Virus record (IMG/VR): IMGVR_UViG_3300021399_000117
Location: 1 to 64,000 of that record
DNA length: 64,000 nucleotides
Reading direction: 5' to 3' (one strand)
Source: a virus
Lineage: Duplodnaviria; Caudoviricetes
Shown here: piece after piece, positions 1 through 64,000 of the stretch
Position numbering within the stretch: position 1 is the stretch's first letter
How the letters are laid out: every line of letters begins with the position of its first letter
The notes under the pieces: model-generated
Told to the model about the DNA's origin: nothing
Databases searched by the model: none
Seen by the model: the letters and a program-made list of their open reading frames with translations, nothing else
Translations under genes and position numbers: made by a program

Positions 1-42
1 CACAAAAAACTCGCGAAAAAAAAATAAGTAAACTGAACAAAC

Positions 43-333
43 ATGACTAATAAAGAACTAAAACGCTACGATTACATCCTAGCCAAAAAAGACGCAAACA
101 TTCTTTTATCTTTGTCTGAACAACAGTTCCTGATCCTGCACAAGAAAGAATACGAGGAGTCTGGACACCAGGAAGAACTGTTGAACAGGATCGATGCAGC
201 AATCCTTCGTAAGGTGTATCGATTACCTGAGGACACGGATATGAATGCTTTCCTCAAAGAACGCAGACGTATCGTACTTCGGAAAAAGTTCGCACACTTA
301 TTGATGGATGAGGAAAACAGTAGACTCAAATAA
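43..333 (+). CDS. hypothetical protein
   Basis: 96-aa ORF, ATG after an A-rich leader, in a tightly packed plus-strand run. Confidence 0.7.
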   Translation: MTNKELKRYDYILAKKDANILLSLSEQQFLILHKKEYEESGHQEELLNRIDAAILRKVYRLPEDTDMNAFLKERRRIVLRKKFAHLLMDEENSRLK

Positions 334-341
334 ACAATAAA

Positions 342-578
342 ATGATGGAGACAAAACATTACACAATCGAAGATATATTAGACATCAGCAAATCACATGG
401 GGGTGCAATGAAGGATTTTATAATGGATTGTTATAATAAAGGATTGATTAACCTTTACCACACCTATGGTACCCGAGATAGATGGGTAAAAACTGAACGA
501 GACGCATTAGACTCAGTCCTTGAGTACCCACAAATTTATACAATAAGAATAGAACTAAAAGAAAAACAAATCCGATAA
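342..578 (+). CDS. hypothetical protein
   Basis: 78-aa ORF, closely packed. Confidence 0.65.
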   Translation: MMETKHYTIEDILDISKSHGGAMKDFIMDCYNKGLINLYHTYGTRDRWVKTERDALDSVLEYPQIYTIRIELKEKQIR

Positions 579-581
579 CAT

Positions 582-833
582 ATGAAATTCACAGACTATA
601 AGCATTTCATGATAGTGTCTATGAGCACTGCTCTAATGATGCAAACAAATCCTCATTTTACTTTTTCTATGCCTGAGCCTGTAGAAGAAGCACCATATTC
701 AAATATGGATTTACATATGGGTGGTACAATGATGTACGATGTACCGAAAACAGATGATTATCCTGATGGTAAGATGCATGTTGCTATTTATGTAGATTCT
801 AATTTACCTTTTATATATCCAAATGGAATATGA
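582..833 (+). CDS. hypothetical protein
   Basis: 83-aa ORF with ATGA overlap into the next gene. Confidence 0.6.
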   Translation: MKFTDYKHFMIVSMSTALMMQTNPHFTFSMPEPVEEAPYSNMDLHMGGTMMYDVPKTDDYPDGKMHVAIYVDSNLPFIYPNGI

Positions 834-1042
834 GCAGACAAAAGTTTTTTCCGGGAGACACAGTCATCCTTAATCGACGTTGGCAAACCATATATAATGG
901 AATAGGCGACAGTACAGGAACCGTCATGGAGGCTGAGAAAGTACCTGGTCGATTAAGATATTGGGTAGTATTCGAAGGAAAGAAGTTTTCCAAAAGTACA
1001 TACAGTTATCAATTGGATCTAGTTCGCAGTGACTATGATTAA
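830..1042 (+). CDS. small KOW/SH3-like hypothetical protein
   Basis: KFFPGDTV...GTV...RYWVVF...YSYQL; paralogous to the N-terminus of 1745..2428. Confidence 0.6.
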   Translation: MSRQKFFPGDTVILNRRWQTIYNGIGDSTGTVMEAEKVPGRLRYWVVFEGKKFSKSTYSYQLDLVRSDYD

Positions 1043-1059
1043 AAAAATATGGAAGAATT

Positions 1060-1096
1060 CACTAAAGGTTTCTTCCATTTTTCATATATTTATACA
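1060..1096 (+). promoter_or_regulatory. putative phage early/middle promoter CAYTAAA-N18-TATATTTATACA
   Basis: Motif recurs upstream of at least 7 plus-strand gene runs. Confidence 0.65.
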
Positions 1097-1116
1097 ACAC
1101 AAAGATAATATACTAT

Positions 1117-1446
1117 ATGAACAACACCACATTCAAAAAAGGAGAAACAGTTATCGCACATCCAGGTAATAGACGAGAACCGATATTGTACATGATAGTC
1201 AAGACGGTCACAGACAAGTACGTTTCCTGTGTTGATGAGACAGGCCGAGTGCGCAAGTTTAATAACGATGGGAAATGGTTTCATTGGAATGAATGGATGA
1301 CCTATCGCCTCTATCACAACATGGATGAGGTTTGTAAGGAAGAAGCGGACGACCGACTTCTATTTCAGTTTCAAGAGGATGCAGCAAGAAAGTTGTTCAC
1401 ACCAGAAGAGATCAGAAAGTTTTACGAAATCCATAATGCACGATGA
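1117..1446 (+). CDS. hypothetical protein (KOW-like N-terminus FKKGETV)
   Basis: 109-aa ORF directly after the promoter motif. Confidence 0.65.
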   Translation: MNNTTFKKGETVIAHPGNRREPILYMIVKTVTDKYVSCVDETGRVRKFNNDGKWFHWNEWMTYRLYHNMDEVCKEEADDRLLFQFQEDAARKLFTPEEIRKFYEIHNAR

Positions 1447-1748
1447 ATAAACCAGAACATCACTACCGCAACGTAGATGGGCGGGTATATATGAAACCCG
1501 CAAAGAATAGACGTGTCAAAAAATCTCTCGCTGAGATGAACCACGCGGTCAAGGAAAACAAAGCTGCGCTTCAACAGATGTACGATTCGGCAGACGAATT
1601 GGAACGAAGTGGTTTCTTTGGTAAGCTAGGTGCCATGTTCGTTCGCGCGGTATATATTCCGATCACAGAACGTTTGGTAAGAGCATCTGAAGAGATGTAT
1701 CGGGGTTGCAAAAATCAAGTCAAATCACAATATATCATTTCGAAATGA
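1443..1748 (+). CDS. hypothetical protein
   Basis: 101-aa ORF with ATGA overlaps at both ends. Confidence 0.65.
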   Translation: MNKPEHHYRNVDGRVYMKPAKNRRVKKSLAEMNHAVKENKAALQQMYDSADELERSGFFGKLGAMFVRAVYIPITERLVRASEEMYRGCKNQVKSQYIISK

Positions 1749-2428
1749 GCAAACAGAAATTCAAAAAAGGAGATAACATTCTCGTTATCAAAGGTATACA
1801 CAAAGGCATGAGAGGTACCGTTCGAAGCGCCCTGGAAGGTGACGGCCGCGTTCGTTATCTGGTAGTATTCAAGTCTTTCAAAGCTCATATGTACAGTTAT
1901 CAGATGAGACTTGATGCTGTATCGGATGAATCTGCTATCAAACACGCGGTAGAATCCACAGACAATCACGAAAAATCTGTGTTGAAACCTGGCTCATATG
2001 TGATGCTCTCCAAACGAGGTCTGGCAAAAGTCCGTATAGACGGTATAACTGCTACGGGACACAGTTACGACTGGGTGTGTGATCATAATTTCCATACTAT
2101 AAACAGCGTGGATACGTTTGGTGGTATAAACTTCTATACTCTGATGGGATTTGTCAACACCTATCACTTCACTGAAGAGGACTTGTTGTGTCCTAAATAC
2201 GGAGTGGGGGACAAGATTCAGTTTACACGTGAAACGTTGGTCAAGCTCGGCGTTGAACTATCTGGGTATTACAAGGATGACACCATAAACAAATTACCGC
2301 AGAACATAATTGGTCCGCGCAAGGTGTTGAGTATATACTACCGGGACGACAAAGCGTTGTATCAACTAGATGGTGAATGCTTTGGTAAGTTTTTCTACGA
2401 ACACGAAATAGAACCAGCAAATGATTAA
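1745..2428 (+). CDS. hypothetical protein with about 3 KOW/SH3-like modules
   Basis: KFKKGDNI, LKPGSYV and KYGVGDKI module starts; ATG at 1745 overlaps the upstream stop. Confidence 0.65.
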   Translation: MSKQKFKKGDNILVIKGIHKGMRGTVRSALEGDGRVRYLVVFKSFKAHMYSYQMRLDAVSDESAIKHAVESTDNHEKSVLKPGSYVMLSKRGLAKVRIDGITATGHSYDWVCDHNFHTINSVDTFGGINFYTLMGFVNTYHFTEEDLLCPKYGVGDKIQFTRETLVKLGVELSGYYKDDTINKLPQNIIGPRKVLSIYYRDDKALYQLDGECFGKFFYEHEIEPAND

Positions 2429-2534
2429 CAGCATCAAATTTCCAAAGAAAGAAAAACGAATAAATGAACTTCTAGAACAAAATCCAAATATTGATTGGGC
2501 AAAGGTTGTTCTATGTTAAAAAAAATAACAAATT

Positions 2535-3143
2535 ATGACAAGAGAAGAATGGTTAAGACATGCAGTTGAAGAGCTGAACGCTACTGTCTTCAAAGGTGAC
2601 TTGGATTTGCTCAATCATGACTTCCAGATTGCCTGCGGACGAGTTCGCGGTTCTAAACCTACAGAAACGATCCAACCATACGAAGGTGAGGACGTGAGCT
2701 TGGATGACTTCTTCCCAACCACAATCAGTGTCAACTTCACTATTAAGGATCCTATCGAGATACTTACGACACTGGCTTACGAGTGTATCCATGCCTTTTT
2801 TAATGTGAAGGGGTCTGGTAAGGCATTCAAGAAACTAGCCGAGACGTACTATTTCGAAGCACCTTACAAAGAAGTCCATGCTAGCGACTATCTTAAGGAA
2901 TTGATTCAGACCTCCTATGAGCACTTGGTAAAGAACTATGGCAAGTTCCCAGGTGTCCCGGTTGTGTTCCCAAAAGAAGAGTCCAAGCAGGGTAAGAAGA
3001 ACGTGCTGGTGGCGTTCTGTCCTGAATGTGGTTACGAGCTCAAAATTTCTCGTAAGACTCTGGAGAAGTACAACAATGGACTGCCTACGTGTCCCTGTGG
3101 AACAAAGATGGCTCTGGATCTGTCTGACGAAGAAAACAACTAA
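2535..3143 (+). CDS. SprT-like protein with C-terminal Zn finger and degenerate HExxH
   Basis: TREEWL start, LAYECIHA, GSGKAFKK, CPECG...CPCG. Confidence 0.6.
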   Translation: MTREEWLRHAVEELNATVFKGDLDLLNHDFQIACGRVRGSKPTETIQPYEGEDVSLDDFFPTTISVNFTIKDPIEILTTLAYECIHAFFNVKGSGKAFKKLAETYYFEAPYKEVHASDYLKELIQTSYEHLVKNYGKFPGVPVVFPKEESKQGKKNVLVAFCPECGYELKISRKTLEKYNNGLPTCPCGTKMALDLSDEENN

Positions 3144-3510
3144 CTCAAACATTTTCAAAAATAAACTCGCTTGATATGGATACTACTTCTGGACAATACA
3201 TCACAGATACTATCCGAATGAGGGGTATCATGAGAATACTTAATCGCACTGGTACGGCTGGGTTGAAAGGTATATACATATCCAAAGATGGGAGTCATGT
3301 CAGGTTTGATCTAAGTGATGAAACCGAATTCTAACAAGATAAAGGTGTCTCAAGTGGATATGGAGCACTTTCCTTACGAAAGCCTCAAGGTAGATCCTTA
3401 CTGGGACGATTTGTACAACCCTAGAAATCACTAACGCAGTCGCGGAAATCGCGCAGCGGGACTCCGTTAAAGATTTCTGGGGTTTTTTATATTTTAATTA
3501 CACATTTCAA

Positions 3511-4128
3511 ATGATTTTCAATATGAATAACAAGGCATTCTATTTCATTTTTATCTGGTTCTTTTTCATCACTGCCTATACTGTTATAGGTCCTAAGGGT
3601 TCAGAACCTCAAAAACAACAAGTAGAAATCACCCAAGACACCGTGTCACTGGACTCACTTGTATCAGAGGTAGATTCTTATATACAGACAGTCGCGCCTG
3701 GTTCGGATTTATCAGGTTATGCTGTAGTAGATGCCTGTCTCAAACATAACATGGACATCGTGTTTGTACTAGCACAAGGACAGAAGGAATCGCATTTTGG
3801 CACAGTTGGTGTAGCGCGAAAGACAAACTCGGTGTTCAACGTGATGTCTTACGATGATCGTTCCGCGGATGAAATACTGTCCCGTGGACACGGTTACACA
3901 CATCCAGATCAATCTGTAGAACCCTATATACGTCTGATTCGTAATGACTACATGGTAGGTGGTAAGACAACACAAGACTTGATGACATGTTTCGTCAATA
4001 AGAACGGACATCGATACGCCAGCAATCCACATTACGAAGAGTCCTTACAACGTCTATATAACAAGATAGATAGCACTACCAGGATATCAGAATTGTATAG
4101 CAAGTGTACCTCCTATAATTTTCACTAA
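3511..4128 (+). CDS. glucosaminidase (GH73)-like peptidoglycan hydrolase with N-terminal membrane anchor
   Basis: Hydrophobic N-terminal segment; LAQGQKESHFG, NSVFNV, YASNPHYEESL motifs. Confidence 0.6.
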   Translation: MIFNMNNKAFYFIFIWFFFITAYTVIGPKGSEPQKQQVEITQDTVSLDSLVSEVDSYIQTVAPGSDLSGYAVVDACLKHNMDIVFVLAQGQKESHFGTVGVARKTNSVFNVMSYDDRSADEILSRGHGYTHPDQSVEPYIRLIRNDYMVGGKTTQDLMTCFVNKNGHRYASNPHYEESLQRLYNKIDSTTRISELYSKCTSYNFH

Positions 4129-4159
4129 AATCTGGGGCGCCTTTTCATATATTTATACA
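4123..4159 (+). promoter_or_regulatory. putative early/middle promoter
   Basis: CACTAAA-N18-TATATTTATACA. Confidence 0.65.
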
Positions 4160-4172
4160 TAACAAGAACAAT

Positions 4173-4886
4173 ATGGAATTAACAAAGATGCAAACAGAAG
4201 ACGGGATAAAAAGATTTGAGTTCAAGGACGGTTCCAAGGTGTGGTTTACTTCAGACACTCACTTCTCGCACGCAAATATCATTCGTTTTTGTAAACGTCC
4301 ATTTGCAAACATCCAAGAGATGAATGAGTTTATCATCAACGAATGGAACAAGGTAATCGGACCTGACGACACCGTTTTCCACTTAGGGGATTTCGCCTGG
4401 GGTGGGTCCGCAGTATGGACTGATGTCCTTTCTCGTCTGAACGGACACAAGATTCTGATTATTGGCAACCACGACATCAAGAACCTACGAGCCAACTATT
4501 CAAAGTACTTTGACGCAATCACATTTCAAATGCAGATCCTGGTAGAAGGACAGACGATTATCCTCAATCACTATCCATTCCTCGCGTTCGGTGGTGCCTA
4601 TCGCGACCAGCCGGTATGGCAACTGTTCGGCCACGTACACTCTCAGAAACATCAGTACGGATTCAATCATATCCTAGACCTGGAGGTCAAAGAAATCCTC
4701 GGTAAAGACACATCACGTCTCCGCTACCTGCTTCCTACTCAGTACGATGTGGGTGTAGATAACAACGGTTACATGCCTATCAACTTCTACCAAGTAAAAG
4801 ACATCATCACCAATCAAGTCGCTTACAGCAAGATGAATTGGTTCGAACGTCTGAAAACAAGATTAAAAAATAAATTAACAAGATAA
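4173..4886 (+). CDS. calcineurin-like metallophosphoesterase
   Basis: SDTH, LGD, GNHD, HYP and GHVH motifs. Confidence 0.9.
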   Translation: MELTKMQTEDGIKRFEFKDGSKVWFTSDTHFSHANIIRFCKRPFANIQEMNEFIINEWNKVIGPDDTVFHLGDFAWGGSAVWTDVLSRLNGHKILIIGNHDIKNLRANYSKYFDAITFQMQILVEGQTIILNHYPFLAFGGAYRDQPVWQLFGHVHSQKHQYGFNHILDLEVKEILGKDTSRLRYLLPTQYDVGVDNNGYMPINFYQVKDIITNQVAYSKMNWFERLKTRLKNKLTR

Positions 4887-5107
4887 TGACAACAGCTGTA
4901 ATTAAAAACATCCTTGACTTCGCAGAAGGCGGAGCTATTCAATCCATAGTAGTAAGCGGTGAACGACTCTCGTTTTTCAAAGAAAAAAGTCAGGGTGCTC
5001 GAGAGTACGGGTTGAACGAAGAAGCCGGGATCCTACAAATCAATGATCAACATGGTATGTTATTCGTTGCTGTAGAAAATATAAACGCCATTCAAATGGC
5101 ACTATAA
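4886..5107 (+). CDS. hypothetical protein
   Basis: 73 aa, TAATG-coupled to the upstream gene. Confidence 0.6.
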   Translation: MTTAVIKNILDFAEGGAIQSIVVSGERLSFFKEKSQGAREYGLNEEAGILQINDQHGMLFVAVENINAIQMAL

Positions 5108-5110
5108 TAT

Positions 5111-5401
5111 ATGAAAATTTTTCATCTCCGTTATCTCAAGGCTATGAAATGGAGCCTTCCCCCATCTTGTAACATTCAGTGTTTACTACAGTTCTTTGGA
5201 ATAGCAGTGCACAATCCGTTCCGGGATGAGTGTTGCATGGATTTTGAGTGCTGCAATCCACGAGAAGATTCTACTTGCTGGTTGCATATCGATATTCGCG
5301 ATCTGCCTTTTGTACGTACAACCTGGTGCGAGGCCACAGCACCAGTCGGTACACCCAATCGTAATTTCATCAAAAAAACCAAATGGGTGCGGAAATGCTG
5401 A
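5111..5401 (+). CDS. Cys-rich hypothetical protein
   Basis: 96 aa, VHNPFRDECCMDFECC. Confidence 0.55.
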   Translation: MKIFHLRYLKAMKWSLPPSCNIQCLLQFFGIAVHNPFRDECCMDFECCNPREDSTCWLHIDIRDLPFVRTTWCEATAPVGTPNRNFIKKTKWVRKC

Positions 5402-6342
5402 GAGTACTATTCACCGATACACACTTCGGGGTGCGTCAGAACTCGATCACCTGGTTGGAATCCCAGATGGCTTTCCTGGATAACGAGCTCATCCCATGGT
5501 TGGAGTCGCATCAGGACGAAGAGATTCGTTTAATACACCTCGGAGATGTATTTGATTCACGTTCCAGCATATCTCCCATGGTAGCCAAAAGGGTTCGCGA
5601 AAAGTTCCTCGAGTTAAGATCCTTGGTAAAAGAGTTCTATATCGTGGCAGGCAACCATGACTTTTATTCACCAGAGCGGGATGATATTGACTCTTTGAAT
5701 CTGGTGTTCAAAGACTGCGACATCAGATTGGTCATAGATGAATGTGTAATCGAAGGAGAGGACATGTTTGTTCCGTGGTACGAGTTTAAGAAACAGAAAG
5801 AAGTGTTGGAGTTAAGATTAGCTCATCCTGAGGTCAAAAACATATACACGCACGCAGACATTTTCGGAGAAGACAAATACAAACTCGGAGTCAAGGTATT
5901 TTCAGGACACATTCATATACCCCAGATAGATGCGAGCCAGGGTCTGTACAATCTCGGATCTTGCTATGCACTGAACTTCGCAGACTATAATCATCCACGA
6001 TTCTGGTACGTATACGACGGACAGCACTTAAATCCTGTTGCTAATGAGTCGAGCATTCGATTCTGGCGCTTGTACAATGATGAGATTTTCAATATTCCTG
6101 GTACGTCAAAAGACTACTACGAACTGTATGTCGATCAACTCAACATGCAGAATCCCGAATACGCTAATAGAATATCCGAGTTGGCTAAGATATACAAGAA
6201 CATCTGGGTCATCCCCATCATCAGACCTAGCTTGGATGAGAGCGAAGAACTCGCGTCGTATGACATTGATGAGATTTGCCGAAGCATGATTCCTAAACAT
6301 CTTAAAAAGAAATTTAAGATGGTGGAAGAAGCTATAAAGTAA
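5383..6342 (+). CDS. Mre11/SbcD-like recombination nuclease subunit (T4 gp47-like)
   Basis: TDTHFG, HLGDVFD, AGNHD, SGHIH and LGS motifs; start may be 5395. Confidence 0.85.
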   Translation: MGAEMLRVLFTDTHFGVRQNSITWLESQMAFLDNELIPWLESHQDEEIRLIHLGDVFDSRSSISPMVAKRVREKFLELRSLVKEFYIVAGNHDFYSPERDDIDSLNLVFKDCDIRLVIDECVIEGEDMFVPWYEFKKQKEVLELRLAHPEVKNIYTHADIFGEDKYKLGVKVFSGHIHIPQIDASQGLYNLGSCYALNFADYNHPRFWYVYDGQHLNPVANESSIRFWRLYNDEIFNIPGTSKDYYELYVDQLNMQNPEYANRISELAKIYKNIWVIPIIRPSLDESEELASYDIDEICRSMIPKHLKKKFKMVEEAIK

Positions 6343-6380
6343 GGTTCGAATTCTTATATATTATATCAAATCAAAAGTAT

Positions 6381-6923
6381 ATGTCAAGATTTATATTCAC
6401 CGGTGCACAAGGAACGGGTAAGACAACTATCCTGAATCACTTTAAGGAATGCGGTATGAATGTGATTACCGAAGTGGTTCGCAACCTCTCCAAACAAGGG
6501 GTACAAATCAATGAGCAAGGCACCCAACAGGGTCAAGAAACCATATTCAACGAGTACATCAAGCTATTAAGTCAAAAAGATCCATACATTTCCGATCGAG
6601 GTCTGACTGATGTGATCTCATATTCATGTTGCTTACAAGAGAGCGGACGAGTATCTATGGATTTCGTTCGCGATCAGATTAAGACGCTCAAACAATTCAC
6701 CGAAAACAATCCGGATGTGGTCTATTTCTATTTCCCGATTGAGTTCCCGGTGGTCAATGATGGTGTGCGTAGCACAGACGAAGCATTCCGCACCAAGGTA
6801 GACGCATACATCCTTGATCTGTTGGAACGTGTAGGTCTCCCATACATCAAGGTGACCGGATCTGTTGAAGAACGAATCAAGATAGTTGAGACTGCGATGA
6901 AGATTGAGATCTCTCACAAGTAA
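6381..6923 (+). CDS. NadR/AAA_28-type P-loop ATPase or kinase
   Basis: GAQGTGKT Walker A, ISDRGLTD, DGVR, GSVEER. Confidence 0.8.
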   Translation: MSRFIFTGAQGTGKTTILNHFKECGMNVITEVVRNLSKQGVQINEQGTQQGQETIFNEYIKLLSQKDPYISDRGLTDVISYSCCLQESGRVSMDFVRDQIKTLKQFTENNPDVVYFYFPIEFPVVNDGVRSTDEAFRTKVDAYILDLLERVGLPYIKVTGSVEERIKIVETAMKIEISHK

Positions 6924-6925
6924 TC

Positions 6926-7019
6926 AAAAATCTTTGATATAAAGAAAGATCTCCTTTCAGGTAATAAAGTGTAAAGCCTGGAGGAGATCTTTTGTTATAC
7001 TCGAAATAATCGCGCAATA
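6926..7019. repeat. dispersed AGATCT-core palindromic element, copy 1
   Basis: Inverted arms AAAGATCTCC/GGAGATCTTT; AGATCT cores at 6947 and 6985; highly similar to 37762..37855. Confidence 0.9.
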
Positions 7020-7029
7020 AATCGATTTT

Positions 7030-8649
7030 TTAATGAGCAGCATATCCGTGACCTGAATAGAAGTGTCGTGCCAAGTCGTTAATCACGCAGTTAGGGTGTT
7101 GGGTAGTGTACTTGATAGATTCTTTGATAGCATCAGTTGTACCGAGGTCCCTGTTGTACAGTTTGATATTGGTTATCATACATGGATATGGTTGAATGTA
7201 ACATTCTTGTTTCACGCCTACTTCCATATCCAAATCATATTTGCTTGTTTCGGAGTAGTACGGTTCTTCCTCAAACCAGTACATCTCTGGACGGAGCATG
7301 TATTTAGGCACATCTTCTTGATGGACGTACTTGTACAGTTCCATACTAACAGTATATAACTTACGATTCCAACGAAGGATAACCAGGCTGGTGGTGAATT
7401 GTGGTATCTCCACACTCATCCCATTGAATACCATGGTGTACATACCTGTATGAGCGTCTTGTGACATGCTAACTTGTATAGGTCCAAAGTTGATAATGTT
7501 TTGTCCTTCGGTGGGCTGACCCTGTGTCTGTAATATAAAGGACAGAGTACCGTCCGCGCCACAATATCCATTTTGATATGTAATGACAGCGCCAGGATTC
7601 TTAAATTTGTATATGGTTCGAGCGACTACGTTGCTGTGATGGTTGTACTGGTAATCGATAACAGATACGTCTTCTTTCGAATATTTTTGTCTTACAGCAT
7701 CTTGCATAGAAATGTCGTATAAATTTGTAGCAGCATATGATGGAGAGGTAAGTGGAGTGGCTCCTGTCAATCTATCCTGTTCATTACGTTCTTGTTGACC
7801 GAACACCTCTTCATAAGTATTGAGGTTGAGATTATCAATGAGACCGTTTATTTCATCCGGTATATTGATATTGGTAGAATCCTCGTACTTGATGAGAGAA
7901 AGTTTCCAAGTGGTGGGTCTCCACATCAATCCCTCGTTCTTCTCATCGTAAGCTGTGTTCACAGTCCACATACGTTTCATCATAGGTATATATATGAAAT
8001 CACGTTGTTTGGGAAACGCAGTATCGCCGAACGCCGTGGCGAACTCGGTCTTACCTACCTCCACATCCCAATCATTTTGCCAATCGAAATCAAGTGCAGT
8101 AAACTTAGGGTTGGAAGAAGGCATGGTACCGTCTGGAATCATTAGATTGATCTGCTTGACTGTTTCTACTTCATGAAGGATGTATTCTTTAAATGTGTAA
8201 TCAGCAGTATCTGCGTTAGGTTTTACCTTGAAGTAGTATACAGGTATACCAAACATACAGATGATGCTGTCTGCCAGTTGTTGTTGGAGTAGTAAGGCGC
8301 AATCCAGATTGTTGTAAGGCTTAAATAAGTTAGCGTTCCCACAGAACGTCTCCAGGAACGGATTGGTAGCGTCTACACATATACTGTAACAATTGGTAAA
8401 CAGATTGTTGATGGATACCTTCTCGAACGAATCAAACAGTAGTATGCGGAGATAGAACTCTTCTTCTATATTTTTACAAATACTCAAATAATGAGCATAG
8501 TCTGTCCAGGTGGTCCAACAAACCAGATCATTCGACCAACTGTACATGCAGTTTTTTGTAATGTCTATACCATCACAATTGAACACCTGAATAGGTCCAT
8601 AACTGACTGCTTCATTAAACTGTAGTATTCGTTTTATTACACAACTCAT
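7030..8649 (-). CDS. neck protein (T4 gp14-like N-terminal region)
   Basis: MFGIPVYYF...KFTALDFDWQ...PKQRDFIYIPMMKRMWTV pattern; preceded by TTATTATA. Confidence 0.55.
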   Translation of the reverse strand: MSCVIKRILQFNEAVSYGPIQVFNCDGIDITKNCMYSWSNDLVCWTTWTDYAHYLSICKNIEEEFYLRILLFDSFEKVSINNLFTNCYSICVDATNPFLETFCGNANLFKPYNNLDCALLLQQQLADSIICMFGIPVYYFKVKPNADTADYTFKEYILHEVETVKQINLMIPDGTMPSSNPKFTALDFDWQNDWDVEVGKTEFATAFGDTAFPKQRDFIYIPMMKRMWTVNTAYDEKNEGLMWRPTTWKLSLIKYEDSTNINIPDEINGLIDNLNLNTYEEVFGQQERNEQDRLTGATPLTSPSYAATNLYDISMQDAVRQKYSKEDVSVIDYQYNHHSNVVARTIYKFKNPGAVITYQNGYCGADGTLSFILQTQGQPTEGQNIINFGPIQVSMSQDAHTGMYTMVFNGMSVEIPQFTTSLVILRWNRKLYTVSMELYKYVHQEDVPKYMLRPEMYWFEEEPYYSETSKYDLDMEVGVKQECYIQPYPCMITNIKLYNRDLGTTDAIKESIKYTTQHPNCVINDLARHFYSGHGYAAH

Positions 8650-8656
8650 ATGATAA

Positions 8657-8664
8657 TATAATAA
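8657..8664 (-). promoter_or_regulatory. putative late promoter TTATTATA
   Basis: Exact motif found before 8 structural/late genes. Confidence 0.6.
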
Positions 8665-8693
8665 GATCGGGTCCCTGGTGTGGAGACCCGATC
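8665..8693 (-). terminator. GC-rich hairpin, probable intrinsic terminator
   Basis: GATCGGGTC...GACCCGATC just after the stop of 8700..9065. Confidence 0.55.
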
Positions 8694-8699
8694 ATCTGT

Positions 8700-9065
8700 T
8701 TAGAATTTGCCTGTGGTAGGCATCTTTATTGTGGAAGGCATTTTGAAATCAGGCATCTTAGGCATCTTAGGCATACTGTTACTCATCATCTTCTGCATAG
8801 CCCCGGGTTTAGTCATCTTCATAGCGTCTTTTGCGCCAGACTTGTCCAGTTCACTCTTTTGTTGTTCGTTTTCATCTTTAACCAGACGTTCTAGTTCTTT
8901 GGTAAATAACTCGAACTCCCAAAAGGCCATCTTGTCTATTTCAGAAGGTTGGATGCTAAACGCCTTACAAAGTTGTGCCTTGATCGATATAAGATCCATA
9001 GGATCTACCATGAAGAGGTGATAAATCGCCTCTTCAAAGTAGGTAGCCTTATCATCTAGAACCAA
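8700..9065 (-). CDS. baseplate hub assembly or tail chaperone (T4 gp51/GpE-like)
   Basis: LCKAFSIQPSEIDKMAFWEFELF motif; follows the gp26-like gene; TTG start at 9065 or ATG at 9011. Confidence 0.55.
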   Translation of the reverse strand: MVLDDKATYFEEAIYHLFMVDPMDLISIKAQLCKAFSIQPSEIDKMAFWEFELFTKELERLVKDENEQQKSELDKSGAKDAMKMTKPGAMQKMMSNSMPKMPKMPDFKMPSTIKMPTTGKF

Positions 9066-10167
9066 ACTTCTGAACTCGGGTTTCAGTCGCGAAGAGAACT
9101 TTGATACCGTTGGGAAACTGAACGTTAGAGATCACTTCCTCCCCACAGTGCGGACATACAGCTTTGAGAGTCTCCTTTGGATTGATAGTGATATTACGAA
9201 TGATATCGGTCATCAATTCATACATAGGAACACTCCAGGCGTTGTATATCTTCTCAATCTTTTGAACCTGACGATCAAACTGCACTTCATCACGGGATGC
9301 TTTGTTGATCATCCATGGGAGGAAAGTAGAAACGAAAGTCTCATCCAGTTTCTTTTTGCGTTGGTACTGACGTTGAGCCCAATCGATGATAGCTTGTTGC
9401 TTTGCTAATGTCGGAACCCAAAGAGTAATAGGTCCTTCATCTTCTACACCATATTCAGCTGGGTCGATGTTCCATTCCATTGCATCAGAGTTCCAGTGTT
9501 TCTTAACGACATCCTCGTCCGGAAACTCATAGTGTAATGAACTGGAGCGGAGTTCGAATGTGATCTCTTCGCCACACTCTTGGCAGTTGTCTTCGAAGGT
9601 AATGGTTTGCTTGTTGGATGCGAAGGTTAGTTCACGTACCTTGAGAATAAACCAGAAGCGATCCCAGGTATTGATATGACTCCAGGAAATGACTTGTTGT
9701 CCGTCCTTAATACGAACACACATCTTGATGATTTCATCGAAGGTGTTGTTCATCTGGAGAGCGTTCTTCTCATCGATGCCAATCCAGTTCTTGATAGCCT
9801 GTACAGTAGCAGGACGAATATAGAACTCCCAGTCTTCTGGGTAGAACTCTGAACGAACTCCCATTTGTTCACGAACAATAGGCACCCATCCTTCGGAGAT
9901 AGAGGTGTCTTCGGACACACCGATGGTACGCGGTTCGTATCCAGGTATCTCCTCTACTGGTTCAGCCTGTTTGGACAGACGTTCTTTCATTCGACGCTCA
10001 CGCTCAAGAAAAGCGTTTTTTGAAGCCTCTTCCTCAGGAGATAGAGCCATTGGATTGTATGCTTTTTCATTTTTTAGTTTACCGAGACCATGTTCTTGGG
10101 TGGTACCTTCTGCACCAAGATCACCAATCTGCTCGGCTACTTGCTCGTACTTGTCTTTTTTAGCCAT
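9052..10167 (-). CDS. baseplate hub subunit/assembly chaperone (T4 gp26-like)
   Basis: YIRPATV, DRFWFILKVRELT, CQECG and CPHCG. Confidence 0.65.
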   Translation of the reverse strand: MAKKDKYEQVAEQIGDLGAEGTTQEHGLGKLKNEKAYNPMALSPEEEASKNAFLERERRMKERLSKQAEPVEEIPGYEPRTIGVSEDTSISEGWVPIVREQMGVRSEFYPEDWEFYIRPATVQAIKNWIGIDEKNALQMNNTFDEIIKMCVRIKDGQQVISWSHINTWDRFWFILKVRELTFASNKQTITFEDNCQECGEEITFELRSSSLHYEFPDEDVVKKHWNSDAMEWNIDPAEYGVEDEGPITLWVPTLAKQQAIIDWAQRQYQRKKKLDETFVSTFLPWMINKASRDEVQFDRQVQKIEKIYNAWSVPMYELMTDIIRNITINPKETLKAVCPHCGEEVISNVQFPNGIKVLFATETRVQKFGSR

Positions 10168-10252
10168 CTGCTAATTGAATTTATTTGCATATATTATAAC
10201 ACGAAAAACATGCGTTTGTCAAGAAAAATGCCTAGAAAAACCTGTCCTATCA

Positions 10253-10260
10253 TTATTATA
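10253..10260 (+). promoter_or_regulatory. putative late promoter TTATTATA
   Basis: About 22 nt upstream of the terminase ATG. Confidence 0.6.
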
Positions 10261-10281
10261 TATACAACAAAACGAATATTT

Positions 10282-12138
10282 ATGCCTGTTAAGTTCAATC
10301 CGATAAAGGAAGAAATAGATGGAAAGAAGGCACATCGAGTCATCTGGTCGACAGAGTCTTTGGGATTAGCACTCAAGGGATTGGAGCAAGGACGCAAACT
10401 TATAGCGAATCCATTTTATGAAAACAATACACATCTGACTAAAGGTGATCTGGTGTTCGAGCGTACCGAAGAAGAAACACTCGAATGGCGCCGTTGTCGA
10501 AAGGATATTCTTTATTTTGCTCGTAAGTGTAAACTGATGACTCCGGAAGGTATCAAGTTCGTCAAACTGCGTGAGTACCAGAAGCGTTATCTCAAACACT
10601 TACAAGAAAATCGTTTGAGTATATATTTGGCGTGCCGTCAGTGTGGTAAAACGACCACTTCCGCCATCTTCCTACTGTGGTATATATTATTTAATACGGA
10701 CAAAAATGCTCTGGTACTGGGTAACAAAGCCAAGACTGCTAACGAAATTTTGGACAAGGTCAAGAAGATTTATTTGGAACTACCATACTATTTGAAACCT
10801 GGTATCTATAAATGGAATGAGAGTGAGATTGTTTTAGACAATGGGTGCCGCTGTATGTCTGAGGCAACAACCATTAACTCGGGTATCTCCTTCACTTTCC
10901 ATTGTGTATTAGCAGATGAGTTCGCTCACGTTCCACCTACAATCCTTGAACCATTTTATAACAACTTGTTCCCTACTATTACAGCGGGTAAGGCTCGTTT
11001 TATCATCACATCCACTCAAAACGGATACAACCTGTTTTATCGTTTGTACAAATACGCAGAACTGGGTGTCAATGAGTACAAACCGTTTAAGACTGACTGG
11101 TACGAGGTACCTGAATGGAATCCGGATACACATACCTGGGAGGTTCGTGATGAGAAATGGCACCAGCTTCAGGTGGCCAACTACGGTTCAGAAGAAGCGT
11201 TCAACAAGCAGTTCGGTACCAACTTCGATATCAATGCGAACACACTTATCAGTGCCAAGTATATCAGAAAGATACGTCCACAAGCAGTTGAATTCGCCAA
11301 TCAGGTTATTCCGGGTGTGGAATATAGTGATCATTACTTCTGGGATCCGTCTTTCGAACCTGAGACAGACTTGCGCGCATCCCATATGGTCATCACTATC
11401 GATATTGCTGAAGGTATAGGAGGAGACTTTACTACGTACTGCTTCAACAAGATAATCGATAATGATGGAAACACCAAGTGCGTAGGTATCTTCCATGCCA
11501 ATGACTTGGATACAGAACAGTGCACCCGATCATTGCAAGAACTAATATGCTTCCATATGAATGCCGAACATACACTGGTGTCCTTGGAGACTAATCTATA
11601 TGGAGAGCTGTTCATCAAACAGTTGTTCGAGAACATGGACAAGTACGAAGGTACCCTCGGAGCCGTCTTTGATCCCGGTGTGCTGATTAAGTACTGGAAC
11701 AAGAACATGACTGAATATACGTACGGTCTGAAAATCACACCTAGCAACAAACCAAAAGGTTGTGTACTGTTCAAACAGGATTACGAGCGCGGACGTATCA
11801 TCAACAACTCCACTATGTTCTTAGGAGAGATCGAAAACTTCTGTGATTCTAAAGGAACAGGAACGTACTCCTCATCATTCGGTCATGATGACGTGGTCAT
11901 GTCCCAGATGCAATTGGTATTCGCCAAACAGACACTCCAATTCAAAAATCTGTTGGACGACTATACGTCAGGTGTGTCTTGGGCAGAAAACGATAAGATA
12001 TACAATCCGTACGATACTCAGGAAAACATGAAAGTAGCTATGAGCATGCCTACCGAAAGACTACCGTTCGTCAGTCCGTATGAAATGATGAAGGAATTGC
12101 AGCGCAGCAATATAAATCGACTAAATGGTCTGCGATAA
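10282..12138 (+). CDS. terL: terminase large subunit (T4 gp17-like)
   Basis: RQCGKTT Walker A, LADEFAH Walker B, ITSTQNG, DIAEGIGGD and GHDDVVM nuclease motifs; start reassigned to ATG 10282. Confidence 0.95.
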   Translation: MPVKFNPIKEEIDGKKAHRVIWSTESLGLALKGLEQGRKLIANPFYENNTHLTKGDLVFERTEEETLEWRRCRKDILYFARKCKLMTPEGIKFVKLREYQKRYLKHLQENRLSIYLACRQCGKTTTSAIFLLWYILFNTDKNALVLGNKAKTANEILDKVKKIYLELPYYLKPGIYKWNESEIVLDNGCRCMSEATTINSGISFTFHCVLADEFAHVPPTILEPFYNNLFPTITAGKARFIITSTQNGYNLFYRLYKYAELGVNEYKPFKTDWYEVPEWNPDTHTWEVRDEKWHQLQVANYGSEEAFNKQFGTNFDINANTLISAKYIRKIRPQAVEFANQVIPGVEYSDHYFWDPSFEPETDLRASHMVITIDIAEGIGGDFTTYCFNKIIDNDGNTKCVGIFHANDLDTEQCTRSLQELICFHMNAEHTLVSLETNLYGELFIKQLFENMDKYEGTLGAVFDPGVLIKYWNKNMTEYTYGLKITPSNKPKGCVLFKQDYERGRIINNSTMFLGEIENFCDSKGTGTYSSSFGHDDVVMSQMQLVFAKQTLQFKNLLDDYTSGVSWAENDKIYNPYDTQENMKVAMSMPTERLPFVSPYEMMKELQRSNINRLNGLR

Positions 12139-12154
12139 ACATATATATTAAACT

Positions 12155-12760
12155 ATGGCAACTGATAAGAAACCCAATAAAAACTATTCTCTCATACGAG
12201 AGATACGTAAGGATAATCTATATAAGAGTAATGTAGGACGGCGAAACTCCAAAGCACGTCAAGAGATTAACGAACAATGCGAGATATCTGGTCCCTCCAA
12301 GGTCATGCCGGGCCAGTTGATATCATTCAACTACCTCCAGCCAAAAACCATGGAAGAACTGGAGTACTATGATGCTATGCCTGTTACTATCTTCTTCGGT
12401 GTGTTTAATACAGATCAGGGACAGCGCATCATGGGATTCAACATTCATTACTATCCACCGCGCATCCGTTACCAGATCCTGGATCGTATATTCGAGATTT
12501 GGAAACCAATGTATTTGAAAGTTTGGGAAAACGGATTGAAAGGCGACCTTACACACTTCGACTACAAATGGTTGCAGATGCAGTTGGAGAACGCAGGATT
12601 AGGTTTTGGTGTTCGTATGTACATACCTAACCTTACAGGCGCCATACGAGTCGTGCCTCCTAAGTTGTGGGTGAAGGCCGTGTTTACCGATGGTGTGTTC
12701 AAAAAGAAAACACGTGATGCCATCCTTAAGTACTGGGCACAGTATAGAAAGAAAAACTAA
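12155..12760 (+). CDS. DNA end protector protein (T4 gp2-like)
   Basis: PGQLISFNY.PK...YYDAMP...GFNIHYYPPRIR. Confidence 0.8.
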   Translation: MATDKKPNKNYSLIREIRKDNLYKSNVGRRNSKARQEINEQCEISGPSKVMPGQLISFNYLQPKTMEELEYYDAMPVTIFFGVFNTDQGQRIMGFNIHYYPPRIRYQILDRIFEIWKPMYLKVWENGLKGDLTHFDYKWLQMQLENAGLGFGVRMYIPNLTGAIRVVPPKLWVKAVFTDGVFKKKTRDAILKYWAQYRKKN

Positions 12761-12804
12761 AGATCCAGAATCAACATTATATATTATATCAAAATCATTT
12801 CAGT

Positions 12805-13089
12805 ATGACCTTAAAAGAAATCATTTTTGAAAGTTCCCATGGTGTGATAGGTGCTACCTTCATCCTCCGTCGTAGATATTATGACGACCGATGGTATGGG
12901 GAACGCGATGGATACATGGAAGTCGAAATAACTGACTACCATAAAGGCGAATCAAACGACGCCTCATTGGTTAAGATCCTAGTGAAAACAGCGTTCCAAG
13001 GACACCATATTGGTAACCTCGAATGGCATGATACGAACTGGTGTTCTCAATGGGAAGTTGTCACAAGCTTATCTAAGTGCCCTATCTAA
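12805..13089 (+). CDS. hypothetical protein
   Basis: 94 aa, after a promoter-like motif. Confidence 0.6.
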   Translation: MTLKEIIFESSHGVIGATFILRRRYYDDRWYGERDGYMEVEITDYHKGESNDASLVKILVKTAFQGHHIGNLEWHDTNWCSQWEVVTSLSKCPI

Positions 13090-13090
13090 T

Positions 13091-13288
13091 ATGAAACAGT
13101 ACGTAACAGCAGAAGAGTTCCGTGATACTGTGTGTGTCAAATGTAAACACAGATCTGGTTTCTGTGTAGATAAACAAGATCTGAGTGATCCTAAGAACGT
13201 GCATTGGATGTATGCTTGTCCATGTTATTTTGAAATGAATCTTGAACGTTATAAGGAGGAGATGAGTCATGTGGCCGAAGATGACTAA
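13091..13288 (+). CDS. small Cys-rich hypothetical protein
   Basis: CVKC...C...CPC; ATG at 13091. Confidence 0.55.
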   Translation: MKQYVTAEEFRDTVCVKCKHRSGFCVDKQDLSDPKNVHWMYACPCYFEMNLERYKEEMSHVAEDD

Positions 13289-13766
13289 TAGCGAAGTGGT
13301 GTTCCGGGAGTTTCCTGATGAAGTGACTCTAGCGATCAACCTTTCTGGATGTCCTTTTCATTGTAAGGATTGTCATTCTCCATACCTTCGAGAGTATGTT
13401 GGTGAAGATGTCACACCAGAATTGCTGGACAAACTCATCAAAGAGAATCCAATGATCACTTGTATCGGGTTGATGGGCGGAGATGGTTACTATCAGATGG
13501 TAGAACGCATAGCCCGTTACTTATTCAAAAAGTATCCTCATCTCAAACTCGGATGGTACAGTGGTCGCGAGGCTCGTCCGTACGACATGTATACAGAGAT
13601 GTTCACGTACGTCAAGTACGGCCCGTACATACCAGAACGCGGCCCGTTGGACAACCCCAATACCAATCAAAGGATGTATTATAATCCACGTCCGACAGAC
13701 GATAACAATTACAGACATGTAGATTGGATAGACATTACCCATAAATTTTGGAGAGAAAATCAATAG
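13269..13766 (+). CDS. nrdG: anaerobic ribonucleotide reductase activating protein (radical SAM)
   Basis: FREFPDEVTLAINLSGCPFHCKDCHS (CxxxCxxC), MGGD, KYGPY, TNQRMY. Confidence 0.93.
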   Translation: MWPKMTNSEVVFREFPDEVTLAINLSGCPFHCKDCHSPYLREYVGEDVTPELLDKLIKENPMITCIGLMGGDGYYQMVERIARYLFKKYPHLKLGWYSGREARPYDMYTEMFTYVKYGPYIPERGPLDNPNTNQRMYYNPRPTDDNNYRHVDWIDITHKFWRENQ

Positions 13767-13770
13767 CAAA

Positions 13771-13806
13771 CACTAAAGATTTTCTCTTTTTTCTTATATA
13801 TATACA
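13771..13806 (+). promoter_or_regulatory. putative early/middle promoter
   Basis: CACTAAA-N17-TATATATATACA. Confidence 0.65.
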
Positions 13807-13824
13807 TATAACAATTTATAGGAT

Positions 13825-14085
13825 ATGGCATTTGAATATAATCCAATGGAAACTATCACGTACGAATTAGCAAAAGAAGCGGCTCGTCAAGTGCGCGAAT
13901 ACATGAATAACAAGACGCGTATCGTTGGACCACAATGGGTTTGGCCGACATTCGAGTTAGAATACGCACTTCAGGAATGGCACTGTACTGATGATCCGCG
14001 TGCAAAAGAGTTCGAAGAAGAATACGAGTACATACACAGATACGCTATGCACAACTGGCACATGTACGAAGATCGCGACTATTAA
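13825..14085 (+). CDS. hypothetical protein
   Basis: 86 aa, after the promoter. Confidence 0.65.
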   Translation: MAFEYNPMETITYELAKEAARQVREYMNNKTRIVGPQWVWPTFELEYALQEWHCTDDPRAKEFEEEYEYIHRYAMHNWHMYEDRDY

Positions 14086-14216
14086 AAACATCAATATATG
14101 CCAAGTATAGCTTATCGCATTTATCGAAATGGCAAATATGTTACCACAGTTTACAGTTGGTACGAATCCAAGCACTGGCGAGGAGAAAAAGGTATTACAA
14201 TCGAGGAGGAAAGACT

Positions 14217-14531
14217 ATGAGTGAATGCATCCCTAATTACAGCTTGTATCTTTACAAGGCAGGAGGTTTAAGTCTATATGACGGACATCCAAGAAAAAAT
14301 TTCAAGACTATCAGAGAGGCAATCGAGTACGCACAAAGACGGATAGCTAAGCTGAAGAGTATTTCCAAACCTGAGTTTTACGAGTTCTATCGTAAACAGC
14401 AGATCCTGGTAGTAGAGTACACCGATTCTTGGGTGTCACGAATCCGGGGTGTATTAACCGATGAAGGTAAGTGTTACACTGAGATTCCACTCCCAATCAA
14501 CCCTGAAGTATTACAAACAAAAATGATATAA
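14217..14531 (+). CDS. hypothetical protein
   Basis: ATG at 14217, in frame with the tracked ORF. Confidence 0.6.
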   Translation: MSECIPNYSLYLYKAGGLSLYDGHPRKNFKTIREAIEYAQRRIAKLKSISKPEFYEFYRKQQILVVEYTDSWVSRIRGVLTDEGKCYTEIPLPINPEVLQTKMI

Positions 14532-14682
14532 TCATATGGAAGACAAAACCTACACTGCACTGCGAGCAATTTATCAACACTGTTGTGACTGTCAAGACCT
14601 AGCAGAGTCTGTCGGAGATTGGTCTCTTATGGACACCTTCGAGAACCTTCGTAGAGAACTCAATCGCAAAATGTTCGGATAA

Positions 14683-14952
14683 ATGGAAAGTCTTAAAATG
14701 ACATTCAATTTTTATGATGATGTAAAAACGGTCGGTGAAGCAGTTTTACGTCTACATAGCATGCTCGATCTCCTTGAAAGAGAATGCATTGAGAAAGACA
14801 AAGGGAAAACTGCTACCGAGATGTTCATCTACATAAATGACATGAAAAATGAAGCCAGCAGAATGGTAGAACAAAGTAAGCAGCTGATGCGTGCTTCAGA
14901 CATTGAGCAATATGGACCACTGAGTAAATACATCAGACCATATCTCGCATAG
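14683..14952 (+). CDS. hypothetical protein
   Basis: 89-aa ORF. Confidence 0.6.
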   Translation: MESLKMTFNFYDDVKTVGEAVLRLHSMLDLLERECIEKDKGKTATEMFIYINDMKNEASRMVEQSKQLMRASDIEQYGPLSKYIRPYLA

Positions 14953-15035
14953 TAAAAAGGAATAAGTATCATGACATTACAAGATCTTATTGATTACGCA
15001 AACGAAAAAGGATTTTACCCAGACGAATAAAGAAT

Positions 15036-15260
15036 ATGGATGAGATAACAGACTTTAGAAATTTAATTGATCTTCCTTTAGATGAATTGCATCACATACT
15101 AAGAGGCAGGATCAGTGCTGCACTCAAATGTGCATTCATACTCGCGAGTCCTAAACATAACGACCCAGCGGGATGTTTCGAGTACAAACAAATACGCAAG
15201 CAATTAGAAAAACTCGAAGAACAGTTAGATAGCATAGAAAAACTGCAAAAGATAAAATAA
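15036..15260 (+). CDS. hypothetical protein
   Basis: 74-aa ORF. Confidence 0.55.
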   Translation: MDEITDFRNLIDLPLDELHHILRGRISAALKCAFILASPKHNDPAGCFEYKQIRKQLEKLEEQLDSIEKLQKIK

Positions 15261-15261
15261 T

Positions 15262-15432
15262 ATGGAAAAACCCAAACTACTAACTGTGCAACAGCTGTAC
15301 GACTATGCACGTGAACACAACATGGAGCACGCAAGACTTCGATTCGAAGACGGATGCAGTTACGATGTTGTAGACGCAAAAATCAGTTCATCTATTATGT
15401 ATCCTGATCAACAATTCATTGTACTATCATGA
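15262..15432 (+). CDS. small hypothetical protein (not in ORF track)
   Basis: MEKPKLLTVQQLYDYAREHN...FIVLS; fills the gap, ATGA overlap with the next gene. Confidence 0.55.
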   Translation: MEKPKLLTVQQLYDYAREHNMEHARLRFEDGCSYDVVDAKISSSIMYPDQQFIVLS

Positions 15433-15935
15433 AAATCACAGAGATGATGTACGGCAACCTGGCCGTATACAAAGGTAACGTTATTGCGGTAACAGCAGTT
15501 CATAAGCGTAAGATCGGTTTTCACGAACGCCCTGATCGAATGAAATGGGTGCATGCCAGTGAGCTAAAACTCATCCCTATCACAGAGAACCTCCTCCGAC
15601 TCATAGGATTCGTAGATGTTTCTTCTAGTATGCCTGGTACCCAAAAAGTATTCGTGATCCAGAAAAACAAACAACAATGGATCATGTTGACACCGACCCA
15701 GCAGGAAGGCATATGGCACATACGCATCCAAGGTCCTAAAGCAAATATGGACGGAGCAGCCGCGTTCATTCATGAGGTTCAGAATTATATGACTGTCACC
15801 GGATTGATGACTGTTCAAGAAAAACCCAAAGTAAGACAATCAAAGTTTCCTGTCCTGAATAGCAACGAAGGAGGCGGCGAGCCTGTACCAGAAGCTCAAG
15901 AACAGGTTATCATACCATTACAACCCAAACAGTAA
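15429..15935 (+). CDS. hypothetical protein
   Basis: 168 aa with LKLIPITENLLRLIGF and FIHEVQN. Confidence 0.7.
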   Translation: MKITEMMYGNLAVYKGNVIAVTAVHKRKIGFHERPDRMKWVHASELKLIPITENLLRLIGFVDVSSSMPGTQKVFVIQKNKQQWIMLTPTQQEGIWHIRIQGPKANMDGAAAFIHEVQNYMTVTGLMTVQEKPKVRQSKFPVLNSNEGGGEPVPEAQEQVIIPLQPKQ

Positions 15936-15936
15936 T

Positions 15937-16200
15937 ATGTATCAGATCATTTCCAAAGCTACCAACATCATTACCAAAGATGTACTGTACGAAGGTGTCA
16001 AGAAAGAGTATGAATCTTATTGGCAGGCGGCACGCGCCTTAAAACACATAGCACTACATCCTGGAGACACCTTCCATAAGACATGCACCTCGTATCGAGT
16101 GCCTGAAAACTACAATGAGAACATCCATGCCTATGTATCTTGGAATCATTGGGGAAGTATTCGCACCACATTATACATTAAAAAAGTAGGAACAGACTGA
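15937..16200 (+). CDS. hypothetical protein
   Basis: 87-aa ORF. Confidence 0.6.
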   Translation: MYQIISKATNIITKDVLYEGVKKEYESYWQAARALKHIALHPGDTFHKTCTSYRVPENYNENIHAYVSWNHWGSIRTTLYIKKVGTD

Positions 16201-16227
16201 CAAAATCATAAAAAAACTTTAAGTTTT

Positions 16228-16264
16228 CATTAAATATTTTCTCTCTTTTTCAGATATATATACA
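16228..16264 (+). promoter_or_regulatory. putative early/middle promoter
   Basis: CATTAAA-N18-GATATATATACA. Confidence 0.6.
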
Positions 16265-16291
16265 TAAAAGAACAATATAACATTAGAAGAT

Positions 16292-16501
16292 ATGAGTTAC
16301 ATCATTAGAATCACAGCACAGAGAGGAAAAGCATTAGAAGGTTGGTTTCACTTTGATTGGGGACGAGGACGTAAGTATCCTGAGTGGTGGGGAGTGTCTA
16401 TAGAGAACGAAGCCCATTCGATGACAGAGAAGCAGATGGAGCTCATCAGCGCAATGCTTAAGAACAACAATTATGAATTTCAGGTGATTCGAGTACTATA
16501 A
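16292..16501 (+). CDS. hypothetical protein
   Basis: 69 aa, after the promoter. Confidence 0.6.
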   Translation: MSYIIRITAQRGKALEGWFHFDWGRGRKYPEWWGVSIENEAHSMTEKQMELISAMLKNNNYEFQVIRVL

Positions 16502-16765
16502 GATTTGTACAGATTGACTTCAGAAAGAAGCTTTGGAAAGAACTTTCTATCAATTAAAAACATTAACATTTTATGGAAGAGAAAATTACAGGTTGGGTAG
16601 TAAAAGCAGATGGTTTACACGCTTATATGGGTGAATGCCCGTATAAAATAGATAGTGATTGGAATATCGCTTTATCGGAGTGGAGTTAATATGACTATAA
16701 CGAATTGTATTCATTGTCCCGTTTGTGGACAGTCACTCTATAACTAATAATCAGACAAGTAACAT

Positions 16766-17116
16766 ATGAGCAAGACATATTCTAAAAAGCAAAAGTGGAT
16801 CGAACACAATATCAGTCATGGATTTGGTCGCCCTGTAGACGGTAACGCATACTTTCGTCAGAACGCTATTAGTATAGCGCTAGTAGAGGAAAAACTCTGC
16901 AGACATCCAAATAAGACATCGAAAAAGTCTAGTCTCCGAAAGGAACTTTATTTAGCATTAGGACCTTGTAGTCCAGAGGCATATATTCGAAATTCCTGTG
17001 GGGAGATTTACGAACGTTCTTCTATGCGTCATTTGGTTAAGAGAGGTGCCATGCGTACGAGACGTTCCATTATCAAAAACGAAGCTCGAAAACTGATTGA
17101 CGAATTATACGCATGA
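16766..17116 (+). CDS. basic hypothetical protein
   Basis: 116 aa, K/R-rich. Confidence 0.6.
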   Translation: MSKTYSKKQKWIEHNISHGFGRPVDGNAYFRQNAISIALVEEKLCRHPNKTSKKSSLRKELYLALGPCSPEAYIRNSCGEIYERSSMRHLVKRGAMRTRRSIIKNEARKLIDELYA

Positions 17117-17304
17117 GTCAGTATAAATACTATATAGAAAGGAAACCAGATTACGGTTTCAAAAGCAATCACACATACGTTAACGAAGAGCGCCAGGAGG
17201 TAGCCAAACTGCACAGAGCGGCACGTAAATTTCAGAAAAGCAATGAATAAACAAATGGTAAATATCGAATGTGCTTCAGATTTGTGAAACAAATCAAGAA
17301 GCAT

Positions 17305-17541
17305 ATGAAAGTATCTAACATGAAGTGCTACTATTGCACAAAACAGACGTGGGAAATTGCGGAGCGTATCCATATCCATCGCAGAGGTACATGGAAAGGA
17401 CAACACGCGGAACCCTGTCGCTATAAGAAAAACAAAGGTATCAGTCACACGTCACGTCGTCTTATCAAGAAAGGTGTGTTCGACGATGTCGATTTAACAC
17501 AAAACATCAATATTTTATGGAAGACAATTTTGAGCGATTGA
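17305..17541 (+). CDS. basic hypothetical protein
   Basis: K/R/H-rich ORF; ATG at 17305. Confidence 0.5.
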   Translation: MKVSNMKCYYCTKQTWEIAERIHIHRRGTWKGQHAEPCRYKKNKGISHTSRRLIKKGVFDDVDLTQNINILWKTILSD

Positions 17542-17702
17542 GCGAGGACGATTTCCAAGATTACCGAACAGCGTTTCGCGTTATCAAATCACTCGAACGG
17601 AGTGACAAAATCGAAGCTGGATCTAAGTCTAGCTTTACTGTTGTCCACAACTATCTGGCGAACGTAATCGCACAATACGCAATCAACAATCTATAACTAT
17701 AT

Positions 17703-18035
17703 ATGCTAGACAAATTTATTGAGGGTCTTGAGATTCTCAAGAAACATGTCAAGAACGAGGAATGGGCTGACGCCCACGGAGAACGCGATATGGTCGTGGT
17801 GAACTATATCGACGTAGCATCTTGTACTGCTGAAGAGATTCGTCGGTTGAACTTCCTTGGGTTCATCCCTGGAGCGGATGGTGATATGTTCGAAAGTGAC
17901 ATCTGTCAGGTTCTCGCAGAAACAGGTGTGCCTCTTGAAGAAGACCAGGATTTTGAGTGGGACGATCTCACTGATGCACAATGGGATGCCCTGAAAGATT
18001 GTTACCACAATGACTGCTTCACATACTACTCCTAA
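17703..18035 (+). CDS. acidic hypothetical protein
   Basis: 110-aa ORF. Confidence 0.65.
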   Translation: MLDKFIEGLEILKKHVKNEEWADAHGERDMVVVNYIDVASCTAEEIRRLNFLGFIPGADGDMFESDICQVLAETGVPLEEDQDFEWDDLTDAQWDALKDCYHNDCFTYYS

Positions 18036-18422
18036 GTTAGTGTTTCGCATCGGATTGGGGTGTTCGAGTTCGGGTAAAATCTTGGACTCAGATACTACTT
18101 GGTTTACAGATGTGAACGAAGCAATAGAACAGTATGAAAAGACCAAGAAACCAATCTTTATGCGGATTAGTCACGGAAAATACTTGGAGATCACCCCTGA
18201 AAAGCTACACAGATTAGCAAACAAACCAAACACAAAACAATATGAATCAAAGAAAATTTTTGGTCCACTACAAATACAACGGGGAGGAAGGTACACAGAC
18301 TTTCGCCACCACTCGAAAAGCAAATGAAGAAACTTTCAGATGGCTCGTCAGATGTTGGCATGTGGATAGAGACAAAAACCTGCCAACGATTATCTATAGT
18401 TGGTCTTTAATCGAAGAGTAAT

Positions 18423-18818
18423 ATGCAAAAAGAGTTAAGAATACTGGATCTGTCGCTGACCTATCACTGGTACGACATGATCGCTTCCGGAGTCAAAAAA
18501 GAAGAGTACCGGGAGATGAAGGAGTTTTACTTCAAACGTCTGAATACTGATTGGCACTTACATCTTGAACAGGGCTGTTACAAAGGGTGTGAAGATTTCA
18601 AAATCGACCCTAAAAAATGTGTCGGATGTCAGAAATTTTTCGCCTTTCCTTACGACGCCGTTCGTTTCCATAGAGGACAGGGTGGCAAGTCATCCATGTT
18701 AGTCGAATGTAAGGGAATCCGCATCGGTTACGGTAAGCCTGAATGGGGTGCACCTGAAGACAAGCCTGTGTTTATTATTAGTTTAGGAAACATAATAAGC
18801 AGAAATGAATCGCGATGA
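18423..18818 (+). CDS. ASCH domain protein
   Basis: LSLTYHWYDMIASGVKKEEYRE, GKPEWGA, FIISLG. Confidence 0.85.
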   Translation: MQKELRILDLSLTYHWYDMIASGVKKEEYREMKEFYFKRLNTDWHLHLEQGCYKGCEDFKIDPKKCVGCQKFFAFPYDAVRFHRGQGGKSSMLVECKGIRIGYGKPEWGAPEDKPVFIISLGNIISRNESR

Positions 18819-18897
18819 AATAACCGGATTGATCTTGTACCTAGTATTACAATCTGCATTATTATTTATAATAACAATGACAGCATTAGGTTTATGA
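18805..18897 (+). CDS. 30-aa single-pass membrane peptide (not in ORF track)
   Basis: MNRDEITGLILYLVLQSALLFIITMTALGL; ATGA-coupled to the next gene. Confidence 0.45.
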   Translation: MNRDEITGLILYLVLQSALLFIITMTALGL

Positions 18898-19694
18898 GAA
18901 GTCTGGAACAGCACATAAAGGACATGATGGAAGTATGGGACTGCCAAGTTCACATATTCGGACGGGATGGGATAGGCACCTATCCCGTTACGGTTGGTAA
19001 ACACTCTCATTTCATCAGCATGGTAGATAATCCTCTCAAATACAAGGACGAGGATCTTTTGCCTTATTTCAAAGAGTACTTCAAAGACAACGGCAAGCAC
19101 GTTCTTCCTGGATATGTTGCTGTAGTAGGTAAAGACCTGGACGAGACTAAAAAGATACTCGAAACTTGGCCTGATAACTTCGCGTTCATCGGGGAGGTGC
19201 TGTGCCACAAGCACTACAAGGATAGCAAAGATGTCGAACACGAACATTTCGACACCAGTATCATCAATGGAATAGGTGACTACGGATTACCTATCTTTAT
19301 CCATTGGGATCTGAATGGCAAACACGACAAAGAACTGGAGCTCCTCCTGGATACCTTTAAGAACACTCAGTTCATTCTGTGTCATTGCGGCATCAATGAG
19401 TTGGATGATCCGTACAAGACATTCCTAAAGGCTAACTATTTGCAGGGTAAACATACCAACCTTTGGTTGGATATCTCTTGGAAGGCACTGGATTTTATCT
19501 GTGCAGACAAGAATAGGATTCCAATGATAGAGATTCCAGACCACGTTCTGGTAAGTACTGACTTCAATAACAGTATGGAGTACTTTGATGTTGATTTTGA
19601 AGAAACCTACGACAATTTCCGAAGGGTGGTAAACAAGTTCAACGTTGATAATGCTGTAAAGACATTACTTCAACACAATAAAAATGAGGATTGA
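18894..19694 (+). CDS. amidohydrolase-superfamily (TIM-barrel, Amidohydro_2/TatD-like) protein
   Basis: DCQVH, IGEV, PIFIH, ILCHCG, LDIS and STD motifs. Confidence 0.75.
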   Translation: MRSLEQHIKDMMEVWDCQVHIFGRDGIGTYPVTVGKHSHFISMVDNPLKYKDEDLLPYFKEYFKDNGKHVLPGYVAVVGKDLDETKKILETWPDNFAFIGEVLCHKHYKDSKDVEHEHFDTSIINGIGDYGLPIFIHWDLNGKHDKELELLLDTFKNTQFILCHCGINELDDPYKTFLKANYLQGKHTNLWLDISWKALDFICADKNRIPMIEIPDHVLVSTDFNNSMEYFDVDFEETYDNFRRVVNKFNVDNAVKTLLQHNKNED

Positions 19695-19708
19695 TTCCTC
19701 ATTTTTTT
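19680..19708 (+). terminator. intrinsic terminator
   Basis: AAAAATGAGGA-TTGAT-TCCTCATTTTTTT. Confidence 0.7.
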
Positions 19709-19717
19709 ATGGATATT

Positions 19718-19754
19718 CACTAAATATATCTATATTATTTCATATATATAAACA
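19718..19754 (+). promoter_or_regulatory. putative early/middle promoter
   Basis: CACTAAA...CATATATATAAACA. Confidence 0.6.
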
Positions 19755-19769
19755 ACAAAAGAAAATACT

Positions 19770-19928
19770 ATGGTAAAGTCAATAGAAATAGAAGCACTAA
19801 AGGCCGCGCGTCGTAACTCAAGAGAGGTGGAAATTCACCTTTATGGCAAACCTATCTGTTGGTCGAACATAGTACGTAATAGAAAGGTGTACAGCCGCAA
19901 ACACAAACACAAACAACAATATGAATGA
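19770..19928 (+). CDS. 52-aa basic protein with ArfA/BrfA-like C-terminal motif (not in ORF track)
   Basis: MVKSIEIEALKAARRNSREVEIHLYGKPICWSNIVRNRKVYSRKHKHKQQYE; first gene after the promoter. Confidence 0.65.
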   Translation: MVKSIEIEALKAARRNSREVEIHLYGKPICWSNIVRNRKVYSRKHKHKQQYE

Positions 19929-20127
19929 AAACAGTAAAGATATGGGAGGATTATTTCTCATTATTCTATTCGCAGTATTCACCGCATTAAAGATGACTGG
20001 AGTGGTATCTTGGTCCTGGTGGTGGGTGACATCCCCGCTTTGGATGCCATTCGCTATCTACGCTGGATGTGTAGTACTGCTTATTGCTTGGGCATTGTTT
20101 ATGATTCCATTTAGTTTCTTCTTCTAA
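19921..20127 (+). CDS. small membrane protein
   Basis: LKMTGVVSWSWWWVTSPLW motif, common in phage 2-TM proteins. Confidence 0.75.
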   Translation: MNENSKDMGGLFLIILFAVFTALKMTGVVSWSWWWVTSPLWMPFAIYAGCVVLLIAWALFMIPFSFFF

Positions 20128-20239
20128 AGAATCGGAAAACACTCTATATATTAAATAGAGAGTCGATTCCTCGTTAGACTATAAAGAACGAGGTGGTGGG
20201 AGATTTTTTATTAACAATCTTCAAAACAAACAAACATTT

Positions 20240-21718
20240 ATGAGTAAGATTTTTTCACAATCTGCAAACATCAACAAGGAGTATACTTGCTCAATCGTTA
20301 AGATCGGAGCTGTGACTCCAGTAGAGGGTTCAGATTTCCTTTCCAAGACTGAGATCCGTCCTAATACCCCAATCGTTGTAAGACGGGATGAGGTAAAGGA
20401 AGGTGACATCATGTTCTACGTGGATATGGAGTGTCAATTGAACGATCGCTTCCTGGCTGTGAACAACATGTACGAGGATGCAAAACTGAACGACAACTAC
20501 GAAGAGATTCAAGAAACCGCCGCTCAAATGCAAGCCAAAGGTGCAACGCCGGATCAGATTCAAGAGTACCTCAAAGCGAACAAAGGTTACTTTGGTAGCA
20601 ATGGACGTGTTCGTATGAAACGTATGCGTGGCCAGGAGTCACTAGGATTCTTGTTTGGTCAAGCAACTATGGCGAAGTTCTGTCCGGAGGTGGCTGGACT
20701 CGACTTGAGTACTATGGTCGGAGAGGAGTTCGATACGGTAGACGGCAAGCTGTTCGTACAAGCCTATGTCCCTGTCAAGAAAGCAGAGCGCACTAACGGG
20801 CTACACGAAGGTAAGCGCAATCGCAAAATCAAACGTTTCGATCGAATGATTCCTGGTCAGTTCTCTTTCCACTACGACACTGATCTGTTGGAGAAGAATT
20901 TGGATCGCATCCACCCAGAAGACGTTGTGACCTTGTCTGTCAAGTTGCACGGTACGTCAGCAATCTTTGGCAACGTTCGTGTCAATCGCAAGTTGAGTGT
21001 CTGGGAGAAGATCAAGAAGTTCTTCGGCGCCGATGTACCTCTTACCGAGTGGGGTAACATCTATTCCTCACGTTCCGTGATCAAGAATCAGTACATCAAT
21101 GAAGGTGTTACTGATGGATTCTATGGTACCGATCTGTGGGGTGTCTGGAACAGTCTCATCAGTAAGTACATTCCTAAGGGATGGACCATCTACGGAGAGA
21201 TTGTAGGATTTGTAGGACAAGGATCTTATATCCAAAAGGATTTCGATTACGGCTGTCGTAACGGTGAGTCCAAGTTGATGATCTATCGTATCTCTCAAGA
21301 AACTGAAGACGGCCATAAGGTTGAGTGGAACGTAACTGATGTTCACGACTGGACCGTGAAACTCATCCATGAATTGGAAGAGATTGGGGAGGACAAGCTC
21401 GCCGGAATGATCCACCCAATCGACATTGTGTACCACGGCACCCTTCGTGATTTGTATCCTGAGATCGCTGAAGACGAGAACTGGGCAGCGAACGTTGTTC
21501 GCGCACTGGCAAACGAGAAGAAGTTCTATATGGAGGAGGAAGAGCCTCTATGTCGGAACCACGTACCTCGTGAGGGTCTAGTGCTTCGTAAGGACAACGA
21601 TCCAGTTAAGGAAGCCTTCAAGTTGAAAACTATGAAGTTCCGTAACAAGGAGGCAAAAGCAATCGATAGTGGTGAGGCCGATATCGAGATGCAGGAGCGT
21701 TATGGTAATGAGGAATAA
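20240..21718 (+). CDS. ATP-dependent RNA ligase (DRB0094/Rnl2-like)
   Basis: N-terminal OB-like module; KLHGTS motif I, YGEIVG, REGLV, FKLK. Confidence 0.85.
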   Translation: MSKIFSQSANINKEYTCSIVKIGAVTPVEGSDFLSKTEIRPNTPIVVRRDEVKEGDIMFYVDMECQLNDRFLAVNNMYEDAKLNDNYEEIQETAAQMQAKGATPDQIQEYLKANKGYFGSNGRVRMKRMRGQESLGFLFGQATMAKFCPEVAGLDLSTMVGEEFDTVDGKLFVQAYVPVKKAERTNGLHEGKRNRKIKRFDRMIPGQFSFHYDTDLLEKNLDRIHPEDVVTLSVKLHGTSAIFGNVRVNRKLSVWEKIKKFFGADVPLTEWGNIYSSRSVIKNQYINEGVTDGFYGTDLWGVWNSLISKYIPKGWTIYGEIVGFVGQGSYIQKDFDYGCRNGESKLMIYRISQETEDGHKVEWNVTDVHDWTVKLIHELEEIGEDKLAGMIHPIDIVYHGTLRDLYPEIAEDENWAANVVRALANEKKFYMEEEEPLCRNHVPREGLVLRKDNDPVKEAFKLKTMKFRNKEAKAIDSGEADIEMQERYGNEE

Positions 21719-21736
21719 TCTCCTAACTAAACTGAA

Positions 21737-21919
21737 ATGAGTATGTGGTTTGTTTCCAAGAAAAAGTACGATGAAGCGTTAAAAGAAAACGCTAGACTCC
21801 GAAAAGAATTGGAGCATGCCAATACTCAGATTGGTGCTCTGACCACCCTTTGGCACGAAGAGATTCGTGATCACGAACAATTTTACAAAGAAACCATTAA
21901 ACAATTACAATCATGTTAA
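21737..21919 (+). CDS. small coiled-coil hypothetical protein
   Basis: 60-aa ORF. Confidence 0.55.
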   Translation: MSMWFVSKKKYDEALKENARLRKELEHANTQIGALTTLWHEEIRDHEQFYKETIKQLQSC

Positions 21920-22617
21920 GAATAGTAGCGATGAGTGATATGCACGGCGAGCTTCCAGTTGAGGTTCAGAAGTGCGATGTAGTAGTGATCGCTGGTGACA
22001 TCATGCCACTGGACATCCAACGAAACATCCCCGCTTCAGCCAAGTGGTTTAAAGAAGTCTTTATCAAGTGGGCTAACGGTTTGCCTTGTCATAAAGTGAT
22101 CCTGGTGGCCGGTAATCATGATTTCTGGATGGAGACTGAAAGATGGAGGGGGTTATATCCACATACACCTTGTATAACGTACAGTCTATTGAGTCCGAAT
22201 AAAGATAGCAAGATTATCTATTTGCGCGATTCAGGATACGAGTTCAACGGGTACAAGTTCTGGGGTTCTCCTTGGGTTGATGGACTACCATGTTGGGCCT
22301 TCAACACCGAAACGCAAGCTACGTACTTCAATAAGATTCCACAGGACACGGATATACTTATCACTCACGCGCCAGCTTACGGAGAGGTGGGTACCGTCCT
22401 ACAAAAGTGTTGGAACTATCGTAGCAACTACGGTAGCATTGCTCTCCGTAAAGTACTAGAAGAGGAAGGTTGTCAAATCAAACTGTCGTTTGCAGGACAT
22501 ATTCATTCAGGCCTCCATGCTGGTGAGAAGATCGGCAATACTATGTGTTACAATGTGTCTATCAAAGACGAGAACTACAAATACGTATACGAGCCATTCT
22601 ATATAGAACTCGAATAA
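21913..22617 (+). CDS. calcineurin-like metallophosphoesterase
   Basis: SDMHG, AGD, GNHD, THAP, GHIH. Confidence 0.9.
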   Translation: MLRIVAMSDMHGELPVEVQKCDVVVIAGDIMPLDIQRNIPASAKWFKEVFIKWANGLPCHKVILVAGNHDFWMETERWRGLYPHTPCITYSLLSPNKDSKIIYLRDSGYEFNGYKFWGSPWVDGLPCWAFNTETQATYFNKIPQDTDILITHAPAYGEVGTVLQKCWNYRSNYGSIALRKVLEEEGCQIKLSFAGHIHSGLHAGEKIGNTMCYNVSIKDENYKYVYEPFYIELE

Positions 22618-22631
22618 ACGCGTCATATCTG

Positions 22632-22704
22632 CGATATAACAAAAGATCTCCATTCAGGTGAATAACTCTAAACCCAAATGGAGATCTTTGTTTATATTCG
22701 AAAT
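22632..22704. repeat. dispersed AGATCT-core palindromic element, copy 2
   Basis: AAAGATCTCCATT/AATGGAGATCTTT arms; cores at 22644 and 22682. Confidence 0.85.
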
Positions 22705-25344
22705 TTATTCTCTAACTTCATCTGTCTGGATAAATGCACTTTTCAGCGTCACCTCATGAATAGTATTATCACCATCGGGTCTATCCACCAGTTTGTATCG
22801 GAATATCACATCGTAGTATCCGGTATCGAGGGGTTTTCTCTTATCGGTGTAGGCGACAATAGGCTCTTTAATAGATCCTAGATTTATGTCTTCCAGCCGA
22901 CTGGCATTACGAAATACCCATTCATACGATGAAATGCGTTCCAGAAAATTGATATCAGGCACCACGCATATAGTTTCATCACGTGCTATTTTGAAGTCGT
23001 CCAAAGTGCCAGACGATATTGGTTCCAAGTAATGGAATTGCGGAATGAACACCTGGTCATTTCGAATGATCACTGGTTGAGATTTGTCTGGGTTCAATTG
23101 GTTGATCAAAGTGATATATTCTGGACCCAAAACGAAATCATATGATTTGCTTACGAACACATAATAATTGACATCATCTATCAGATTTACACCGTCTTTA
23201 GCATCGATTCCGTTGTTCAGTGTAAACTGTTTTCTAGGAACCTCATAATAATTGTATCTCAGATAATCACAAATTTCGGATCCACCATGTTCGGACAAGT
23301 ACTGCATAAAATCCAGGGTTTGATCTCCAACCAACACGTGTCCTACTAATACCAATACATTACTCAAACGAGCACCATGTCCTTTAATGTACGAAGGGAC
23401 AAACTGAGTGTAGTATGCTTGAATATTTTCAGGATCAAACTTCTTGATGTCTATAAGTGTGTGTGTGAATATATGATTACCCGCTTCTCGTGTCCTTTCA
23501 TTCTGTATATTCGCGAACGTTTGTCCTTCAGGAATAGCTTTCAATTTATATACGGTAAGCCCTACTCGACGGGTATCAATCACTTCGAAGGCTACTTTCT
23601 TGATATAGATCTGGCTATTCGCTCCCACAAATTGAACGAGAATATCATACTTGTGATCTTTGGTAAATAACAAGTTGAACTTAACATGTATGTGTCCCGA
23701 GTCATCCGCTGCGAACACCTTGCCAAAAGACCTGGTGATCCATCTATCCTCATCTTCGTCCTTGATAGATATGATGGATTTATGAATGAAGTCTCCTTCG
23801 TCGGCTGTTATAACAAATTCGAAAGGAACAATCGCGCCAGGACCAGTATAATAATTGACCATGAAATTTTTGAGTGCATCTACATCGTCGCCGAAGGCAG
23901 TTGATTTCGGATTAACCTCATCCACTCCAAAGGTCTGATGTATGTCGTAATCGTATGTACCCGGACCAGTTTTCGTATCCGTCCATGGTGTATAGAACAC
24001 AGTCTCCTTGTTGACGTTAGCAGTCACGTCACCCAATAGGAAAGTCTGCCCGTTCCTGATATTACAATCAATATCGCCCAATGATTCAAAATGATCTGTA
24101 CGGGACATGTATCCTAAAGGAATAACCTTGATAGCATTGGTATATACCAAGTCTTCGATAGTAGAGTGTATAAGATCCAGATGGATAGACATGAAATATG
24201 TTTCGTAGAAGTTACCCAATAAAGCCATCTTGATAGACAGTTCTGTTCGGCTCCACATATAAGCTACATTCTCCAAAGCCGGTACTGGTTCGGCTAATAT
24301 ACGTTCTTGTGCACTGTAGTACTCTGAATAACGGCGCCAGTTGGCACCAGCCATATCTGTATGTTCATCTGGATGATCGGTAACGTATGCTGTGCCTACA
24401 CCTATTTGAGAGAGTGTATCTTTGTCAACGCTTTGTGTGGATACTTGATCTTGTGGTAAGCTTTTATCCAGCAAGGCATTGTATATCATATCGTATTTTG
24501 CATACTCTGGATACACCTCTTTGTCATACTGAATGCCTCCATCTCCGTCTTTACTACGGACTTCCTGTTGCATAGCCAGATAGATACCGATATAGGTCGT
24601 CTTGGCAAAATTGGTGAGCATGTGTTTAGCCCGGTTCGCCAGTATCTGTGTGAACTCCTGATCGTTGTAAATGATACGCTCCCATTCCTTGTGCTTCCAG
24701 AACTCTTTGATAGTGAGCAAGTCTCCGTACTCAAACCAATGGAGTGAGTTGATGAGCGATGAATAGGATCCTTTATTACCCAGTACATCGATATAGTCCA
24801 TCAACAATTCCTTGTACTTGCGATTGAGCAAGATATTGTCTTTGGCCTCTTCGTGTACGTTGGATGGATATATAGCACGTTGAACAGACTCAGGTAATTC
24901 TACACCAAAGTTTCCTAGGTTGATTTTAAGCTCTTCGCGTTCCTCATAGAAGTCTGCACCAACTATAAATGTCTCATCGTTGATAGTGAACTCTTGGCGT
25001 GCTTCAATAGCAGTATCACTAGACCCGACCACATATATCATGTATATATAGTATTTGTCGTACTGTACACCTTCGATATCTAGTTCGTTGCAGTACATAG
25101 TCGTCAGATCCTGATATTTGATCTGGTTCATTTCGACAACGTTTCGGTCACATATCCTGCTGACATCCAATAAACGAAATACTGGATTGCCCGGCATAGA
25201 TACGTGTAAGGACTCTGAATCGCTTAGTACGCAGAGTCTTTTAACGTATATCAAATCAATGCTTTGTTGGTCATCAAACCAGTGTACATAAGGGGCATCC
25301 CCATTGTACACTCGACCATTATCTATGTTGATAAATCTAATCAT
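22705..25344 (-). CDS. large virion structural protein (probable baseplate wedge component)
   Basis: 879 aa in an operon with gp25/gp6-like genes; GNKGSYSSLINSLHWF resembles wedge proteins. Confidence 0.5.
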   Translation of the reverse strand: MIRFINIDNGRVYNGDAPYVHWFDDQQSIDLIYVKRLCVLSDSESLHVSMPGNPVFRLLDVSRICDRNVVEMNQIKYQDLTTMYCNELDIEGVQYDKYYIYMIYVVGSSDTAIEARQEFTINDETFIVGADFYEEREELKINLGNFGVELPESVQRAIYPSNVHEEAKDNILLNRKYKELLMDYIDVLGNKGSYSSLINSLHWFEYGDLLTIKEFWKHKEWERIIYNDQEFTQILANRAKHMLTNFAKTTYIGIYLAMQQEVRSKDGDGGIQYDKEVYPEYAKYDMIYNALLDKSLPQDQVSTQSVDKDTLSQIGVGTAYVTDHPDEHTDMAGANWRRYSEYYSAQERILAEPVPALENVAYMWSRTELSIKMALLGNFYETYFMSIHLDLIHSTIEDLVYTNAIKVIPLGYMSRTDHFESLGDIDCNIRNGQTFLLGDVTANVNKETVFYTPWTDTKTGPGTYDYDIHQTFGVDEVNPKSTAFGDDVDALKNFMVNYYTGPGAIVPFEFVITADEGDFIHKSIISIKDEDEDRWITRSFGKVFAADDSGHIHVKFNLLFTKDHKYDILVQFVGANSQIYIKKVAFEVIDTRRVGLTVYKLKAIPEGQTFANIQNERTREAGNHIFTHTLIDIKKFDPENIQAYYTQFVPSYIKGHGARLSNVLVLVGHVLVGDQTLDFMQYLSEHGGSEICDYLRYNYYEVPRKQFTLNNGIDAKDGVNLIDDVNYYVFVSKSYDFVLGPEYITLINQLNPDKSQPVIIRNDQVFIPQFHYLEPISSGTLDDFKIARDETICVVPDINFLERISSYEWVFRNASRLEDINLGSIKEPIVAYTDKRKPLDTGYYDVIFRYKLVDRPDGDNTIHEVTLKSAFIQTDEVRE

Positions 25345-25354
25345 GTGATATATA

Positions 25355-26086
25355 TTAAATATCGAAATATACTATTGTACCATCAGCCCGCTCTCCGAGG
25401 TTATCTGAATGAAGGTCTCCGTAATCCGTGGCCTCATAACCAAGTTCATCAAGAGGTTCACGAATAGCACGCATAAAAGCAACAGCTTCTTGTTGTTTGC
25501 TGTTTAATTTGACTCCTTCTAACTTATTGTCTTGAATCAAGTGATAGAGAGTATCATCTCCAGCATCCTTATGAAGAGTATGAATGATATCCTGGCATTT
25601 CTTGGTTCGGATGGCTAGACGCTCCATCACCACATACCCTTTACCGATGCGATAAACACGTGGTAGTACATTGTACTTACCAGTCTTACATAGTTCGTAG
25701 AACTTCAGCAAGTGAGCAGGGATGTTTCCTCGTTTGAAGCATTTGATGACCTTGTCATTTACACCGTAGGCTATTCCGTCTTCGCCGATACCCAAAATTT
25801 TATCTATTTTCGAACTAGGTAATGAACATAGTTGGTTGTAAAGGAATCTCAGCATGGTTTCATCTACTTCCACGTTCATTTTGTTGAGATCTGCTATAAA
25901 ATTGGTAACAGTATCGTCCAGCGCTTGGATGAGTTTGTAATCGCGTTTAGCACCGAATCTTTTACGGAATGCTTTTGATACTCCTTTGCCAGATCCCACT
26001 TCATTCACATAATCACAGAACTCCTCAAAAGTTATTCCGAGGTTACCGATTGCATCTTCTAATATGTATTCGTATAAAGATATCAT
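25355..26086 (-). CDS. minimal protein-kinase-like enzyme
   Basis: LGIGEDGIAY Gly-loop, KVIK, VVMERL hinge, YGDLHSDN catalytic loop, terminal YFDI. Confidence 0.8.
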   Translation of the reverse strand: MISLYEYILEDAIGNLGITFEEFCDYVNEVGSGKGVSKAFRKRFGAKRDYKLIQALDDTVTNFIADLNKMNVEVDETMLRFLYNQLCSLPSSKIDKILGIGEDGIAYGVNDKVIKCFKRGNIPAHLLKFYELCKTGKYNVLPRVYRIGKGYVVMERLAIRTKKCQDIIHTLHKDAGDDTLYHLIQDNKLEGVKLNSKQQEAVAFMRAIREPLDELGYEATDYGDLHSDNLGERADGTIVYFDI

Positions 26087-27768
26087 TATTCAAAGGTTAT
26101 GATTAGTGGGTCAGTTACAGTAGTCAGTTCTTCACGATCTTTGGAGCTGATATACGACCATCCACCCATCAATACTGGGTACTGCTCATCACTCTCCAGG
26201 AAGATGTTTCCATGTTCGTCCAAACCTAGACCCGGATCCTCGCCTTCATATAGACGAACGGTTCGCTCTGTCTTTTTGTACGTACCAGTAGAAGGGTCGA
26301 AGGTAGATGTCCTCTCCGTGTAACGACCGGTTTTGATAGCTGTTTCATTAGCCTCGCTCAGGAAATACAAGTCCACACCATCCACTTCGTCGCAGTTATC
26401 TTTAATCAACTGGATGATATCAGATTTTGGTATGTATATGTCACTATTCAGATCAGAGAAAAATTCTCCAATCAGTTTACGAATCTTACCTGATACAAAA
26501 TCTTTGTCGTATGTGCTGCTTTTGAGTTTGAGATACAAATACAGTGCATACTTTTTGATTTCAGGATCGAATATGTTATAGGATACACCAGCCAACTGAC
26601 GACCGCTGTTTGTTATACAGTGCGCAATGGAGTCTTTTTGTGCTTGTGTGAGGTAGAAGTCACTCTCTTTTAGATTGAAGTAATCGGTACCATCCTTCAG
26701 TTGTGACTTGTAGTTTCTCATGATGAGCGAATTAACCACCAATGAGCCTGTTTCAGACCAGGTACGATTGTATCCACAGAATGAGAATCTATTGATGAAC
26801 GCTTTGTAGTTCTCAGGGCTGGCTAGTACCAGAGCGCGAGAAGTATAACCTGTCATCTGCTTAACTTGATCGATATCCTCACTGTATGTGCCACTAGTCA
26901 CACTATCGTTGGTAGCTAGTGATATATTAAACACAGCGTTACCGTCAATCTCTTTACCAGATATATCATGCAGTGGTTTAACGAACGCAAATCTGGTGTA
27001 TTCGGCAGTGTTTATATTACCGTACTCTCCGTCATGCTTGAGATAGGTTACTTCAATGGTGTCTCCATCCTTGAGTGAACGACCGTACACATCATTACCG
27101 AATCCTAGGATGATACCGGATATAATAGATGTCTTGTAGAACCACTGTTTGCCATCGGGCTCCATATCATACAGGCTAGATGCTCGCTCCCATTTTTCGT
27201 TATTCACTTTGACAGTGATGTAATCCTCGTCCACATCTCCACTGAAATCCACGTGTTGCAGATAAAGCTTACCTCCGGTAGATACGTACTTCTGAGTCTC
27301 GAACACACCCTCTACTATATACAAGTACTTGCTGGAGTTATCCTTGTCTACTGATAATACAATGGCGTCTTGTGGAAGGATGATCTGATATTCCAAGCCG
27401 TTCTGACCACATACTACGCTGGTATGGTTGTCCAATATCACGTTCAGATTCTGTTCGTTGGTGGGTATATAAGAAAGCTTGACCTGCATGCCTGCTGCCT
27501 TGCCTAAGGATGGATTGTAACCAGACAATTGTGCGAGTCCGTAGATAGACTTTTTACGGGTAGCGGTGAACTTATTCTGCTCAGTGAACGCATCCTCTAT
27601 ATACAAAAGGAGGTTTTGCACAGTAGTTTCCATGACCGTGATGATCTGACCAAACACCGTGCTGTTGTTATATTTCTGCCCAAAATTAGAAAATGTCTTG
27701 GATAGATAATTCTTCACTGCATGCGAATAAGACATGTAGCTCATCTCTATGGCGTCGAATATCTTCAT
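26086..27768 (-). CDS. baseplate wedge subunit (T4 gp6-like)
   Basis: TATRKKSIYGLAQLSGYNP, LGFGNDVYGR, RALVLASPENY. Confidence 0.85.
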   Translation of the reverse strand: MKIFDAIEMSYMSYSHAVKNYLSKTFSNFGQKYNNSTVFGQIITVMETTVQNLLLYIEDAFTEQNKFTATRKKSIYGLAQLSGYNPSLGKAAGMQVKLSYIPTNEQNLNVILDNHTSVVCGQNGLEYQIILPQDAIVLSVDKDNSSKYLYIVEGVFETQKYVSTGGKLYLQHVDFSGDVDEDYITVKVNNEKWERASSLYDMEPDGKQWFYKTSIISGIILGFGNDVYGRSLKDGDTIEVTYLKHDGEYGNINTAEYTRFAFVKPLHDISGKEIDGNAVFNISLATNDSVTSGTYSEDIDQVKQMTGYTSRALVLASPENYKAFINRFSFCGYNRTWSETGSLVVNSLIMRNYKSQLKDGTDYFNLKESDFYLTQAQKDSIAHCITNSGRQLAGVSYNIFDPEIKKYALYLYLKLKSSTYDKDFVSGKIRKLIGEFFSDLNSDIYIPKSDIIQLIKDNCDEVDGVDLYFLSEANETAIKTGRYTERTSTFDPSTGTYKKTERTVRLYEGEDPGLGLDEHGNIFLESDEQYPVLMGGWSYISSKDREELTTVTDPLIITFE

Positions 27769-28106
27769 TACTGTATCTTGTATGTTTTTTCATAATACTC
27801 CTCATTGCGTGATAGACCTATCTTGCAAAGGATAATATCGTTCTGAGTACCTTCCAAAATAGTCACTTCTACATGAGGTACAAATCCGAATAGGTTCATT
27901 TTTCCTAAATCACTCTCAATCTTATATGCTATCGCAGCGTTAGACGCTTGCATATTAAATAGGAACTGATCGTAGTCCGTGCCAAAATCTGGGTCTCCCA
28001 TCAGTTCGTGTTTCGCTGTGTCAAACAACAAATCTATCTGCTGAATGATCAAATCAGCCTCTTGATTGATTATAGGTGCACCTTCATTTAGATTGAAATC
28101 GACCAT
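27768..28106 (-). CDS. baseplate wedge subunit (T4 gp25-like)
   Basis: QQIDLLFDTAKHELMGDPDFGTD; directly upstream of the gp6-like gene. Confidence 0.8.
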   Translation of the reverse strand: MVDFNLNEGAPIINQEADLIIQQIDLLFDTAKHELMGDPDFGTDYDQFLFNMQASNAAIAYKIESDLGKMNLFGFVPHVEVTILEGTQNDIILCKIGLSRNEEYYEKTYKIQ

Positions 28107-29632
28107 TATTGTTCGTACGTATATTGACCAGTAGTAACCAATTCACTATTTTGATCTAGAATGTAATATATACCACTCTGTGCTTTGTTAGGTAGGTTGG
28201 CTCCTACTATTCTGAATATGACACCAGCCGCAGTTCTTCCGTATTCTACGAATGAAGTCTCTTCAATTTTGATAATGAATGTATCCACTTTGGACTTGTA
28301 CTGATCCAGGTTGATGCATATTTGTTCTGTAACGGTAGGATGGATAATCAAGTGAGCCAACTCACGTGTACGGAAGAACACAGGTTTGATTATGCCCGCC
28401 TTATAGTCATCAGGACGCTCTACCTGGATGATATTCTGCTGTATCTTATTGACAGCATTGATAGTATAGTTATTCATATTTACTGCGTCTAGGTATACTT
28501 TATCTACAGGATTGTCACCGACAAGATAACTGTATAGTTGTTGAGTGATGATGATAGGGTTGGATGTCAGATAAATAAATGCCTCTTCATCATCTTCATG
28601 TATATATATGTTTAAGAATGCACGAAGGTACATGCCTTCATGGAACCCGGACCAATCTTCAAATTTAATATCCTCTCGGTTGATAGCTTGCCAAGGTGAT
28701 GTGACTGTCTTTTCTATACTTTTGTACACATTCTCATCGTCCTGAACGACAAATTCCATCTTCATGACATATTCGTCTATCAGATAAGTCTCTTGGATGT
28801 ATTGATTAAAACCATCAGGTGTTTGCTTGTACGAATCGTTATATGTAGGAGAAGTCCTGAACTCCAATAAATCATCATCGTACGAGTTGACATCTCGGTT
28901 ATCAGATAGGTTGAGAGTCAAATAATCAGTCACCTCATCAGAAAGGTTGATGGAGTTCTGTCCGCCGTGGTAGTTGTCCATTTCGCGATACACTCCCGGT
29001 TCGGATTCGATGACGGGGTGCAATGATATATTGATGATGGATCCGGTATTGTTCAGTTCACCAGTACCTTTACCAGGGCCCAGGATAAACGCCAAAGTGC
29101 AAGGCAGATATGATCCATCTTTTATTTCCTCTTCACCACATACCCGCTGACGGAATCGCTTCCATCTGTCACTATAAACAATGTCCCACGGGTCTATGAT
29201 TTTGATGTTGAGATATTCGTAGTAATCTTCGTTGGCAAACTTACGAATGGTATCTGCAGCCACCACGTCATTGCGATCAATTATATAGTTGCCCAGATAG
29301 ATGACATGTCCATGGATCCAGGTGTTGATGGTTAGAGCATACTTGACATTTTTTTCATAGGTCTCAACAGAGAAGCGTGGGAAATAAATATTAACTGATG
29401 ACACATCGTATACAGATGGTAGATAGTCCTGTGTAATAGAGTGGTCCACGATGCGACACCATTCATTGTTATGGCGTTGTATACACTCTTCGGATTCCAC
29501 AATATTTACGTCGCCGTTTTCATTTACCGAATACCAGTGATCGTTATCAGCCATTTCGGCATTATCGAAGTATTCAATAAAGTATTTCATCTGGCCGTAT
29601 GGGCTGGTAATATTTATGTTGGTATGCTTCAT
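28106..29632 (-). CDS. hypothetical structural protein
   Basis: First gene of the baseplate operon; ATG at 29632, just after TTATTATA. Confidence 0.6.
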   Translation of the reverse strand: MKHTNINITSPYGQMKYFIEYFDNAEMADNDHWYSVNENGDVNIVESEECIQRHNNEWCRIVDHSITQDYLPSVYDVSSVNIYFPRFSVETYEKNVKYALTINTWIHGHVIYLGNYIIDRNDVVAADTIRKFANEDYYEYLNIKIIDPWDIVYSDRWKRFRQRVCGEEEIKDGSYLPCTLAFILGPGKGTGELNNTGSIINISLHPVIESEPGVYREMDNYHGGQNSINLSDEVTDYLTLNLSDNRDVNSYDDDLLEFRTSPTYNDSYKQTPDGFNQYIQETYLIDEYVMKMEFVVQDDENVYKSIEKTVTSPWQAINREDIKFEDWSGFHEGMYLRAFLNIYIHEDDEEAFIYLTSNPIIITQQLYSYLVGDNPVDKVYLDAVNMNNYTINAVNKIQQNIIQVERPDDYKAGIIKPVFFRTRELAHLIIHPTVTEQICINLDQYKSKVDTFIIKIEETSFVEYGRTAAGVIFRIVGANLPNKAQSGIYYILDQNSELVTTGQYTYEQ

Positions 29633-29638
29633 TGAATA

Positions 29639-29646
29639 TATAATAA
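29639..29646 (-). promoter_or_regulatory. putative late promoter TTATTATA
   Basis: Immediately upstream of the baseplate operon. Confidence 0.6.
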
Positions 29647-29727
29647 ATAGCAAAATCAAAATAGGGTATAAACTAAGGGTGGTTTTCTTATATATTTATA
29701 TGAAAGGATTCATAAATCAATTCAATC

Positions 29728-32673
29728 ATGATATTAGACTACAAATACATTAAGAAACAACACAAGTTGTCTGTATCGTATGTGAACGAACAAGGCATGA
29801 AGTCAATTATTGATTTCGATGTCGACAAATTCAAGACGTATTACAAGACACCCAATGGAAAGTTCCTTAACTGGGATGGTAGTCGTTGTGACGAGAAGTA
29901 CACATCCGATCCTTCTAAATTCGATATCCGCACATTCTTTCAAGAACTCGATCCTAAGTACAAGGCATTGTTCCAAGGTAAGACTAATCCAAAGCTGTAC
30001 ACGTTCGATATTGAGACGAAACTGCGTGTCGATCGCGAGTTCACCGAGCCTAGCGTAGCTGATCAGCCTATCCTGACTATATCTATTGTAGCACCGGATT
30101 TGAAGGCTGTTGTGCTAGGAACGAAAGACATGGACGAACTGGGCCGGGACTGGGTCTCCAAAGAGTTCACGAAGTATCTTAATGATACTGCGTTCTTCCA
30201 TACATTGGGGTTACCGATGCCAACGATCAAGTACATCAAGTTTGATACCGAGAAGGACATGCTTGAGTACTTCTTGAAATGTATAGTGTCTCAGGTACCC
30301 GTACTCAGTGGGTGGAACTGTATCGGATATGACTGGCAGTACATCACTTCACGTATTCGCAACTACTATCCTGAGTTGAGCGTGACCCTTTCCAGTGTGT
30401 CACATCAGGTTACAAACAGAAACTTCACAGATTTCAAAGGTGAGAAGTTCTCATTACCAATGCCCCTTCACACACCTATCATTGATATGATGGATGTAAT
30501 GGAGTACGACTTGGCGGTCATGCCTATCAAGGAGAGTTACAACTTGGATTACATCGCAAGCGAAACACCAGGTCTAGGCATCCATAAGATCGAGTATGAT
30601 GGTGACTTGCAGTTGCTGTACGAACGAGACTTTCCACGTTATGTTTTCTATAACGCAATCGATAGTGTACTGGTTCAGTTGATCAACTATCGATACAAGA
30701 CACTGGATACGATGTACATGCAAGCGCTGTACTGTGGAACTAAGATTCAAGACCCGTTCTCTAAGATCGCAGTCAGCGAGGCACTCGCCTGGAATGACTT
30801 CTACGAGCACGGATACAAAGTGGTATACGAAAATGATTATGGAGAGGAACGCGGATATCTTCAAGGTGCTTATGTGGCACAACCAATACCGGGTAAATGG
30901 GACTTCATCACTTGCAACGATTTCGCATCACTGTATCCAAGTACAATCATCACTTGTAACATATCTTTTGAGAACTTCGTAGGAGCGTTCTACGATGAAG
31001 AGAAGTTGGCACCTTATCGTAATAGACCTGAGTACCTCGTGGCAGGTTCGTCTGTGTATATAAATAAAGGTACGATAAAAGATCCTGAATGGAAGTTCAT
31101 TGCCTCTTATCCTGATTATAAGGCACTGGAACCCTATCGTAAGGATCCAAGTTACTTTGTCAGTGTCAACGGCCACGTCTACAAGAACGATAAAGATTAC
31201 TCATTCAAGCGTATTCAAGCGAAACTGAAAGCAACTCGTAACGTCAGCAAGTACTTGTCCAAGCAGTTGGATGCGATTGTGATGTTGGATGTTGAACACA
31301 TCCTCAAGAAACGCAAACCAAGCGGTACACCATATCCTGATAACATCAGGGAGGCACTGATCGAAATGGGGTACAATATTCGTTCGAGCAATGAACTGGA
31401 TATTATGTCACTAGACGAACTGAATGAGTTCAAGTCCAAACTGAAGATGTCTATTGACTTCTATGCCTGCAAAGAACAGGCCATGAAGTTATTAGGTAAT
31501 AGTATGTACGGTGGTAGTAGCCACGTCGCATTCTATTGGTTCAATATCGATCTGGCACGAGACATTACTGGCGAAGCGCGTAACCTGACACACCTGATGG
31601 AGAAACACCTTCCTGAGTTCTGGGATGAGAACTGGAGTAAGATGGATGAGTGGCACAAGAAATGGGGATTCACTGTTGATAAGAAAAAGGTACAGGACAT
31701 CATCAATTCGGGTGAACATATGATCACTGTGGTATATGGAGATACGGATTCGCTCTACATATCTTATGCGAAACTGTTAAGCACTATCAATGAGTTCAAC
31801 GGGATGTCCGAACGTGAGAAACTAGACGTTATTGTTCATATCAATACAGACTTCCTCAACGACCACAACAAATCCTACATGGAGAAGTACTATGGTGATC
31901 GACACGTCAAGTCTATCCACGATTTCGAGCTGGAGACAGTAGCACTATCTGGTCTTTGGTTGAATGTCAAAAAGAGATATTGTCAGATTCTGTTATGGAA
32001 GGATGGCAAATATTTCGATGCTGACTCACTTCCTCTTAAAGTAAAAGGATTGGAAATGGTCAAGTCCAGTTATCCAAAGTTTGATCGCGAGGCACTAAAA
32101 CGAGTAGTACGGGGCATCCTAGAGACACGTGATCAAAAGGATCTTTGGGCCTATACCAACATGCTTGTTCAGCAAGAGAAGATGAAACATCATCAAGCTG
32201 ATATGGATGATATCTGCGCAGCACTAGGTGTCAATGGTTATACCAAGTACATCATTACTGAGGAAGATTGGCAACGTGATCCAAAACATTGTCAACGCAC
32301 AGCGATAGATGCATATGGCACCGTATTGTACACCGCTCCAAAATGTCCAGCCAACGTACGAGCACTGGGAGATTACAACAAGATACGTGAAGCGCATGGT
32401 CTGCCTGGTGATCCTATATACGGAGGCAAAGTCAAGTTGTATCTGTACAATATACCGGGCAGTGGCAAGAAGGCATCACCCCTTCCATTTGCATTCCAGA
32501 GTAAAAATTACCCGAAATGGGCACCACAGTACGCGCCTATCAACAAAAATGCAATGTTTCAAAAGTATTTCCTAGATCCATTGAACAGAATTTGCAAGGA
32601 CTCAATGGGATTCAAACCATTCCAGGTAGATGGAAGCCAACAAATGGATCTGTTTGCGGGACTATTTGGATAA
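29728..32673 (+). CDS. family B DNA polymerase (T4 gp43-like)
   Basis: DIET, GWNCIGYD and YNAIDS exonuclease motifs; DFASLYPS, KLLGNSMYG, YGDTDS, KKRY. Confidence 0.97.
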   Translation: MILDYKYIKKQHKLSVSYVNEQGMKSIIDFDVDKFKTYYKTPNGKFLNWDGSRCDEKYTSDPSKFDIRTFFQELDPKYKALFQGKTNPKLYTFDIETKLRVDREFTEPSVADQPILTISIVAPDLKAVVLGTKDMDELGRDWVSKEFTKYLNDTAFFHTLGLPMPTIKYIKFDTEKDMLEYFLKCIVSQVPVLSGWNCIGYDWQYITSRIRNYYPELSVTLSSVSHQVTNRNFTDFKGEKFSLPMPLHTPIIDMMDVMEYDLAVMPIKESYNLDYIASETPGLGIHKIEYDGDLQLLYERDFPRYVFYNAIDSVLVQLINYRYKTLDTMYMQALYCGTKIQDPFSKIAVSEALAWNDFYEHGYKVVYENDYGEERGYLQGAYVAQPIPGKWDFITCNDFASLYPSTIITCNISFENFVGAFYDEEKLAPYRNRPEYLVAGSSVYINKGTIKDPEWKFIASYPDYKALEPYRKDPSYFVSVNGHVYKNDKDYSFKRIQAKLKATRNVSKYLSKQLDAIVMLDVEHILKKRKPSGTPYPDNIREALIEMGYNIRSSNELDIMSLDELNEFKSKLKMSIDFYACKEQAMKLLGNSMYGGSSHVAFYWFNIDLARDITGEARNLTHLMEKHLPEFWDENWSKMDEWHKKWGFTVDKKKVQDIINSGEHMITVVYGDTDSLYISYAKLLSTINEFNGMSEREKLDVIVHINTDFLNDHNKSYMEKYYGDRHVKSIHDFELETVALSGLWLNVKKRYCQILLWKDGKYFDADSLPLKVKGLEMVKSSYPKFDREALKRVVRGILETRDQKDLWAYTNMLVQQEKMKHHQADMDDICAALGVNGYTKYIITEEDWQRDPKHCQRTAIDAYGTVLYTAPKCPANVRALGDYNKIREAHGLPGDPIYGGKVKLYLYNIPGSGKKASPLPFAFQSKNYPKWAPQYAPINKNAMFQKYFLDPLNRICKDSMGFKPFQVDGSQQMDLFAGLFG

Positions 32674-32715
32674 AAAATTTATTTTGATCCACAAAAAACA
32701 AGGAGGATATCTCTA

Positions 32716-32777
32716 ACAAGGTCTTGAAAGCCCTTGGAATTTCATCACAAAGTCATGAAAAACTTTGGGCTTTCATT
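32716..32777 (+). repeat. two tandem 31-bp units each containing TGAAA-N10-TTTCA
   Basis: ACAAGGTCTTGAAAGCCCTTGGAATTTCATC / ACAAAGTCATGAAAAACTTTGGGCTTTCATT; third copy at 59035. Confidence 0.75.
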
Positions 32778-32810
32778 AAAGATTCCTCCTTGTTTTTATA
32801 TATTTATACA
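32774..32810 (+). promoter_or_regulatory. putative early/middle promoter
   Basis: CATTAAA-N18-TATATTTATACA. Confidence 0.65.
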
Positions 32811-32834
32811 TTAACAATCAAATTTCATAACAAT

Positions 32835-33404
32835 ATGGTAATGGTATCAAACATTTTCTTATCAATCTGGGGTTTGTTAATGATAGGCTGCTTCTTATCA
32901 TTGATAATTCTTGGTGGATCATCAAAAATCACTCTATTTCAGTATTTGTATCTCAGATTCTTCGCCGAGAAAGAAGACTGGCACAACTACGTCGAAATGA
33001 ACAAGTACATCGATTCGGGTCACTCCATTCCGATTATGGAATTGCATGATTTTACTTATATGCAATGTGATCCAAGTCTGAAAGAAAAATATTCCGAGTT
33101 CATATCCAACAATCCTTATTACTTCCTGATATTCAATACAGCTAGTGGACCGGAGCTGTGTGGATATAGTACGAGTAGTAATAAATGTGACAATATCATA
33201 TTCTCCTCATTCTACCAGAAGTTATGTCTGAAGATGGCTCGCAAAATGGGATACACTCACGACAAGTTATGCTCTATGTTGAAAGACGGTTTGGTGCGTG
33301 AAAAATACAGACGCACGGAAAACGCACGCAGGGTAAATGAACTTGAAGGTTCACTGAAAGAGCTTCATGAGCGTCAGGAACGTTTGAATGAAAAAACAGA
33401 ATAA
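32835..33404 (+). CDS. hypothetical membrane-anchored protein
   Basis: N-terminal TM segment; ATG at 32835 after the promoter. Confidence 0.6.
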   Translation: MVMVSNIFLSIWGLLMIGCFLSLIILGGSSKITLFQYLYLRFFAEKEDWHNYVEMNKYIDSGHSIPIMELHDFTYMQCDPSLKEKYSEFISNNPYYFLIFNTASGPELCGYSTSSNKCDNIIFSSFYQKLCLKMARKMGYTHDKLCSMLKDGLVREKYRRTENARRVNELEGSLKELHERQERLNEKTE

Positions 33405-33413
33405 CACATCAAT

Positions 33414-33704
33414 ATGAAAACAGAAAAAGTATTCATTGTAAATTCCGGTAAAGGACCACGTGTTGTCACACCTGGAGTGATTGAGAAGGAGATTCTCGCG
33501 GCATATCCAAAAGACGCTCCCAAAGTAAAAGCAAAATATGTCGAATCCTATGCGCAAGACCTCGCGTCAGAATTGATCGGTCAGGCAATCGATAACGATC
33601 TGTTCATGCAACTCATTAAGGGAGCCGTTGAGGCATTGAGTGAGTTCGCTGTGTTAACCCCGTTCAAATACGGTGTGATGTTGAATCAACAAAAAGCATT
33701 TTGA
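33414..33704 (+). CDS. hypothetical protein
   Basis: 96-aa ORF. Confidence 0.65.
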   Translation: MKTEKVFIVNSGKGPRVVTPGVIEKEILAAYPKDAPKVKAKYVESYAQDLASELIGQAIDNDLFMQLIKGAVEALSEFAVLTPFKYGVMLNQQKAF

Positions 33705-33707
33705 TCT

Positions 33708-34226
33708 ATGCAGCTAACAGGTAGGCAAATTATTGAACGCGGAATTGTTACCGGCGCAGTTATCGAAGGAATCCAACAACAGGGTGTCGATGTAAGACTT
33801 CGAGAAGTAGTTTCATTCACACCACAAGGTATAGGTGGAGCGCCTGGAATTGTTCCTGCAACAGGCAAGACTACCCTTCGCGAACGCTTCAGCATCCCAA
33901 CTAACCTGGAACGGGGACCTCATGGCGCCTGGTACTTGGAGCCGGGTTACTATGAAGTGATCGTAGAAGAGGGTTGTAAGATGCCGAACAACGCAGCTAT
34001 GGTGTTCATCTCACGAAGCTCGATGGTACGCAACGGTGCAATTATCCATTGCGGGCAATTCGATGCGGGATTTGAGACGGAACATATGGGGTTCTTCATG
34101 CAAGTGCTCTTCCCGATCATTATTGAGAAGGGAGCACGTATTGCACAGACTCGAATCTTTGAGACAGCTCCAGTAGACAATCTCTATCAGGGTCAGTGGC
34201 AAAACGATAAACAACGCACACAATGA
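33708..34226 (+). CDS. trimeric dUTPase/dCTP deaminase family protein
   Basis: QQQGVDVRL, LEPGYY, SRSSMVRNG, FDAGF, GARIAQ, YQGQWQ. Confidence 0.9.
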   Translation: MQLTGRQIIERGIVTGAVIEGIQQQGVDVRLREVVSFTPQGIGGAPGIVPATGKTTLRERFSIPTNLERGPHGAWYLEPGYYEVIVEEGCKMPNNAAMVFISRSSMVRNGAIIHCGQFDAGFETEHMGFFMQVLFPIIIEKGARIAQTRIFETAPVDNLYQGQWQNDKQRTQ

Positions 34227-34390
34227 ACTGGAAACAATTTCGCGAACTAACCAAAGACATCCCTGATGAGGAAGAGGTGTTCTTCAATGTGGACGCCAGT
34301 CAAGGGTATTTCGGTGCAGAAGTCGATGAACAAGAGACTCGAGCAAGCATGACAAACGATAACACAATCATTTTAAAAGAATCTAATTGA
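34223..34390 (+). CDS. small hypothetical protein (not in ORF track)
   Basis: MNWKQFRELTKDIPDEEEVFF...; ATGA-coupled to the upstream gene. Confidence 0.55.
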   Translation: MNWKQFRELTKDIPDEEEVFFNVDASQGYFGAEVDEQETRASMTNDNTIILKESN

Positions 34391-34392
34391 TT

Positions 34393-34785
34393 ATGGCAAA
34401 GAAAACTAAAAAGGCAGCAACAGATCTGTCCAACACCTTCAAGATCGACGAGGTAAAAGGTCTCGTTAAGTACACTGTAAAATGTCACGGTCGCTACTTC
34501 ACCGGCCGAGCACAAGTGAACCATGATGCTGGTGATGTATTCGACGTTGAGAAGGGTAAGCGCCTAGCAAAACTCCGCGCACTTCTGAAGATGAAACGCG
34601 CACAGCTGACTGAGTTGGTTGAGATTCAGACACTGGTCCGCCAAATCGCTGAGTCCGAACAGAAGGTCACCGAAGAGGTATCAGTATTCACAGACAGCGT
34701 ATGTCGTTTGGAAGCCAAGTTGAACGCCGAACTCGGTGTCGCACCTACGGCAGCGACAGCAGACGTTCCTCATACTACGAAATAA
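34393..34785 (+). CDS. hypothetical protein
   Basis: TGRAQVNHDAGDVFDVEKGKRLAKLRA motif common in phage proteins, plus a coiled coil. Confidence 0.7.
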   Translation: MAKKTKKAATDLSNTFKIDEVKGLVKYTVKCHGRYFTGRAQVNHDAGDVFDVEKGKRLAKLRALLKMKRAQLTELVEIQTLVRQIAESEQKVTEEVSVFTDSVCRLEAKLNAELGVAPTAATADVPHTTK

Positions 34786-34802
34786 AAAAAAAACAATCTC
34801 GC

Positions 34803-35276
34803 ATGAAAACCCGTGAGCAAGCACATAAGGACATCAGGCAGGCGCATTACCTGCTTGTTTGTCCACATTGCGACACAGAATTAGTAGTTTCCGAAGATGA
34901 GTTGAAGCGCACGCTATACAAGCCTCATATCGGAGAACAGATGGTTTCCTCTGATCCTTCCAAAGACGAATATCGGGGTATCAAGTGTTGCAATTGTGGT
35001 TATGTCTGGGATGAATATGTAGATGAGGTACACAAAAACATATGCAATCCTGATGGTCAACAGACGATAATGCTTGAGTTGCCTGAGGGTGAGACGACAA
35101 AGGCCAAAGCATTCATGCAAAAACATATCCATAAATGTTGCCCTGACAAACCATTTACAGCATTGGGTATGCAATTTACATATAACTACACAGAAGGTGG
35201 GTTAGGGCCTATGGTGAGCATCAAATGTAATGCATGTGGTGAAACTGAAGACATCACATGCACAGAAGATTGGTAA
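34803..35276 (+). CDS. Zn-finger-containing hypothetical protein
   Basis: CPHC, CCNC and CNAC pairs. Confidence 0.65.
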   Translation: MKTREQAHKDIRQAHYLLVCPHCDTELVVSEDELKRTLYKPHIGEQMVSSDPSKDEYRGIKCCNCGYVWDEYVDEVHKNICNPDGQQTIMLELPEGETTKAKAFMQKHIHKCCPDKPFTALGMQFTYNYTEGGLGPMVSIKCNACGETEDITCTEDW

Positions 35277-35277
35277 T

Positions 35278-35838
35278 ATGGCAAAGTTGATTTTTAACTA
35301 TGGATCAATGAACTCAGGCAAGTCTTTGATCCTGTTAGCTTTCGCAGCTAAATTACGAAATAAGGGTATCGACTATTTGACATTGAAACCCTCATCCGAC
35401 ACGAGAGATGGTGCATTTATATCTTCGCGCCCCCTACAAGAGAAACATCCATGTGAGCTATGGCAACCAAACGCTTACTTTCCAGATGCATACCTGAAAC
35501 AATTCAAATACATACTGGTGGATGAAGCTCAGTTCCTGAATGAGGCTCAGGTTGATTATCTGGCGGATATTGTTGACAGACTTGGCATCAATGTTATATG
35601 TTACGGTCTTCGAACAGACTTTCGGACACATCTGTTTCCTGGATCGAAACGACTCTTTGAATTGGCCGACGATCTTGAAGAGATAGAAGACTTTAACGCC
35701 GAAGGCGACAAAGTCATCATCAATGCTCGAGTACGTGGCGACCAGATTGTTCTCGAAGGTCCACAGATTGAAGTGGGCCGGGAAGACAAGTACCAGACGA
35801 TGAGTCGAAAAGATTATTATTCACATCTTTATCACTAA
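35278..35838 (+). CDS. tdk: thymidine kinase
   Basis: GSMNSGKS, DTRDG, VDEAQF, YGLRTDF, FPGS...LFELAD. Confidence 0.93.
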   Translation: MAKLIFNYGSMNSGKSLILLAFAAKLRNKGIDYLTLKPSSDTRDGAFISSRPLQEKHPCELWQPNAYFPDAYLKQFKYILVDEAQFLNEAQVDYLADIVDRLGINVICYGLRTDFRTHLFPGSKRLFELADDLEEIEDFNAEGDKVIINARVRGDQIVLEGPQIEVGREDKYQTMSRKDYYSHLYH

Positions 35839-35983
35839 ACATTATGGAAGATTCTGATTTTGAATTCTATGGTCGTAGAGATCACTACGAAGGATTCGGC
35901 GCATTCATGTGGTTGTGCATAAGTGTGTCATTTGGTTTATTGGTAACCGTAGGCGCAGTTCTAATTCATGTATTTTGTTGAGT

Positions 35984-36196
35984 ATGAAAGTAAAAGTTCC
36001 TCACGCACTGTATAAGGATTATGAAACATACTCGTTGTTCATTGACTACACCCCTCATAAGGAAAAAGGATATCTTTGGCAGATAACCTACGTAGGAGAA
36101 CACGGCATCCTCTTTAAGGAAGCAGACAAAGAATTACGAGTACTGGAAGACAAGGTGTTCGAATTTATCAAAACGAATAATCTTGATTACGAATAA
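35984..36196 (+). CDS. hypothetical protein
   Basis: ATG at 35984; followed by a hairpin and T-tract at 36197-36221. Confidence 0.5.
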   Translation: MKVKVPHALYKDYETYSLFIDYTPHKEKGYLWQITYVGEHGILFKEADKELRVLEDKVFEFIKTNNLDYE

Positions 36197-36219
36197 AGAG
36201 CAGGATAGATTCCTGCTTT

Positions 36220-36227
36220 TTATTATA
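36220..36227 (+). promoter_or_regulatory. putative late promoter TTATTATA
   Basis: About 6 nt before the 36233 ATG. Confidence 0.55.
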
Positions 36228-36232
36228 TATGT

Positions 36233-36466
36233 ATGATCACTACTTTCAAAGAATATATAGCACAACAAATGGTAGGTAAGTCCTTCCATTTTATTTGCGA
36301 TTGTGTCTTTCCCATGGATTTCATAGGTACCATCAAAGGCTACGATGCATCCGGTAGTGAAATCATATTCAAAGTAGAGACTGGCAACAAAATGATTAAC
36401 ATTGGTGAGAACCATCCCAAATTAAAAGTAATACCAGTATGCGAGGCCTGTACGAAAGTATATTAG
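36233..36466 (+). CDS. hypothetical protein, possible internal head protein
   Basis: N-terminus MITTFKEYIA resembles the T4 capsid-targeting sequence. Confidence 0.6.
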   Translation: MITTFKEYIAQQMVGKSFHFICDCVFPMDFIGTIKGYDASGSEIIFKVETGNKMINIGENHPKLKVIPVCEACTKVY

Positions 36467-37749
36467 ATGATGAAGATACTATCCTATCTCGTTCGGATAG
36501 AGATGCTAATATGTTGATGTGGTCTGATATTTTGTTCGGTAGTGGGATGCTCAATAAGGGACAGTTTCGTATCAAACCCGGAAGTGACAAGGATAAGTTC
36601 AAATTGGAATACTTTGGTCAAGAATATACAGTTATTCCGATCAAGTTTCTATCAGAAAGATTATACGAACATTTTAGAAAAGGATGTGAAGGTATTTATA
36701 TATATGCTCGAAACATGATAGAGATGATGATAGGGTTTGATTTCGACTTTGACACCCTACCCCATTTTTACGATCTGGAAGGGGATGGATATGATGACCC
36801 ATTCAGAATAGGCACCACTCACATCAATCTTACTAATAACACATATACCTTGCGTAATCTGAACCCAGAAAACCTAGGAATCAATAAGAAAACAACTAAA
36901 AGCACTATATTAAAGATATTTCGCAAAATAGAGCGTGCAGATGTGACTTTCAAAGATTTTCGTTGGGATGCGCCTTATGCTGAGGTGATACTCGAAAATA
37001 TCCGCATAAAAAACACTAAACATATCGAATTGCCTGTTCGCAAAATTACAACATCCAATGTCGATGTGGACAACGCCGCAGATGATGAAACGAAAGAAAT
37101 ATGCATACTTTCGCATGTTCGCGGAGATAGAAGCACAACCGATCAAATATCGTTTAATAATGGTGTATTAAAATTGATTGATACAACTACATCATACACC
37201 GTGCGCGGCAGTTTATCAGGCATTGGAATCAAGTCTATAGTCGGGGACGGAGCAATTATGCGTAATATGCTTACCACTGACGTTCATCTTGTATCCTCAC
37301 TGAAAAAATTATGTGTAATACCATCAACTCAGAAATACATAACATTCGATACCTATAGAAATAAACCAAAAATACTGAACTATAGTCTTCATCGAGAGGT
37401 TGGTAGTGTGCTGCCAAAGATGAAATTCCGCGCCTGGTGTGACACCTCTCATGACAAAGAAAATTGGAAAGACTGGGATGATGTGTCTTGTCTCAATTTT
37501 GTATTCTATGTAGAACGCGGCGCTCTGGATCAAGTACAATCCAATTGTGTACTGATTCGTTTCGCAGATGCCTCTTCACAGATAGTCTCGGATATTCAAA
37601 AATTGTTGAAAAAACATCGTTATATTTCCGACGAAGAACTGGAGACAGTGATACCCCTATCCAATTTCGACAATCTGAAGTTCATCGTTTGGAGCGCTGG
37701 ATCGGGTGAAGGTATAGTAAAGACACCAAAAGGATGGTGCATGAAATAA
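36439..37749 (+). CDS. hypothetical protein
   Basis: 436 aa; N-terminus MRGLYESILDDE. Confidence 0.75.
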   Translation: MRGLYESILDDEDTILSRSDRDANMLMWSDILFGSGMLNKGQFRIKPGSDKDKFKLEYFGQEYTVIPIKFLSERLYEHFRKGCEGIYIYARNMIEMMIGFDFDFDTLPHFYDLEGDGYDDPFRIGTTHINLTNNTYTLRNLNPENLGINKKTTKSTILKIFRKIERADVTFKDFRWDAPYAEVILENIRIKNTKHIELPVRKITTSNVDVDNAADDETKEICILSHVRGDRSTTDQISFNNGVLKLIDTTTSYTVRGSLSGIGIKSIVGDGAIMRNMLTTDVHLVSSLKKLCVIPSTQKYITFDTYRNKPKILNYSLHREVGSVLPKMKFRAWCDTSHDKENWKDWDDVSCLNFVFYVERGALDQVQSNCVLIRFADASSQIVSDIQKLLKKHRYISDEELETVIPLSNFDNLKFIVWSAGSGEGIVKTPKGWCMK

Positions 37750-37761
37750 ATATGTATATAT

Positions 37762-37855
37762 AAAAATCTTTGATATAAACGAAGATCTCCTTTGGGGTAA
37801 TAAATTATATACCTTGAAGGAGATCTTTTGTTATACTCGAAATAATCGCACAATA
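37762..37855. repeat. dispersed AGATCT-core palindromic element, copy 3
   Basis: Cores at 37783 and 37821; highly similar to copy 1 over about 95 bp. Confidence 0.9.
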
Positions 37856-37863
37856 TGGATCAT

Positions 37864-38106
37864 TTAACGATTAGTGTATGCGTAATCTTTAAAGTGCTGC
37901 ATACGTTGAGTGAACTTCATGAGTACGATGAATGAGTTTTCCACAAACTTAAGCAGGTACTGGAACGTCTTGTTTTTTGCCTGCACAATAGTCTGTGACA
38001 TCACTTTGCTAAAGAAGCCGTGACGTTCATAATCGTAGGGTTGGTTCTTTTTGGACTCCCAACTTTCATAATCGTAGAATCTATGTCCGTTTGGATAGGT
38101 TTCCAT
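37864..38106 (-). CDS. hypothetical (structural operon) protein
   Basis: 80 aa at the end of a minus-strand structural run. Confidence 0.6.
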   Translation of the reverse strand: METYPNGHRFYDYESWESKKNQPYDYERHGFFSKVMSQTIVQAKNKTFQYLLKFVENSFIVLMKFTQRMQHFKDYAYTNR

Positions 38107-38109
38107 ATA

Positions 38110-38796
38110 TTAGTCAAGTGTTACCACATCGGAGTTGATGTAGTCTGGATCATTTTCAAATTTTACAAGTTCTTCTTCTAATGCAAATCCTAACGGAGAT
38201 GTGTACGGATTACCTTTGGCTGTTTCTGCGAGGCAGGATAGACATGCTATCAACTTATCGAACAACTCAGCCACCTTGTCTCCATGACAAGCTGGATGAG
38301 CACTTCCACCTTTGGTTCCCAAAGATATGCCGTCGTCTGATATTTCGATAGTCCCATGAGGTTGTCCATTGGTCAGTGTAATATTACCATCGTTGTCTAA
38401 TTGGATGGCTACTTCTTGGTTTCTGATAATCCAACCGGTGCCGTCAGAGAAGTATATAGTGGCTACACCTGTACCTGACTCTCTGTTAGACAGTACCTCC
38501 ACATTTTGTTTTTGCTGTATGTCTCCAGCTAACTTACCGTTGTTCAGTGCGTAGTTGTCTTTGCGGAACCAGAACAGCTGTTGCTTGTTATCTGCAAAGA
38601 ACAGCACCCATACCTCGTCACCCTCATTCGGAGTAGAGTAGGTATTAGACCCGCCTACACAAAACGGATAGATTGGAGGTAGCGCTTCCACATCTTCAGC
38701 AGAGAACAATCCAGGTACACTGGCTTTGATCTTTCCTTCAGATGAAAGTACTTCTAGTACGATACCGGGTCTCAATTCTCCGTTAATCAGTTTCAT
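38110..38796 (-). CDS. baseplate spike/hub protein (gp5/gpV OB-fold)
   Basis: GIVLEVLSSEGKIKASVPGL, YSTPNEGDEVWVLF. Confidence 0.75.
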   Translation of the reverse strand: MKLINGELRPGIVLEVLSSEGKIKASVPGLFSAEDVEALPPIYPFCVGGSNTYSTPNEGDEVWVLFFADNKQQLFWFRKDNYALNNGKLAGDIQQKQNVEVLSNRESGTGVATIYFSDGTGWIIRNQEVAIQLDNDGNITLTNGQPHGTIEISDDGISLGTKGGSAHPACHGDKVAELFDKLIACLSCLAETAKGNPYTSPLGFALEEELVKFENDPDYINSDVVTLD

Positions 38797-39559
38797 GGGC
38801 GTTGTTTAGTTCTTCGTGTGATCCTTGTTGTTTTATACCATCTTTACCATGCCCCATCAAATTGAACTGGGTACGTTTGATATAGTTATCAGCAGGAATC
38901 ACTGTTCGGTTATCAAATACAGGTATACATGTTTCAACAGTTAGATCCAGGGTCATCTTACGACGTCTATCATCAGTAGTAGCCTCGTCAAAATCCAACA
39001 TGTGTTCTCCGTCTAATGAGTCTGGTATGTTATACGAACAGCGTATCTGCTGCCCCATATAAGTGATGTTGAACGTGCGAACGAATGCCATATGGGTGAT
39101 GACTTGCTGTACTATTTCCAAAAAATCATTATACGAATCTACCAAATACACTAACTCAAACGTTACATTCATAGGGATACGCCTGAACTCAGATGCAAAA
39201 GTAACTACTCCATCCTCTGACTCGTACTGGAACCGCCCTGCTGCATACGGATTAGACAATTGATCCAGTACCATGTTGATTCCTTTGGGTGTTACCGAGC
39301 AACGAGGTACAATCGTATATATATAGTCCTCATTAACAGTTTCAAGAGGCTCCTTAGAGTGGTCTTGTCCTTTGACTTCCAACACCATGATCTCGTCACC
39401 TGTATTTGGTATATAATGTGGCACAGACACACCTCGAACAGTCACATTGTCTCGTAGTTCGGCTAGTAGTCCTTTGGACAAAATGGAGAGGAAGCGAGAC
39501 TGATTGTTACAATCAATCTCACCTCTTCTTATTTTCTCTGTTATCTCTCGAATTTCCAT
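38783..39559 (-). CDS. tail sheath stabilizer/terminator (T4 gp15-like)
   Basis: VPR, RRIPMNVTFEL, DFLEIVQQVI, LDLTVET pattern. Confidence 0.55.
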   Translation of the reverse strand: MEIREITEKIRRGEIDCNNQSRFLSILSKGLLAELRDNVTVRGVSVPHYIPNTGDEIMVLEVKGQDHSKEPLETVNEDYIYTIVPRCSVTPKGINMVLDQLSNPYAAGRFQYESEDGVVTFASEFRRIPMNVTFELVYLVDSYNDFLEIVQQVITHMAFVRTFNITYMGQQIRCSYNIPDSLDGEHMLDFDEATTDDRRRKMTLDLTVETCIPVFDNRTVIPADNYIKRTQFNLMGHGKDGIKQQGSHEELNNAHETD

Positions 39560-42500
39560 TATTGGTTCTTAATTACAGTTTTGTAACGTGATGCATTGCT
39601 TATTGCGCGTTGCTCTTGTAGTGTGCTCGCTGTGGATGCTGATGTGCTTTCCAACATCGTTCTACTCATCAATCTGTTAAGTGATGAACGAGCACTCTTC
39701 TGTTGTACGGTATCTGTTGAGGTTACATCAAATTCTATCAGGTAATTGACAGGGTCGCTATACAGACTTGGACGCAAATCAAACGAGATGATTTTACTAA
39801 TAGGATTTTTAGGTGCATAATATTGCACTGTTAACGGAACCACGACAGCTTCTGTAGGAGCCAGTATCAGTTTGCTATGAGTGCTATCGCTATCCAATTG
39901 AAGAGAGCCTTCTTCGCTCAGATATGGATAGATTGTCATGGCAGAACCATCAGTTGGGATATCTTGGATATCTTTCAAAACCTGATGCTCCTTGTCATAA
40001 CTCAACACGTTTGATGTGCCTAATTGAGGTCCTTTCATGTAATAATCTGTTCCATCATATGCATCTTTGATACGGAATGTCAACCATTGATTAGCTCGTT
40101 GGAGTGTCCAATCCATACTTTTGCTCTCATCATATGATGCATAGGAGTATGATGCATAGGCTAGCCATACACCGTGTGCGTCCGTTCCTTCACCCTGGCA
40201 GTATCCCTTTTTATCCCATCTAGCGGATTTCAAATCATTGATCTTCTTATCGCGTGAACCTGGGAACACACTGTATAGATAAGATGTGAATGTACTGATG
40301 TTTGCGATCTGTATGGTGGCTACTGTGGTATATATACCTTCATCTTTTCCAGCTTGTGTATCCAGATAAGCAGGTAAGGAGATCTTATTAACTTGATCAG
40401 GTTTGATGATGGTTTCCATACCATCAATGATGATGCTAACCTGTAAGTTTTCAGAGCTTGCACCAGCTACCAGTGCATTCAGGTTTTTGACAGAAGCATC
40501 GAGGTCCTGAAGTTTATCACGCAAAGGAATGATACGACGTTCTGCTGTATAGAAACCTGATGAAATGTTCTCAGGTTTGTGGAAGAATGTTACGTCTTGA
40601 TCGACAACCTTGTCTCCTATATGATCTGTGACGCCCTCCTCTTTGAGGATGTTCTTGAAACGGTTGGTTTCGATGTCATTGTTATTCTCCTTTACAATAT
40701 CCAGCACTTGTACATCTTTAAGGAGTTCTTCCGGGAATGCGACATTGGTTACCTCTGACCACGCTGATGTAGTCTCAATGAACGGATAGCCAAAATCCCA
40801 TACGATCTTCAATCGGATATCCACAGTCTCTCCTTGGGAGATAGGTATATCTATCTGATTGAAGGATGGCTCGTTCATGCCACCGTTGTCTTGAGACTTG
40901 GTACCATCCACAGCATATTGTGGATAGCCGAACTTATAACCATCTTCGTATGAAGGTTCCTTCTGTAATATAAAAGAGGGCATATCATTCCAATCGCTGA
41001 AAATGAATTTGTTGTCTGTACCTATGGTAGCAGCTGTACCAGTCTCTCCATCCACAGTCTTGTAACGATACTGTACTTTGATGCCGTGTATATGATCTTT
41101 GAACCGAGCCAATACTTCATCTACGTCCGAAGTCACATTCCATTTGTAGTATCCACGAATATGATATTTTGCGTTTTCCAATGGGATGACACTGTCGTTT
41201 GCTGAAGTGGCAATCTCCTGCATGATACGAGTGATGCTTGTGTTCAACTCATTACGGCGGGCATTGTACTGACTCAATTGAGATAGGTATGAATCGCGAA
41301 TACCCGTAGTATCCACGAAGGATATCTCTGCTAGTGTCTTATTGATATCAGTGATCTTGCCTTGGAGTTCATTTAACTCAGTGATGTACTCTTGTTTTTG
41401 TGAGTACAATGCACGGATATTTTTAACGGTCTGGGAGTTGTTCAGGTGAGTATTGATCTGAAGAACCTGTAGGTTGTTCGGATCGATATATGGCTTGTAA
41501 TTACGGAAGCGATCAAAATCATCCTTGCTGTATTTCATGATCGTATTGGACATGATCGATGTGATTTCGTATAGCACGTCTCCCACATTACGAACATTCT
41601 CTTCGTAGTATTGTTTGAAGGTTTTTTGACCGTCATTCACATCCAATATTTCATTCGTATTGATGATCACACCACAACCCCAAGGCGCCTGTACATTCAT
41701 GCGGTTATTGAGAGCGGCAATAAATATACAAACATATTGATCTTCTTCCAGTGGTACATTGAGGTATTTGTCTTTGGTAAAGTCTACAGTAGAGAAGAAT
41801 TTCAATTTCGACAAGTCGCTGACATAGCTCTCATCACCAGGGTCTGCAACCAGATTGAGATAGTCACCGTTAAGCACCTTGACCGTTAGCTGGCGTGCGG
41901 CTGGGTTGATAGATACTATTTCCATCTTCGCACTGTCATCGTATGTGACCAACTGATCACCAACAGCTAGGTACTTCTCCATAGTCTCATCAAACAACAT
42001 ATATTTGAGATCTTCAGCAAAAGTCAGTGTGATGTACTCATCTAGGTTATCATCCACGATATCCTTATCGATAGACTTGATGGTGTATGTACCGCTACCT
42101 ATGTTTTTGCGAATAGGCAGACTTCTGGTGGTATCATACATAATATAATCGGTATCCTCTTTGTAAACCGACAATATCTTCCATAGATCTGCCCACTCAC
42201 ATTCGACAGTGGTGGATCCATTTAGTTTCTCACTTATTATCGACTGGAGTGTGTCGCCTTTGATAGCCACTTTGCGAACCAGTACCTGAGTGATGTCGTT
42301 TGGAAGAGATTGCAAATCAAATCTGACGAACGGGTTAGGTGTCAACATGTCCTTGAGGATATCATTCTGCTCGTGATCAAACCCTTCAGGTAAAGCCAAT
42401 TTTAGGCGGCTGGGTGTGCACGTATAACCTCGTACTTCGATAGATCTGCTGTTACCGTCGAAGTTGAATGTAGCCTCACCTGTTTTCGGGGCATTCACCA

Positions 42501-42699
42501 GATTGAGAAAATTCTCTTGTAAGGAGTTAATCTTGTTCTCCAATGATAGGAATGAAGGTATTACGTATTCTGCATCCCCTACCGATACAGTAAGGTGCTC
42601 GTGCTTGGTAAAGAACGAGTCGTTAATCGCTTGGAGGATTTCCAAATTCTTTTGTGTCAACGTCTGTAGTTGAGTTAGATATTCAGCTATATTTGCCAT
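39559..42699 (-). CDS. large virion structural protein
   Basis: 1046 aa with a coiled-coil segment; TTATTATA upstream. Confidence 0.6.
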   Translation of the reverse strand: MANIAEYLTQLQTLTQKNLEILQAINDSFFTKHEHLTVSVGDAEYVIPSFLSLENKINSLQENFLNLVNAPKTGEATFNFDGNSRSIEVRGYTCTPSRLKLALPEGFDHEQNDILKDMLTPNPFVRFDLQSLPNDITQVLVRKVAIKGDTLQSIISEKLNGSTTVECEWADLWKILSVYKEDTDYIMYDTTRSLPIRKNIGSGTYTIKSIDKDIVDDNLDEYITLTFAEDLKYMLFDETMEKYLAVGDQLVTYDDSAKMEIVSINPAARQLTVKVLNGDYLNLVADPGDESYVSDLSKLKFFSTVDFTKDKYLNVPLEEDQYVCIFIAALNNRMNVQAPWGCGVIINTNEILDVNDGQKTFKQYYEENVRNVGDVLYEITSIMSNTIMKYSKDDFDRFRNYKPYIDPNNLQVLQINTHLNNSQTVKNIRALYSQKQEYITELNELQGKITDINKTLAEISFVDTTGIRDSYLSQLSQYNARRNELNTSITRIMQEIATSANDSVIPLENAKYHIRGYYKWNVTSDVDEVLARFKDHIHGIKVQYRYKTVDGETGTAATIGTDNKFIFSDWNDMPSFILQKEPSYEDGYKFGYPQYAVDGTKSQDNGGMNEPSFNQIDIPISQGETVDIRLKIVWDFGYPFIETTSAWSEVTNVAFPEELLKDVQVLDIVKENNNDIETNRFKNILKEEGVTDHIGDKVVDQDVTFFHKPENISSGFYTAERRIIPLRDKLQDLDASVKNLNALVAGASSENLQVSIIIDGMETIIKPDQVNKISLPAYLDTQAGKDEGIYTTVATIQIANISTFTSYLYSVFPGSRDKKINDLKSARWDKKGYCQGEGTDAHGVWLAYASYSYASYDESKSMDWTLQRANQWLTFRIKDAYDGTDYYMKGPQLGTSNVLSYDKEHQVLKDIQDIPTDGSAMTIYPYLSEEGSLQLDSDSTHSKLILAPTEAVVVPLTVQYYAPKNPISKIISFDLRPSLYSDPVNYLIEFDVTSTDTVQQKSARSSLNRLMSRTMLESTSASTASTLQEQRAISNASRYKTVIKNQ

Positions 42700-42726
42700 T
42701 CGAGCTGTATGTTTTATTGTTACAAA

Positions 42727-42783
42727 TATAATAAGGTATCAAAAAGCGGTTCTTAAAAGAAGAAAAAATATACTGTTATTATA
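42727..42783. promoter_or_regulatory. divergent pair of putative late promoters
   Basis: TTATTATA on the minus strand (42727-42734) and plus strand (42776-42783). Confidence 0.6.
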
Positions 42784-42802
42784 ATTGTAATATAAGTAGC
42801 AC

Positions 42803-44821
42803 ATGGCTAAAACAACCAATATATATGGCGCGATGAGTGGACTGGCTGGTAAAAACATTCACTCAAAAGTAAGGATCACACACGAAAACTTGATGTCCGA
42901 CGGCATGTCCGAGGAGTTCAACACTTATCGTATGTGGTCTGCTGTCAATCTGGTTACCGAGGTAGACCCTCTTACGACAGATGATTATGAAAAAGATAAA
43001 GACGGTAACTGGGTGAAGAAGAATCAACGCACCGTTGCTGAGTCTACGGGTATCCGGGCCATATTCAACAAATGGCATGCAGTACCTGCAGAGAACAAAT
43101 CATTCGCCTGGCGTGTGTCTCAAAACATGCCACTGATTGATTCACCAAAAACACGTCAGTTGCAACGTTCTATGAACTCGTGTACTGTGCGAGACCTGGT
43201 AGAAAAATCCGCTGCTGGTTTGTTGGGCGCTTCTGTATATAGCTATTCGGACTTCATGTTCTGTAAGTATCTAGGGCGTGTTCCTAATAACTATCTTATT
43301 ACACTACGTAGATATACTGTCCCAGTACTGGACTATATCAAACCGTACGGTAACCCTTCTGCTGTGATGGGTGGTAAAGAATCTACACAGACTGATGGAG
43401 GTGGTGCTCCGATAGGTACTATGGTCACCTGGATGGGCACACCAGGTAACGAGATGAAGGAGATCATGAAGTACGACATCAGCATGCCTTACAAACAAGT
43501 CAATTCCAGCTTCGAGAGTGATGGTGAAAGATCAAAACCTGGAGTAGACAAGTCATCAGGCGGCGCCATAGGAGGTGCATTCCAGAAGGCTTTCAATAAC
43601 AACATAGTAGGTCAACATCTCGCTAATCACATCATGCCTGGTATGTTCAACAGACGAGCCGGACAATCTAACCCTGAACGTGCCCCGTATTATGACAAGA
43701 ACAAAGCCTATGCTGGTGTAGATATGGTGAAGAGCATATACGTGCGCGATGCCGAAAAAGGTCTTCAGTTCAAACAGTCATTCAAGTTAGTGTTTGACTA
43801 CGAACTTCGTTCATATGATGGTGTCAACGGCAAGCAAGCTATGTTGGACTTACTCGGTAATATCCTTTCTGTTTGTTATACCAACGGCGACTTCTGGGGT
43901 GGTGCCTATCGTCATGAAGCGGGGTCCAGCAGCATGCAACCGATGTCTTCGCTCGAATGTATGCAACATCATGGGACCTTCTCTGGTTATGTCAATGCGT
44001 TCAACAGGGACTTTCAAAAGATACGTGGTCGTGTAGCAAACATGACAAAGAATCCATTGGAGACCCTGAAGACCTTACTCAATGATCTGGGTGGTGCACT
44101 TCTTGGTGGTGATATGAATCTAGCACCTATCCAATACAAAACTGGCGTCAACTCCTTGTTATCAGATACTGCAGTAGGTCTTTGGCACGTGACTGTTGGT
44201 AATCCTTGTGCTCCTATGATGAGTATAGGTAACCTTATCCTCACCAATACAACTATTGAACATTACGGACCACTAGGTATTGATGATTTTCCAACAGGAC
44301 TTCGAGTGACATGTACCTTTGATACTGGCAAGCCTCGTGACAAACGTCTGATCGAACGTATATACAATGGAGGTAATGATCGAATCTATTCACCACTGGA
44401 TCAGTCTATACTGAACTCTCTTAATAACGCACCAGATGTTCATAGTTATGACAAAGCAGATACCGATGTCAACGGTAATGCATCACATATCGTTACTACT
44501 ACTGGTTATAACACATTAGACGATGTCAGAAACGGCACCACTGGTGGGCGTTCTATTCAATCACAGGTAGTCATGTCTGCAGAACTTTCAAAACGAGATG
44601 AAGAAGCCAAGTCAATGGCGGAGAAATTGATCCCGAATAAGGAAATGTCCGTGTCCGGTTACCATAACAAAAACCTTAGTGCGATATCCACACTGCGTAC
44701 CGCGGATCTGGTAAAGAAGTACTTCGGTACAGCTGGTCAATACGCTATTAACGTAACTTCAGGTGAAATGAACGAAGGGTTTGCTGCACCTACCACAGAT
44801 CCTAACACAGGTAAAGTATAA
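42803..44821 (+). CDS. structural protein (probable baseplate/tail tube initiator)
   Basis: 672 aa; WHVTVGNP...MSIGNLI...LGIDDFPT.LRV...KPRD; late motif upstream. Confidence 0.5.
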   Translation: MAKTTNIYGAMSGLAGKNIHSKVRITHENLMSDGMSEEFNTYRMWSAVNLVTEVDPLTTDDYEKDKDGNWVKKNQRTVAESTGIRAIFNKWHAVPAENKSFAWRVSQNMPLIDSPKTRQLQRSMNSCTVRDLVEKSAAGLLGASVYSYSDFMFCKYLGRVPNNYLITLRRYTVPVLDYIKPYGNPSAVMGGKESTQTDGGGAPIGTMVTWMGTPGNEMKEIMKYDISMPYKQVNSSFESDGERSKPGVDKSSGGAIGGAFQKAFNNNIVGQHLANHIMPGMFNRRAGQSNPERAPYYDKNKAYAGVDMVKSIYVRDAEKGLQFKQSFKLVFDYELRSYDGVNGKQAMLDLLGNILSVCYTNGDFWGGAYRHEAGSSSMQPMSSLECMQHHGTFSGYVNAFNRDFQKIRGRVANMTKNPLETLKTLLNDLGGALLGGDMNLAPIQYKTGVNSLLSDTAVGLWHVTVGNPCAPMMSIGNLILTNTTIEHYGPLGIDDFPTGLRVTCTFDTGKPRDKRLIERIYNGGNDRIYSPLDQSILNSLNNAPDVHSYDKADTDVNGNASHIVTTTGYNTLDDVRNGTTGGRSIQSQVVMSAELSKRDEEAKSMAEKLIPNKEMSVSGYHNKNLSAISTLRTADLVKKYFGTAGQYAINVTSGEMNEGFAAPTTDPNTGKV

Positions 44822-45276
44822 TGCCACATGATATAAAACAGTTAAAGCCTAGTGCCAATTCAAGATACAGGCAAGGCTACATCGATCCGGGAAGCTGCAA
44901 AAAACTCTTCCCGGATCTTGTTAAGGACAGCATCATATACAGAAGTAGCTATGAACGGAAGTTTATCTACTGGTGTGAAAACAATCCTAAGGTCAAACAC
45001 TGGGGATCTGAATGCATGTCCATCAAATATATATCCATGATAGATAAAAAAGAACATACATACTATCCCGATTATGTGGTGGAGATGGTAGATGGAGAGA
45101 AGTGGGTGGTAGAAATCAAACCCTATTCACAAACACAACGTCCTGTTGTTGAAAATGGGTGGTTATGGAACGCTTATACAATGAACATGTCCAAATGGGT
45201 TGCAGCCAAACAATACTGCGATGCCCGCGGACTCAAATTTAAGATACTCACGGAGCGCACCATTGAGTTATTATAA
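44821..45276 (+). CDS. head completion nuclease (T4 gp4/TnsA-like)
   Basis: YRSSYERKF..WC, WGSE, YYPDY, VEIKP. Confidence 0.9.
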   Translation: MPHDIKQLKPSANSRYRQGYIDPGSCKKLFPDLVKDSIIYRSSYERKFIYWCENNPKVKHWGSECMSIKYISMIDKKEHTYYPDYVVEMVDGEKWVVEIKPYSQTQRPVVENGWLWNAYTMNMSKWVAAKQYCDARGLKFKILTERTIELL

Positions 45277-45294
45277 TAGAAAAGAGAATACTAT

Positions 45295-45573
45295 ATGGCA
45301 AAAGAAAAAGGATTCATATATCAAGCACACTGTTCTGGCGGCTATCCTAGTTCGAAACGATTCTGGGGCGGTATAGGTTTTGCGATATGTCAGTTATGCA
45401 TCATCGCAGCTACGGTACTGTCGTTCATACATACAGGCGAACTATCCGGTACTGTTTCTAGCCTGATTGATTTCGACCTAGCTACCAGTGCAACACTTCT
45501 TGGATTAGCATCGGTAACACGTATGTTCGGAAACAACAAAACGAGTATAGGGGAAACAGAAGATGATAAATAA
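45295..45573 (+). CDS. holin-like 2-TM membrane protein
   Basis: SSKRFWG followed by two hydrophobic helices; TTATTATA at 45268. Confidence 0.5.
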   Translation: MAKEKGFIYQAHCSGGYPSSKRFWGGIGFAICQLCIIAATVLSFIHTGELSGTVSSLIDFDLATSATLLGLASVTRMFGNNKTSIGETEDDK

Positions 45574-45587
45574 ACATTCGAACACAT

Positions 45588-46112
45588 ATGCCAACATATA
45601 TAGAAAATATATTAACTGGTATCAAGATCTGGGTAACCAATAAATTAGAAGAGATATCTTTTGTCACATCCAGTCATCTTAACACATTACATGAACGCGT
45701 TGAAAATATCGAATCCGTACTGGCTAATGAATTCGAAGAATCCGCATATTCCGAACGTGCACTGTACACCACCTCAGAAGTAGAAGGAGATATAATGGCT
45801 ACTGGTAAGATGATCAAGCACAGAAGCAAGGTGTCCTTATTTATCAAGAATGCCAACACAGTGGACGGGATTCAAGATGTGTACTATGTTTTACCTTATG
45901 CACCGGATGTCGAGTATGTAAATCTTGTGAACAATAACCAACTACACGAATATCTAGGAATACAATTCAAAATAGAGTTAACTACCCAAACTGTCGATGA
46001 TGTGACATATAATGTCCTCAAACTAAACAGATATGTCAATGGTAGTATAACCAACTGGGAGACAGACCAATCTGTGGCATTCAGTTTGGATTATATCGCT
46101 GAAAGTGTATAA
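45588..46112 (+). CDS. hypothetical protein
   Basis: 174-aa ORF. Confidence 0.7.
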   Translation: MPTYIENILTGIKIWVTNKLEEISFVTSSHLNTLHERVENIESVLANEFEESAYSERALYTTSEVEGDIMATGKMIKHRSKVSLFIKNANTVDGIQDVYYVLPYAPDVEYVNLVNNNQLHEYLGIQFKIELTTQTVDDVTYNVLKLNRYVNGSITNWETDQSVAFSLDYIAESV

Positions 46113-46139
46113 GTTTATTGTGTAAAATAACCAATATAC

Positions 46140-47753
46140 ATGAAAGAATATTTGAAAAAATTCGAGTCTGTTGAATATGCAGACAACTATATTATATCGG
46201 ATATTCCGTTTGCTACTTCAATTGCAACGGATCCTGTTCAGAATTTAGTTTGTAACCAGACAGGTAAGAGACTTGTTAATGTATCTGGGGTAATGCAAGT
46301 TCAACCAATGCCTCCGACAAATGAAATTTGGTACACCAGTTCAGATGGAAATATTGTGACACCATATCAAACAAGTTCATTACCAGAAATTGATACTAAT
46401 ACATATGTTGATGGTAAAGGTGTAATTAAATTTAAAACAGATGTCACCGGTATTGGAACGTTGGCTTTCAATAAGTGTGCTACGTTGTTATCTATTGACA
46501 TTCCTAATAGTGTCACAAGCATTGAGGATAAGGCTTTCAAAAATTGTAGTATGTTAACGTCTGTGAAGATTTTTAATGGGGTCACAAATATTGGAGAGGA
46601 GGCTTTCTCCGATTGTAAAGGTTTGGCCTCTATATCAATACCAAATAGTGTCACCAGTATTGGAACTAATGCTTTCTTACGATGTAGTAATTTAATTTCA
46701 GTAACAATCGACTCGGATGCAATTATCAACAAAACATATTCTTCATCTTCAACTATTGAGAATATATTTAGGAGCCAAGTAAAAAAATATATTATTGGTA
46801 ATAGTGTTACGGGTATTGGAACTAATGCTTTCTATCGGGCTAATTTGACCTCAGTAAAAATAGGTAATAGAGTTACACGCATTGGGTATTATGCTTTCGA
46901 GAACTGTAGTAACTTGTCATCGGTAACGATTCCTAATACTGTCACAAGCATTGGAAATAGCGCTTTCTTAGGTTGCAAAGGTTTGGCCTCTGTAATAATC
47001 CCAAATAGTGTCACCAGCATTGAATTTGCCGCTTTTTCAGGTTGTAGTAGTTTGACATCTATAACGATTCCTAACAGTGTCACTCACATCGGAGACAATG
47101 CTTTTAATGCCTGTACTAGTTTAGAGTCAATTACAGTGGATGTGAATAATCCGAATTATTGCTCTGAAGATGGGGTGTTATTCAACAAAGACAAAACAAC
47201 CCTTATTCAATGCCCAATAGGCAAACAAGACACATATGCTTATACTATTCCTAATAGTGTCGCGCGCATTGAACATGAATCTTTCGAAGGTTGTACAGGT
47301 TTGACCTCTATAACGATTCCTAACAGCGTCACCAGCATTGGAGGTAGTGCTTTCTCTGGTTGCACCGGTTTGACCTCTTTGACTATTCCTGATAGTGTCA
47401 CAAACATTGAAAGTGATACTATTGATTTAATTTTCAATGGTGCTTTCGGATCAATTTCAGCAAAAATATCATTTAGTAAATTATATTCAACATATACTAA
47501 TAAAATTTTCAATAACTCAGCATTATCAGAATCAGTCTCATGGACATACAATGTTGAATTTAATATTTCGGAAATTCCAACAGGTTATAACATTTCATCC
47601 ATGTTACCACAAGCTTCCGACAACGATGGAAAAGTCACTATAACCTATAACATATATACAGATTATGAACCTTGCAAAGACCAAGCACTTGCACTGGCTA
47701 ATACAAAAACAATAGTAAATGTTTATCATATTGATGGTACTCCATGGGAATAA
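46140..47753 (+). CDS. BspA-type leucine-rich repeat (LRR_5) protein
   Basis: More than 10 repeats of C..LTSITIPNSVTSIG..AF; SEDGVLFNKDKTTLIQCP. Confidence 0.93.
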   Translation: MKEYLKKFESVEYADNYIISDIPFATSIATDPVQNLVCNQTGKRLVNVSGVMQVQPMPPTNEIWYTSSDGNIVTPYQTSSLPEIDTNTYVDGKGVIKFKTDVTGIGTLAFNKCATLLSIDIPNSVTSIEDKAFKNCSMLTSVKIFNGVTNIGEEAFSDCKGLASISIPNSVTSIGTNAFLRCSNLISVTIDSDAIINKTYSSSSTIENIFRSQVKKYIIGNSVTGIGTNAFYRANLTSVKIGNRVTRIGYYAFENCSNLSSVTIPNTVTSIGNSAFLGCKGLASVIIPNSVTSIEFAAFSGCSSLTSITIPNSVTHIGDNAFNACTSLESITVDVNNPNYCSEDGVLFNKDKTTLIQCPIGKQDTYAYTIPNSVARIEHESFEGCTGLTSITIPNSVTSIGGSAFSGCTGLTSLTIPDSVTNIESDTIDLIFNGAFGSISAKISFSKLYSTYTNKIFNNSALSESVSWTYNVEFNISEIPTGYNISSMLPQASDNDGKVTITYNIYTDYEPCKDQALALANTKTIVNVYHIDGTPWE

Positions 47754-47764
47754 AAATTTGAACT

Positions 47765-48331
47765 ATGAAAAAGGTAACACTTAAATACTTCAACGAAAAT
47801 CTGCACGATATATTTAATTCAGAAAGTCCTAAAGCCTACTATTGTGTCCACAAACAAACAGAAGTAAATACGGGAACACAAGGCGATTGTGACACACAAT
47901 ATTGCGAAGAACACAGTATTCCGGTTTATTTGATGGAACGTTCTGGTGGAACTATTGTATGTTCTGGAGGTAATATCGGAATTTCCGTGATTACTCCTGT
48001 TAAGCGGGGCTGGCAAACAAGTGCGTTCATGACGACTCTGACGGAGTATTTGCAAAACAAAGGTCTCGATGCAAAATGCGCAGGTAATGATATTCTTATT
48101 GAGGGGTTCAAAGTAGCATCTAGTGCAGAGATTCGTGTAGGAGATGATTTGAAGAATGTTTATAGCACCTATCAAATATCCATCAATCAAGATATTGAAG
48201 CTATCAAACATATCTGCAAAAAGGAAATGGTTAAAATACCAAAAGCTCTTTCAGATTACGGAATAACAACGGAAGAAATTGTTGATTTTTGCAAATCTTA
48301 TTGGGACAATCTTATTAAAACTCAACTCTGA
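47765..48331 (+). CDS. lipoate-protein ligase-like (BPL/LplA/LipB catalytic domain)
   Basis: IPVYLMERSGGTIV..GN, GNDILIEGFKVASSA. Confidence 0.7.
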   Translation: MKKVTLKYFNENLHDIFNSESPKAYYCVHKQTEVNTGTQGDCDTQYCEEHSIPVYLMERSGGTIVCSGGNIGISVITPVKRGWQTSAFMTTLTEYLQNKGLDAKCAGNDILIEGFKVASSAEIRVGDDLKNVYSTYQISINQDIEAIKHICKKEMVKIPKALSDYGITTEEIVDFCKSYWDNLIKTQL

Positions 48332-48403
48332 CAAAAGATCTTTTTTGAATAACATGAGTTTCATTCTCAGCGAGATCTCTCTTTAGAATTGAAATAAACA
48401 ATA
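48331..48403. repeat. degenerate AGATCT-core element, copy 4
   Basis: AGATCT at 48336 and 48373 (37 apart), AATAA in the spacer, GAAATAA tail. Confidence 0.55.
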
Positions 48404-48437
48404 AAAAAAACCTCTTCGTAATACGAAGGGGTTTTTT
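48403..48437. terminator. bidirectional intrinsic terminator
   Basis: A-tract-CCTCTTCGTA-A-TACGAAGGGG-T-tract between convergent genes. Confidence 0.75.
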
Positions 48438-49557
48438 AATCTTGTTGATTCAAAAATTCAATAACTTCTTTTACAGACACATTCGGATTAGGGCCTTCTG
48501 GACCCTGCTCTCCTTGAGGACCTTGTGGTCCTTGTTCTCCTTGTGGACCTTGTGGACCCTGCTCTCCTTGAGGACCTTGTGGTCCGGTCTCTCCCGGATC
48601 ACCTTTATCTCCTTTCGGACCTTGTGATGAAGATAGTTCAACAGTCTTATCTATGACAGGTACAGTCACACCATCTACCTTGATAGTTTCGATGATGTTT
48701 TTGTTTTCCAAATTAGAAATAACAGTCTGTAATGACCTACTACCTACGGTGCTCAACCCATTATATCCTCCTACTCCGTACAAGTAGATGTCACCATTTG
48801 GAAGGGTGTTCAATAGCGATGTTTTTTCGCTATCATTGATATTACTATTATTTTCAACACCAAATGCAAAAGGATTACCGCCAGCAGTCATTTTTTGCCA
48901 GTTTGTAACACCGCCTGAACTATTTACTTTAGTTTCGAATGCATCTATTCTAAGTGACAATGTATTTCCACGTTCGCGCTCAATTACATCCAGACGGGTG
49001 TTGACGGTAGTTTGACCGGATTTGGTCTCAAACAGTTTGTAAGAATCTGTGTCTTTTATTGTGAATGTGTTCTGCACTTTGGACTCAAACGTCTTGGTGT
49101 TGAATTTAGCTGCTTTATCCGTAGCCGACACAGTCATAGCACCGTTTACTGTGAATGCACTGGTTGGATTTATAATCACTTTTTCAGCACCCAACTCAAT
49201 ATTCTTAGTTGTTTGCTTGTATTCTGTGGAGACTGCACCTATATTACCGTCAGAATCAGTAGTGTAGTTTTGGAATACAATCTTATCTGGAGTAAAAGAG
49301 TAACCGATACCACGATCGAATAGACCAGATGTACTATCTTTATGTAAAGAGTTTCCTGTCAAATCTGCGTGATCGTCTTTCACAGTGACATTGGATATAC
49401 CATCTTTACCAAATAGTTTCAAGCTACTGTCGAGGGTGTTCGAACCTTTATCCAATTTGTTATCATGATTATCTTGGATGTTATCGATGAGTTGATTAAC
49501 ATGAACGTCTTCGAACAACTCACCGTTGGTCATATGTTCCATCGGTATATACGCCAT
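48436..49557 (-). CDS. fibre-like structural protein with C-terminal collagen repeats
   Basis: GPKGDKGDPGETGPQGPQGEQ... Gly-X-Y run. Confidence 0.7.
   Translation of the reverse strand: MAYIPMEHMTNGELFEDVHVNQLIDNIQDNHDNKLDKGSNTLDSSLKLFGKDGISNVTVKDDHADLTGNSLHKDSTSGLFDRGIGYSFTPDKIVFQNYTTDSDGNIGAVSTEYKQTTKNIELGAEKVIINPTSAFTVNGAMTVSATDKAAKFNTKTFESKVQNTFTIKDTDSYKLFETKSGQTTVNTRLDVIERERGNTLSLRIDAFETKVNSSGGVTNWQKMTAGGNPFAFGVENNSNINDSEKTSLLNTLPNGDIYLYGVGGYNGLSTVGSRSLQTVISNLENKNIIETIKVDGVTVPVIDKTVELSSSQGPKGDKGDPGETGPQGPQGEQGPQGPQGEQGPQGPQGEQGPEGPNPNVSVKEVIEFLNQQD
48500..48580 (-). repeat. 3 x 27-bp tandem repeat encoding (QGPQGEQGP)n
   Basis: Units 1 and 3 are identical. Confidence 0.85.
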
Positions 49558-49560
49558 ACA

Positions 49561-51195
49561 TTAGTCGACTATTTTTACTTTCTCCATCTCCTTGGTAAGG
49601 ATGTGTGCTTTGTTTGGATGAACCACATATCCGAGTTTGGACAGTGTATCACAGTTGAGTAAGCAGTTAGTGGATTTTTCTTCGCGGCTTTCTACTATGC
49701 CCATATGTACGTTTTTCAGTTTGCGAAGTCCGAGTGTCAGTTCCGGAATCACTACGACAGGGCGTTTATATTCTTTGTCTCCAGCACGTGCTACCATCTC
49801 ATCAATCTTATCATATTCAAACTGTTTGCCATCCAAGGAGAACTTGATGGTCTTACCAGTGTCTTCGAACTTACCTACTTCCAGATGAGAGGCACTAGTG
49901 GAGTTACCGGTATCTAGTTTAGCGAGGAACTCCTTTTTGAATCCGTCTCCAAAATCGAGTGTCACGGATTCGATATATCCCGCTGTTTTATCTTGGAGCA
50001 TGAACTGGCTTGGATCGTCTAACTCATTGAGTATCAAGTTAATAAAATTCTCTTTCATGACGTCAGATATACCAGCAGTACCAGGAGAGGCGTTGATCTC
50101 AAGAACCACGTTATCCCCAATCTTCGGATTACTGCCTTTGACCAATGGCATGATGTCTACAGCACACCACGGGAGGTGAGATAGCTGTGCTGTCTTGAGT
50201 GCGATCTGTTCTTGTTCGGGTGTCAGATCAACAGGTTCTGCTTCGGCACCCAATGATACGTTCGAACGGAAGTCTCCACCCAGCTTAACACGTTTCATCT
50301 TGGCCAGGATGACCTGTTTGTCGCGTAAGGTAAGTACATGAACACGAATATCACCTCCATCTGCCTCCTCCTTTTTCTGAATGATGAGGCGGCGCTCAGG
50401 ATCAATAGCGAATATCATTTGGAAGATAGCCAGGATCTTTTTACCGTCTACCATAGCTACACCGGTACCACCATGGCCGTCCAATATCTTGACTACGAAC
50501 ATCAGTTTCTCGTTGTTGTCAGGGTTCTTTGGGTCCCATTCCGGATACACTGTCTTCATGGCTTTATTGTACTGTTTCTCATCGTAGAGGATGTCTTTGG
50601 TCATGAGAGTGAAATTCGGTTGAGGAATGTTGCCTTTTTGGAACAACACAGCAGACTCGTATTTATCACAAGCCAGAGCGCTGTACTTGACTGGGTTCAG
50701 TACTAAGAATCCACGATCCTGAAGCAACTGAACGATATGCTCACATTGGTCTTCACCCTGTACACCAAGGCGTGCGAAAATGAGTGTATCCAAGTTAGAC
50801 TCGTCTTTAAGTACGAACTCCTCATCACCATCAGTAATCTTGATCTCCTCTTCGCGTTCATCAGCCTCCATCTCCGCAGCTACGAATATGTGTAGTTCTG
50901 GAATGATAGGGCACTTATCTTTTTTGAGGTTTTCAACAGCCTCATAAATGTTCTTCAAGGTTTTGTTGTTCTTCGGATCACGATCGTTAGTAAAGATGAG
51001 GATGTGTTTGAAGATGTTGGTGTATGTCTTGATCTCTTCCGCATAATGAACATCAAAGTGTTCTGCGTTAGGATTAAGAGTCTTTTTGGTTACACTTTTC
51101 TTATCATCTTTGTTCTCTTTAGCCTCATTGATAGGGCGTTTTAGAATCCCGTTTATGTACAGGTCATTGACCTCGTTGATGTCTCTGTAGTTCAT
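49561..51195 (-). CDS. RimK-family ATP-grasp ligase fused to a retropepsin-like aspartic protease
   Basis: CDKY, VKILDGHGGTGV, DIRVHV, DFRSNVSLG, AVDI, LEINASPG; C-terminal LAKLDTGN. Confidence 0.88.
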   Translation of the reverse strand: MNYRDINEVNDLYINGILKRPINEAKENKDDKKSVTKKTLNPNAEHFDVHYAEEIKTYTNIFKHILIFTNDRDPKNNKTLKNIYEAVENLKKDKCPIIPELHIFVAAEMEADEREEEIKITDGDEEFVLKDESNLDTLIFARLGVQGEDQCEHIVQLLQDRGFLVLNPVKYSALACDKYESAVLFQKGNIPQPNFTLMTKDILYDEKQYNKAMKTVYPEWDPKNPDNNEKLMFVVKILDGHGGTGVAMVDGKKILAIFQMIFAIDPERRLIIQKKEEADGGDIRVHVLTLRDKQVILAKMKRVKLGGDFRSNVSLGAEAEPVDLTPEQEQIALKTAQLSHLPWCAVDIMPLVKGSNPKIGDNVVLEINASPGTAGISDVMKENFINLILNELDDPSQFMLQDKTAGYIESVTLDFGDGFKKEFLAKLDTGNSTSASHLEVGKFEDTGKTIKFSLDGKQFEYDKIDEMVARAGDKEYKRPVVVIPELTLGLRKLKNVHMGIVESREEKSTNCLLNCDTLSKLGYVVHPNKAHILTKEMEKVKIVD

Positions 51196-51216
51196 ATGAA
51201 TTCATTTATATAACTA

Positions 51217-51224
51217 TATAATAA
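51217..51224 (-). promoter_or_regulatory. putative late promoter TTATTATA
   Basis: About 22 nt upstream of the RimK-protease ATG. Confidence 0.6.
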
Positions 51225-51294
51225 TAGATGGTTCTGGGCCTTATAAATTTTCGACACAAAACCTATATATTAAATCATATATAATCATAAACTT

Positions 51295-52383
51295 ATGAAG
51301 AGCAAGTGCACATTACTGGTAGATGGTAACTGGTTGCTAATCAGTAGATTCTCTGTGATGACAAAACTGTTTCGCGAGAATCAACCTGAGCCTATCTTGG
51401 AGTCCGCAACGAATAATCTGCATGATAGGATGGCTCGATCTATCCATATGATTCTCAATAGATTCAAGGAGATAGACAACATCATATTTATCACAGACGG
51501 AGGGTCCTGGCGAAAACAATTACCTATACCTTCACAATTACAAAACATCACATACAAAGGCAATCGTGAGGAAGAGGTAGGAATATCCTGGAATCACGTG
51601 TTTAAAGCACTGAACAAACTGTCCAAACGGTGCAAAGAGGTAGGTATCACAACCTGCACCCAATCCAATATTGAAGGAGATGACTGGACTTGGTACTGGT
51701 CACGCCGCCTGAATGCAGAAGGCACCAGTTGTATTATCTGGACTTCGGATCACGACCTCATGCAACTCGTACAAAACAAAGGTGGGATTTTTACCGCTTG
51801 GTATAATGATCTAGCTGGCTTGACCCTGCATGAGAGTCTGGAGATAAAAAATCCAGACCCCGATGACCTAGACTTCTTCATGCAGCCAGTCATCTACAAA
51901 AACCCTATTATAGAAGGTCTGGAAAAGCGCTCCGGCAAGAAAGTCAACTATATCGACCCTAATGCGATTATCAACAGTAAGGTGATCTGTGGAGACTCGG
52001 GTGATAACATCAAGTCTGTGGTGCGTGTAGTCAAATCCGGACGCAACTATGGTGTAGGGCCAAAAGATTGGGAAGGAGTAGCACACACATTACACATACA
52101 TACTATTCAGGAACTGATATCACACAAACAGGATATCGCACGGGAATTATTGAAATTGAATAAATTCCGCGGCTACGGTGTGACGCCTGAGCAAGTCCTG
52201 GAGATGATTGACTACAACATCAAACTGGTGTGGTTGAATGAAGAGGTCATCCCGGAGACGATCCTGTCTGTCATGAACACACACGAATATAACCAGATGG
52301 ATATTGATTATCTGAGAGGATCATGCACCGTGTTGTTAGATGACCATGAAAGACATATTCAGGAAATTTTTGAGGGTATCTAA
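51295..52383 (+). CDS. RNase H / 5'-3' flap exonuclease (T4 rnh-like)
   Basis: LVDGN, SWRK, YKGNR, EGDD, SDHDLMQL, GDSGDNI. Confidence 0.9.
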   Translation: MKSKCTLLVDGNWLLISRFSVMTKLFRENQPEPILESATNNLHDRMARSIHMILNRFKEIDNIIFITDGGSWRKQLPIPSQLQNITYKGNREEEVGISWNHVFKALNKLSKRCKEVGITTCTQSNIEGDDWTWYWSRRLNAEGTSCIIWTSDHDLMQLVQNKGGIFTAWYNDLAGLTLHESLEIKNPDPDDLDFFMQPVIYKNPIIEGLEKRSGKKVNYIDPNAIINSKVICGDSGDNIKSVVRVVKSGRNYGVGPKDWEGVAHTLHIHTIQELISHKQDIARELLKLNKFRGYGVTPEQVLEMIDYNIKLVWLNEEVIPETILSVMNTHEYNQMDIDYLRGSCTVLLDDHERHIQEIFEGI

Positions 52384-52467
52384 AAAATACTCATTTTCAT
52401 ATATATTATATATGAAAGAGGTATATATACTCTTCGTAACAAATAAACAACAAATAAACTTCAATTT

Positions 52468-53679
52468 ATGCAAAACGCAGTTGACATTGACACACTGATG
52501 GGCTTTGACCCCGAAAACATGACTGTGTTCCAAGAGAACAACAGTTCCAAGGTAAATCCAAACATCTACAAAACCAATCCGAAGGACAGTAAGTCCGAAG
52601 ATGGAAACTATCGTTCCAAACTCCGCGTTATCTACAACCCTTATTCTATCAAGGATTCAATCGTTGATCAGACCACGTACGCAATGCGTGATGGTGCCGG
52701 GTTCTTCATGGCCAAGGCTCTTCCTTACGATCAAGGAGGTCGAGACAAATGCCCGTTGTTCAAGGCCTGGAAGACAGTATTCTTCGCAAACTCCGAGTTC
52801 GCTGGTAAGTTTGCTTCCAAGATGTTCCCCGGTGAAGGCAACGCAGCAAAACGTGAGGCACTCCTCCAAGAGTTCAACGCGGTACAGGGTTACGGCAAAG
52901 AGGCAAACGACAAACGCTTCAAAGGTACCGAGTTAGGCAAGTTGATCCGCGAGTACGCTAGTGAGAACTTCGAGCGTACTGAGACGACTTGGGCATTGGT
53001 ACAAATCCTTGAAGACATCAACAAGCCGGAGCTGGTTGGTCAGATCAAGGTGATGAAGCTGCCTTCAGACGTCCTCACAAAGCTTGAGGGTAAGATGCAC
53101 CCAGCAAAAGAGTCCGGTAAGAAACCGGTTGACCTTATGAGTTGGGTATTGGGTTATCCATTGGAGATGGATGTTCAACCTGGACCAGACGATCCAAAGA
53201 ATCCTGAGCGCCGTCAACGTGAGATCTCCTATGGTCTCTGTGACTTCAGCACTGATTTCGAGCCGATCCGCAAGATCGATGGCACTCCATTGTTCACTGA
53301 CGAACAGATCGCTATCCTGGACGAGTACGCCACCGCCCGCACCGATGCCGAGAAGGCAAAAACGGAGGCGAAGAAAAAGGCAGCAGCGGAGAAGATCGCC
53401 AAAGGCTCAGACCTTTACAACAAGGTACGTGAGTTGGTAGGTATCGCTTACAACTATCTCGTTAACGAAGCCAAGATCATCAACCTGGTTGATGAGTGTG
53501 CTTATAAGGAGTGGGATCCGGAGACAGCGGCACGTATTCAGAAATGGATCGACGATGTGACTCTCGCAAACTTCACAGCAGAAGCATCAGCGAATGATGC
53601 GCAAGTTGTAGAGGAAGCGCCGGCAGAGCAAGCAGTAGATGCTACTACTGAACAGTCTGGTACTGATCTTCCTTTCTAA
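52468..53679 (+). CDS. single-stranded DNA-binding protein (T4 gp32-like)
   Basis: SEDGNYRSKLR, CPL, VQILED..PELVGQIKV, acidic tail ending DLPF. Confidence 0.75.
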   Translation: MQNAVDIDTLMGFDPENMTVFQENNSSKVNPNIYKTNPKDSKSEDGNYRSKLRVIYNPYSIKDSIVDQTTYAMRDGAGFFMAKALPYDQGGRDKCPLFKAWKTVFFANSEFAGKFASKMFPGEGNAAKREALLQEFNAVQGYGKEANDKRFKGTELGKLIREYASENFERTETTWALVQILEDINKPELVGQIKVMKLPSDVLTKLEGKMHPAKESGKKPVDLMSWVLGYPLEMDVQPGPDDPKNPERRQREISYGLCDFSTDFEPIRKIDGTPLFTDEQIAILDEYATARTDAEKAKTEAKKKAAAEKIAKGSDLYNKVRELVGIAYNYLVNEAKIINLVDECAYKEWDPETAARIQKWIDDVTLANFTAEASANDAQVVEEAPAEQAVDATTEQSGTDLPF

Positions 53680-53700
53680 TAGAAGAACGGAGCGCAAAAA

Positions 53701-53730
53701 TAAAGGAGACTCGTGATGAGCCTCCTTTTA
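53701..53730. terminator. bidirectional terminator
   Basis: AAAGGAG.CTC-GTGAT-GAG.CTCCTTTT between convergent genes. Confidence 0.65.
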
Positions 53731-53732
53731 TT

Positions 53733-53921
53733 TTATTCTTCTTCTCCTGCTTTTTTGGATTTCCTCTTACGATGTGGGTGTTCCTTTTTTGTTTTGGCTG
53801 TTAGTGGTTCAGACCCTTTCCCGTCCCCATCATCAGCAGTAGGATTACCCATACCTGGAGTATTACCTGGAGTGGCGTTGTTGCCGCATTCTTCTTCTAT
53901 ATAATCAAACAATCTTTTCAT
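53733..53921 (-). CDS. small low-complexity protein, possible internal head protein
   Basis: MKRLFDYIEE...ATPGNTPGMGNP...basic tail ending EEE; TTATTATT upstream. Confidence 0.65.
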   Translation of the reverse strand: MKRLFDYIEEECGNNATPGNTPGMGNPTADDGDGKGSEPLTAKTKKEHPHRKRKSKKAGEEE

Positions 53922-54011
53922 ATGACCGTATTTTCACTAAAATAATAACGGGTCAATAACATAAAGTTTAAGTGGGATACCTATATATTATTATGTACTG
54001 AAATCAATGAA

Positions 54012-57000
54012 ATGACTAAAGATATTACACTGGAACAATCATTGCAGGCGTACCGCGTGATGTCCACACCAACCAAACTCTCCTGGAAACAACACTGGGC
54101 TCAGGAGACCTTTTCTGATGTGGATTATTTGAAGTGCGATCCAATGGAACGGAAGCAATTTAACAAGCGTTTACAAGAATGCCAGGTAACGATATGTTCG
54201 AACATCAAACAGACGCAAGGTATCTCGTGTACACTGGAGGATCTGGTGAATACTATCATTTCTCCTGATAATAAGAATTGCGCAAAGATCAATCGTAAAG
54301 TAATATATTCCACGTCGAACGGAGAACGACCTATAGGTAAGAAAGCATTTGAACTCTGGAATGGTTTTCAGGTCATCGATATGGATATCAAAGATGAACA
54401 GTTGGCACAGAAACTGAAGGTGCACATCTTCAATCACCTCAATAAGTGCAACTGGTTCTTGGGTTGCACCTTATCTAGTTCGGGTAAGGGTCTCCATGTC
54501 TATACCAAGATCGCTATTGCTGATGCAGATCAAGAGGACGACAAGCGTAAGAAACTGTTGTTCTTGACGAACTTCAGACATAAGTATTCATTTGTGTACA
54601 TAGCTTGTTTGAGCGCCATGGAAGAACTTCACTTCAGCAAAGATGACTTGTTGAAATGGATGGACTTGGCTATGTTCAAACCCCAACAAGGTGCGTTCAT
54701 CGGATATGATGAGCACCCTTTGATCAACACACACTTCTTCGAAGATTTCATATACGTGAACTTCGATAACATAGAGGATATCGGACATCCGGATATTGAC
54801 TGGGTGACTTATCCTGACTTGAAAGAGATATTCAAACGCTGGGAGTGGTTCGAAGACAATGATGAGGAGGACTTGAAGGTGGAAGTACTTGAAGCCAAAG
54901 ATCTAGAGTTCGATACTCATAACAGAGTTCACTACAAACACAATGAACGTTGGCGTCTGGCGAACACCTTGGTTAAACTGTACGGACTGGAGAAAGGATT
55001 CAAGTATCTCCGTCTGATATGTTCAAACGCTATATCTGATAAAGAGTTGCAGGCAGACTGTATCACAGCAGCTCGCCATGAGAAACCCGTGGATACTTGG
55101 GCGGTTAATCGACTGAACTCCCAACACGGATTCAAGATCAAGTTGAACATCCAGGACGAGGCCTTCGACGAGAGTGCGATATTTAGTAGTGTAGATAAGA
55201 TTGAGAACCCGACACTGATACGTGAGAGCAAGTACGTCAAGACCTTTCATATCACAAAGAACGAGTATCTGGGTAACATCAAATGGGAGTTACTCAATAA
55301 CATCGGACGAATCACGCTGATCGAAGCAGGCGCTGGTGTGGGTAAGACGGAGATGATCAAGTCCCTGGTTCGCGATGGTAAAAAAGTGGTGATGGTCATG
55401 CCGTTCACCTCTACTATCAAGTCTAAGGTAGAAGGAGAGGATGACTGGTACTACAGCTACGGTAACAAGAAACCACGACTAGATCTGACCCGAGGCGTGT
55501 CCATGACTATTGATAAGTTCTCACACATGAACCTGATGGATATCAAGGCTGCAGGGTTTGATTATATAATTATAGATGAGTCCCATCTGATGTTCATGAG
55601 TGAATACAGGCCTGTCATGCCTAAGATCATCGAGATGATTCGTAACACGGAGGTGCCTATTATTCTTATGTCAGGAACACCTAGTGGAGAAACTGTGTTC
55701 TTTCCGGATATCGTTCACCTGAAAGTTATCAAGGAGGATGTCCGCAAAAAAGAGTTCATGGTGAATCTTGTTGAAAACAGCAGCGATCTGATGTATCATA
55801 TGTGTCGATCTATGGCAAACGATATAGCAGAAGGCAAAAGGGTGTTGTTCCCAACAAATAAAGGTACTCTGTTCAGCGAGCAGATCAAGGCAGCGGTTCA
55901 GTACTTCCTTGAAAAGGAACATCTCATCTTTGACGAAGTACGATTGAAGTACTACAAGAAGTCCAATCTAGGCGAGCAGTTCATGGATGATGTCAACTTC
56001 GAAAAGACTATTAAGGACACTCAAATCCTGATGTGCTCCAGTTACCTCTCGGTAGGCGTAGACATCTTGGATAGGTTCAAGTTCAATATATACTTTGATG
56101 ATCTCATGATGCCTCAGGAGGTAGAGCAGTTTGCTAACCGATTGAGATCGAATGACTTGTATATCCGACTGTACATTGCCAAGAATGATGCAGATGGAAA
56201 CTCTCGTTCGATACACAAGTTCAAACCCATGAACTTCAAATTGAATGATGAGGAGATCAAAGATGTTCACTCTATATTGCGTTTGTGTAATGCGATGATT
56301 GAACGTAACCCGGTTGAATACAGATATAACTCCTTGGTAGCGTCTATCATTCATGACAACACATATATTGAATACAACGATGTAGAAAACAAGTACTACC
56401 TGAACGAAATAGCATACAAAGTAGTATATTTCGAACGCAAGTATCGAGAATATGTGCAACAACTTCCTGTGTTGATGAAGGGCATGATGGCGTACGGATA
56501 CGAGATCAGTTCAAAAGACTTAGGAGGATTTGCATTGGAGGATGGCGAGATCTTTACTGACTTGAAGAACATGGTTAAGCTCGCATACGATGATCGCTTG
56601 CAACTCAATACACGTCACGTAGAGGAACTAATGGACATGATCACTGAAGATCGGTTGACTATATATCGGGATGTGCTTCAGGGGGTTTATGACATCAAGA
56701 AGGGAGATGTCTGGAAGGAGGATCTTTTCAAACGCACGATGACAGTTAAGAACGTAGAGGTATTTGAGAAAGTGGTGCCAATCTTCGTCAGCATGTCCAA
56801 GCAGTATAACGTAGAGGACATTAAAAGCATATTCGAGAGCTGTCGCAACAAGAACGGATCATTCAACTTCGCAGCAATCAAACGTATCAAATTGTTAATC
56901 AATCTGGTATACAATAACAAGAAAGAGCGGTTGGATATTCCGATCCAGGACTTTATGAACAAGGTATACGACTTCTGTCAGTACGAGACAGTCAAGAAGA

Positions 57001-57320
57001 CAGAGATAACCAAGTTCTTACACGATTATGCACGGCAGTATGCCACACATGAATCACAGGGTGATGTTAAGATCTACCTAGCACAGATCACTATGGAAAA
57101 GATTCAGAACACCTTTACGGATATATTCAAGTGTCTGGTAAATATGTCGCGACCAAATAAGCAAGGCATCTGCACACTCGAAAAGGTTGAACTTCTTTGG
57201 AAGGAACGCGAAGAATATGAGAAAATTGATAACAATGAACACTCATTCTTGTTGGCAGAGTTCCTTGAAAATCAACATGTTGACTATCAAGAAGTCCATA
57301 TGAATGACCAAGTGATGTAA
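54012..57320 (+). CDS. primase (BT4734/VirE-N AEP-like plus PriCT-like) fused to an SF2 helicase
   Basis: IDMD, SSSGKGLH; AGAGVGKT, DESH, MSGT, SVGVDI, QFANRLR. Confidence 0.8.
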   Translation: MTKDITLEQSLQAYRVMSTPTKLSWKQHWAQETFSDVDYLKCDPMERKQFNKRLQECQVTICSNIKQTQGISCTLEDLVNTIISPDNKNCAKINRKVIYSTSNGERPIGKKAFELWNGFQVIDMDIKDEQLAQKLKVHIFNHLNKCNWFLGCTLSSSGKGLHVYTKIAIADADQEDDKRKKLLFLTNFRHKYSFVYIACLSAMEELHFSKDDLLKWMDLAMFKPQQGAFIGYDEHPLINTHFFEDFIYVNFDNIEDIGHPDIDWVTYPDLKEIFKRWEWFEDNDEEDLKVEVLEAKDLEFDTHNRVHYKHNERWRLANTLVKLYGLEKGFKYLRLICSNAISDKELQADCITAARHEKPVDTWAVNRLNSQHGFKIKLNIQDEAFDESAIFSSVDKIENPTLIRESKYVKTFHITKNEYLGNIKWELLNNIGRITLIEAGAGVGKTEMIKSLVRDGKKVVMVMPFTSTIKSKVEGEDDWYYSYGNKKPRLDLTRGVSMTIDKFSHMNLMDIKAAGFDYIIIDESHLMFMSEYRPVMPKIIEMIRNTEVPIILMSGTPSGETVFFPDIVHLKVIKEDVRKKEFMVNLVENSSDLMYHMCRSMANDIAEGKRVLFPTNKGTLFSEQIKAAVQYFLEKEHLIFDEVRLKYYKKSNLGEQFMDDVNFEKTIKDTQILMCSSYLSVGVDILDRFKFNIYFDDLMMPQEVEQFANRLRSNDLYIRLYIAKNDADGNSRSIHKFKPMNFKLNDEEIKDVHSILRLCNAMIERNPVEYRYNSLVASIIHDNTYIEYNDVENKYYLNEIAYKVVYFERKYREYVQQLPVLMKGMMAYGYEISSKDLGGFALEDGEIFTDLKNMVKLAYDDRLQLNTRHVEELMDMITEDRLTIYRDVLQGVYDIKKGDVWKEDLFKRTMTVKNVEVFEKVVPIFVSMSKQYNVEDIKSIFESCRNKNGSFNFAAIKRIKLLINLVYNNKKERLDIPIQDFMNKVYDFCQYETVKKTEITKFLHDYARQYATHESQGDVKIYLAQITMEKIQNTFTDIFKCLVNMSRPNKQGICTLEKVELLWKEREEYEKIDNNEHSFLLAEFLENQHVDYQEVHMNDQVM

Positions 57321-57372
57321 ATTTTTGAACATTTTTTGATATATTTACCTATGAAATATAGTATTACACTAA

Positions 57373-58677
57373 ATGATATCATTAGATTCATTTGAAAAGA
57401 AACTGGATAAGTTCCGTAATAACAATCCTGAATTGATAGAAGCGTACGAAAGCAAACAAGATGATTCTTTCGATGAATATACGCATGACTTATACCAGAT
57501 GTATGTTAATCTCATTAAGTTAAGACCTACTGCAGATCCTATAGCAACGATTCAATCCGCACTTTGTGAAGCTATCCATAACAATACCAACGTGCTGGAT
57601 GCTTTCGATGCCATTATAGCACGAGCTATGATGGGAGGGGATGATCATAGCACACTTCAACAGTACTTCAAAGAACTCGGACGAGTATACGACAAACACG
57701 ACAACAACTACGACATAGTGTACTGTCCTGAAAACCGGGACAAACTCATCGAGATGAACTTGAAGACGGTCATCAGTATCGCAAAAGGTTACCAAGGCTT
57801 AGGGCTCTCATTGGAAGAACTCATCAGCGCTGGTAACCTTGGTTTGGTTACCTCCTTTGATAAATACGATCCGGATCGTGCCAAACTGAAGGACAACATG
57901 CTGGCTAGTCTAGAAGATCTTCCAGATAATGCAGACCAGGTCACCATTCTCGGGCGGGTATACGAATACATGAAGTACGGAGACATCAAGAAAAAGTTCA
58001 TCAAGACATTTGGTATTACGGAAAAGACCAAAGCTGAAAAAACAGAAGAGTCTGAAGAGGACGAACTGGAAGAGATGATAGGTAAGTCCAAAGCGAAATC
58101 CGAACCAAAGTTGATTGGTTGGAAAGAGTTTACCAAGAACGATGTGTCCAAGTGGATCAAGAAGACCGTACAAAACGCTACTTTCAACTCAGTGGCGTTC
58201 ATGTGGATCCGCGCTTTTATACTAATTGAGATTGATACCAACTCTCGATTGGTCAAGAAACCTAAGTCGGAGATATATAATGACAAACTCAAGTACGGCT
58301 CGTACAAGAAAGAGGTGACTCTAGACATCGATGCACCAGTCAACGATGATGGTAACACCAGCTTTGGAGACATCCTTCAGATTGCGGACGACACCCATAC
58401 GACCATGGATGTGAGCGAGGCATACGATACCTTTAAGGATGGTCTCAACAAACTACTGGATGGAGTCAAACCACGTGATCGTAGTGTATTTCTCAAAAAG
58501 TTCGGCATTGGACTACCACGCCCTATGCTTCCAAAAGAGATAGCAGAACAAGAGAACCTTTCTATCGCACGTATATCACAGATATTCCAATCAGTCATAG
58601 AGCAAATGCAATACAACGCTTCCAAGTATAATATCAATCCCGATATACTATTTGAAGCGGCGCGTAACCTGGATTAA
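57373..58677 (+). CDS. sigma70-family RNA polymerase sigma factor with region-2 insertion
   Basis: NLKTVISIAKGYQGLGLSLEELISAGNLGL..FDKYDP; F.SVAFMWIR; region 4 EIAEQENLSIARISQI. Confidence 0.9.
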   Translation: MISLDSFEKKLDKFRNNNPELIEAYESKQDDSFDEYTHDLYQMYVNLIKLRPTADPIATIQSALCEAIHNNTNVLDAFDAIIARAMMGGDDHSTLQQYFKELGRVYDKHDNNYDIVYCPENRDKLIEMNLKTVISIAKGYQGLGLSLEELISAGNLGLVTSFDKYDPDRAKLKDNMLASLEDLPDNADQVTILGRVYEYMKYGDIKKKFIKTFGITEKTKAEKTEESEEDELEEMIGKSKAKSEPKLIGWKEFTKNDVSKWIKKTVQNATFNSVAFMWIRAFILIEIDTNSRLVKKPKSEIYNDKLKYGSYKKEVTLDIDAPVNDDGNTSFGDILQIADDTHTTMDVSEAYDTFKDGLNKLLDGVKPRDRSVFLKKFGIGLPRPMLPKEIAEQENLSIARISQIFQSVIEQMQYNASKYNINPDILFEAARNLD

Positions 58678-58691
58678 AAAACAAAACTAAA

Positions 58692-58994
58692 ATGAAAATA
58701 GAAATTTGTATAATTTTAGTAACGCTGATAGTATTAGCATTATTATGTGTATTGTTACAGGATCACAGTAGAAATAAAAGAAGAAGACAACAATTATCTT
58801 GTAATCACGATTTCAAATACAAACAGAATGTTTGGGGTTACGAAGGAGATATATTGATGCATCAATATGAATGCACAAAATGCGGAAGAAAAGACTACCT
58901 TATTGCCCGTGATGATCAGGATAAAGATTGGAATCATGGCAAAGGAGATGGAAAGCTTTGTGATATTGACAGACAAGAATGCCCTCGTAATTAA
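58692..58994 (+). CDS. membrane-anchored small Zn-finger protein
   Basis: N-terminal TM, C.H...CTKCG. Confidence 0.65.
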   Translation: MKIEICIILVTLIVLALLCVLLQDHSRNKRRRQQLSCNHDFKYKQNVWGYEGDILMHQYECTKCGRKDYLIARDDQDKDWNHGKGDGKLCDIDRQECPRN

Positions 58995-59034
58995 ACTGTT
59001 CAAAAAAAATTGATGTGCCTTTGGTACTTCGTTA

Positions 59035-59097
59035 ACAAGGTCTTGAAAAACTTTGGAATTTCATTAAATATTTTCAGCTTTTTTAGATATATATACA
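59035..59097 (+). promoter_or_regulatory. TGAAA-N10-TTTCA unit overlapping a putative early/middle promoter
   Basis: ACAAGGTCTTGAAAAACTTTGGAATTTCATTAAA...GATATATATACA. Confidence 0.65.
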
Positions 59098-59113
59098 TAA
59101 AACAAAAAAGCAT

Positions 59114-59290
59114 ATGACTCTTTGGATAGTACTTACAGTGTTTTCTATAGTAATAATGGTAGCCAGTTGGATTCGCAGCAAGACTCACAACGAATCTATA
59201 GATGATGATTCCACTCTGTCCGGCGCGGGATTTGCTATAGGAGCAATGGGGACTCTTTTCTTTGGGATAATAACAATACTTTGTATATAA
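59114..59290 (+). CDS. 58-aa 2-TM membrane protein (not in ORF track)
   Basis: MTLWIVLTVFSIVIMVASWIRS...GFAIGAMGTLFFGIITILCI. Confidence 0.6.
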   Translation: MTLWIVLTVFSIVIMVASWIRSKTHNESIDDDSTLSGAGFAIGAMGTLFFGIITILCI

Positions 59291-59293
59291 GAT

Positions 59294-59482
59294 ATGTCAA
59301 TCCTTTCAATTCTCGGTATGTGCATGATGGCAATATCGTTTGTCGCACAGGTCAATATCGACGCAAAACAAAAAAGTATGGATCCTAAACCACTAACTGA
59401 GGATGAACACAAGTCTCTGACCGCTCAATGGGCATTCTGTTTCAGCCTGGGTGCTTTAGTATTCTTAATAGGACTGCTATGA
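59294..59482 (+). CDS. 62-aa 2-TM membrane protein
   Basis: Two hydrophobic helices. Confidence 0.6.
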   Translation: MSILSILGMCMMAISFVAQVNIDAKQKSMDPKPLTEDEHKSLTAQWAFCFSLGALVFLIGLL

Positions 59483-59775
59483 GCGAACCAAAACCAATAG
59501 AACAACAGGGCAAGGAGTTTGCAGATTCACTACTGGAAGTAGTAGAGACGTCTGGCATCCAGTCTGAGTTAGATAATCCGAAAGAAGCATTCATGAGTGG
59601 ATGTTACTTTGGTGCTACTCAGGGATACAAGAGGGGTGTCAACTTCGCGTTAGTAGAAGCTATCAATCATCTGCCTGATATATATAACATGATAGTTGAA
59701 TCAGGGCATGACATGTCTATCAACTGGGTTGAAGAATATAAGAAATTACTAATCAAAAACATATTTGGAGCATGA
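59479..59775 (+). CDS. hypothetical protein
   Basis: ATG at 59479, ATGA overlaps at both ends. Confidence 0.6.
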   Translation: MSEPKPIEQQGKEFADSLLEVVETSGIQSELDNPKEAFMSGCYFGATQGYKRGVNFALVEAINHLPDIYNMIVESGHDMSINWVEEYKKLLIKNIFGA

Positions 59776-60569
59776 AATATATTGGGATACGTGGTCACAG
59801 AGGTGCTGGTAAGAGTACTGTGGCTTATCTATTAAGTAATACTATTCAATATTTACTGGATCACGGTGATGAACATCCTATTGAGCGATTCACAAAAGAG
59901 TTTAATGGCTGGTGTGAAGAGTTCCGCAACGATGAGACTTGCATATCCAGGTTGGAGTTAGACCGGGTCATCATTGAGGGATTCGGAGATACTCCTCGTA
60001 TGCTGTTGAGCATGTTGACGGGCATCCCTTACAGCGATATGTGGAATGACTACAAGAAAGACCACCAAGTTATCAACCTCAAGAATTTTGAAACAACTGA
60101 AGTAGACGACATCTCGTCCTTCCCAAATAAGTTATGGGAGGCGCGCGAATACTTCATCACCACCACAGCCTCTACCGATCCGGAAGAGCTAAAAGATGAT
60201 GTCTATATGACGCTCCGCGAACTGATTCTGTATTTCGGTATCTACGTTATGCAGAACGCATTTGGATTGAACGTCTGGATCAAGTCTCTAGTGGCTAACA
60301 GCTCGTTCTTCACTGGCCTCTTCCCGGACGACAAGAACGGATACAAGATTTTCCAGGATATCAAAGCACGTTCGGAGATATCCTATATCAAAGATAAAGG
60401 AGGAGTCATCATCAAAGTATCCCGTCCTGGTCACAAAAAGACTGGAGGTATGGATCTGCTCAAAGGCGATTCCCGATATGATTACGAAGTCAATATCACT
60501 GGCGAGCTGGAAGACCTCCGAGATCAGATATTAACCATCGCAAAAAGTATCATCAATGAAAAAGATTGA
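59772..60569 (+). CDS. deoxynucleoside monophosphate kinase (T4 gp1-like)
   Basis: IGIRGHRGAGKST, TLRELILYFG, NVWI, GGVIIKVSR. Confidence 0.75.
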   Translation: MKYIGIRGHRGAGKSTVAYLLSNTIQYLLDHGDEHPIERFTKEFNGWCEEFRNDETCISRLELDRVIIEGFGDTPRMLLSMLTGIPYSDMWNDYKKDHQVINLKNFETTEVDDISSFPNKLWEAREYFITTTASTDPEELKDDVYMTLRELILYFGIYVMQNAFGLNVWIKSLVANSSFFTGLFPDDKNGYKIFQDIKARSEISYIKDKGGVIIKVSRPGHKKTGGMDLLKGDSRYDYEVNITGELEDLRDQILTIAKSIINEKD

Positions 60570-60765
60570 GATTAAAGGTTGGCCCGCTATCATAGCATTC
60601 GGAATCGTCACTTGGCCGTTCTGGTTGGCATACGGAGCATTACGGGGTATTGCTTGGTTGTTCATATGGATACTGTGCTATGGTATAATCAACCCTATCG
60701 AAAAACTATATAACTATATAAAAAGAAAACATCATGAAAGCGTATCGAATCGTAGTCGAAATTAA
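60556..60765 (+). CDS. small membrane protein
   Basis: Hydrophobic core, 69 aa. Confidence 0.55.
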   Translation: MKKIEIKGWPAIIAFGIVTWPFWLAYGALRGIAWLFIWILCYGIINPIEKLYNYIKRKHHESVSNRSRN

Positions 60766-61003
60766 AGACCCCATTCATTCTCCAATCAAGTACATCAGTC
60801 CGAGAGTGTTCCTGTTCCTTCCGTTTAAGTGCGCGTACAAATACGAACAAGAGTTCATTGCTCAATGTAGGGTTCTTTTCAACACAGAAGAGCATGTATA
60901 TCCGGACAATCAAGAACTCAATGTCTATTACAAAGAGTATGAGATTCATCCTCTGCGCGACTTGGTAAACAGGGTGATCTGTGCAGTCAAATACTTTATG
61001 TAA
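60734..61003 (+). CDS. hypothetical protein
   Basis: 89-aa ORF. Confidence 0.55.
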   Translation: MKAYRIVVEIKDPIHSPIKYISPRVFLFLPFKCAYKYEQEFIAQCRVLFNTEEHVYPDNQELNVYYKEYEIHPLRDLVNRVICAVKYFM

Positions 61004-61236
61004 TAGACGATTCCTTTTATTATTGAAAATAAACTACAGAATATGGCACTATTAGACGTTGTTGATAATATAAAGGAACATCTCTGTCATACTCATAAAC
61101 AGCAAGACAATCCCGCTGAATGGAATCTTCATAACATTTCGAACAGTGGTTCTTGGGTAGGGGAGACTATACAAAAAGACTGATCTGTCATTCTGGGGAG
61201 TAAAACATCTTGCAAATAACCTCCATCATATATTTC

Positions 61237-61271
61237 AAAAGACTCAATGGTAAAACATTGAGTCTTTTTTT
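61237..61271 (+). terminator. intrinsic terminator
   Basis: AAAAGACTCAATG-GTAAAA-CATTGAGTCTTTTTTT. Confidence 0.7.
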
Positions 61272-61283
61272 ATATATTTATAC

Positions 61284-61430
61284 ATGCAGATGCAGACCAA
61301 TGAAATAAAAATATTACATCCGGACAATCCAATGATTTGTCCATCCTGTGGGTCCAAACATGTACGCTGCTATGCGGGTATGATGACCAACAGATATGAG
61401 TGTCAGGATTGTCACAAGGAGTGGAGATGA
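61284..61430 (+). CDS. 48-aa Zn-ribbon protein (not in ORF track)
   Basis: CPSCGS...YECQDCHKEW; TATATTTATACA immediately upstream. Confidence 0.6.
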   Translation: MQMQTNEIKILHPDNPMICPSCGSKHVRCYAGMMTNRYECQDCHKEWR

Positions 61431-61434
61431 CAAT

Positions 61435-61725
61435 ATGTTACTAAAAGACAAACTAATTATGGTCTTCTACGTAGGTGTAAAAGACTGTGACATGATTCGT
61501 GCAGCCGAAAGATTAGCCGCGACGCGCAACCACTTTGAATCATTGAACGATGAGAGTGTTGAATTTATTTTCGTACCAAATTTCGAAACCCATTCCTGTA
61601 GAGTAGATGCCATTAACCCTCAACGTATTTCAGATGAGGAATACGAAAAGGTATCGGAGATGGTTGAGAACTACAAGAATCATCTAAAAAAATTCTACGA
61701 GAAACATGGCGAGGTTCAGGGATGA
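61435..61725 (+). CDS. hypothetical protein
   Basis: MLLKDKLIMVFYVGV...INP; ATG at 61435. Confidence 0.65.
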   Translation: MLLKDKLIMVFYVGVKDCDMIRAAERLAATRNHFESLNDESVEFIFVPNFETHSCRVDAINPQRISDEEYEKVSEMVENYKNHLKKFYEKHGEVQG

Positions 61726-62155
61726 TTTCATAGCGGCGCACCCAGCATGGCATTCTGGCCACATATTCGCAGATATGGACCAAGATACGAAAGACGGGTA
61801 TACTGATCTGTACATAGCTGCTGTTTATTGGATGAAAGGATATTTGAATGGTAGAACCATGCCTGAAGATGAGGCATTGAAATATGTGAGCATGCTCTCT
61901 AAACATATCTTGCCTATCATCATCAGATTGCGCCATAACTTCGATATTGATTATACTGACTTCAACAGACTGGTAAAAGAAGTGCTTGCGACTAAGGTAG
62001 AAGGAGTAGACGAGAGCAAAAGGAAGTATTTGGCTGATTTAGGTATTGATGCGGATGTCGAAATAATCCGGGTTATCAATGAGCAACAGGTTCGCAGAAT
62101 TGCCAGACTACATGGTTTTAGTGATCTCGAAATAGAACAACGCATATACTTATGA
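61706..62155 (+). CDS. hypothetical protein
   Basis: 149 aa, coupled to the UvsW gene. Confidence 0.65.
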   Translation: MARFRDDFIAAHPAWHSGHIFADMDQDTKDGYTDLYIAAVYWMKGYLNGRTMPEDEALKYVSMLSKHILPIIIRLRHNFDIDYTDFNRLVKEVLATKVEGVDESKRKYLADLGIDADVEIIRVINEQQVRRIARLHGFSDLEIEQRIYL

Positions 62156-63891
62156 TCAACGCGCTGTATAATCCTGCTGACTTAAGGTACATGTTCTTTA
62201 CAGGAGATATGACTGAGTTGGCTTCTTGTCGGGGAAAAGATAAAAAACATCGGCACCCCAATCTGGAAGACTATCTCAATCCGATTCCATCATACATGTT
62301 CTTGCCTTCCTTTAGAGGGGTACCAAAACCCGAGGTATTTCTCCATAAGTTCAAGAATACCAAAGGACAGATTGTGTACTACTGTCATAGCGGATTATGG
62401 AAGACCGTGTTTGATTGGTGTAAGAAAAAGAACATCGTTGTCGAGGTACAGAACCTGGATCAGTTCAAGTACACTGATTTTGATATGACTCTGGAAGAGT
62501 TCACTGAGTACGTTAACAACTGGGAGATCACACTCAACCCGTACCCATATCAGTTGAAAGCTGCCTGGTTGATACTTCACTACAGACAATCCCTGAGTCA
62601 ACTAGCTACTCGTGCTGGTAAGACACTCATTGCATACATCGTGTTCAGATATATGATTGAACACGGTGCTAACAAGATCCTTATGGTGGTACCCAACACC
62701 ACTCTTATCAAGCAGGCTGTTAAGGATTTCGATGATTATAAAGAATATTTCCTATCCGAGACCGTGTGGGCTGATGGGGAGACTGTCGAAGGAAGTAACC
62801 TGACCATTGGCACGTTCCAGTCTTTAGTCAAGAGAGCGGACAAACGTTCAGTCAAGTACGATCCACACTTTTTCGACCAGTACGATGTGGTATTAGTGGA
62901 CGAAGCCCACACCCTAGCATGTGACTCTATCAACACCATTCTCAATCAGCCGTTCGCCAAGAACCTAAAACTGAAATTTGGTTTCTCAGGATCCTTGCCT
63001 GATGAGAACACCATTGAGTCATTCTGCTGTCATGCTCTGATGGGTCCTACCATACAAGACATACGCAGTAAGGAGCTGATGGACGGAGGTTTTATCACCC
63101 CTATCGACATCACACAGATTCGCATTAAGCACGAGATGACCGAAGAACTCAGACAGACATACGTTCGTTGTGCAGAATATCTGAATAGCAACCCGGTTCA
63201 AGAAACATATATCAACAAGCGAGGTAAGTTGGAAAAACGAAATAAACTCCTGCCTGTCGATCAACGTGAGTTCACTATCCAGGAGGAGCGCCACTTGCCG
63301 TTAGTGCTTCGAGAGATGCAGAATGGGGACCCAGATGAGTACTTCGATTACCTGATCGATCTCTGTAAGGCACGAGGCAGCAATATCCTCATGCTAGAGC
63401 AGATGTTGGTGCATCGGGACAAAAAACGCCTAGATGTGATTGAAGAGTTATTAAACAGGATGCACAAGAATTGCATCGTGTTTGCACATCATACCGAATA
63501 TCTGAAGTTTTTACAAAAGTATTTCACAGAGAAGTTTCCGAATCGCCCCATATATCTCATTACTGGCAACACCGCAGAAAAAGCACGTGAAAAAATCATC
63601 CGTGCCCTACTTACTGACATGGGTGCCATTCTCTTTGCATCATATGGTTGTGTGGGTACTGGTCTGACTCTCAAGAACATCGATTACGGTATCTTTGCGC
63701 AGTCCTTCAAATCTCATATCATCAACAAACAAGCACTCGGTCGTGGTCTGTGTCTGGCTAACGATAAAGAAAAGTACTATTTGTTTGATCTGGTGGATGA
63801 GTACCCTACAGAACGACTAAAAGTACAAGGTATCGAGAAGATGAAACTATACAAGTCCGAGAAGTTCGATACACGTATTATCAAACGATAA
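62152..63891 (+). CDS. uvsW: UvsW-like SF2 DNA helicase
   Basis: PYPYQ, ATRAGKT, DEAH, FSGS, GTGLTLKN, QALGRGL. Confidence 0.9.
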   Translation: MINALYNPADLRYMFFTGDMTELASCRGKDKKHRHPNLEDYLNPIPSYMFLPSFRGVPKPEVFLHKFKNTKGQIVYYCHSGLWKTVFDWCKKKNIVVEVQNLDQFKYTDFDMTLEEFTEYVNNWEITLNPYPYQLKAAWLILHYRQSLSQLATRAGKTLIAYIVFRYMIEHGANKILMVVPNTTLIKQAVKDFDDYKEYFLSETVWADGETVEGSNLTIGTFQSLVKRADKRSVKYDPHFFDQYDVVLVDEAHTLACDSINTILNQPFAKNLKLKFGFSGSLPDENTIESFCCHALMGPTIQDIRSKELMDGGFITPIDITQIRIKHEMTEELRQTYVRCAEYLNSNPVQETYINKRGKLEKRNKLLPVDQREFTIQEERHLPLVLREMQNGDPDEYFDYLIDLCKARGSNILMLEQMLVHRDKKRLDVIEELLNRMHKNCIVFAHHTEYLKFLQKYFTEKFPNRPIYLITGNTAEKAREKIIRALLTDMGAILFASYGCVGTGLTLKNIDYGIFAQSFKSHIINKQALGRGLCLANDKEKYYLFDLVDEYPTERLKVQGIEKMKLYKSEKFDTRIIKR

Positions 63892-63932
63892 AAGAAAAAT
63901 CGCATTATTGCTCGTTTATTTGAGTTCTAATG

Positions 63933-63990
63933 CGATTTTTTATTTGGCTTAATAAAGTACTCAGCTCAAAAAAGATCTTTTGTTAAATCA
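63933..63990. repeat. diverged AGATCT-core element, copy 5
   Basis: TAATAAAGT lies 23 nt before AGATCTTTTGTTA, exactly as in copy 1; left arm degenerate. Confidence 0.55.
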
Positions 63991-64000
63991 AGCTTTTTTC

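Follow-up and report, generated by a model that had tools for sequence, protein, structure and literature searches.

The hyperplastic regions of T4-type phages contain promoter-early stem-loop cassettes (PeSLs), in which a stem-loop is joined to a strong sigma-70-like early promoter in front of early genes (Arbiol et al., 2010, PMC2839356; Comeau et al., 2014, PMC4122927). Among bacterial repeats, REPs are high-copy units of 20–40 bp with a GTAG or CGTC head and associated RAYT transposases. REP/BIME elements have been credited with roles in termination, mRNA stabilisation and supercoiling (PMC3733652). Here we describe a family of dispersed palindromes in an uncultured, T4-like phage from the animal gut, whose relatives carry the family too. 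Our preferred reading, to which we assign a probability of roughly 0.55, is that each element is a PeSL-like cassette that acts as a bidirectional transcription stop, or 3′ hairpin, and is homogenised by recombination.

The element unit is about 100 bases long: a palindrome with a GATC/AGATCT core and a variable inner stem in each arm, an AT-rich loop, and a conserved flank motif on the right side only (GTTA..CG.AAATAA.CGCGCAATAA). The window, by which we mean the whole 64,000-nucleotide stretch analysed, contains three matches to the strict pattern AGATCTCC-N28-GGAGATCT against 0.01 expected, and none of 100 shuffles contained three or more; the repeat family recognised in an earlier note is thus real. 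The word AGATCT by itself is not enriched (27 matches vs 24.8 expected). A covariance model (R1) built from 19 family members, a check which that note had proposed, matched only the five sites of that note in the window, here called c1, c2, c3, c48 and c63, with E values below 1e-12 for the first three. The two AGATCT cores are 38 nt apart in c1–c3 and 37 nt apart in c48, and the intervals between copies (15.7, 15.1, 10.6 and 15.6 kb) are as originally reported. The copies are not evenly spaced: in G001, a complete relative of 197.5 kb, intervals range from about 7 to 31 kb, tracking the lengths of the transcription units.

The three intact palindromes lie where they had first been noticed. 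The first, c1 (6925–7026, plus strand; pattern match at 6947–6990; 98.8 bits, E 1e-16), is flanked by an AAA_28 kinase-like gene (6381–6923, +) and a 539-aa late structural gene (7030–8649, −); its AGATCT cores occupy 6947–6952 and 6985–6990, with the asymmetric flank motif at about 6991–7024, and its syntenic partner in G001 is at 88467–88563. Folded as RNA, it reaches −30.2 kcal/mol on the plus strand and −24.1 on the minus strand (z −5.5 and −4.5). The second, c2 (22608–22709, minus strand; pattern match at 22644–22687; 79.0 bits on the minus strand vs 67.4 on the plus strand), lies between a metallophosphoesterase gene (21913–22617, +) and an 879-aa gene (22705–25344, −). The third, c3 (37761–37860, plus strand; pattern match at 37783–37826; 97.3 bits; fold z −6.6 on the plus and −4.4 on the minus strand), separates a 436-aa gene (36439–37749, +) from an 80-aa gene (37864–38106, −).

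The remaining two sites are homologous to these, as had been claimed, but they are remnants rather than palindromes. In c48 (48314–48412, plus strand; 37.3 bits, E 5e-4; orthologue in G001 at 130290–130370, nhmmer E 3e-7) both AGATCT words persist but the hairpin is lost (DNA fold z +0.7). Directly adjoining it, as the earlier note had seen, is a plain short bidirectional terminator (48402–48437), which by sequence and junction fold consists of an A-run, an 8-bp GC-rich stem and a T-run. In c63 (63899–64000, minus strand; 66.7 bits, E 5e-10; G001 orthologue at 147130–147226), which follows the uvsW-like helicase gene (62152–63891, +) and reaches the window edge, the right-arm AGATCT is gone, the flank motif is retained, and the old palindrome, as in c48, folds as DNA no better than shuffled sequence (z +0.9). 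Junction folds place a substitute hairpin within it (63895–63942), formed of an A-run, a 9-bp stem (ATCGCATTA / TAATGCGAT) with the flank motif as loop, and a T-run; the predicted structure looks like a bidirectional terminator, and its G001 counterpart has the same layout with an 11-bp stem. The claim that all copies share one orientation holds for the loop only: by the asymmetric flank and the model score, c2 and c63 run in the opposite sense to c1 and c3.

The family extends past the window. In total, the 131.6-kb record (G000) has eight copies, each with a syntenic partner in G001, and each more distant relative has 2–9. The family is therefore kept in related phages; it has no match in Rfam or among cultured phages, and a search of 185,579 prokaryote genomes likewise turned up no copy.

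The location of the elements is strikingly uniform. In a survey of 34 non-redundant members from seven phage records, every one is located at the downstream end of genes, in most cases at a convergent junction, and none was found inside a gene or at a divergent junction. All five window sites are at convergent junctions, including the end of the uvsW-like gene, which the earlier note had set apart, since a gene on the minus strand begins at 63988. Short bidirectional terminators of the classic kind are found instead at the remaining credible convergent junctions of G000 (68.3, 112.1 and 122.0 kb), and the plain terminators of this phage have stems of 8–12 bp. Decayed palindromes lie beside a separate terminator at c48, at c63, at 83.6 kb in G002 and at 38.7 kb in G001, and a classic terminator also adjoins some members with a fair hairpin (20.2 kb in G001, and c128). 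The elements form a continuum with plain terminators: the G002 site orthologous to c2 has an AGATCT hairpin of 17 bp that closes on a 5-nt loop and is bordered by A/T runs, without the flank motif, and the site at 69.9 kb in G001 has a short GATC hairpin with A6 and T7 runs plus a remnant of the motif. Among the pieces listed, none of the assembled, low-depth RNA contigs spans an element.

The stem of the hairpin is under selection. Copies c1–c3 fold far better than shuffled sequences, both as RNA on either strand (z −4.4 to −6.6) and as DNA (z −4.9 to −5.5), and intact copies form nearly continuous, AU-rich helices of 28–33 bp on either strand, with loops of 10–15 nt; on both strands, the stem is preceded by an A-run and followed by a T-run. 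Across the alignment, 72.8% of stem cells are paired vs 66.4% in shuffles (a value reached by 0 of 500), dropping to 40–50% when the partners are slid, and 16 of 28 stem pairs have changes on both sides; for example, AGATCTCC/GGAGATCT in c1 becomes AGATCTTC/GAAGATCT in its orthologue. Such compensatory changes show selection on pairing, and the pattern is symmetric between the strands. Stems vary among relatives: the inner stem of G005 is GC-rich (CACCGTCCC/GGGACGGTG, then CTTTTATT), and those in G004, G006 and G002 are shorter or interrupted. GATC is near-invariant in both arms. Sequence conservation of the GATC arms and the flank motif reaches as far as relatives in which the adjacent 539-aa protein has only about 40% identity.

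Of the alternatives raised in the earlier note, a structured RNA (terminator or processing site) fits these observations best, given the 3′-end location, the compensated stem, the two-sided A/T tracts, a distribution complementary to that of ordinary bidirectional terminators, and the substitutes beside decayed copies. The arms would pair into a long hairpin in RNA from either strand, and, because of the A-run before and the T-run after the stem on both strands, this hairpin would end, and probably protect, both converging transcripts, keeping adjacent transcription units separate. Against this reading, loops of 10–15 nt and AU-rich stems of 28–33 bp are unusual for intrinsic terminators, and some members with a fair hairpin have, as noted, a classic terminator beside them.

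The second half of our preferred reading concerns recombination. Two G001 copies 146 kb apart are identical over 51 of 51 nt of their inner part, with flanks only 58–68% alike; c1, c3 and their orthologues have mosaic inner parts; the G005 copies are homogeneous among themselves; and the loop core of c2 matches its G001 orthologue at 12 of 14 positions when inverted vs 8 of 14 directly. These comparisons indicate that copies within one genome exchange sequence and that loops flip between relatives. The elements also border rearrangements: G001 synteny blocks start or stop at the edges of c3 (in blastn, at its left edge, 37762), c63 and c128, the copy at 86.3 kb is a 92%-identical island between flanks that cannot be aligned, and one G002 copy joins homologues of the genes to the left of c1 and to the right of c3, although the excess of synteny breakpoints at elements (4 of 8, vs 20 of 75 other intergenic regions) is not significant (p = 0.16). 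Assemblies break at the elements as well: DNA contigs stop within c1 and c3, and both ends of the G008 contig fall in copies. Gene conversion among the copies in a genome would keep their sequences alike, and recombining copies could serve as joints for the exchange of gene modules, as has been proposed for PeSL cassettes.

Termination alone does not account for the near-invariant GATC cores, the asymmetric flank motif, the loop flips and the copy exchange, all of which are facts at the level of DNA. An alternative that we regard as unlikely, if worth keeping in mind, is that a phage protein reads the palindrome, in the form of a cruciform or of a lagging-strand hairpin, together with its GATC cores and flank motif; possible roles include a hot spot for breaks or recombination that seeds recombination-dependent replication, a site for nicking or clamp loading, a topoisomerase site at which supercoils that arise where genes converge are relaxed, or an origin of replication. 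The arms and motif are conserved beyond what pairing needs, and the motif outlasts decay of the hairpin and keeps no constant direction with respect to transcription: where the adjacent genes are co-directional, it is found upstream of the hairpin in 6 cases (G000, G001 and G005) and downstream of it in 6 others (G004 and G006). Stem mismatches likewise lack strand bias (42 of G-U type, 40 of A-C type). The flips and exchange show that the arms interact as DNA, but both are expected of any dispersed inverted repeat, functional or not; the AT-rich centre favours extrusion, but the non-pairing loops disfavour cruciforms; and T4-type recombination genes are present, with an SbcC/Rad50-like gene beside the 108-kb copy, but the element arms, at 30–40 bp, are short for cleavage of the type carried out by E. 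coli SbcCD. The strict 3′-end location and the complementarity to plain terminators are predicted by a terminator and not by an origin. Baculovirus hr regions are tandem repeat arrays, bound by IE1, with enhancer or origin activity; the idea of hr-like origins in this phage gained no positive support, as the elements are single units found at gene 3′ ends only. No candidate binding protein was found: in Pfam, the 1102-aa protein (54012–57320) that had been proposed as a primase–helicase reader shows a DEAD helicase domain only, and no primase domain.

We think it improbable that the elements are instead RNase III-type sites, at which a double-strand-specific RNase of host or phage would cut the stem, setting and stabilising mRNA 3′ ends. 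RNase III needs roughly 20 bp, which the intact helices exceed on both strands and the 8–12-bp plain terminators of the same genome do not, and the likeness among sites parallels phage T7, whose conserved RNase III sites form a family of intergenic hairpins that resemble one another, have long double-stranded stems and mark the ends of mRNAs; however, the A/T tracts and the simple terminators that replace decayed copies favour termination over cleavage, and the G004, G006 and G002 stems are short or interrupted. Least probable is a functionless, REP- or MITE-like selfish palindrome tolerated at gene ends: dispersal with an oriented one-sided end, both orientations, greater likeness within than between genomes, and presence at rearrangement edges and assembly breaks would suit it, but all eight G000 copies have syntenic G001 partners with no filled/empty site polymorphism or target-site duplication seen, G000, G001 and G002 encode no Y1 (IS200/RAYT-type) transposase (control genomes do match), the prokaryote genomes searched lack the element, compensatory changes show that pairing is selected, and divergent and 5′ intergenic regions, in which a neutral element should turn up as well, contain no copy.

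Returning to the proposed two-sided terminator cassette, comparison with described systems bears on how it should be classed. As in baculovirus hr regions, imperfect palindromes that contain a restriction-site core are scattered over a large viral genome, but each element here is single and confined to gene 3′ ends. Like T7 RNase III sites, they are a family of similar intergenic hairpins with long stems, whereas those of T7 work on a single strand, in a genome that is co-directional, and contain characteristic internal loops. With REP/BIME elements (PMC3733652), they share dispersal as imperfect extragenic palindromes at gene 3′ ends in both orientations, but at about 100 bp, with 4–10 copies per phage record, no Y1 transposase and none in the bacterial genomes searched, they are a different kind of repeat. 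Bidirectional intrinsic (Rho-independent) terminators have the same A-run/hairpin/T-run between convergent genes, usable on both strands, and the elements are placed at junctions like those that carry this phage's plain terminators; they differ in a stem 2–3 times longer, the larger loop, sequence conservation across copies and diverged genomes, and the extra asymmetric motif. PeSLs, finally, are likewise sequence-conserved regulatory cassettes of about 100 bp dispersed intergenically in T4-like phages (PMC2839356, PMC4122927), contain a stem-loop acting as terminator or attenuator (here a predicted role), and are proposed homologous linkers for swaps of gene modules, much as our elements exchange sequence and border rearrangements. 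Unlike PeSLs, the elements show no promoter, lie at gene 3′ ends, mostly at convergent junctions, and are distinguished by GATC cores, by a palindrome of much greater length and by a flank motif on one side. The same phage also has a separate PeSL-like early cassette, with a hairpin, a T-run and TATATAT. With their probable two-sided transcription stop and their exchange of sequence, the elements resemble known phage regulatory cassettes rather than replication origins.

Scanning the window with R1, a covariance model of the element built from 19 members, returned exactly the five sites listed in the earlier note, which had named this check, and no others. Three are good copies (c1, 6925-7026, plus strand; c2, 22608-22709, minus strand; c3, 37761-37860, plus strand), which match the pattern AGATCTCC-N28-GGAGATCT at 6947, 22644 and 37783 where 0.01 matches are expected, and the spacings (38, 38, 38 and 37 nt) reported between AGATCT cores, like the reported intervals between copies, are correct. 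The remaining two, at 48.3 and 63.9 kb (c48, 48314-48412, plus strand; c63, 63899-64000, minus strand), are true relatives, with orthologues in the close complete relative G001 that score better, but their palindrome has been lost. The copies do not all share one orientation, as had been claimed: judged both by the one-sided motif and by the score of the model, c1 and c3 face one way, c2 and the 63.9-kb copy the other. That claim went astray because loops may be inverted: with the arms unchanged, c2 and its G001 orthologue have loops that are reverse complements of each other (12 of 14 positions agree inverted vs 8 of 14 direct), and two copies in the more distant relative G005 are likewise flipped (34/35 inverted vs 24/35 direct). 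We rejected a site-specific invertase as the cause, since the flipped segment is only 14-28 bp long.

From left to right, the element consists of an AAAATC left end, an outer arm ending TAA(C), an A-run, a GATC or AGATCT core, a variable inner stem, an AT-rich loop, the mirror-image arm, TTTT-GTTA and finally the one-sided motif CG.AAATAA.CGCGCAATAA, which is what orients it. On either strand each of c1-c3 folds, far better than shuffled sequences, into a hairpin of 28-33 bp with a 10-15-nt loop; for intact copies, whichever strand is folded, the energies are -23 to -31 kcal/mol (z -4.4 to -6.6). After GGAGATC comes TTTTGTTAT on one strand and either TTTCTTTAT or TTCGTTTAT on the opposite strand, and on both strands the stable hairpin directly precedes a T/U-rich tract, as in a bidirectional terminator.

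The repeat family is real and conserved across the lineage. Applied to the whole source record (G000), nhmmer added copies at 86.3, 108.3 and 128.7 kb, and a pattern scan of IMG/VR led to G001 (197,528 bp, complete, with terminal repeats) and G002 (97 kb); the loose scans of viral contigs otherwise gave mostly unrelated coding sequence, these two being the only true relatives among their matches. G001, whose proteins are 89-96% identical to those of G000, has a syntenic partner for all eight G000 copies, plus further copies in the part absent from G000. More distant relatives, reached via an alignment of a neighbouring 539-aa protein, also carry copies according to the model (G005, 8-9; G004, 5; G006 and G008, 2 each; G007, none), and the non-redundant members number 34. 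The arm-plus-motif pattern had no match in 185,579 prokaryote genomes, the family is rare in JGI metagenomes, no Rfam family matched anywhere in the window at gathering score, and our literature search found no description of this palindrome family. Logan DNA contigs of the source sample (run X1) end inside c1 and c3 (6984-7011 and 37762-37847), and the c3 end of one of them also maps to c1 with 10 differences; the contigs break at these copies because the two share long identical words, and since repeats break de Bruijn assemblies, this may explain why relatives are fragmentary. The G008 contig (158,646 bp) starts and ends inside two different copies (18-121 and 158456-158559) that have about 75 nt in common and then diverge, so its ends are probably where the assembly broke at the repeat and not true ends of the genome.

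For the analysis of pairing we set a structure of 28 pairs by hand, because RNAalifold gave none on the MAFFT alignment owing to register shifts, and used shuffles and slid partners as controls. Paired cells make up 72.8% of the total, compared with 66.4% in shuffles (none of 500 reach the observed value) and 40-50% with slid partners, and 16 of the 28 pairs include changes on both sides. Mismatches of the G-U type (42) and the A-C type (40) are equally common and neither strand folds consistently better, which lends no support to a function in RNA from one strand and implies a constraint that is the same for both strands, acting either on the RNA transcribed from each or on the DNA itself.

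All members lie downstream of genes, and they mark the ends of transcription units between convergent genes: every window copy (5/5) and seven of the eight G000 copies occupy convergent junctions, the eighth a co-directional one. The other credible convergent junctions of G000 (68.3, 112.1 and 122.0 kb) have ordinary short bidirectional terminators, consisting of an A-run, a GC-rich stem of 8-12 bp and a T-run. The decayed members are each accompanied by a substitute: a classic terminator adjoins c48 (48402-48437), a new hairpin has been built around the motif at c63, and adjoining substitutes are likewise found at 83.6 kb in G002 and 38.7 kb in G001. The G002 site orthologous to c2 (37488-37638) has a 17-bp hairpin with an AGATCT core, a 5-nt loop and A/T runs, which has no flank motif and scores below the model threshold; at 69.9 kb in G001, a short GATC hairpin with A6/T7 runs accompanies a remnant of the motif; and in the G005 copies the inner stem is GC-rich. 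Taken together, these observations imply that the selected property is that of a two-way hairpin terminator or a 3′-end protector. The metatranscriptome of the source sample holds the phage as thin, low-depth assembled contigs, and among the pieces listed none covers c1 or c2 or any other element, so termination is something we infer. Two further observations concern individual junctions. A candidate fifth convergent junction (58994-59000 of the window) has neither element nor terminator and rests on two short unverified minus-strand ORFs of 62 and 75 aa within 58994-59412. The one co-directional copy is followed, about 400 nt downstream and past a short ORF, by an SbcC/Rad50-like gene of the T4 gp46 type (108691-110334 in G000; orthologue at 189825-191468 in G001).

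Our preferred reading of these sequence comparisons, to which we assign a probability of roughly 0.55, is that the element is a bidirectional terminator or 3′-hairpin cassette that recombination has homogenised, a variation on the PeSL/REP kind of element. Exchange between copies is evident in several places. Two G001 copies lying 146 kb apart have a 51-nt inner sequence in common, identical throughout, within flanks only 58-68% alike, and they match each other better than either matches the orthologue in G000; c1, c3 and their orthologues have mosaic inner parts; and the G005 copies resemble one another rather than those of G000. Blocks of G000/G001 synteny have a start or an end where c3, c63 and the copy at 128.7 kb have their edges, the 86.3-kb copy is an island of 92% identity between unalignable flanks, and one G002 copy joins homologues of the left neighbour gene of c1 and the right neighbour gene of c3. 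Breakpoints fell at four of eight elements vs 20 of 75 other intergenic regions, a difference that is not significant (p = 0.16) in the one close pair compared. The element is kept at c3 and c63 despite neighbour genes that differ between the two genomes: beside c3, G000 has a 436-aa gene (36439-37749) where G001 has an 86-aa gene (117754-118014), and beside c63, after position 63891 of the window, G001 has an extra 183-aa gene (146568-147119).

Unlikely, though deserving some weight, is a site that acts as DNA. Even among relatives whose neighbouring protein is only ~40% identical, sequence conservation extends to the GATC of both arms and to the one-sided motif, and the motif outlives loss of the hairpin. 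In these genomes nhmmer matches it only inside family members, which rules it out as a general promoter or operator, and its sense relative to transcription varies: of the cases at co-directional junctions, six have it upstream of the hairpin and six downstream, split by lineage. These properties leave room for a DNA-level reader, and the invariant GATC pair together with the surviving motif points to a sequence-specific one as a candidate. GATC is only mildly avoided (observed/expected ~0.8), so the cores are not islands in a GATC-free genome. In a fuller and rather improbable version, the palindromes would be programmed DNA-level sites, rather than or besides terminators, whose hairpin or cruciform and GATC-plus-flank motif would be read by a phage protein, either the T4-type Mre11/Rad50 nuclease (gp46/47, SbcCD-like) or an unknown motif binder. 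Recognition would lead to DNA being broken or nicked where transcription units end; the breaks could initiate recombination-dependent replication, giving the sites the function of dispersed origins, and could also drive gene conversion, loop flipping and module exchange. The analogy to baculovirus hr-type origins drawn in the earlier note finds no positive support: hr regions are tandem arrays of palindrome-containing repeats, whereas each site here has a single unit beside which the model detects no second copy, and the elements occur only at 3′ ends. Its suggested reader, a 1102-aa protein (54012-57320), shows only a DEAD helicase domain, and nothing links it to the elements.

A processing site for RNase III, as in T7, has a slight chance: the helices of intact copies exceed the double-stranded RNA stem of at least ~20 bp that such a site calls for. 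Slimmer still is the prospect of a selfish or mobile repeat, which is weakened by the full synteny of the eight G000 copies with G001 (one close pair compared), by the absence of the element from bacteria and by that of a Y1 transposase (PF01797 has no match in G000, G001 or G002 and does match in 6 control genomes); moreover, no target-site duplication is seen at element edges. The target-site duplication and the filled and empty sites expected of a MITE or other transposon-derived repeat with terminal inverted repeats were thus not seen in that pair. Neither a host REP nor a solitary CRISPR-repeat mimic, an RNA anti-CRISPR that resembles the repeat of a host CRISPR array (PMC10651486), has support, since in the 185,579 prokaryote genomes the motif-only pattern gave two isolated matches, about the chance level, and no arrays.

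The G000 record (IMG/VR; 131,565 bp, with the window as its bases 1-64000; rated 62% complete, 41% G+C) encodes a large terminase, baseplate and tail-fibre proteins, a B-family DNA polymerase, a UvsW-like SF2 helicase and an SbcC/Rad50-like protein. A search for tRNA genes found none. The closest polymerases are those of cultured T4-like cyanophages, at only ~24% identity, and the public runs holding its DNA are animal-gut metagenomes; judged by this gene content, polymerase identity and source, the phage is an uncultured, distant T4-like myovirus. It has no annotated relative, given that polymerase identity and a blastn search with the c1 region that matched nothing in the cultured-phage database. 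The lineage is a large one: 793 homologues of one neighbouring structural protein can be detected in public metagenomes. G000 also carries a second conserved cassette, a GAGGAAATC-ACTAAA-GATTTCCTC hairpin followed by a T-run and, ~20-40 nt ahead of the start codon, TATATAT(A)TAC, at plus-strand genes (1117, 4173, 13825 and 16292 in the window; 71398, 78126, 85225, 97633 and 128249 in the full record), which resembles the early promoter/terminator (PeSL) cassettes that T4-type phages carry. At 20-30 nt ahead of the start codons of structural genes (window 8649(-), 42699(-), 42803(+), 45295(+) and 51195(-); full record 90880(-), 115317(-) and 117930(+)) there is a TTATTATA motif, which is probably the late promoter of this lineage, differing from that of T4 (TATAAATA); in the 86.3-kb palindrome copy, TTATTATA replaces the usual TTGTTATA.

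As markers for the ends of its transcription units, the lineage appears to use a dedicated palindromic cassette conserved in sequence, not ad hoc hairpins. Should the elements be terminators, they would extend the PeSL idea from the starts of genes to their ends, with regulatory cassettes doubling as recombination linkers, and would serve as ready markers when transcription units and module boundaries are annotated in these metagenomic genomes. In addition, the family provides clean natural cases of two processes in a virus, concerted evolution and the inversion of hairpin loops.

Compared with intrinsic terminators, the element is atypical in its loop and stem length. REP/BIME units, which are RAYT-associated, are palindromes of 20-40 bp with a GTAG or CGTC head and a RAYT/Y1 transposase, whereas ours is a ~100-bp unit with no such head and no PF01797 match, so we do not place it among them. 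PeSL cassettes join a strong sigma-70-like early promoter to a stem-loop upstream of an early gene; here, what lies downstream of the element is the 3′ end of the opposing gene, and a consensus scan placed no promoter-like site within c1, whose best promoter reading (TTGTTA-N17-CAATAA) has a poor -10 hexamer. Copies exchange sequence here in the way described for PeSL cassettes, and they may likewise delimit the indels and replacements that separate close relatives.
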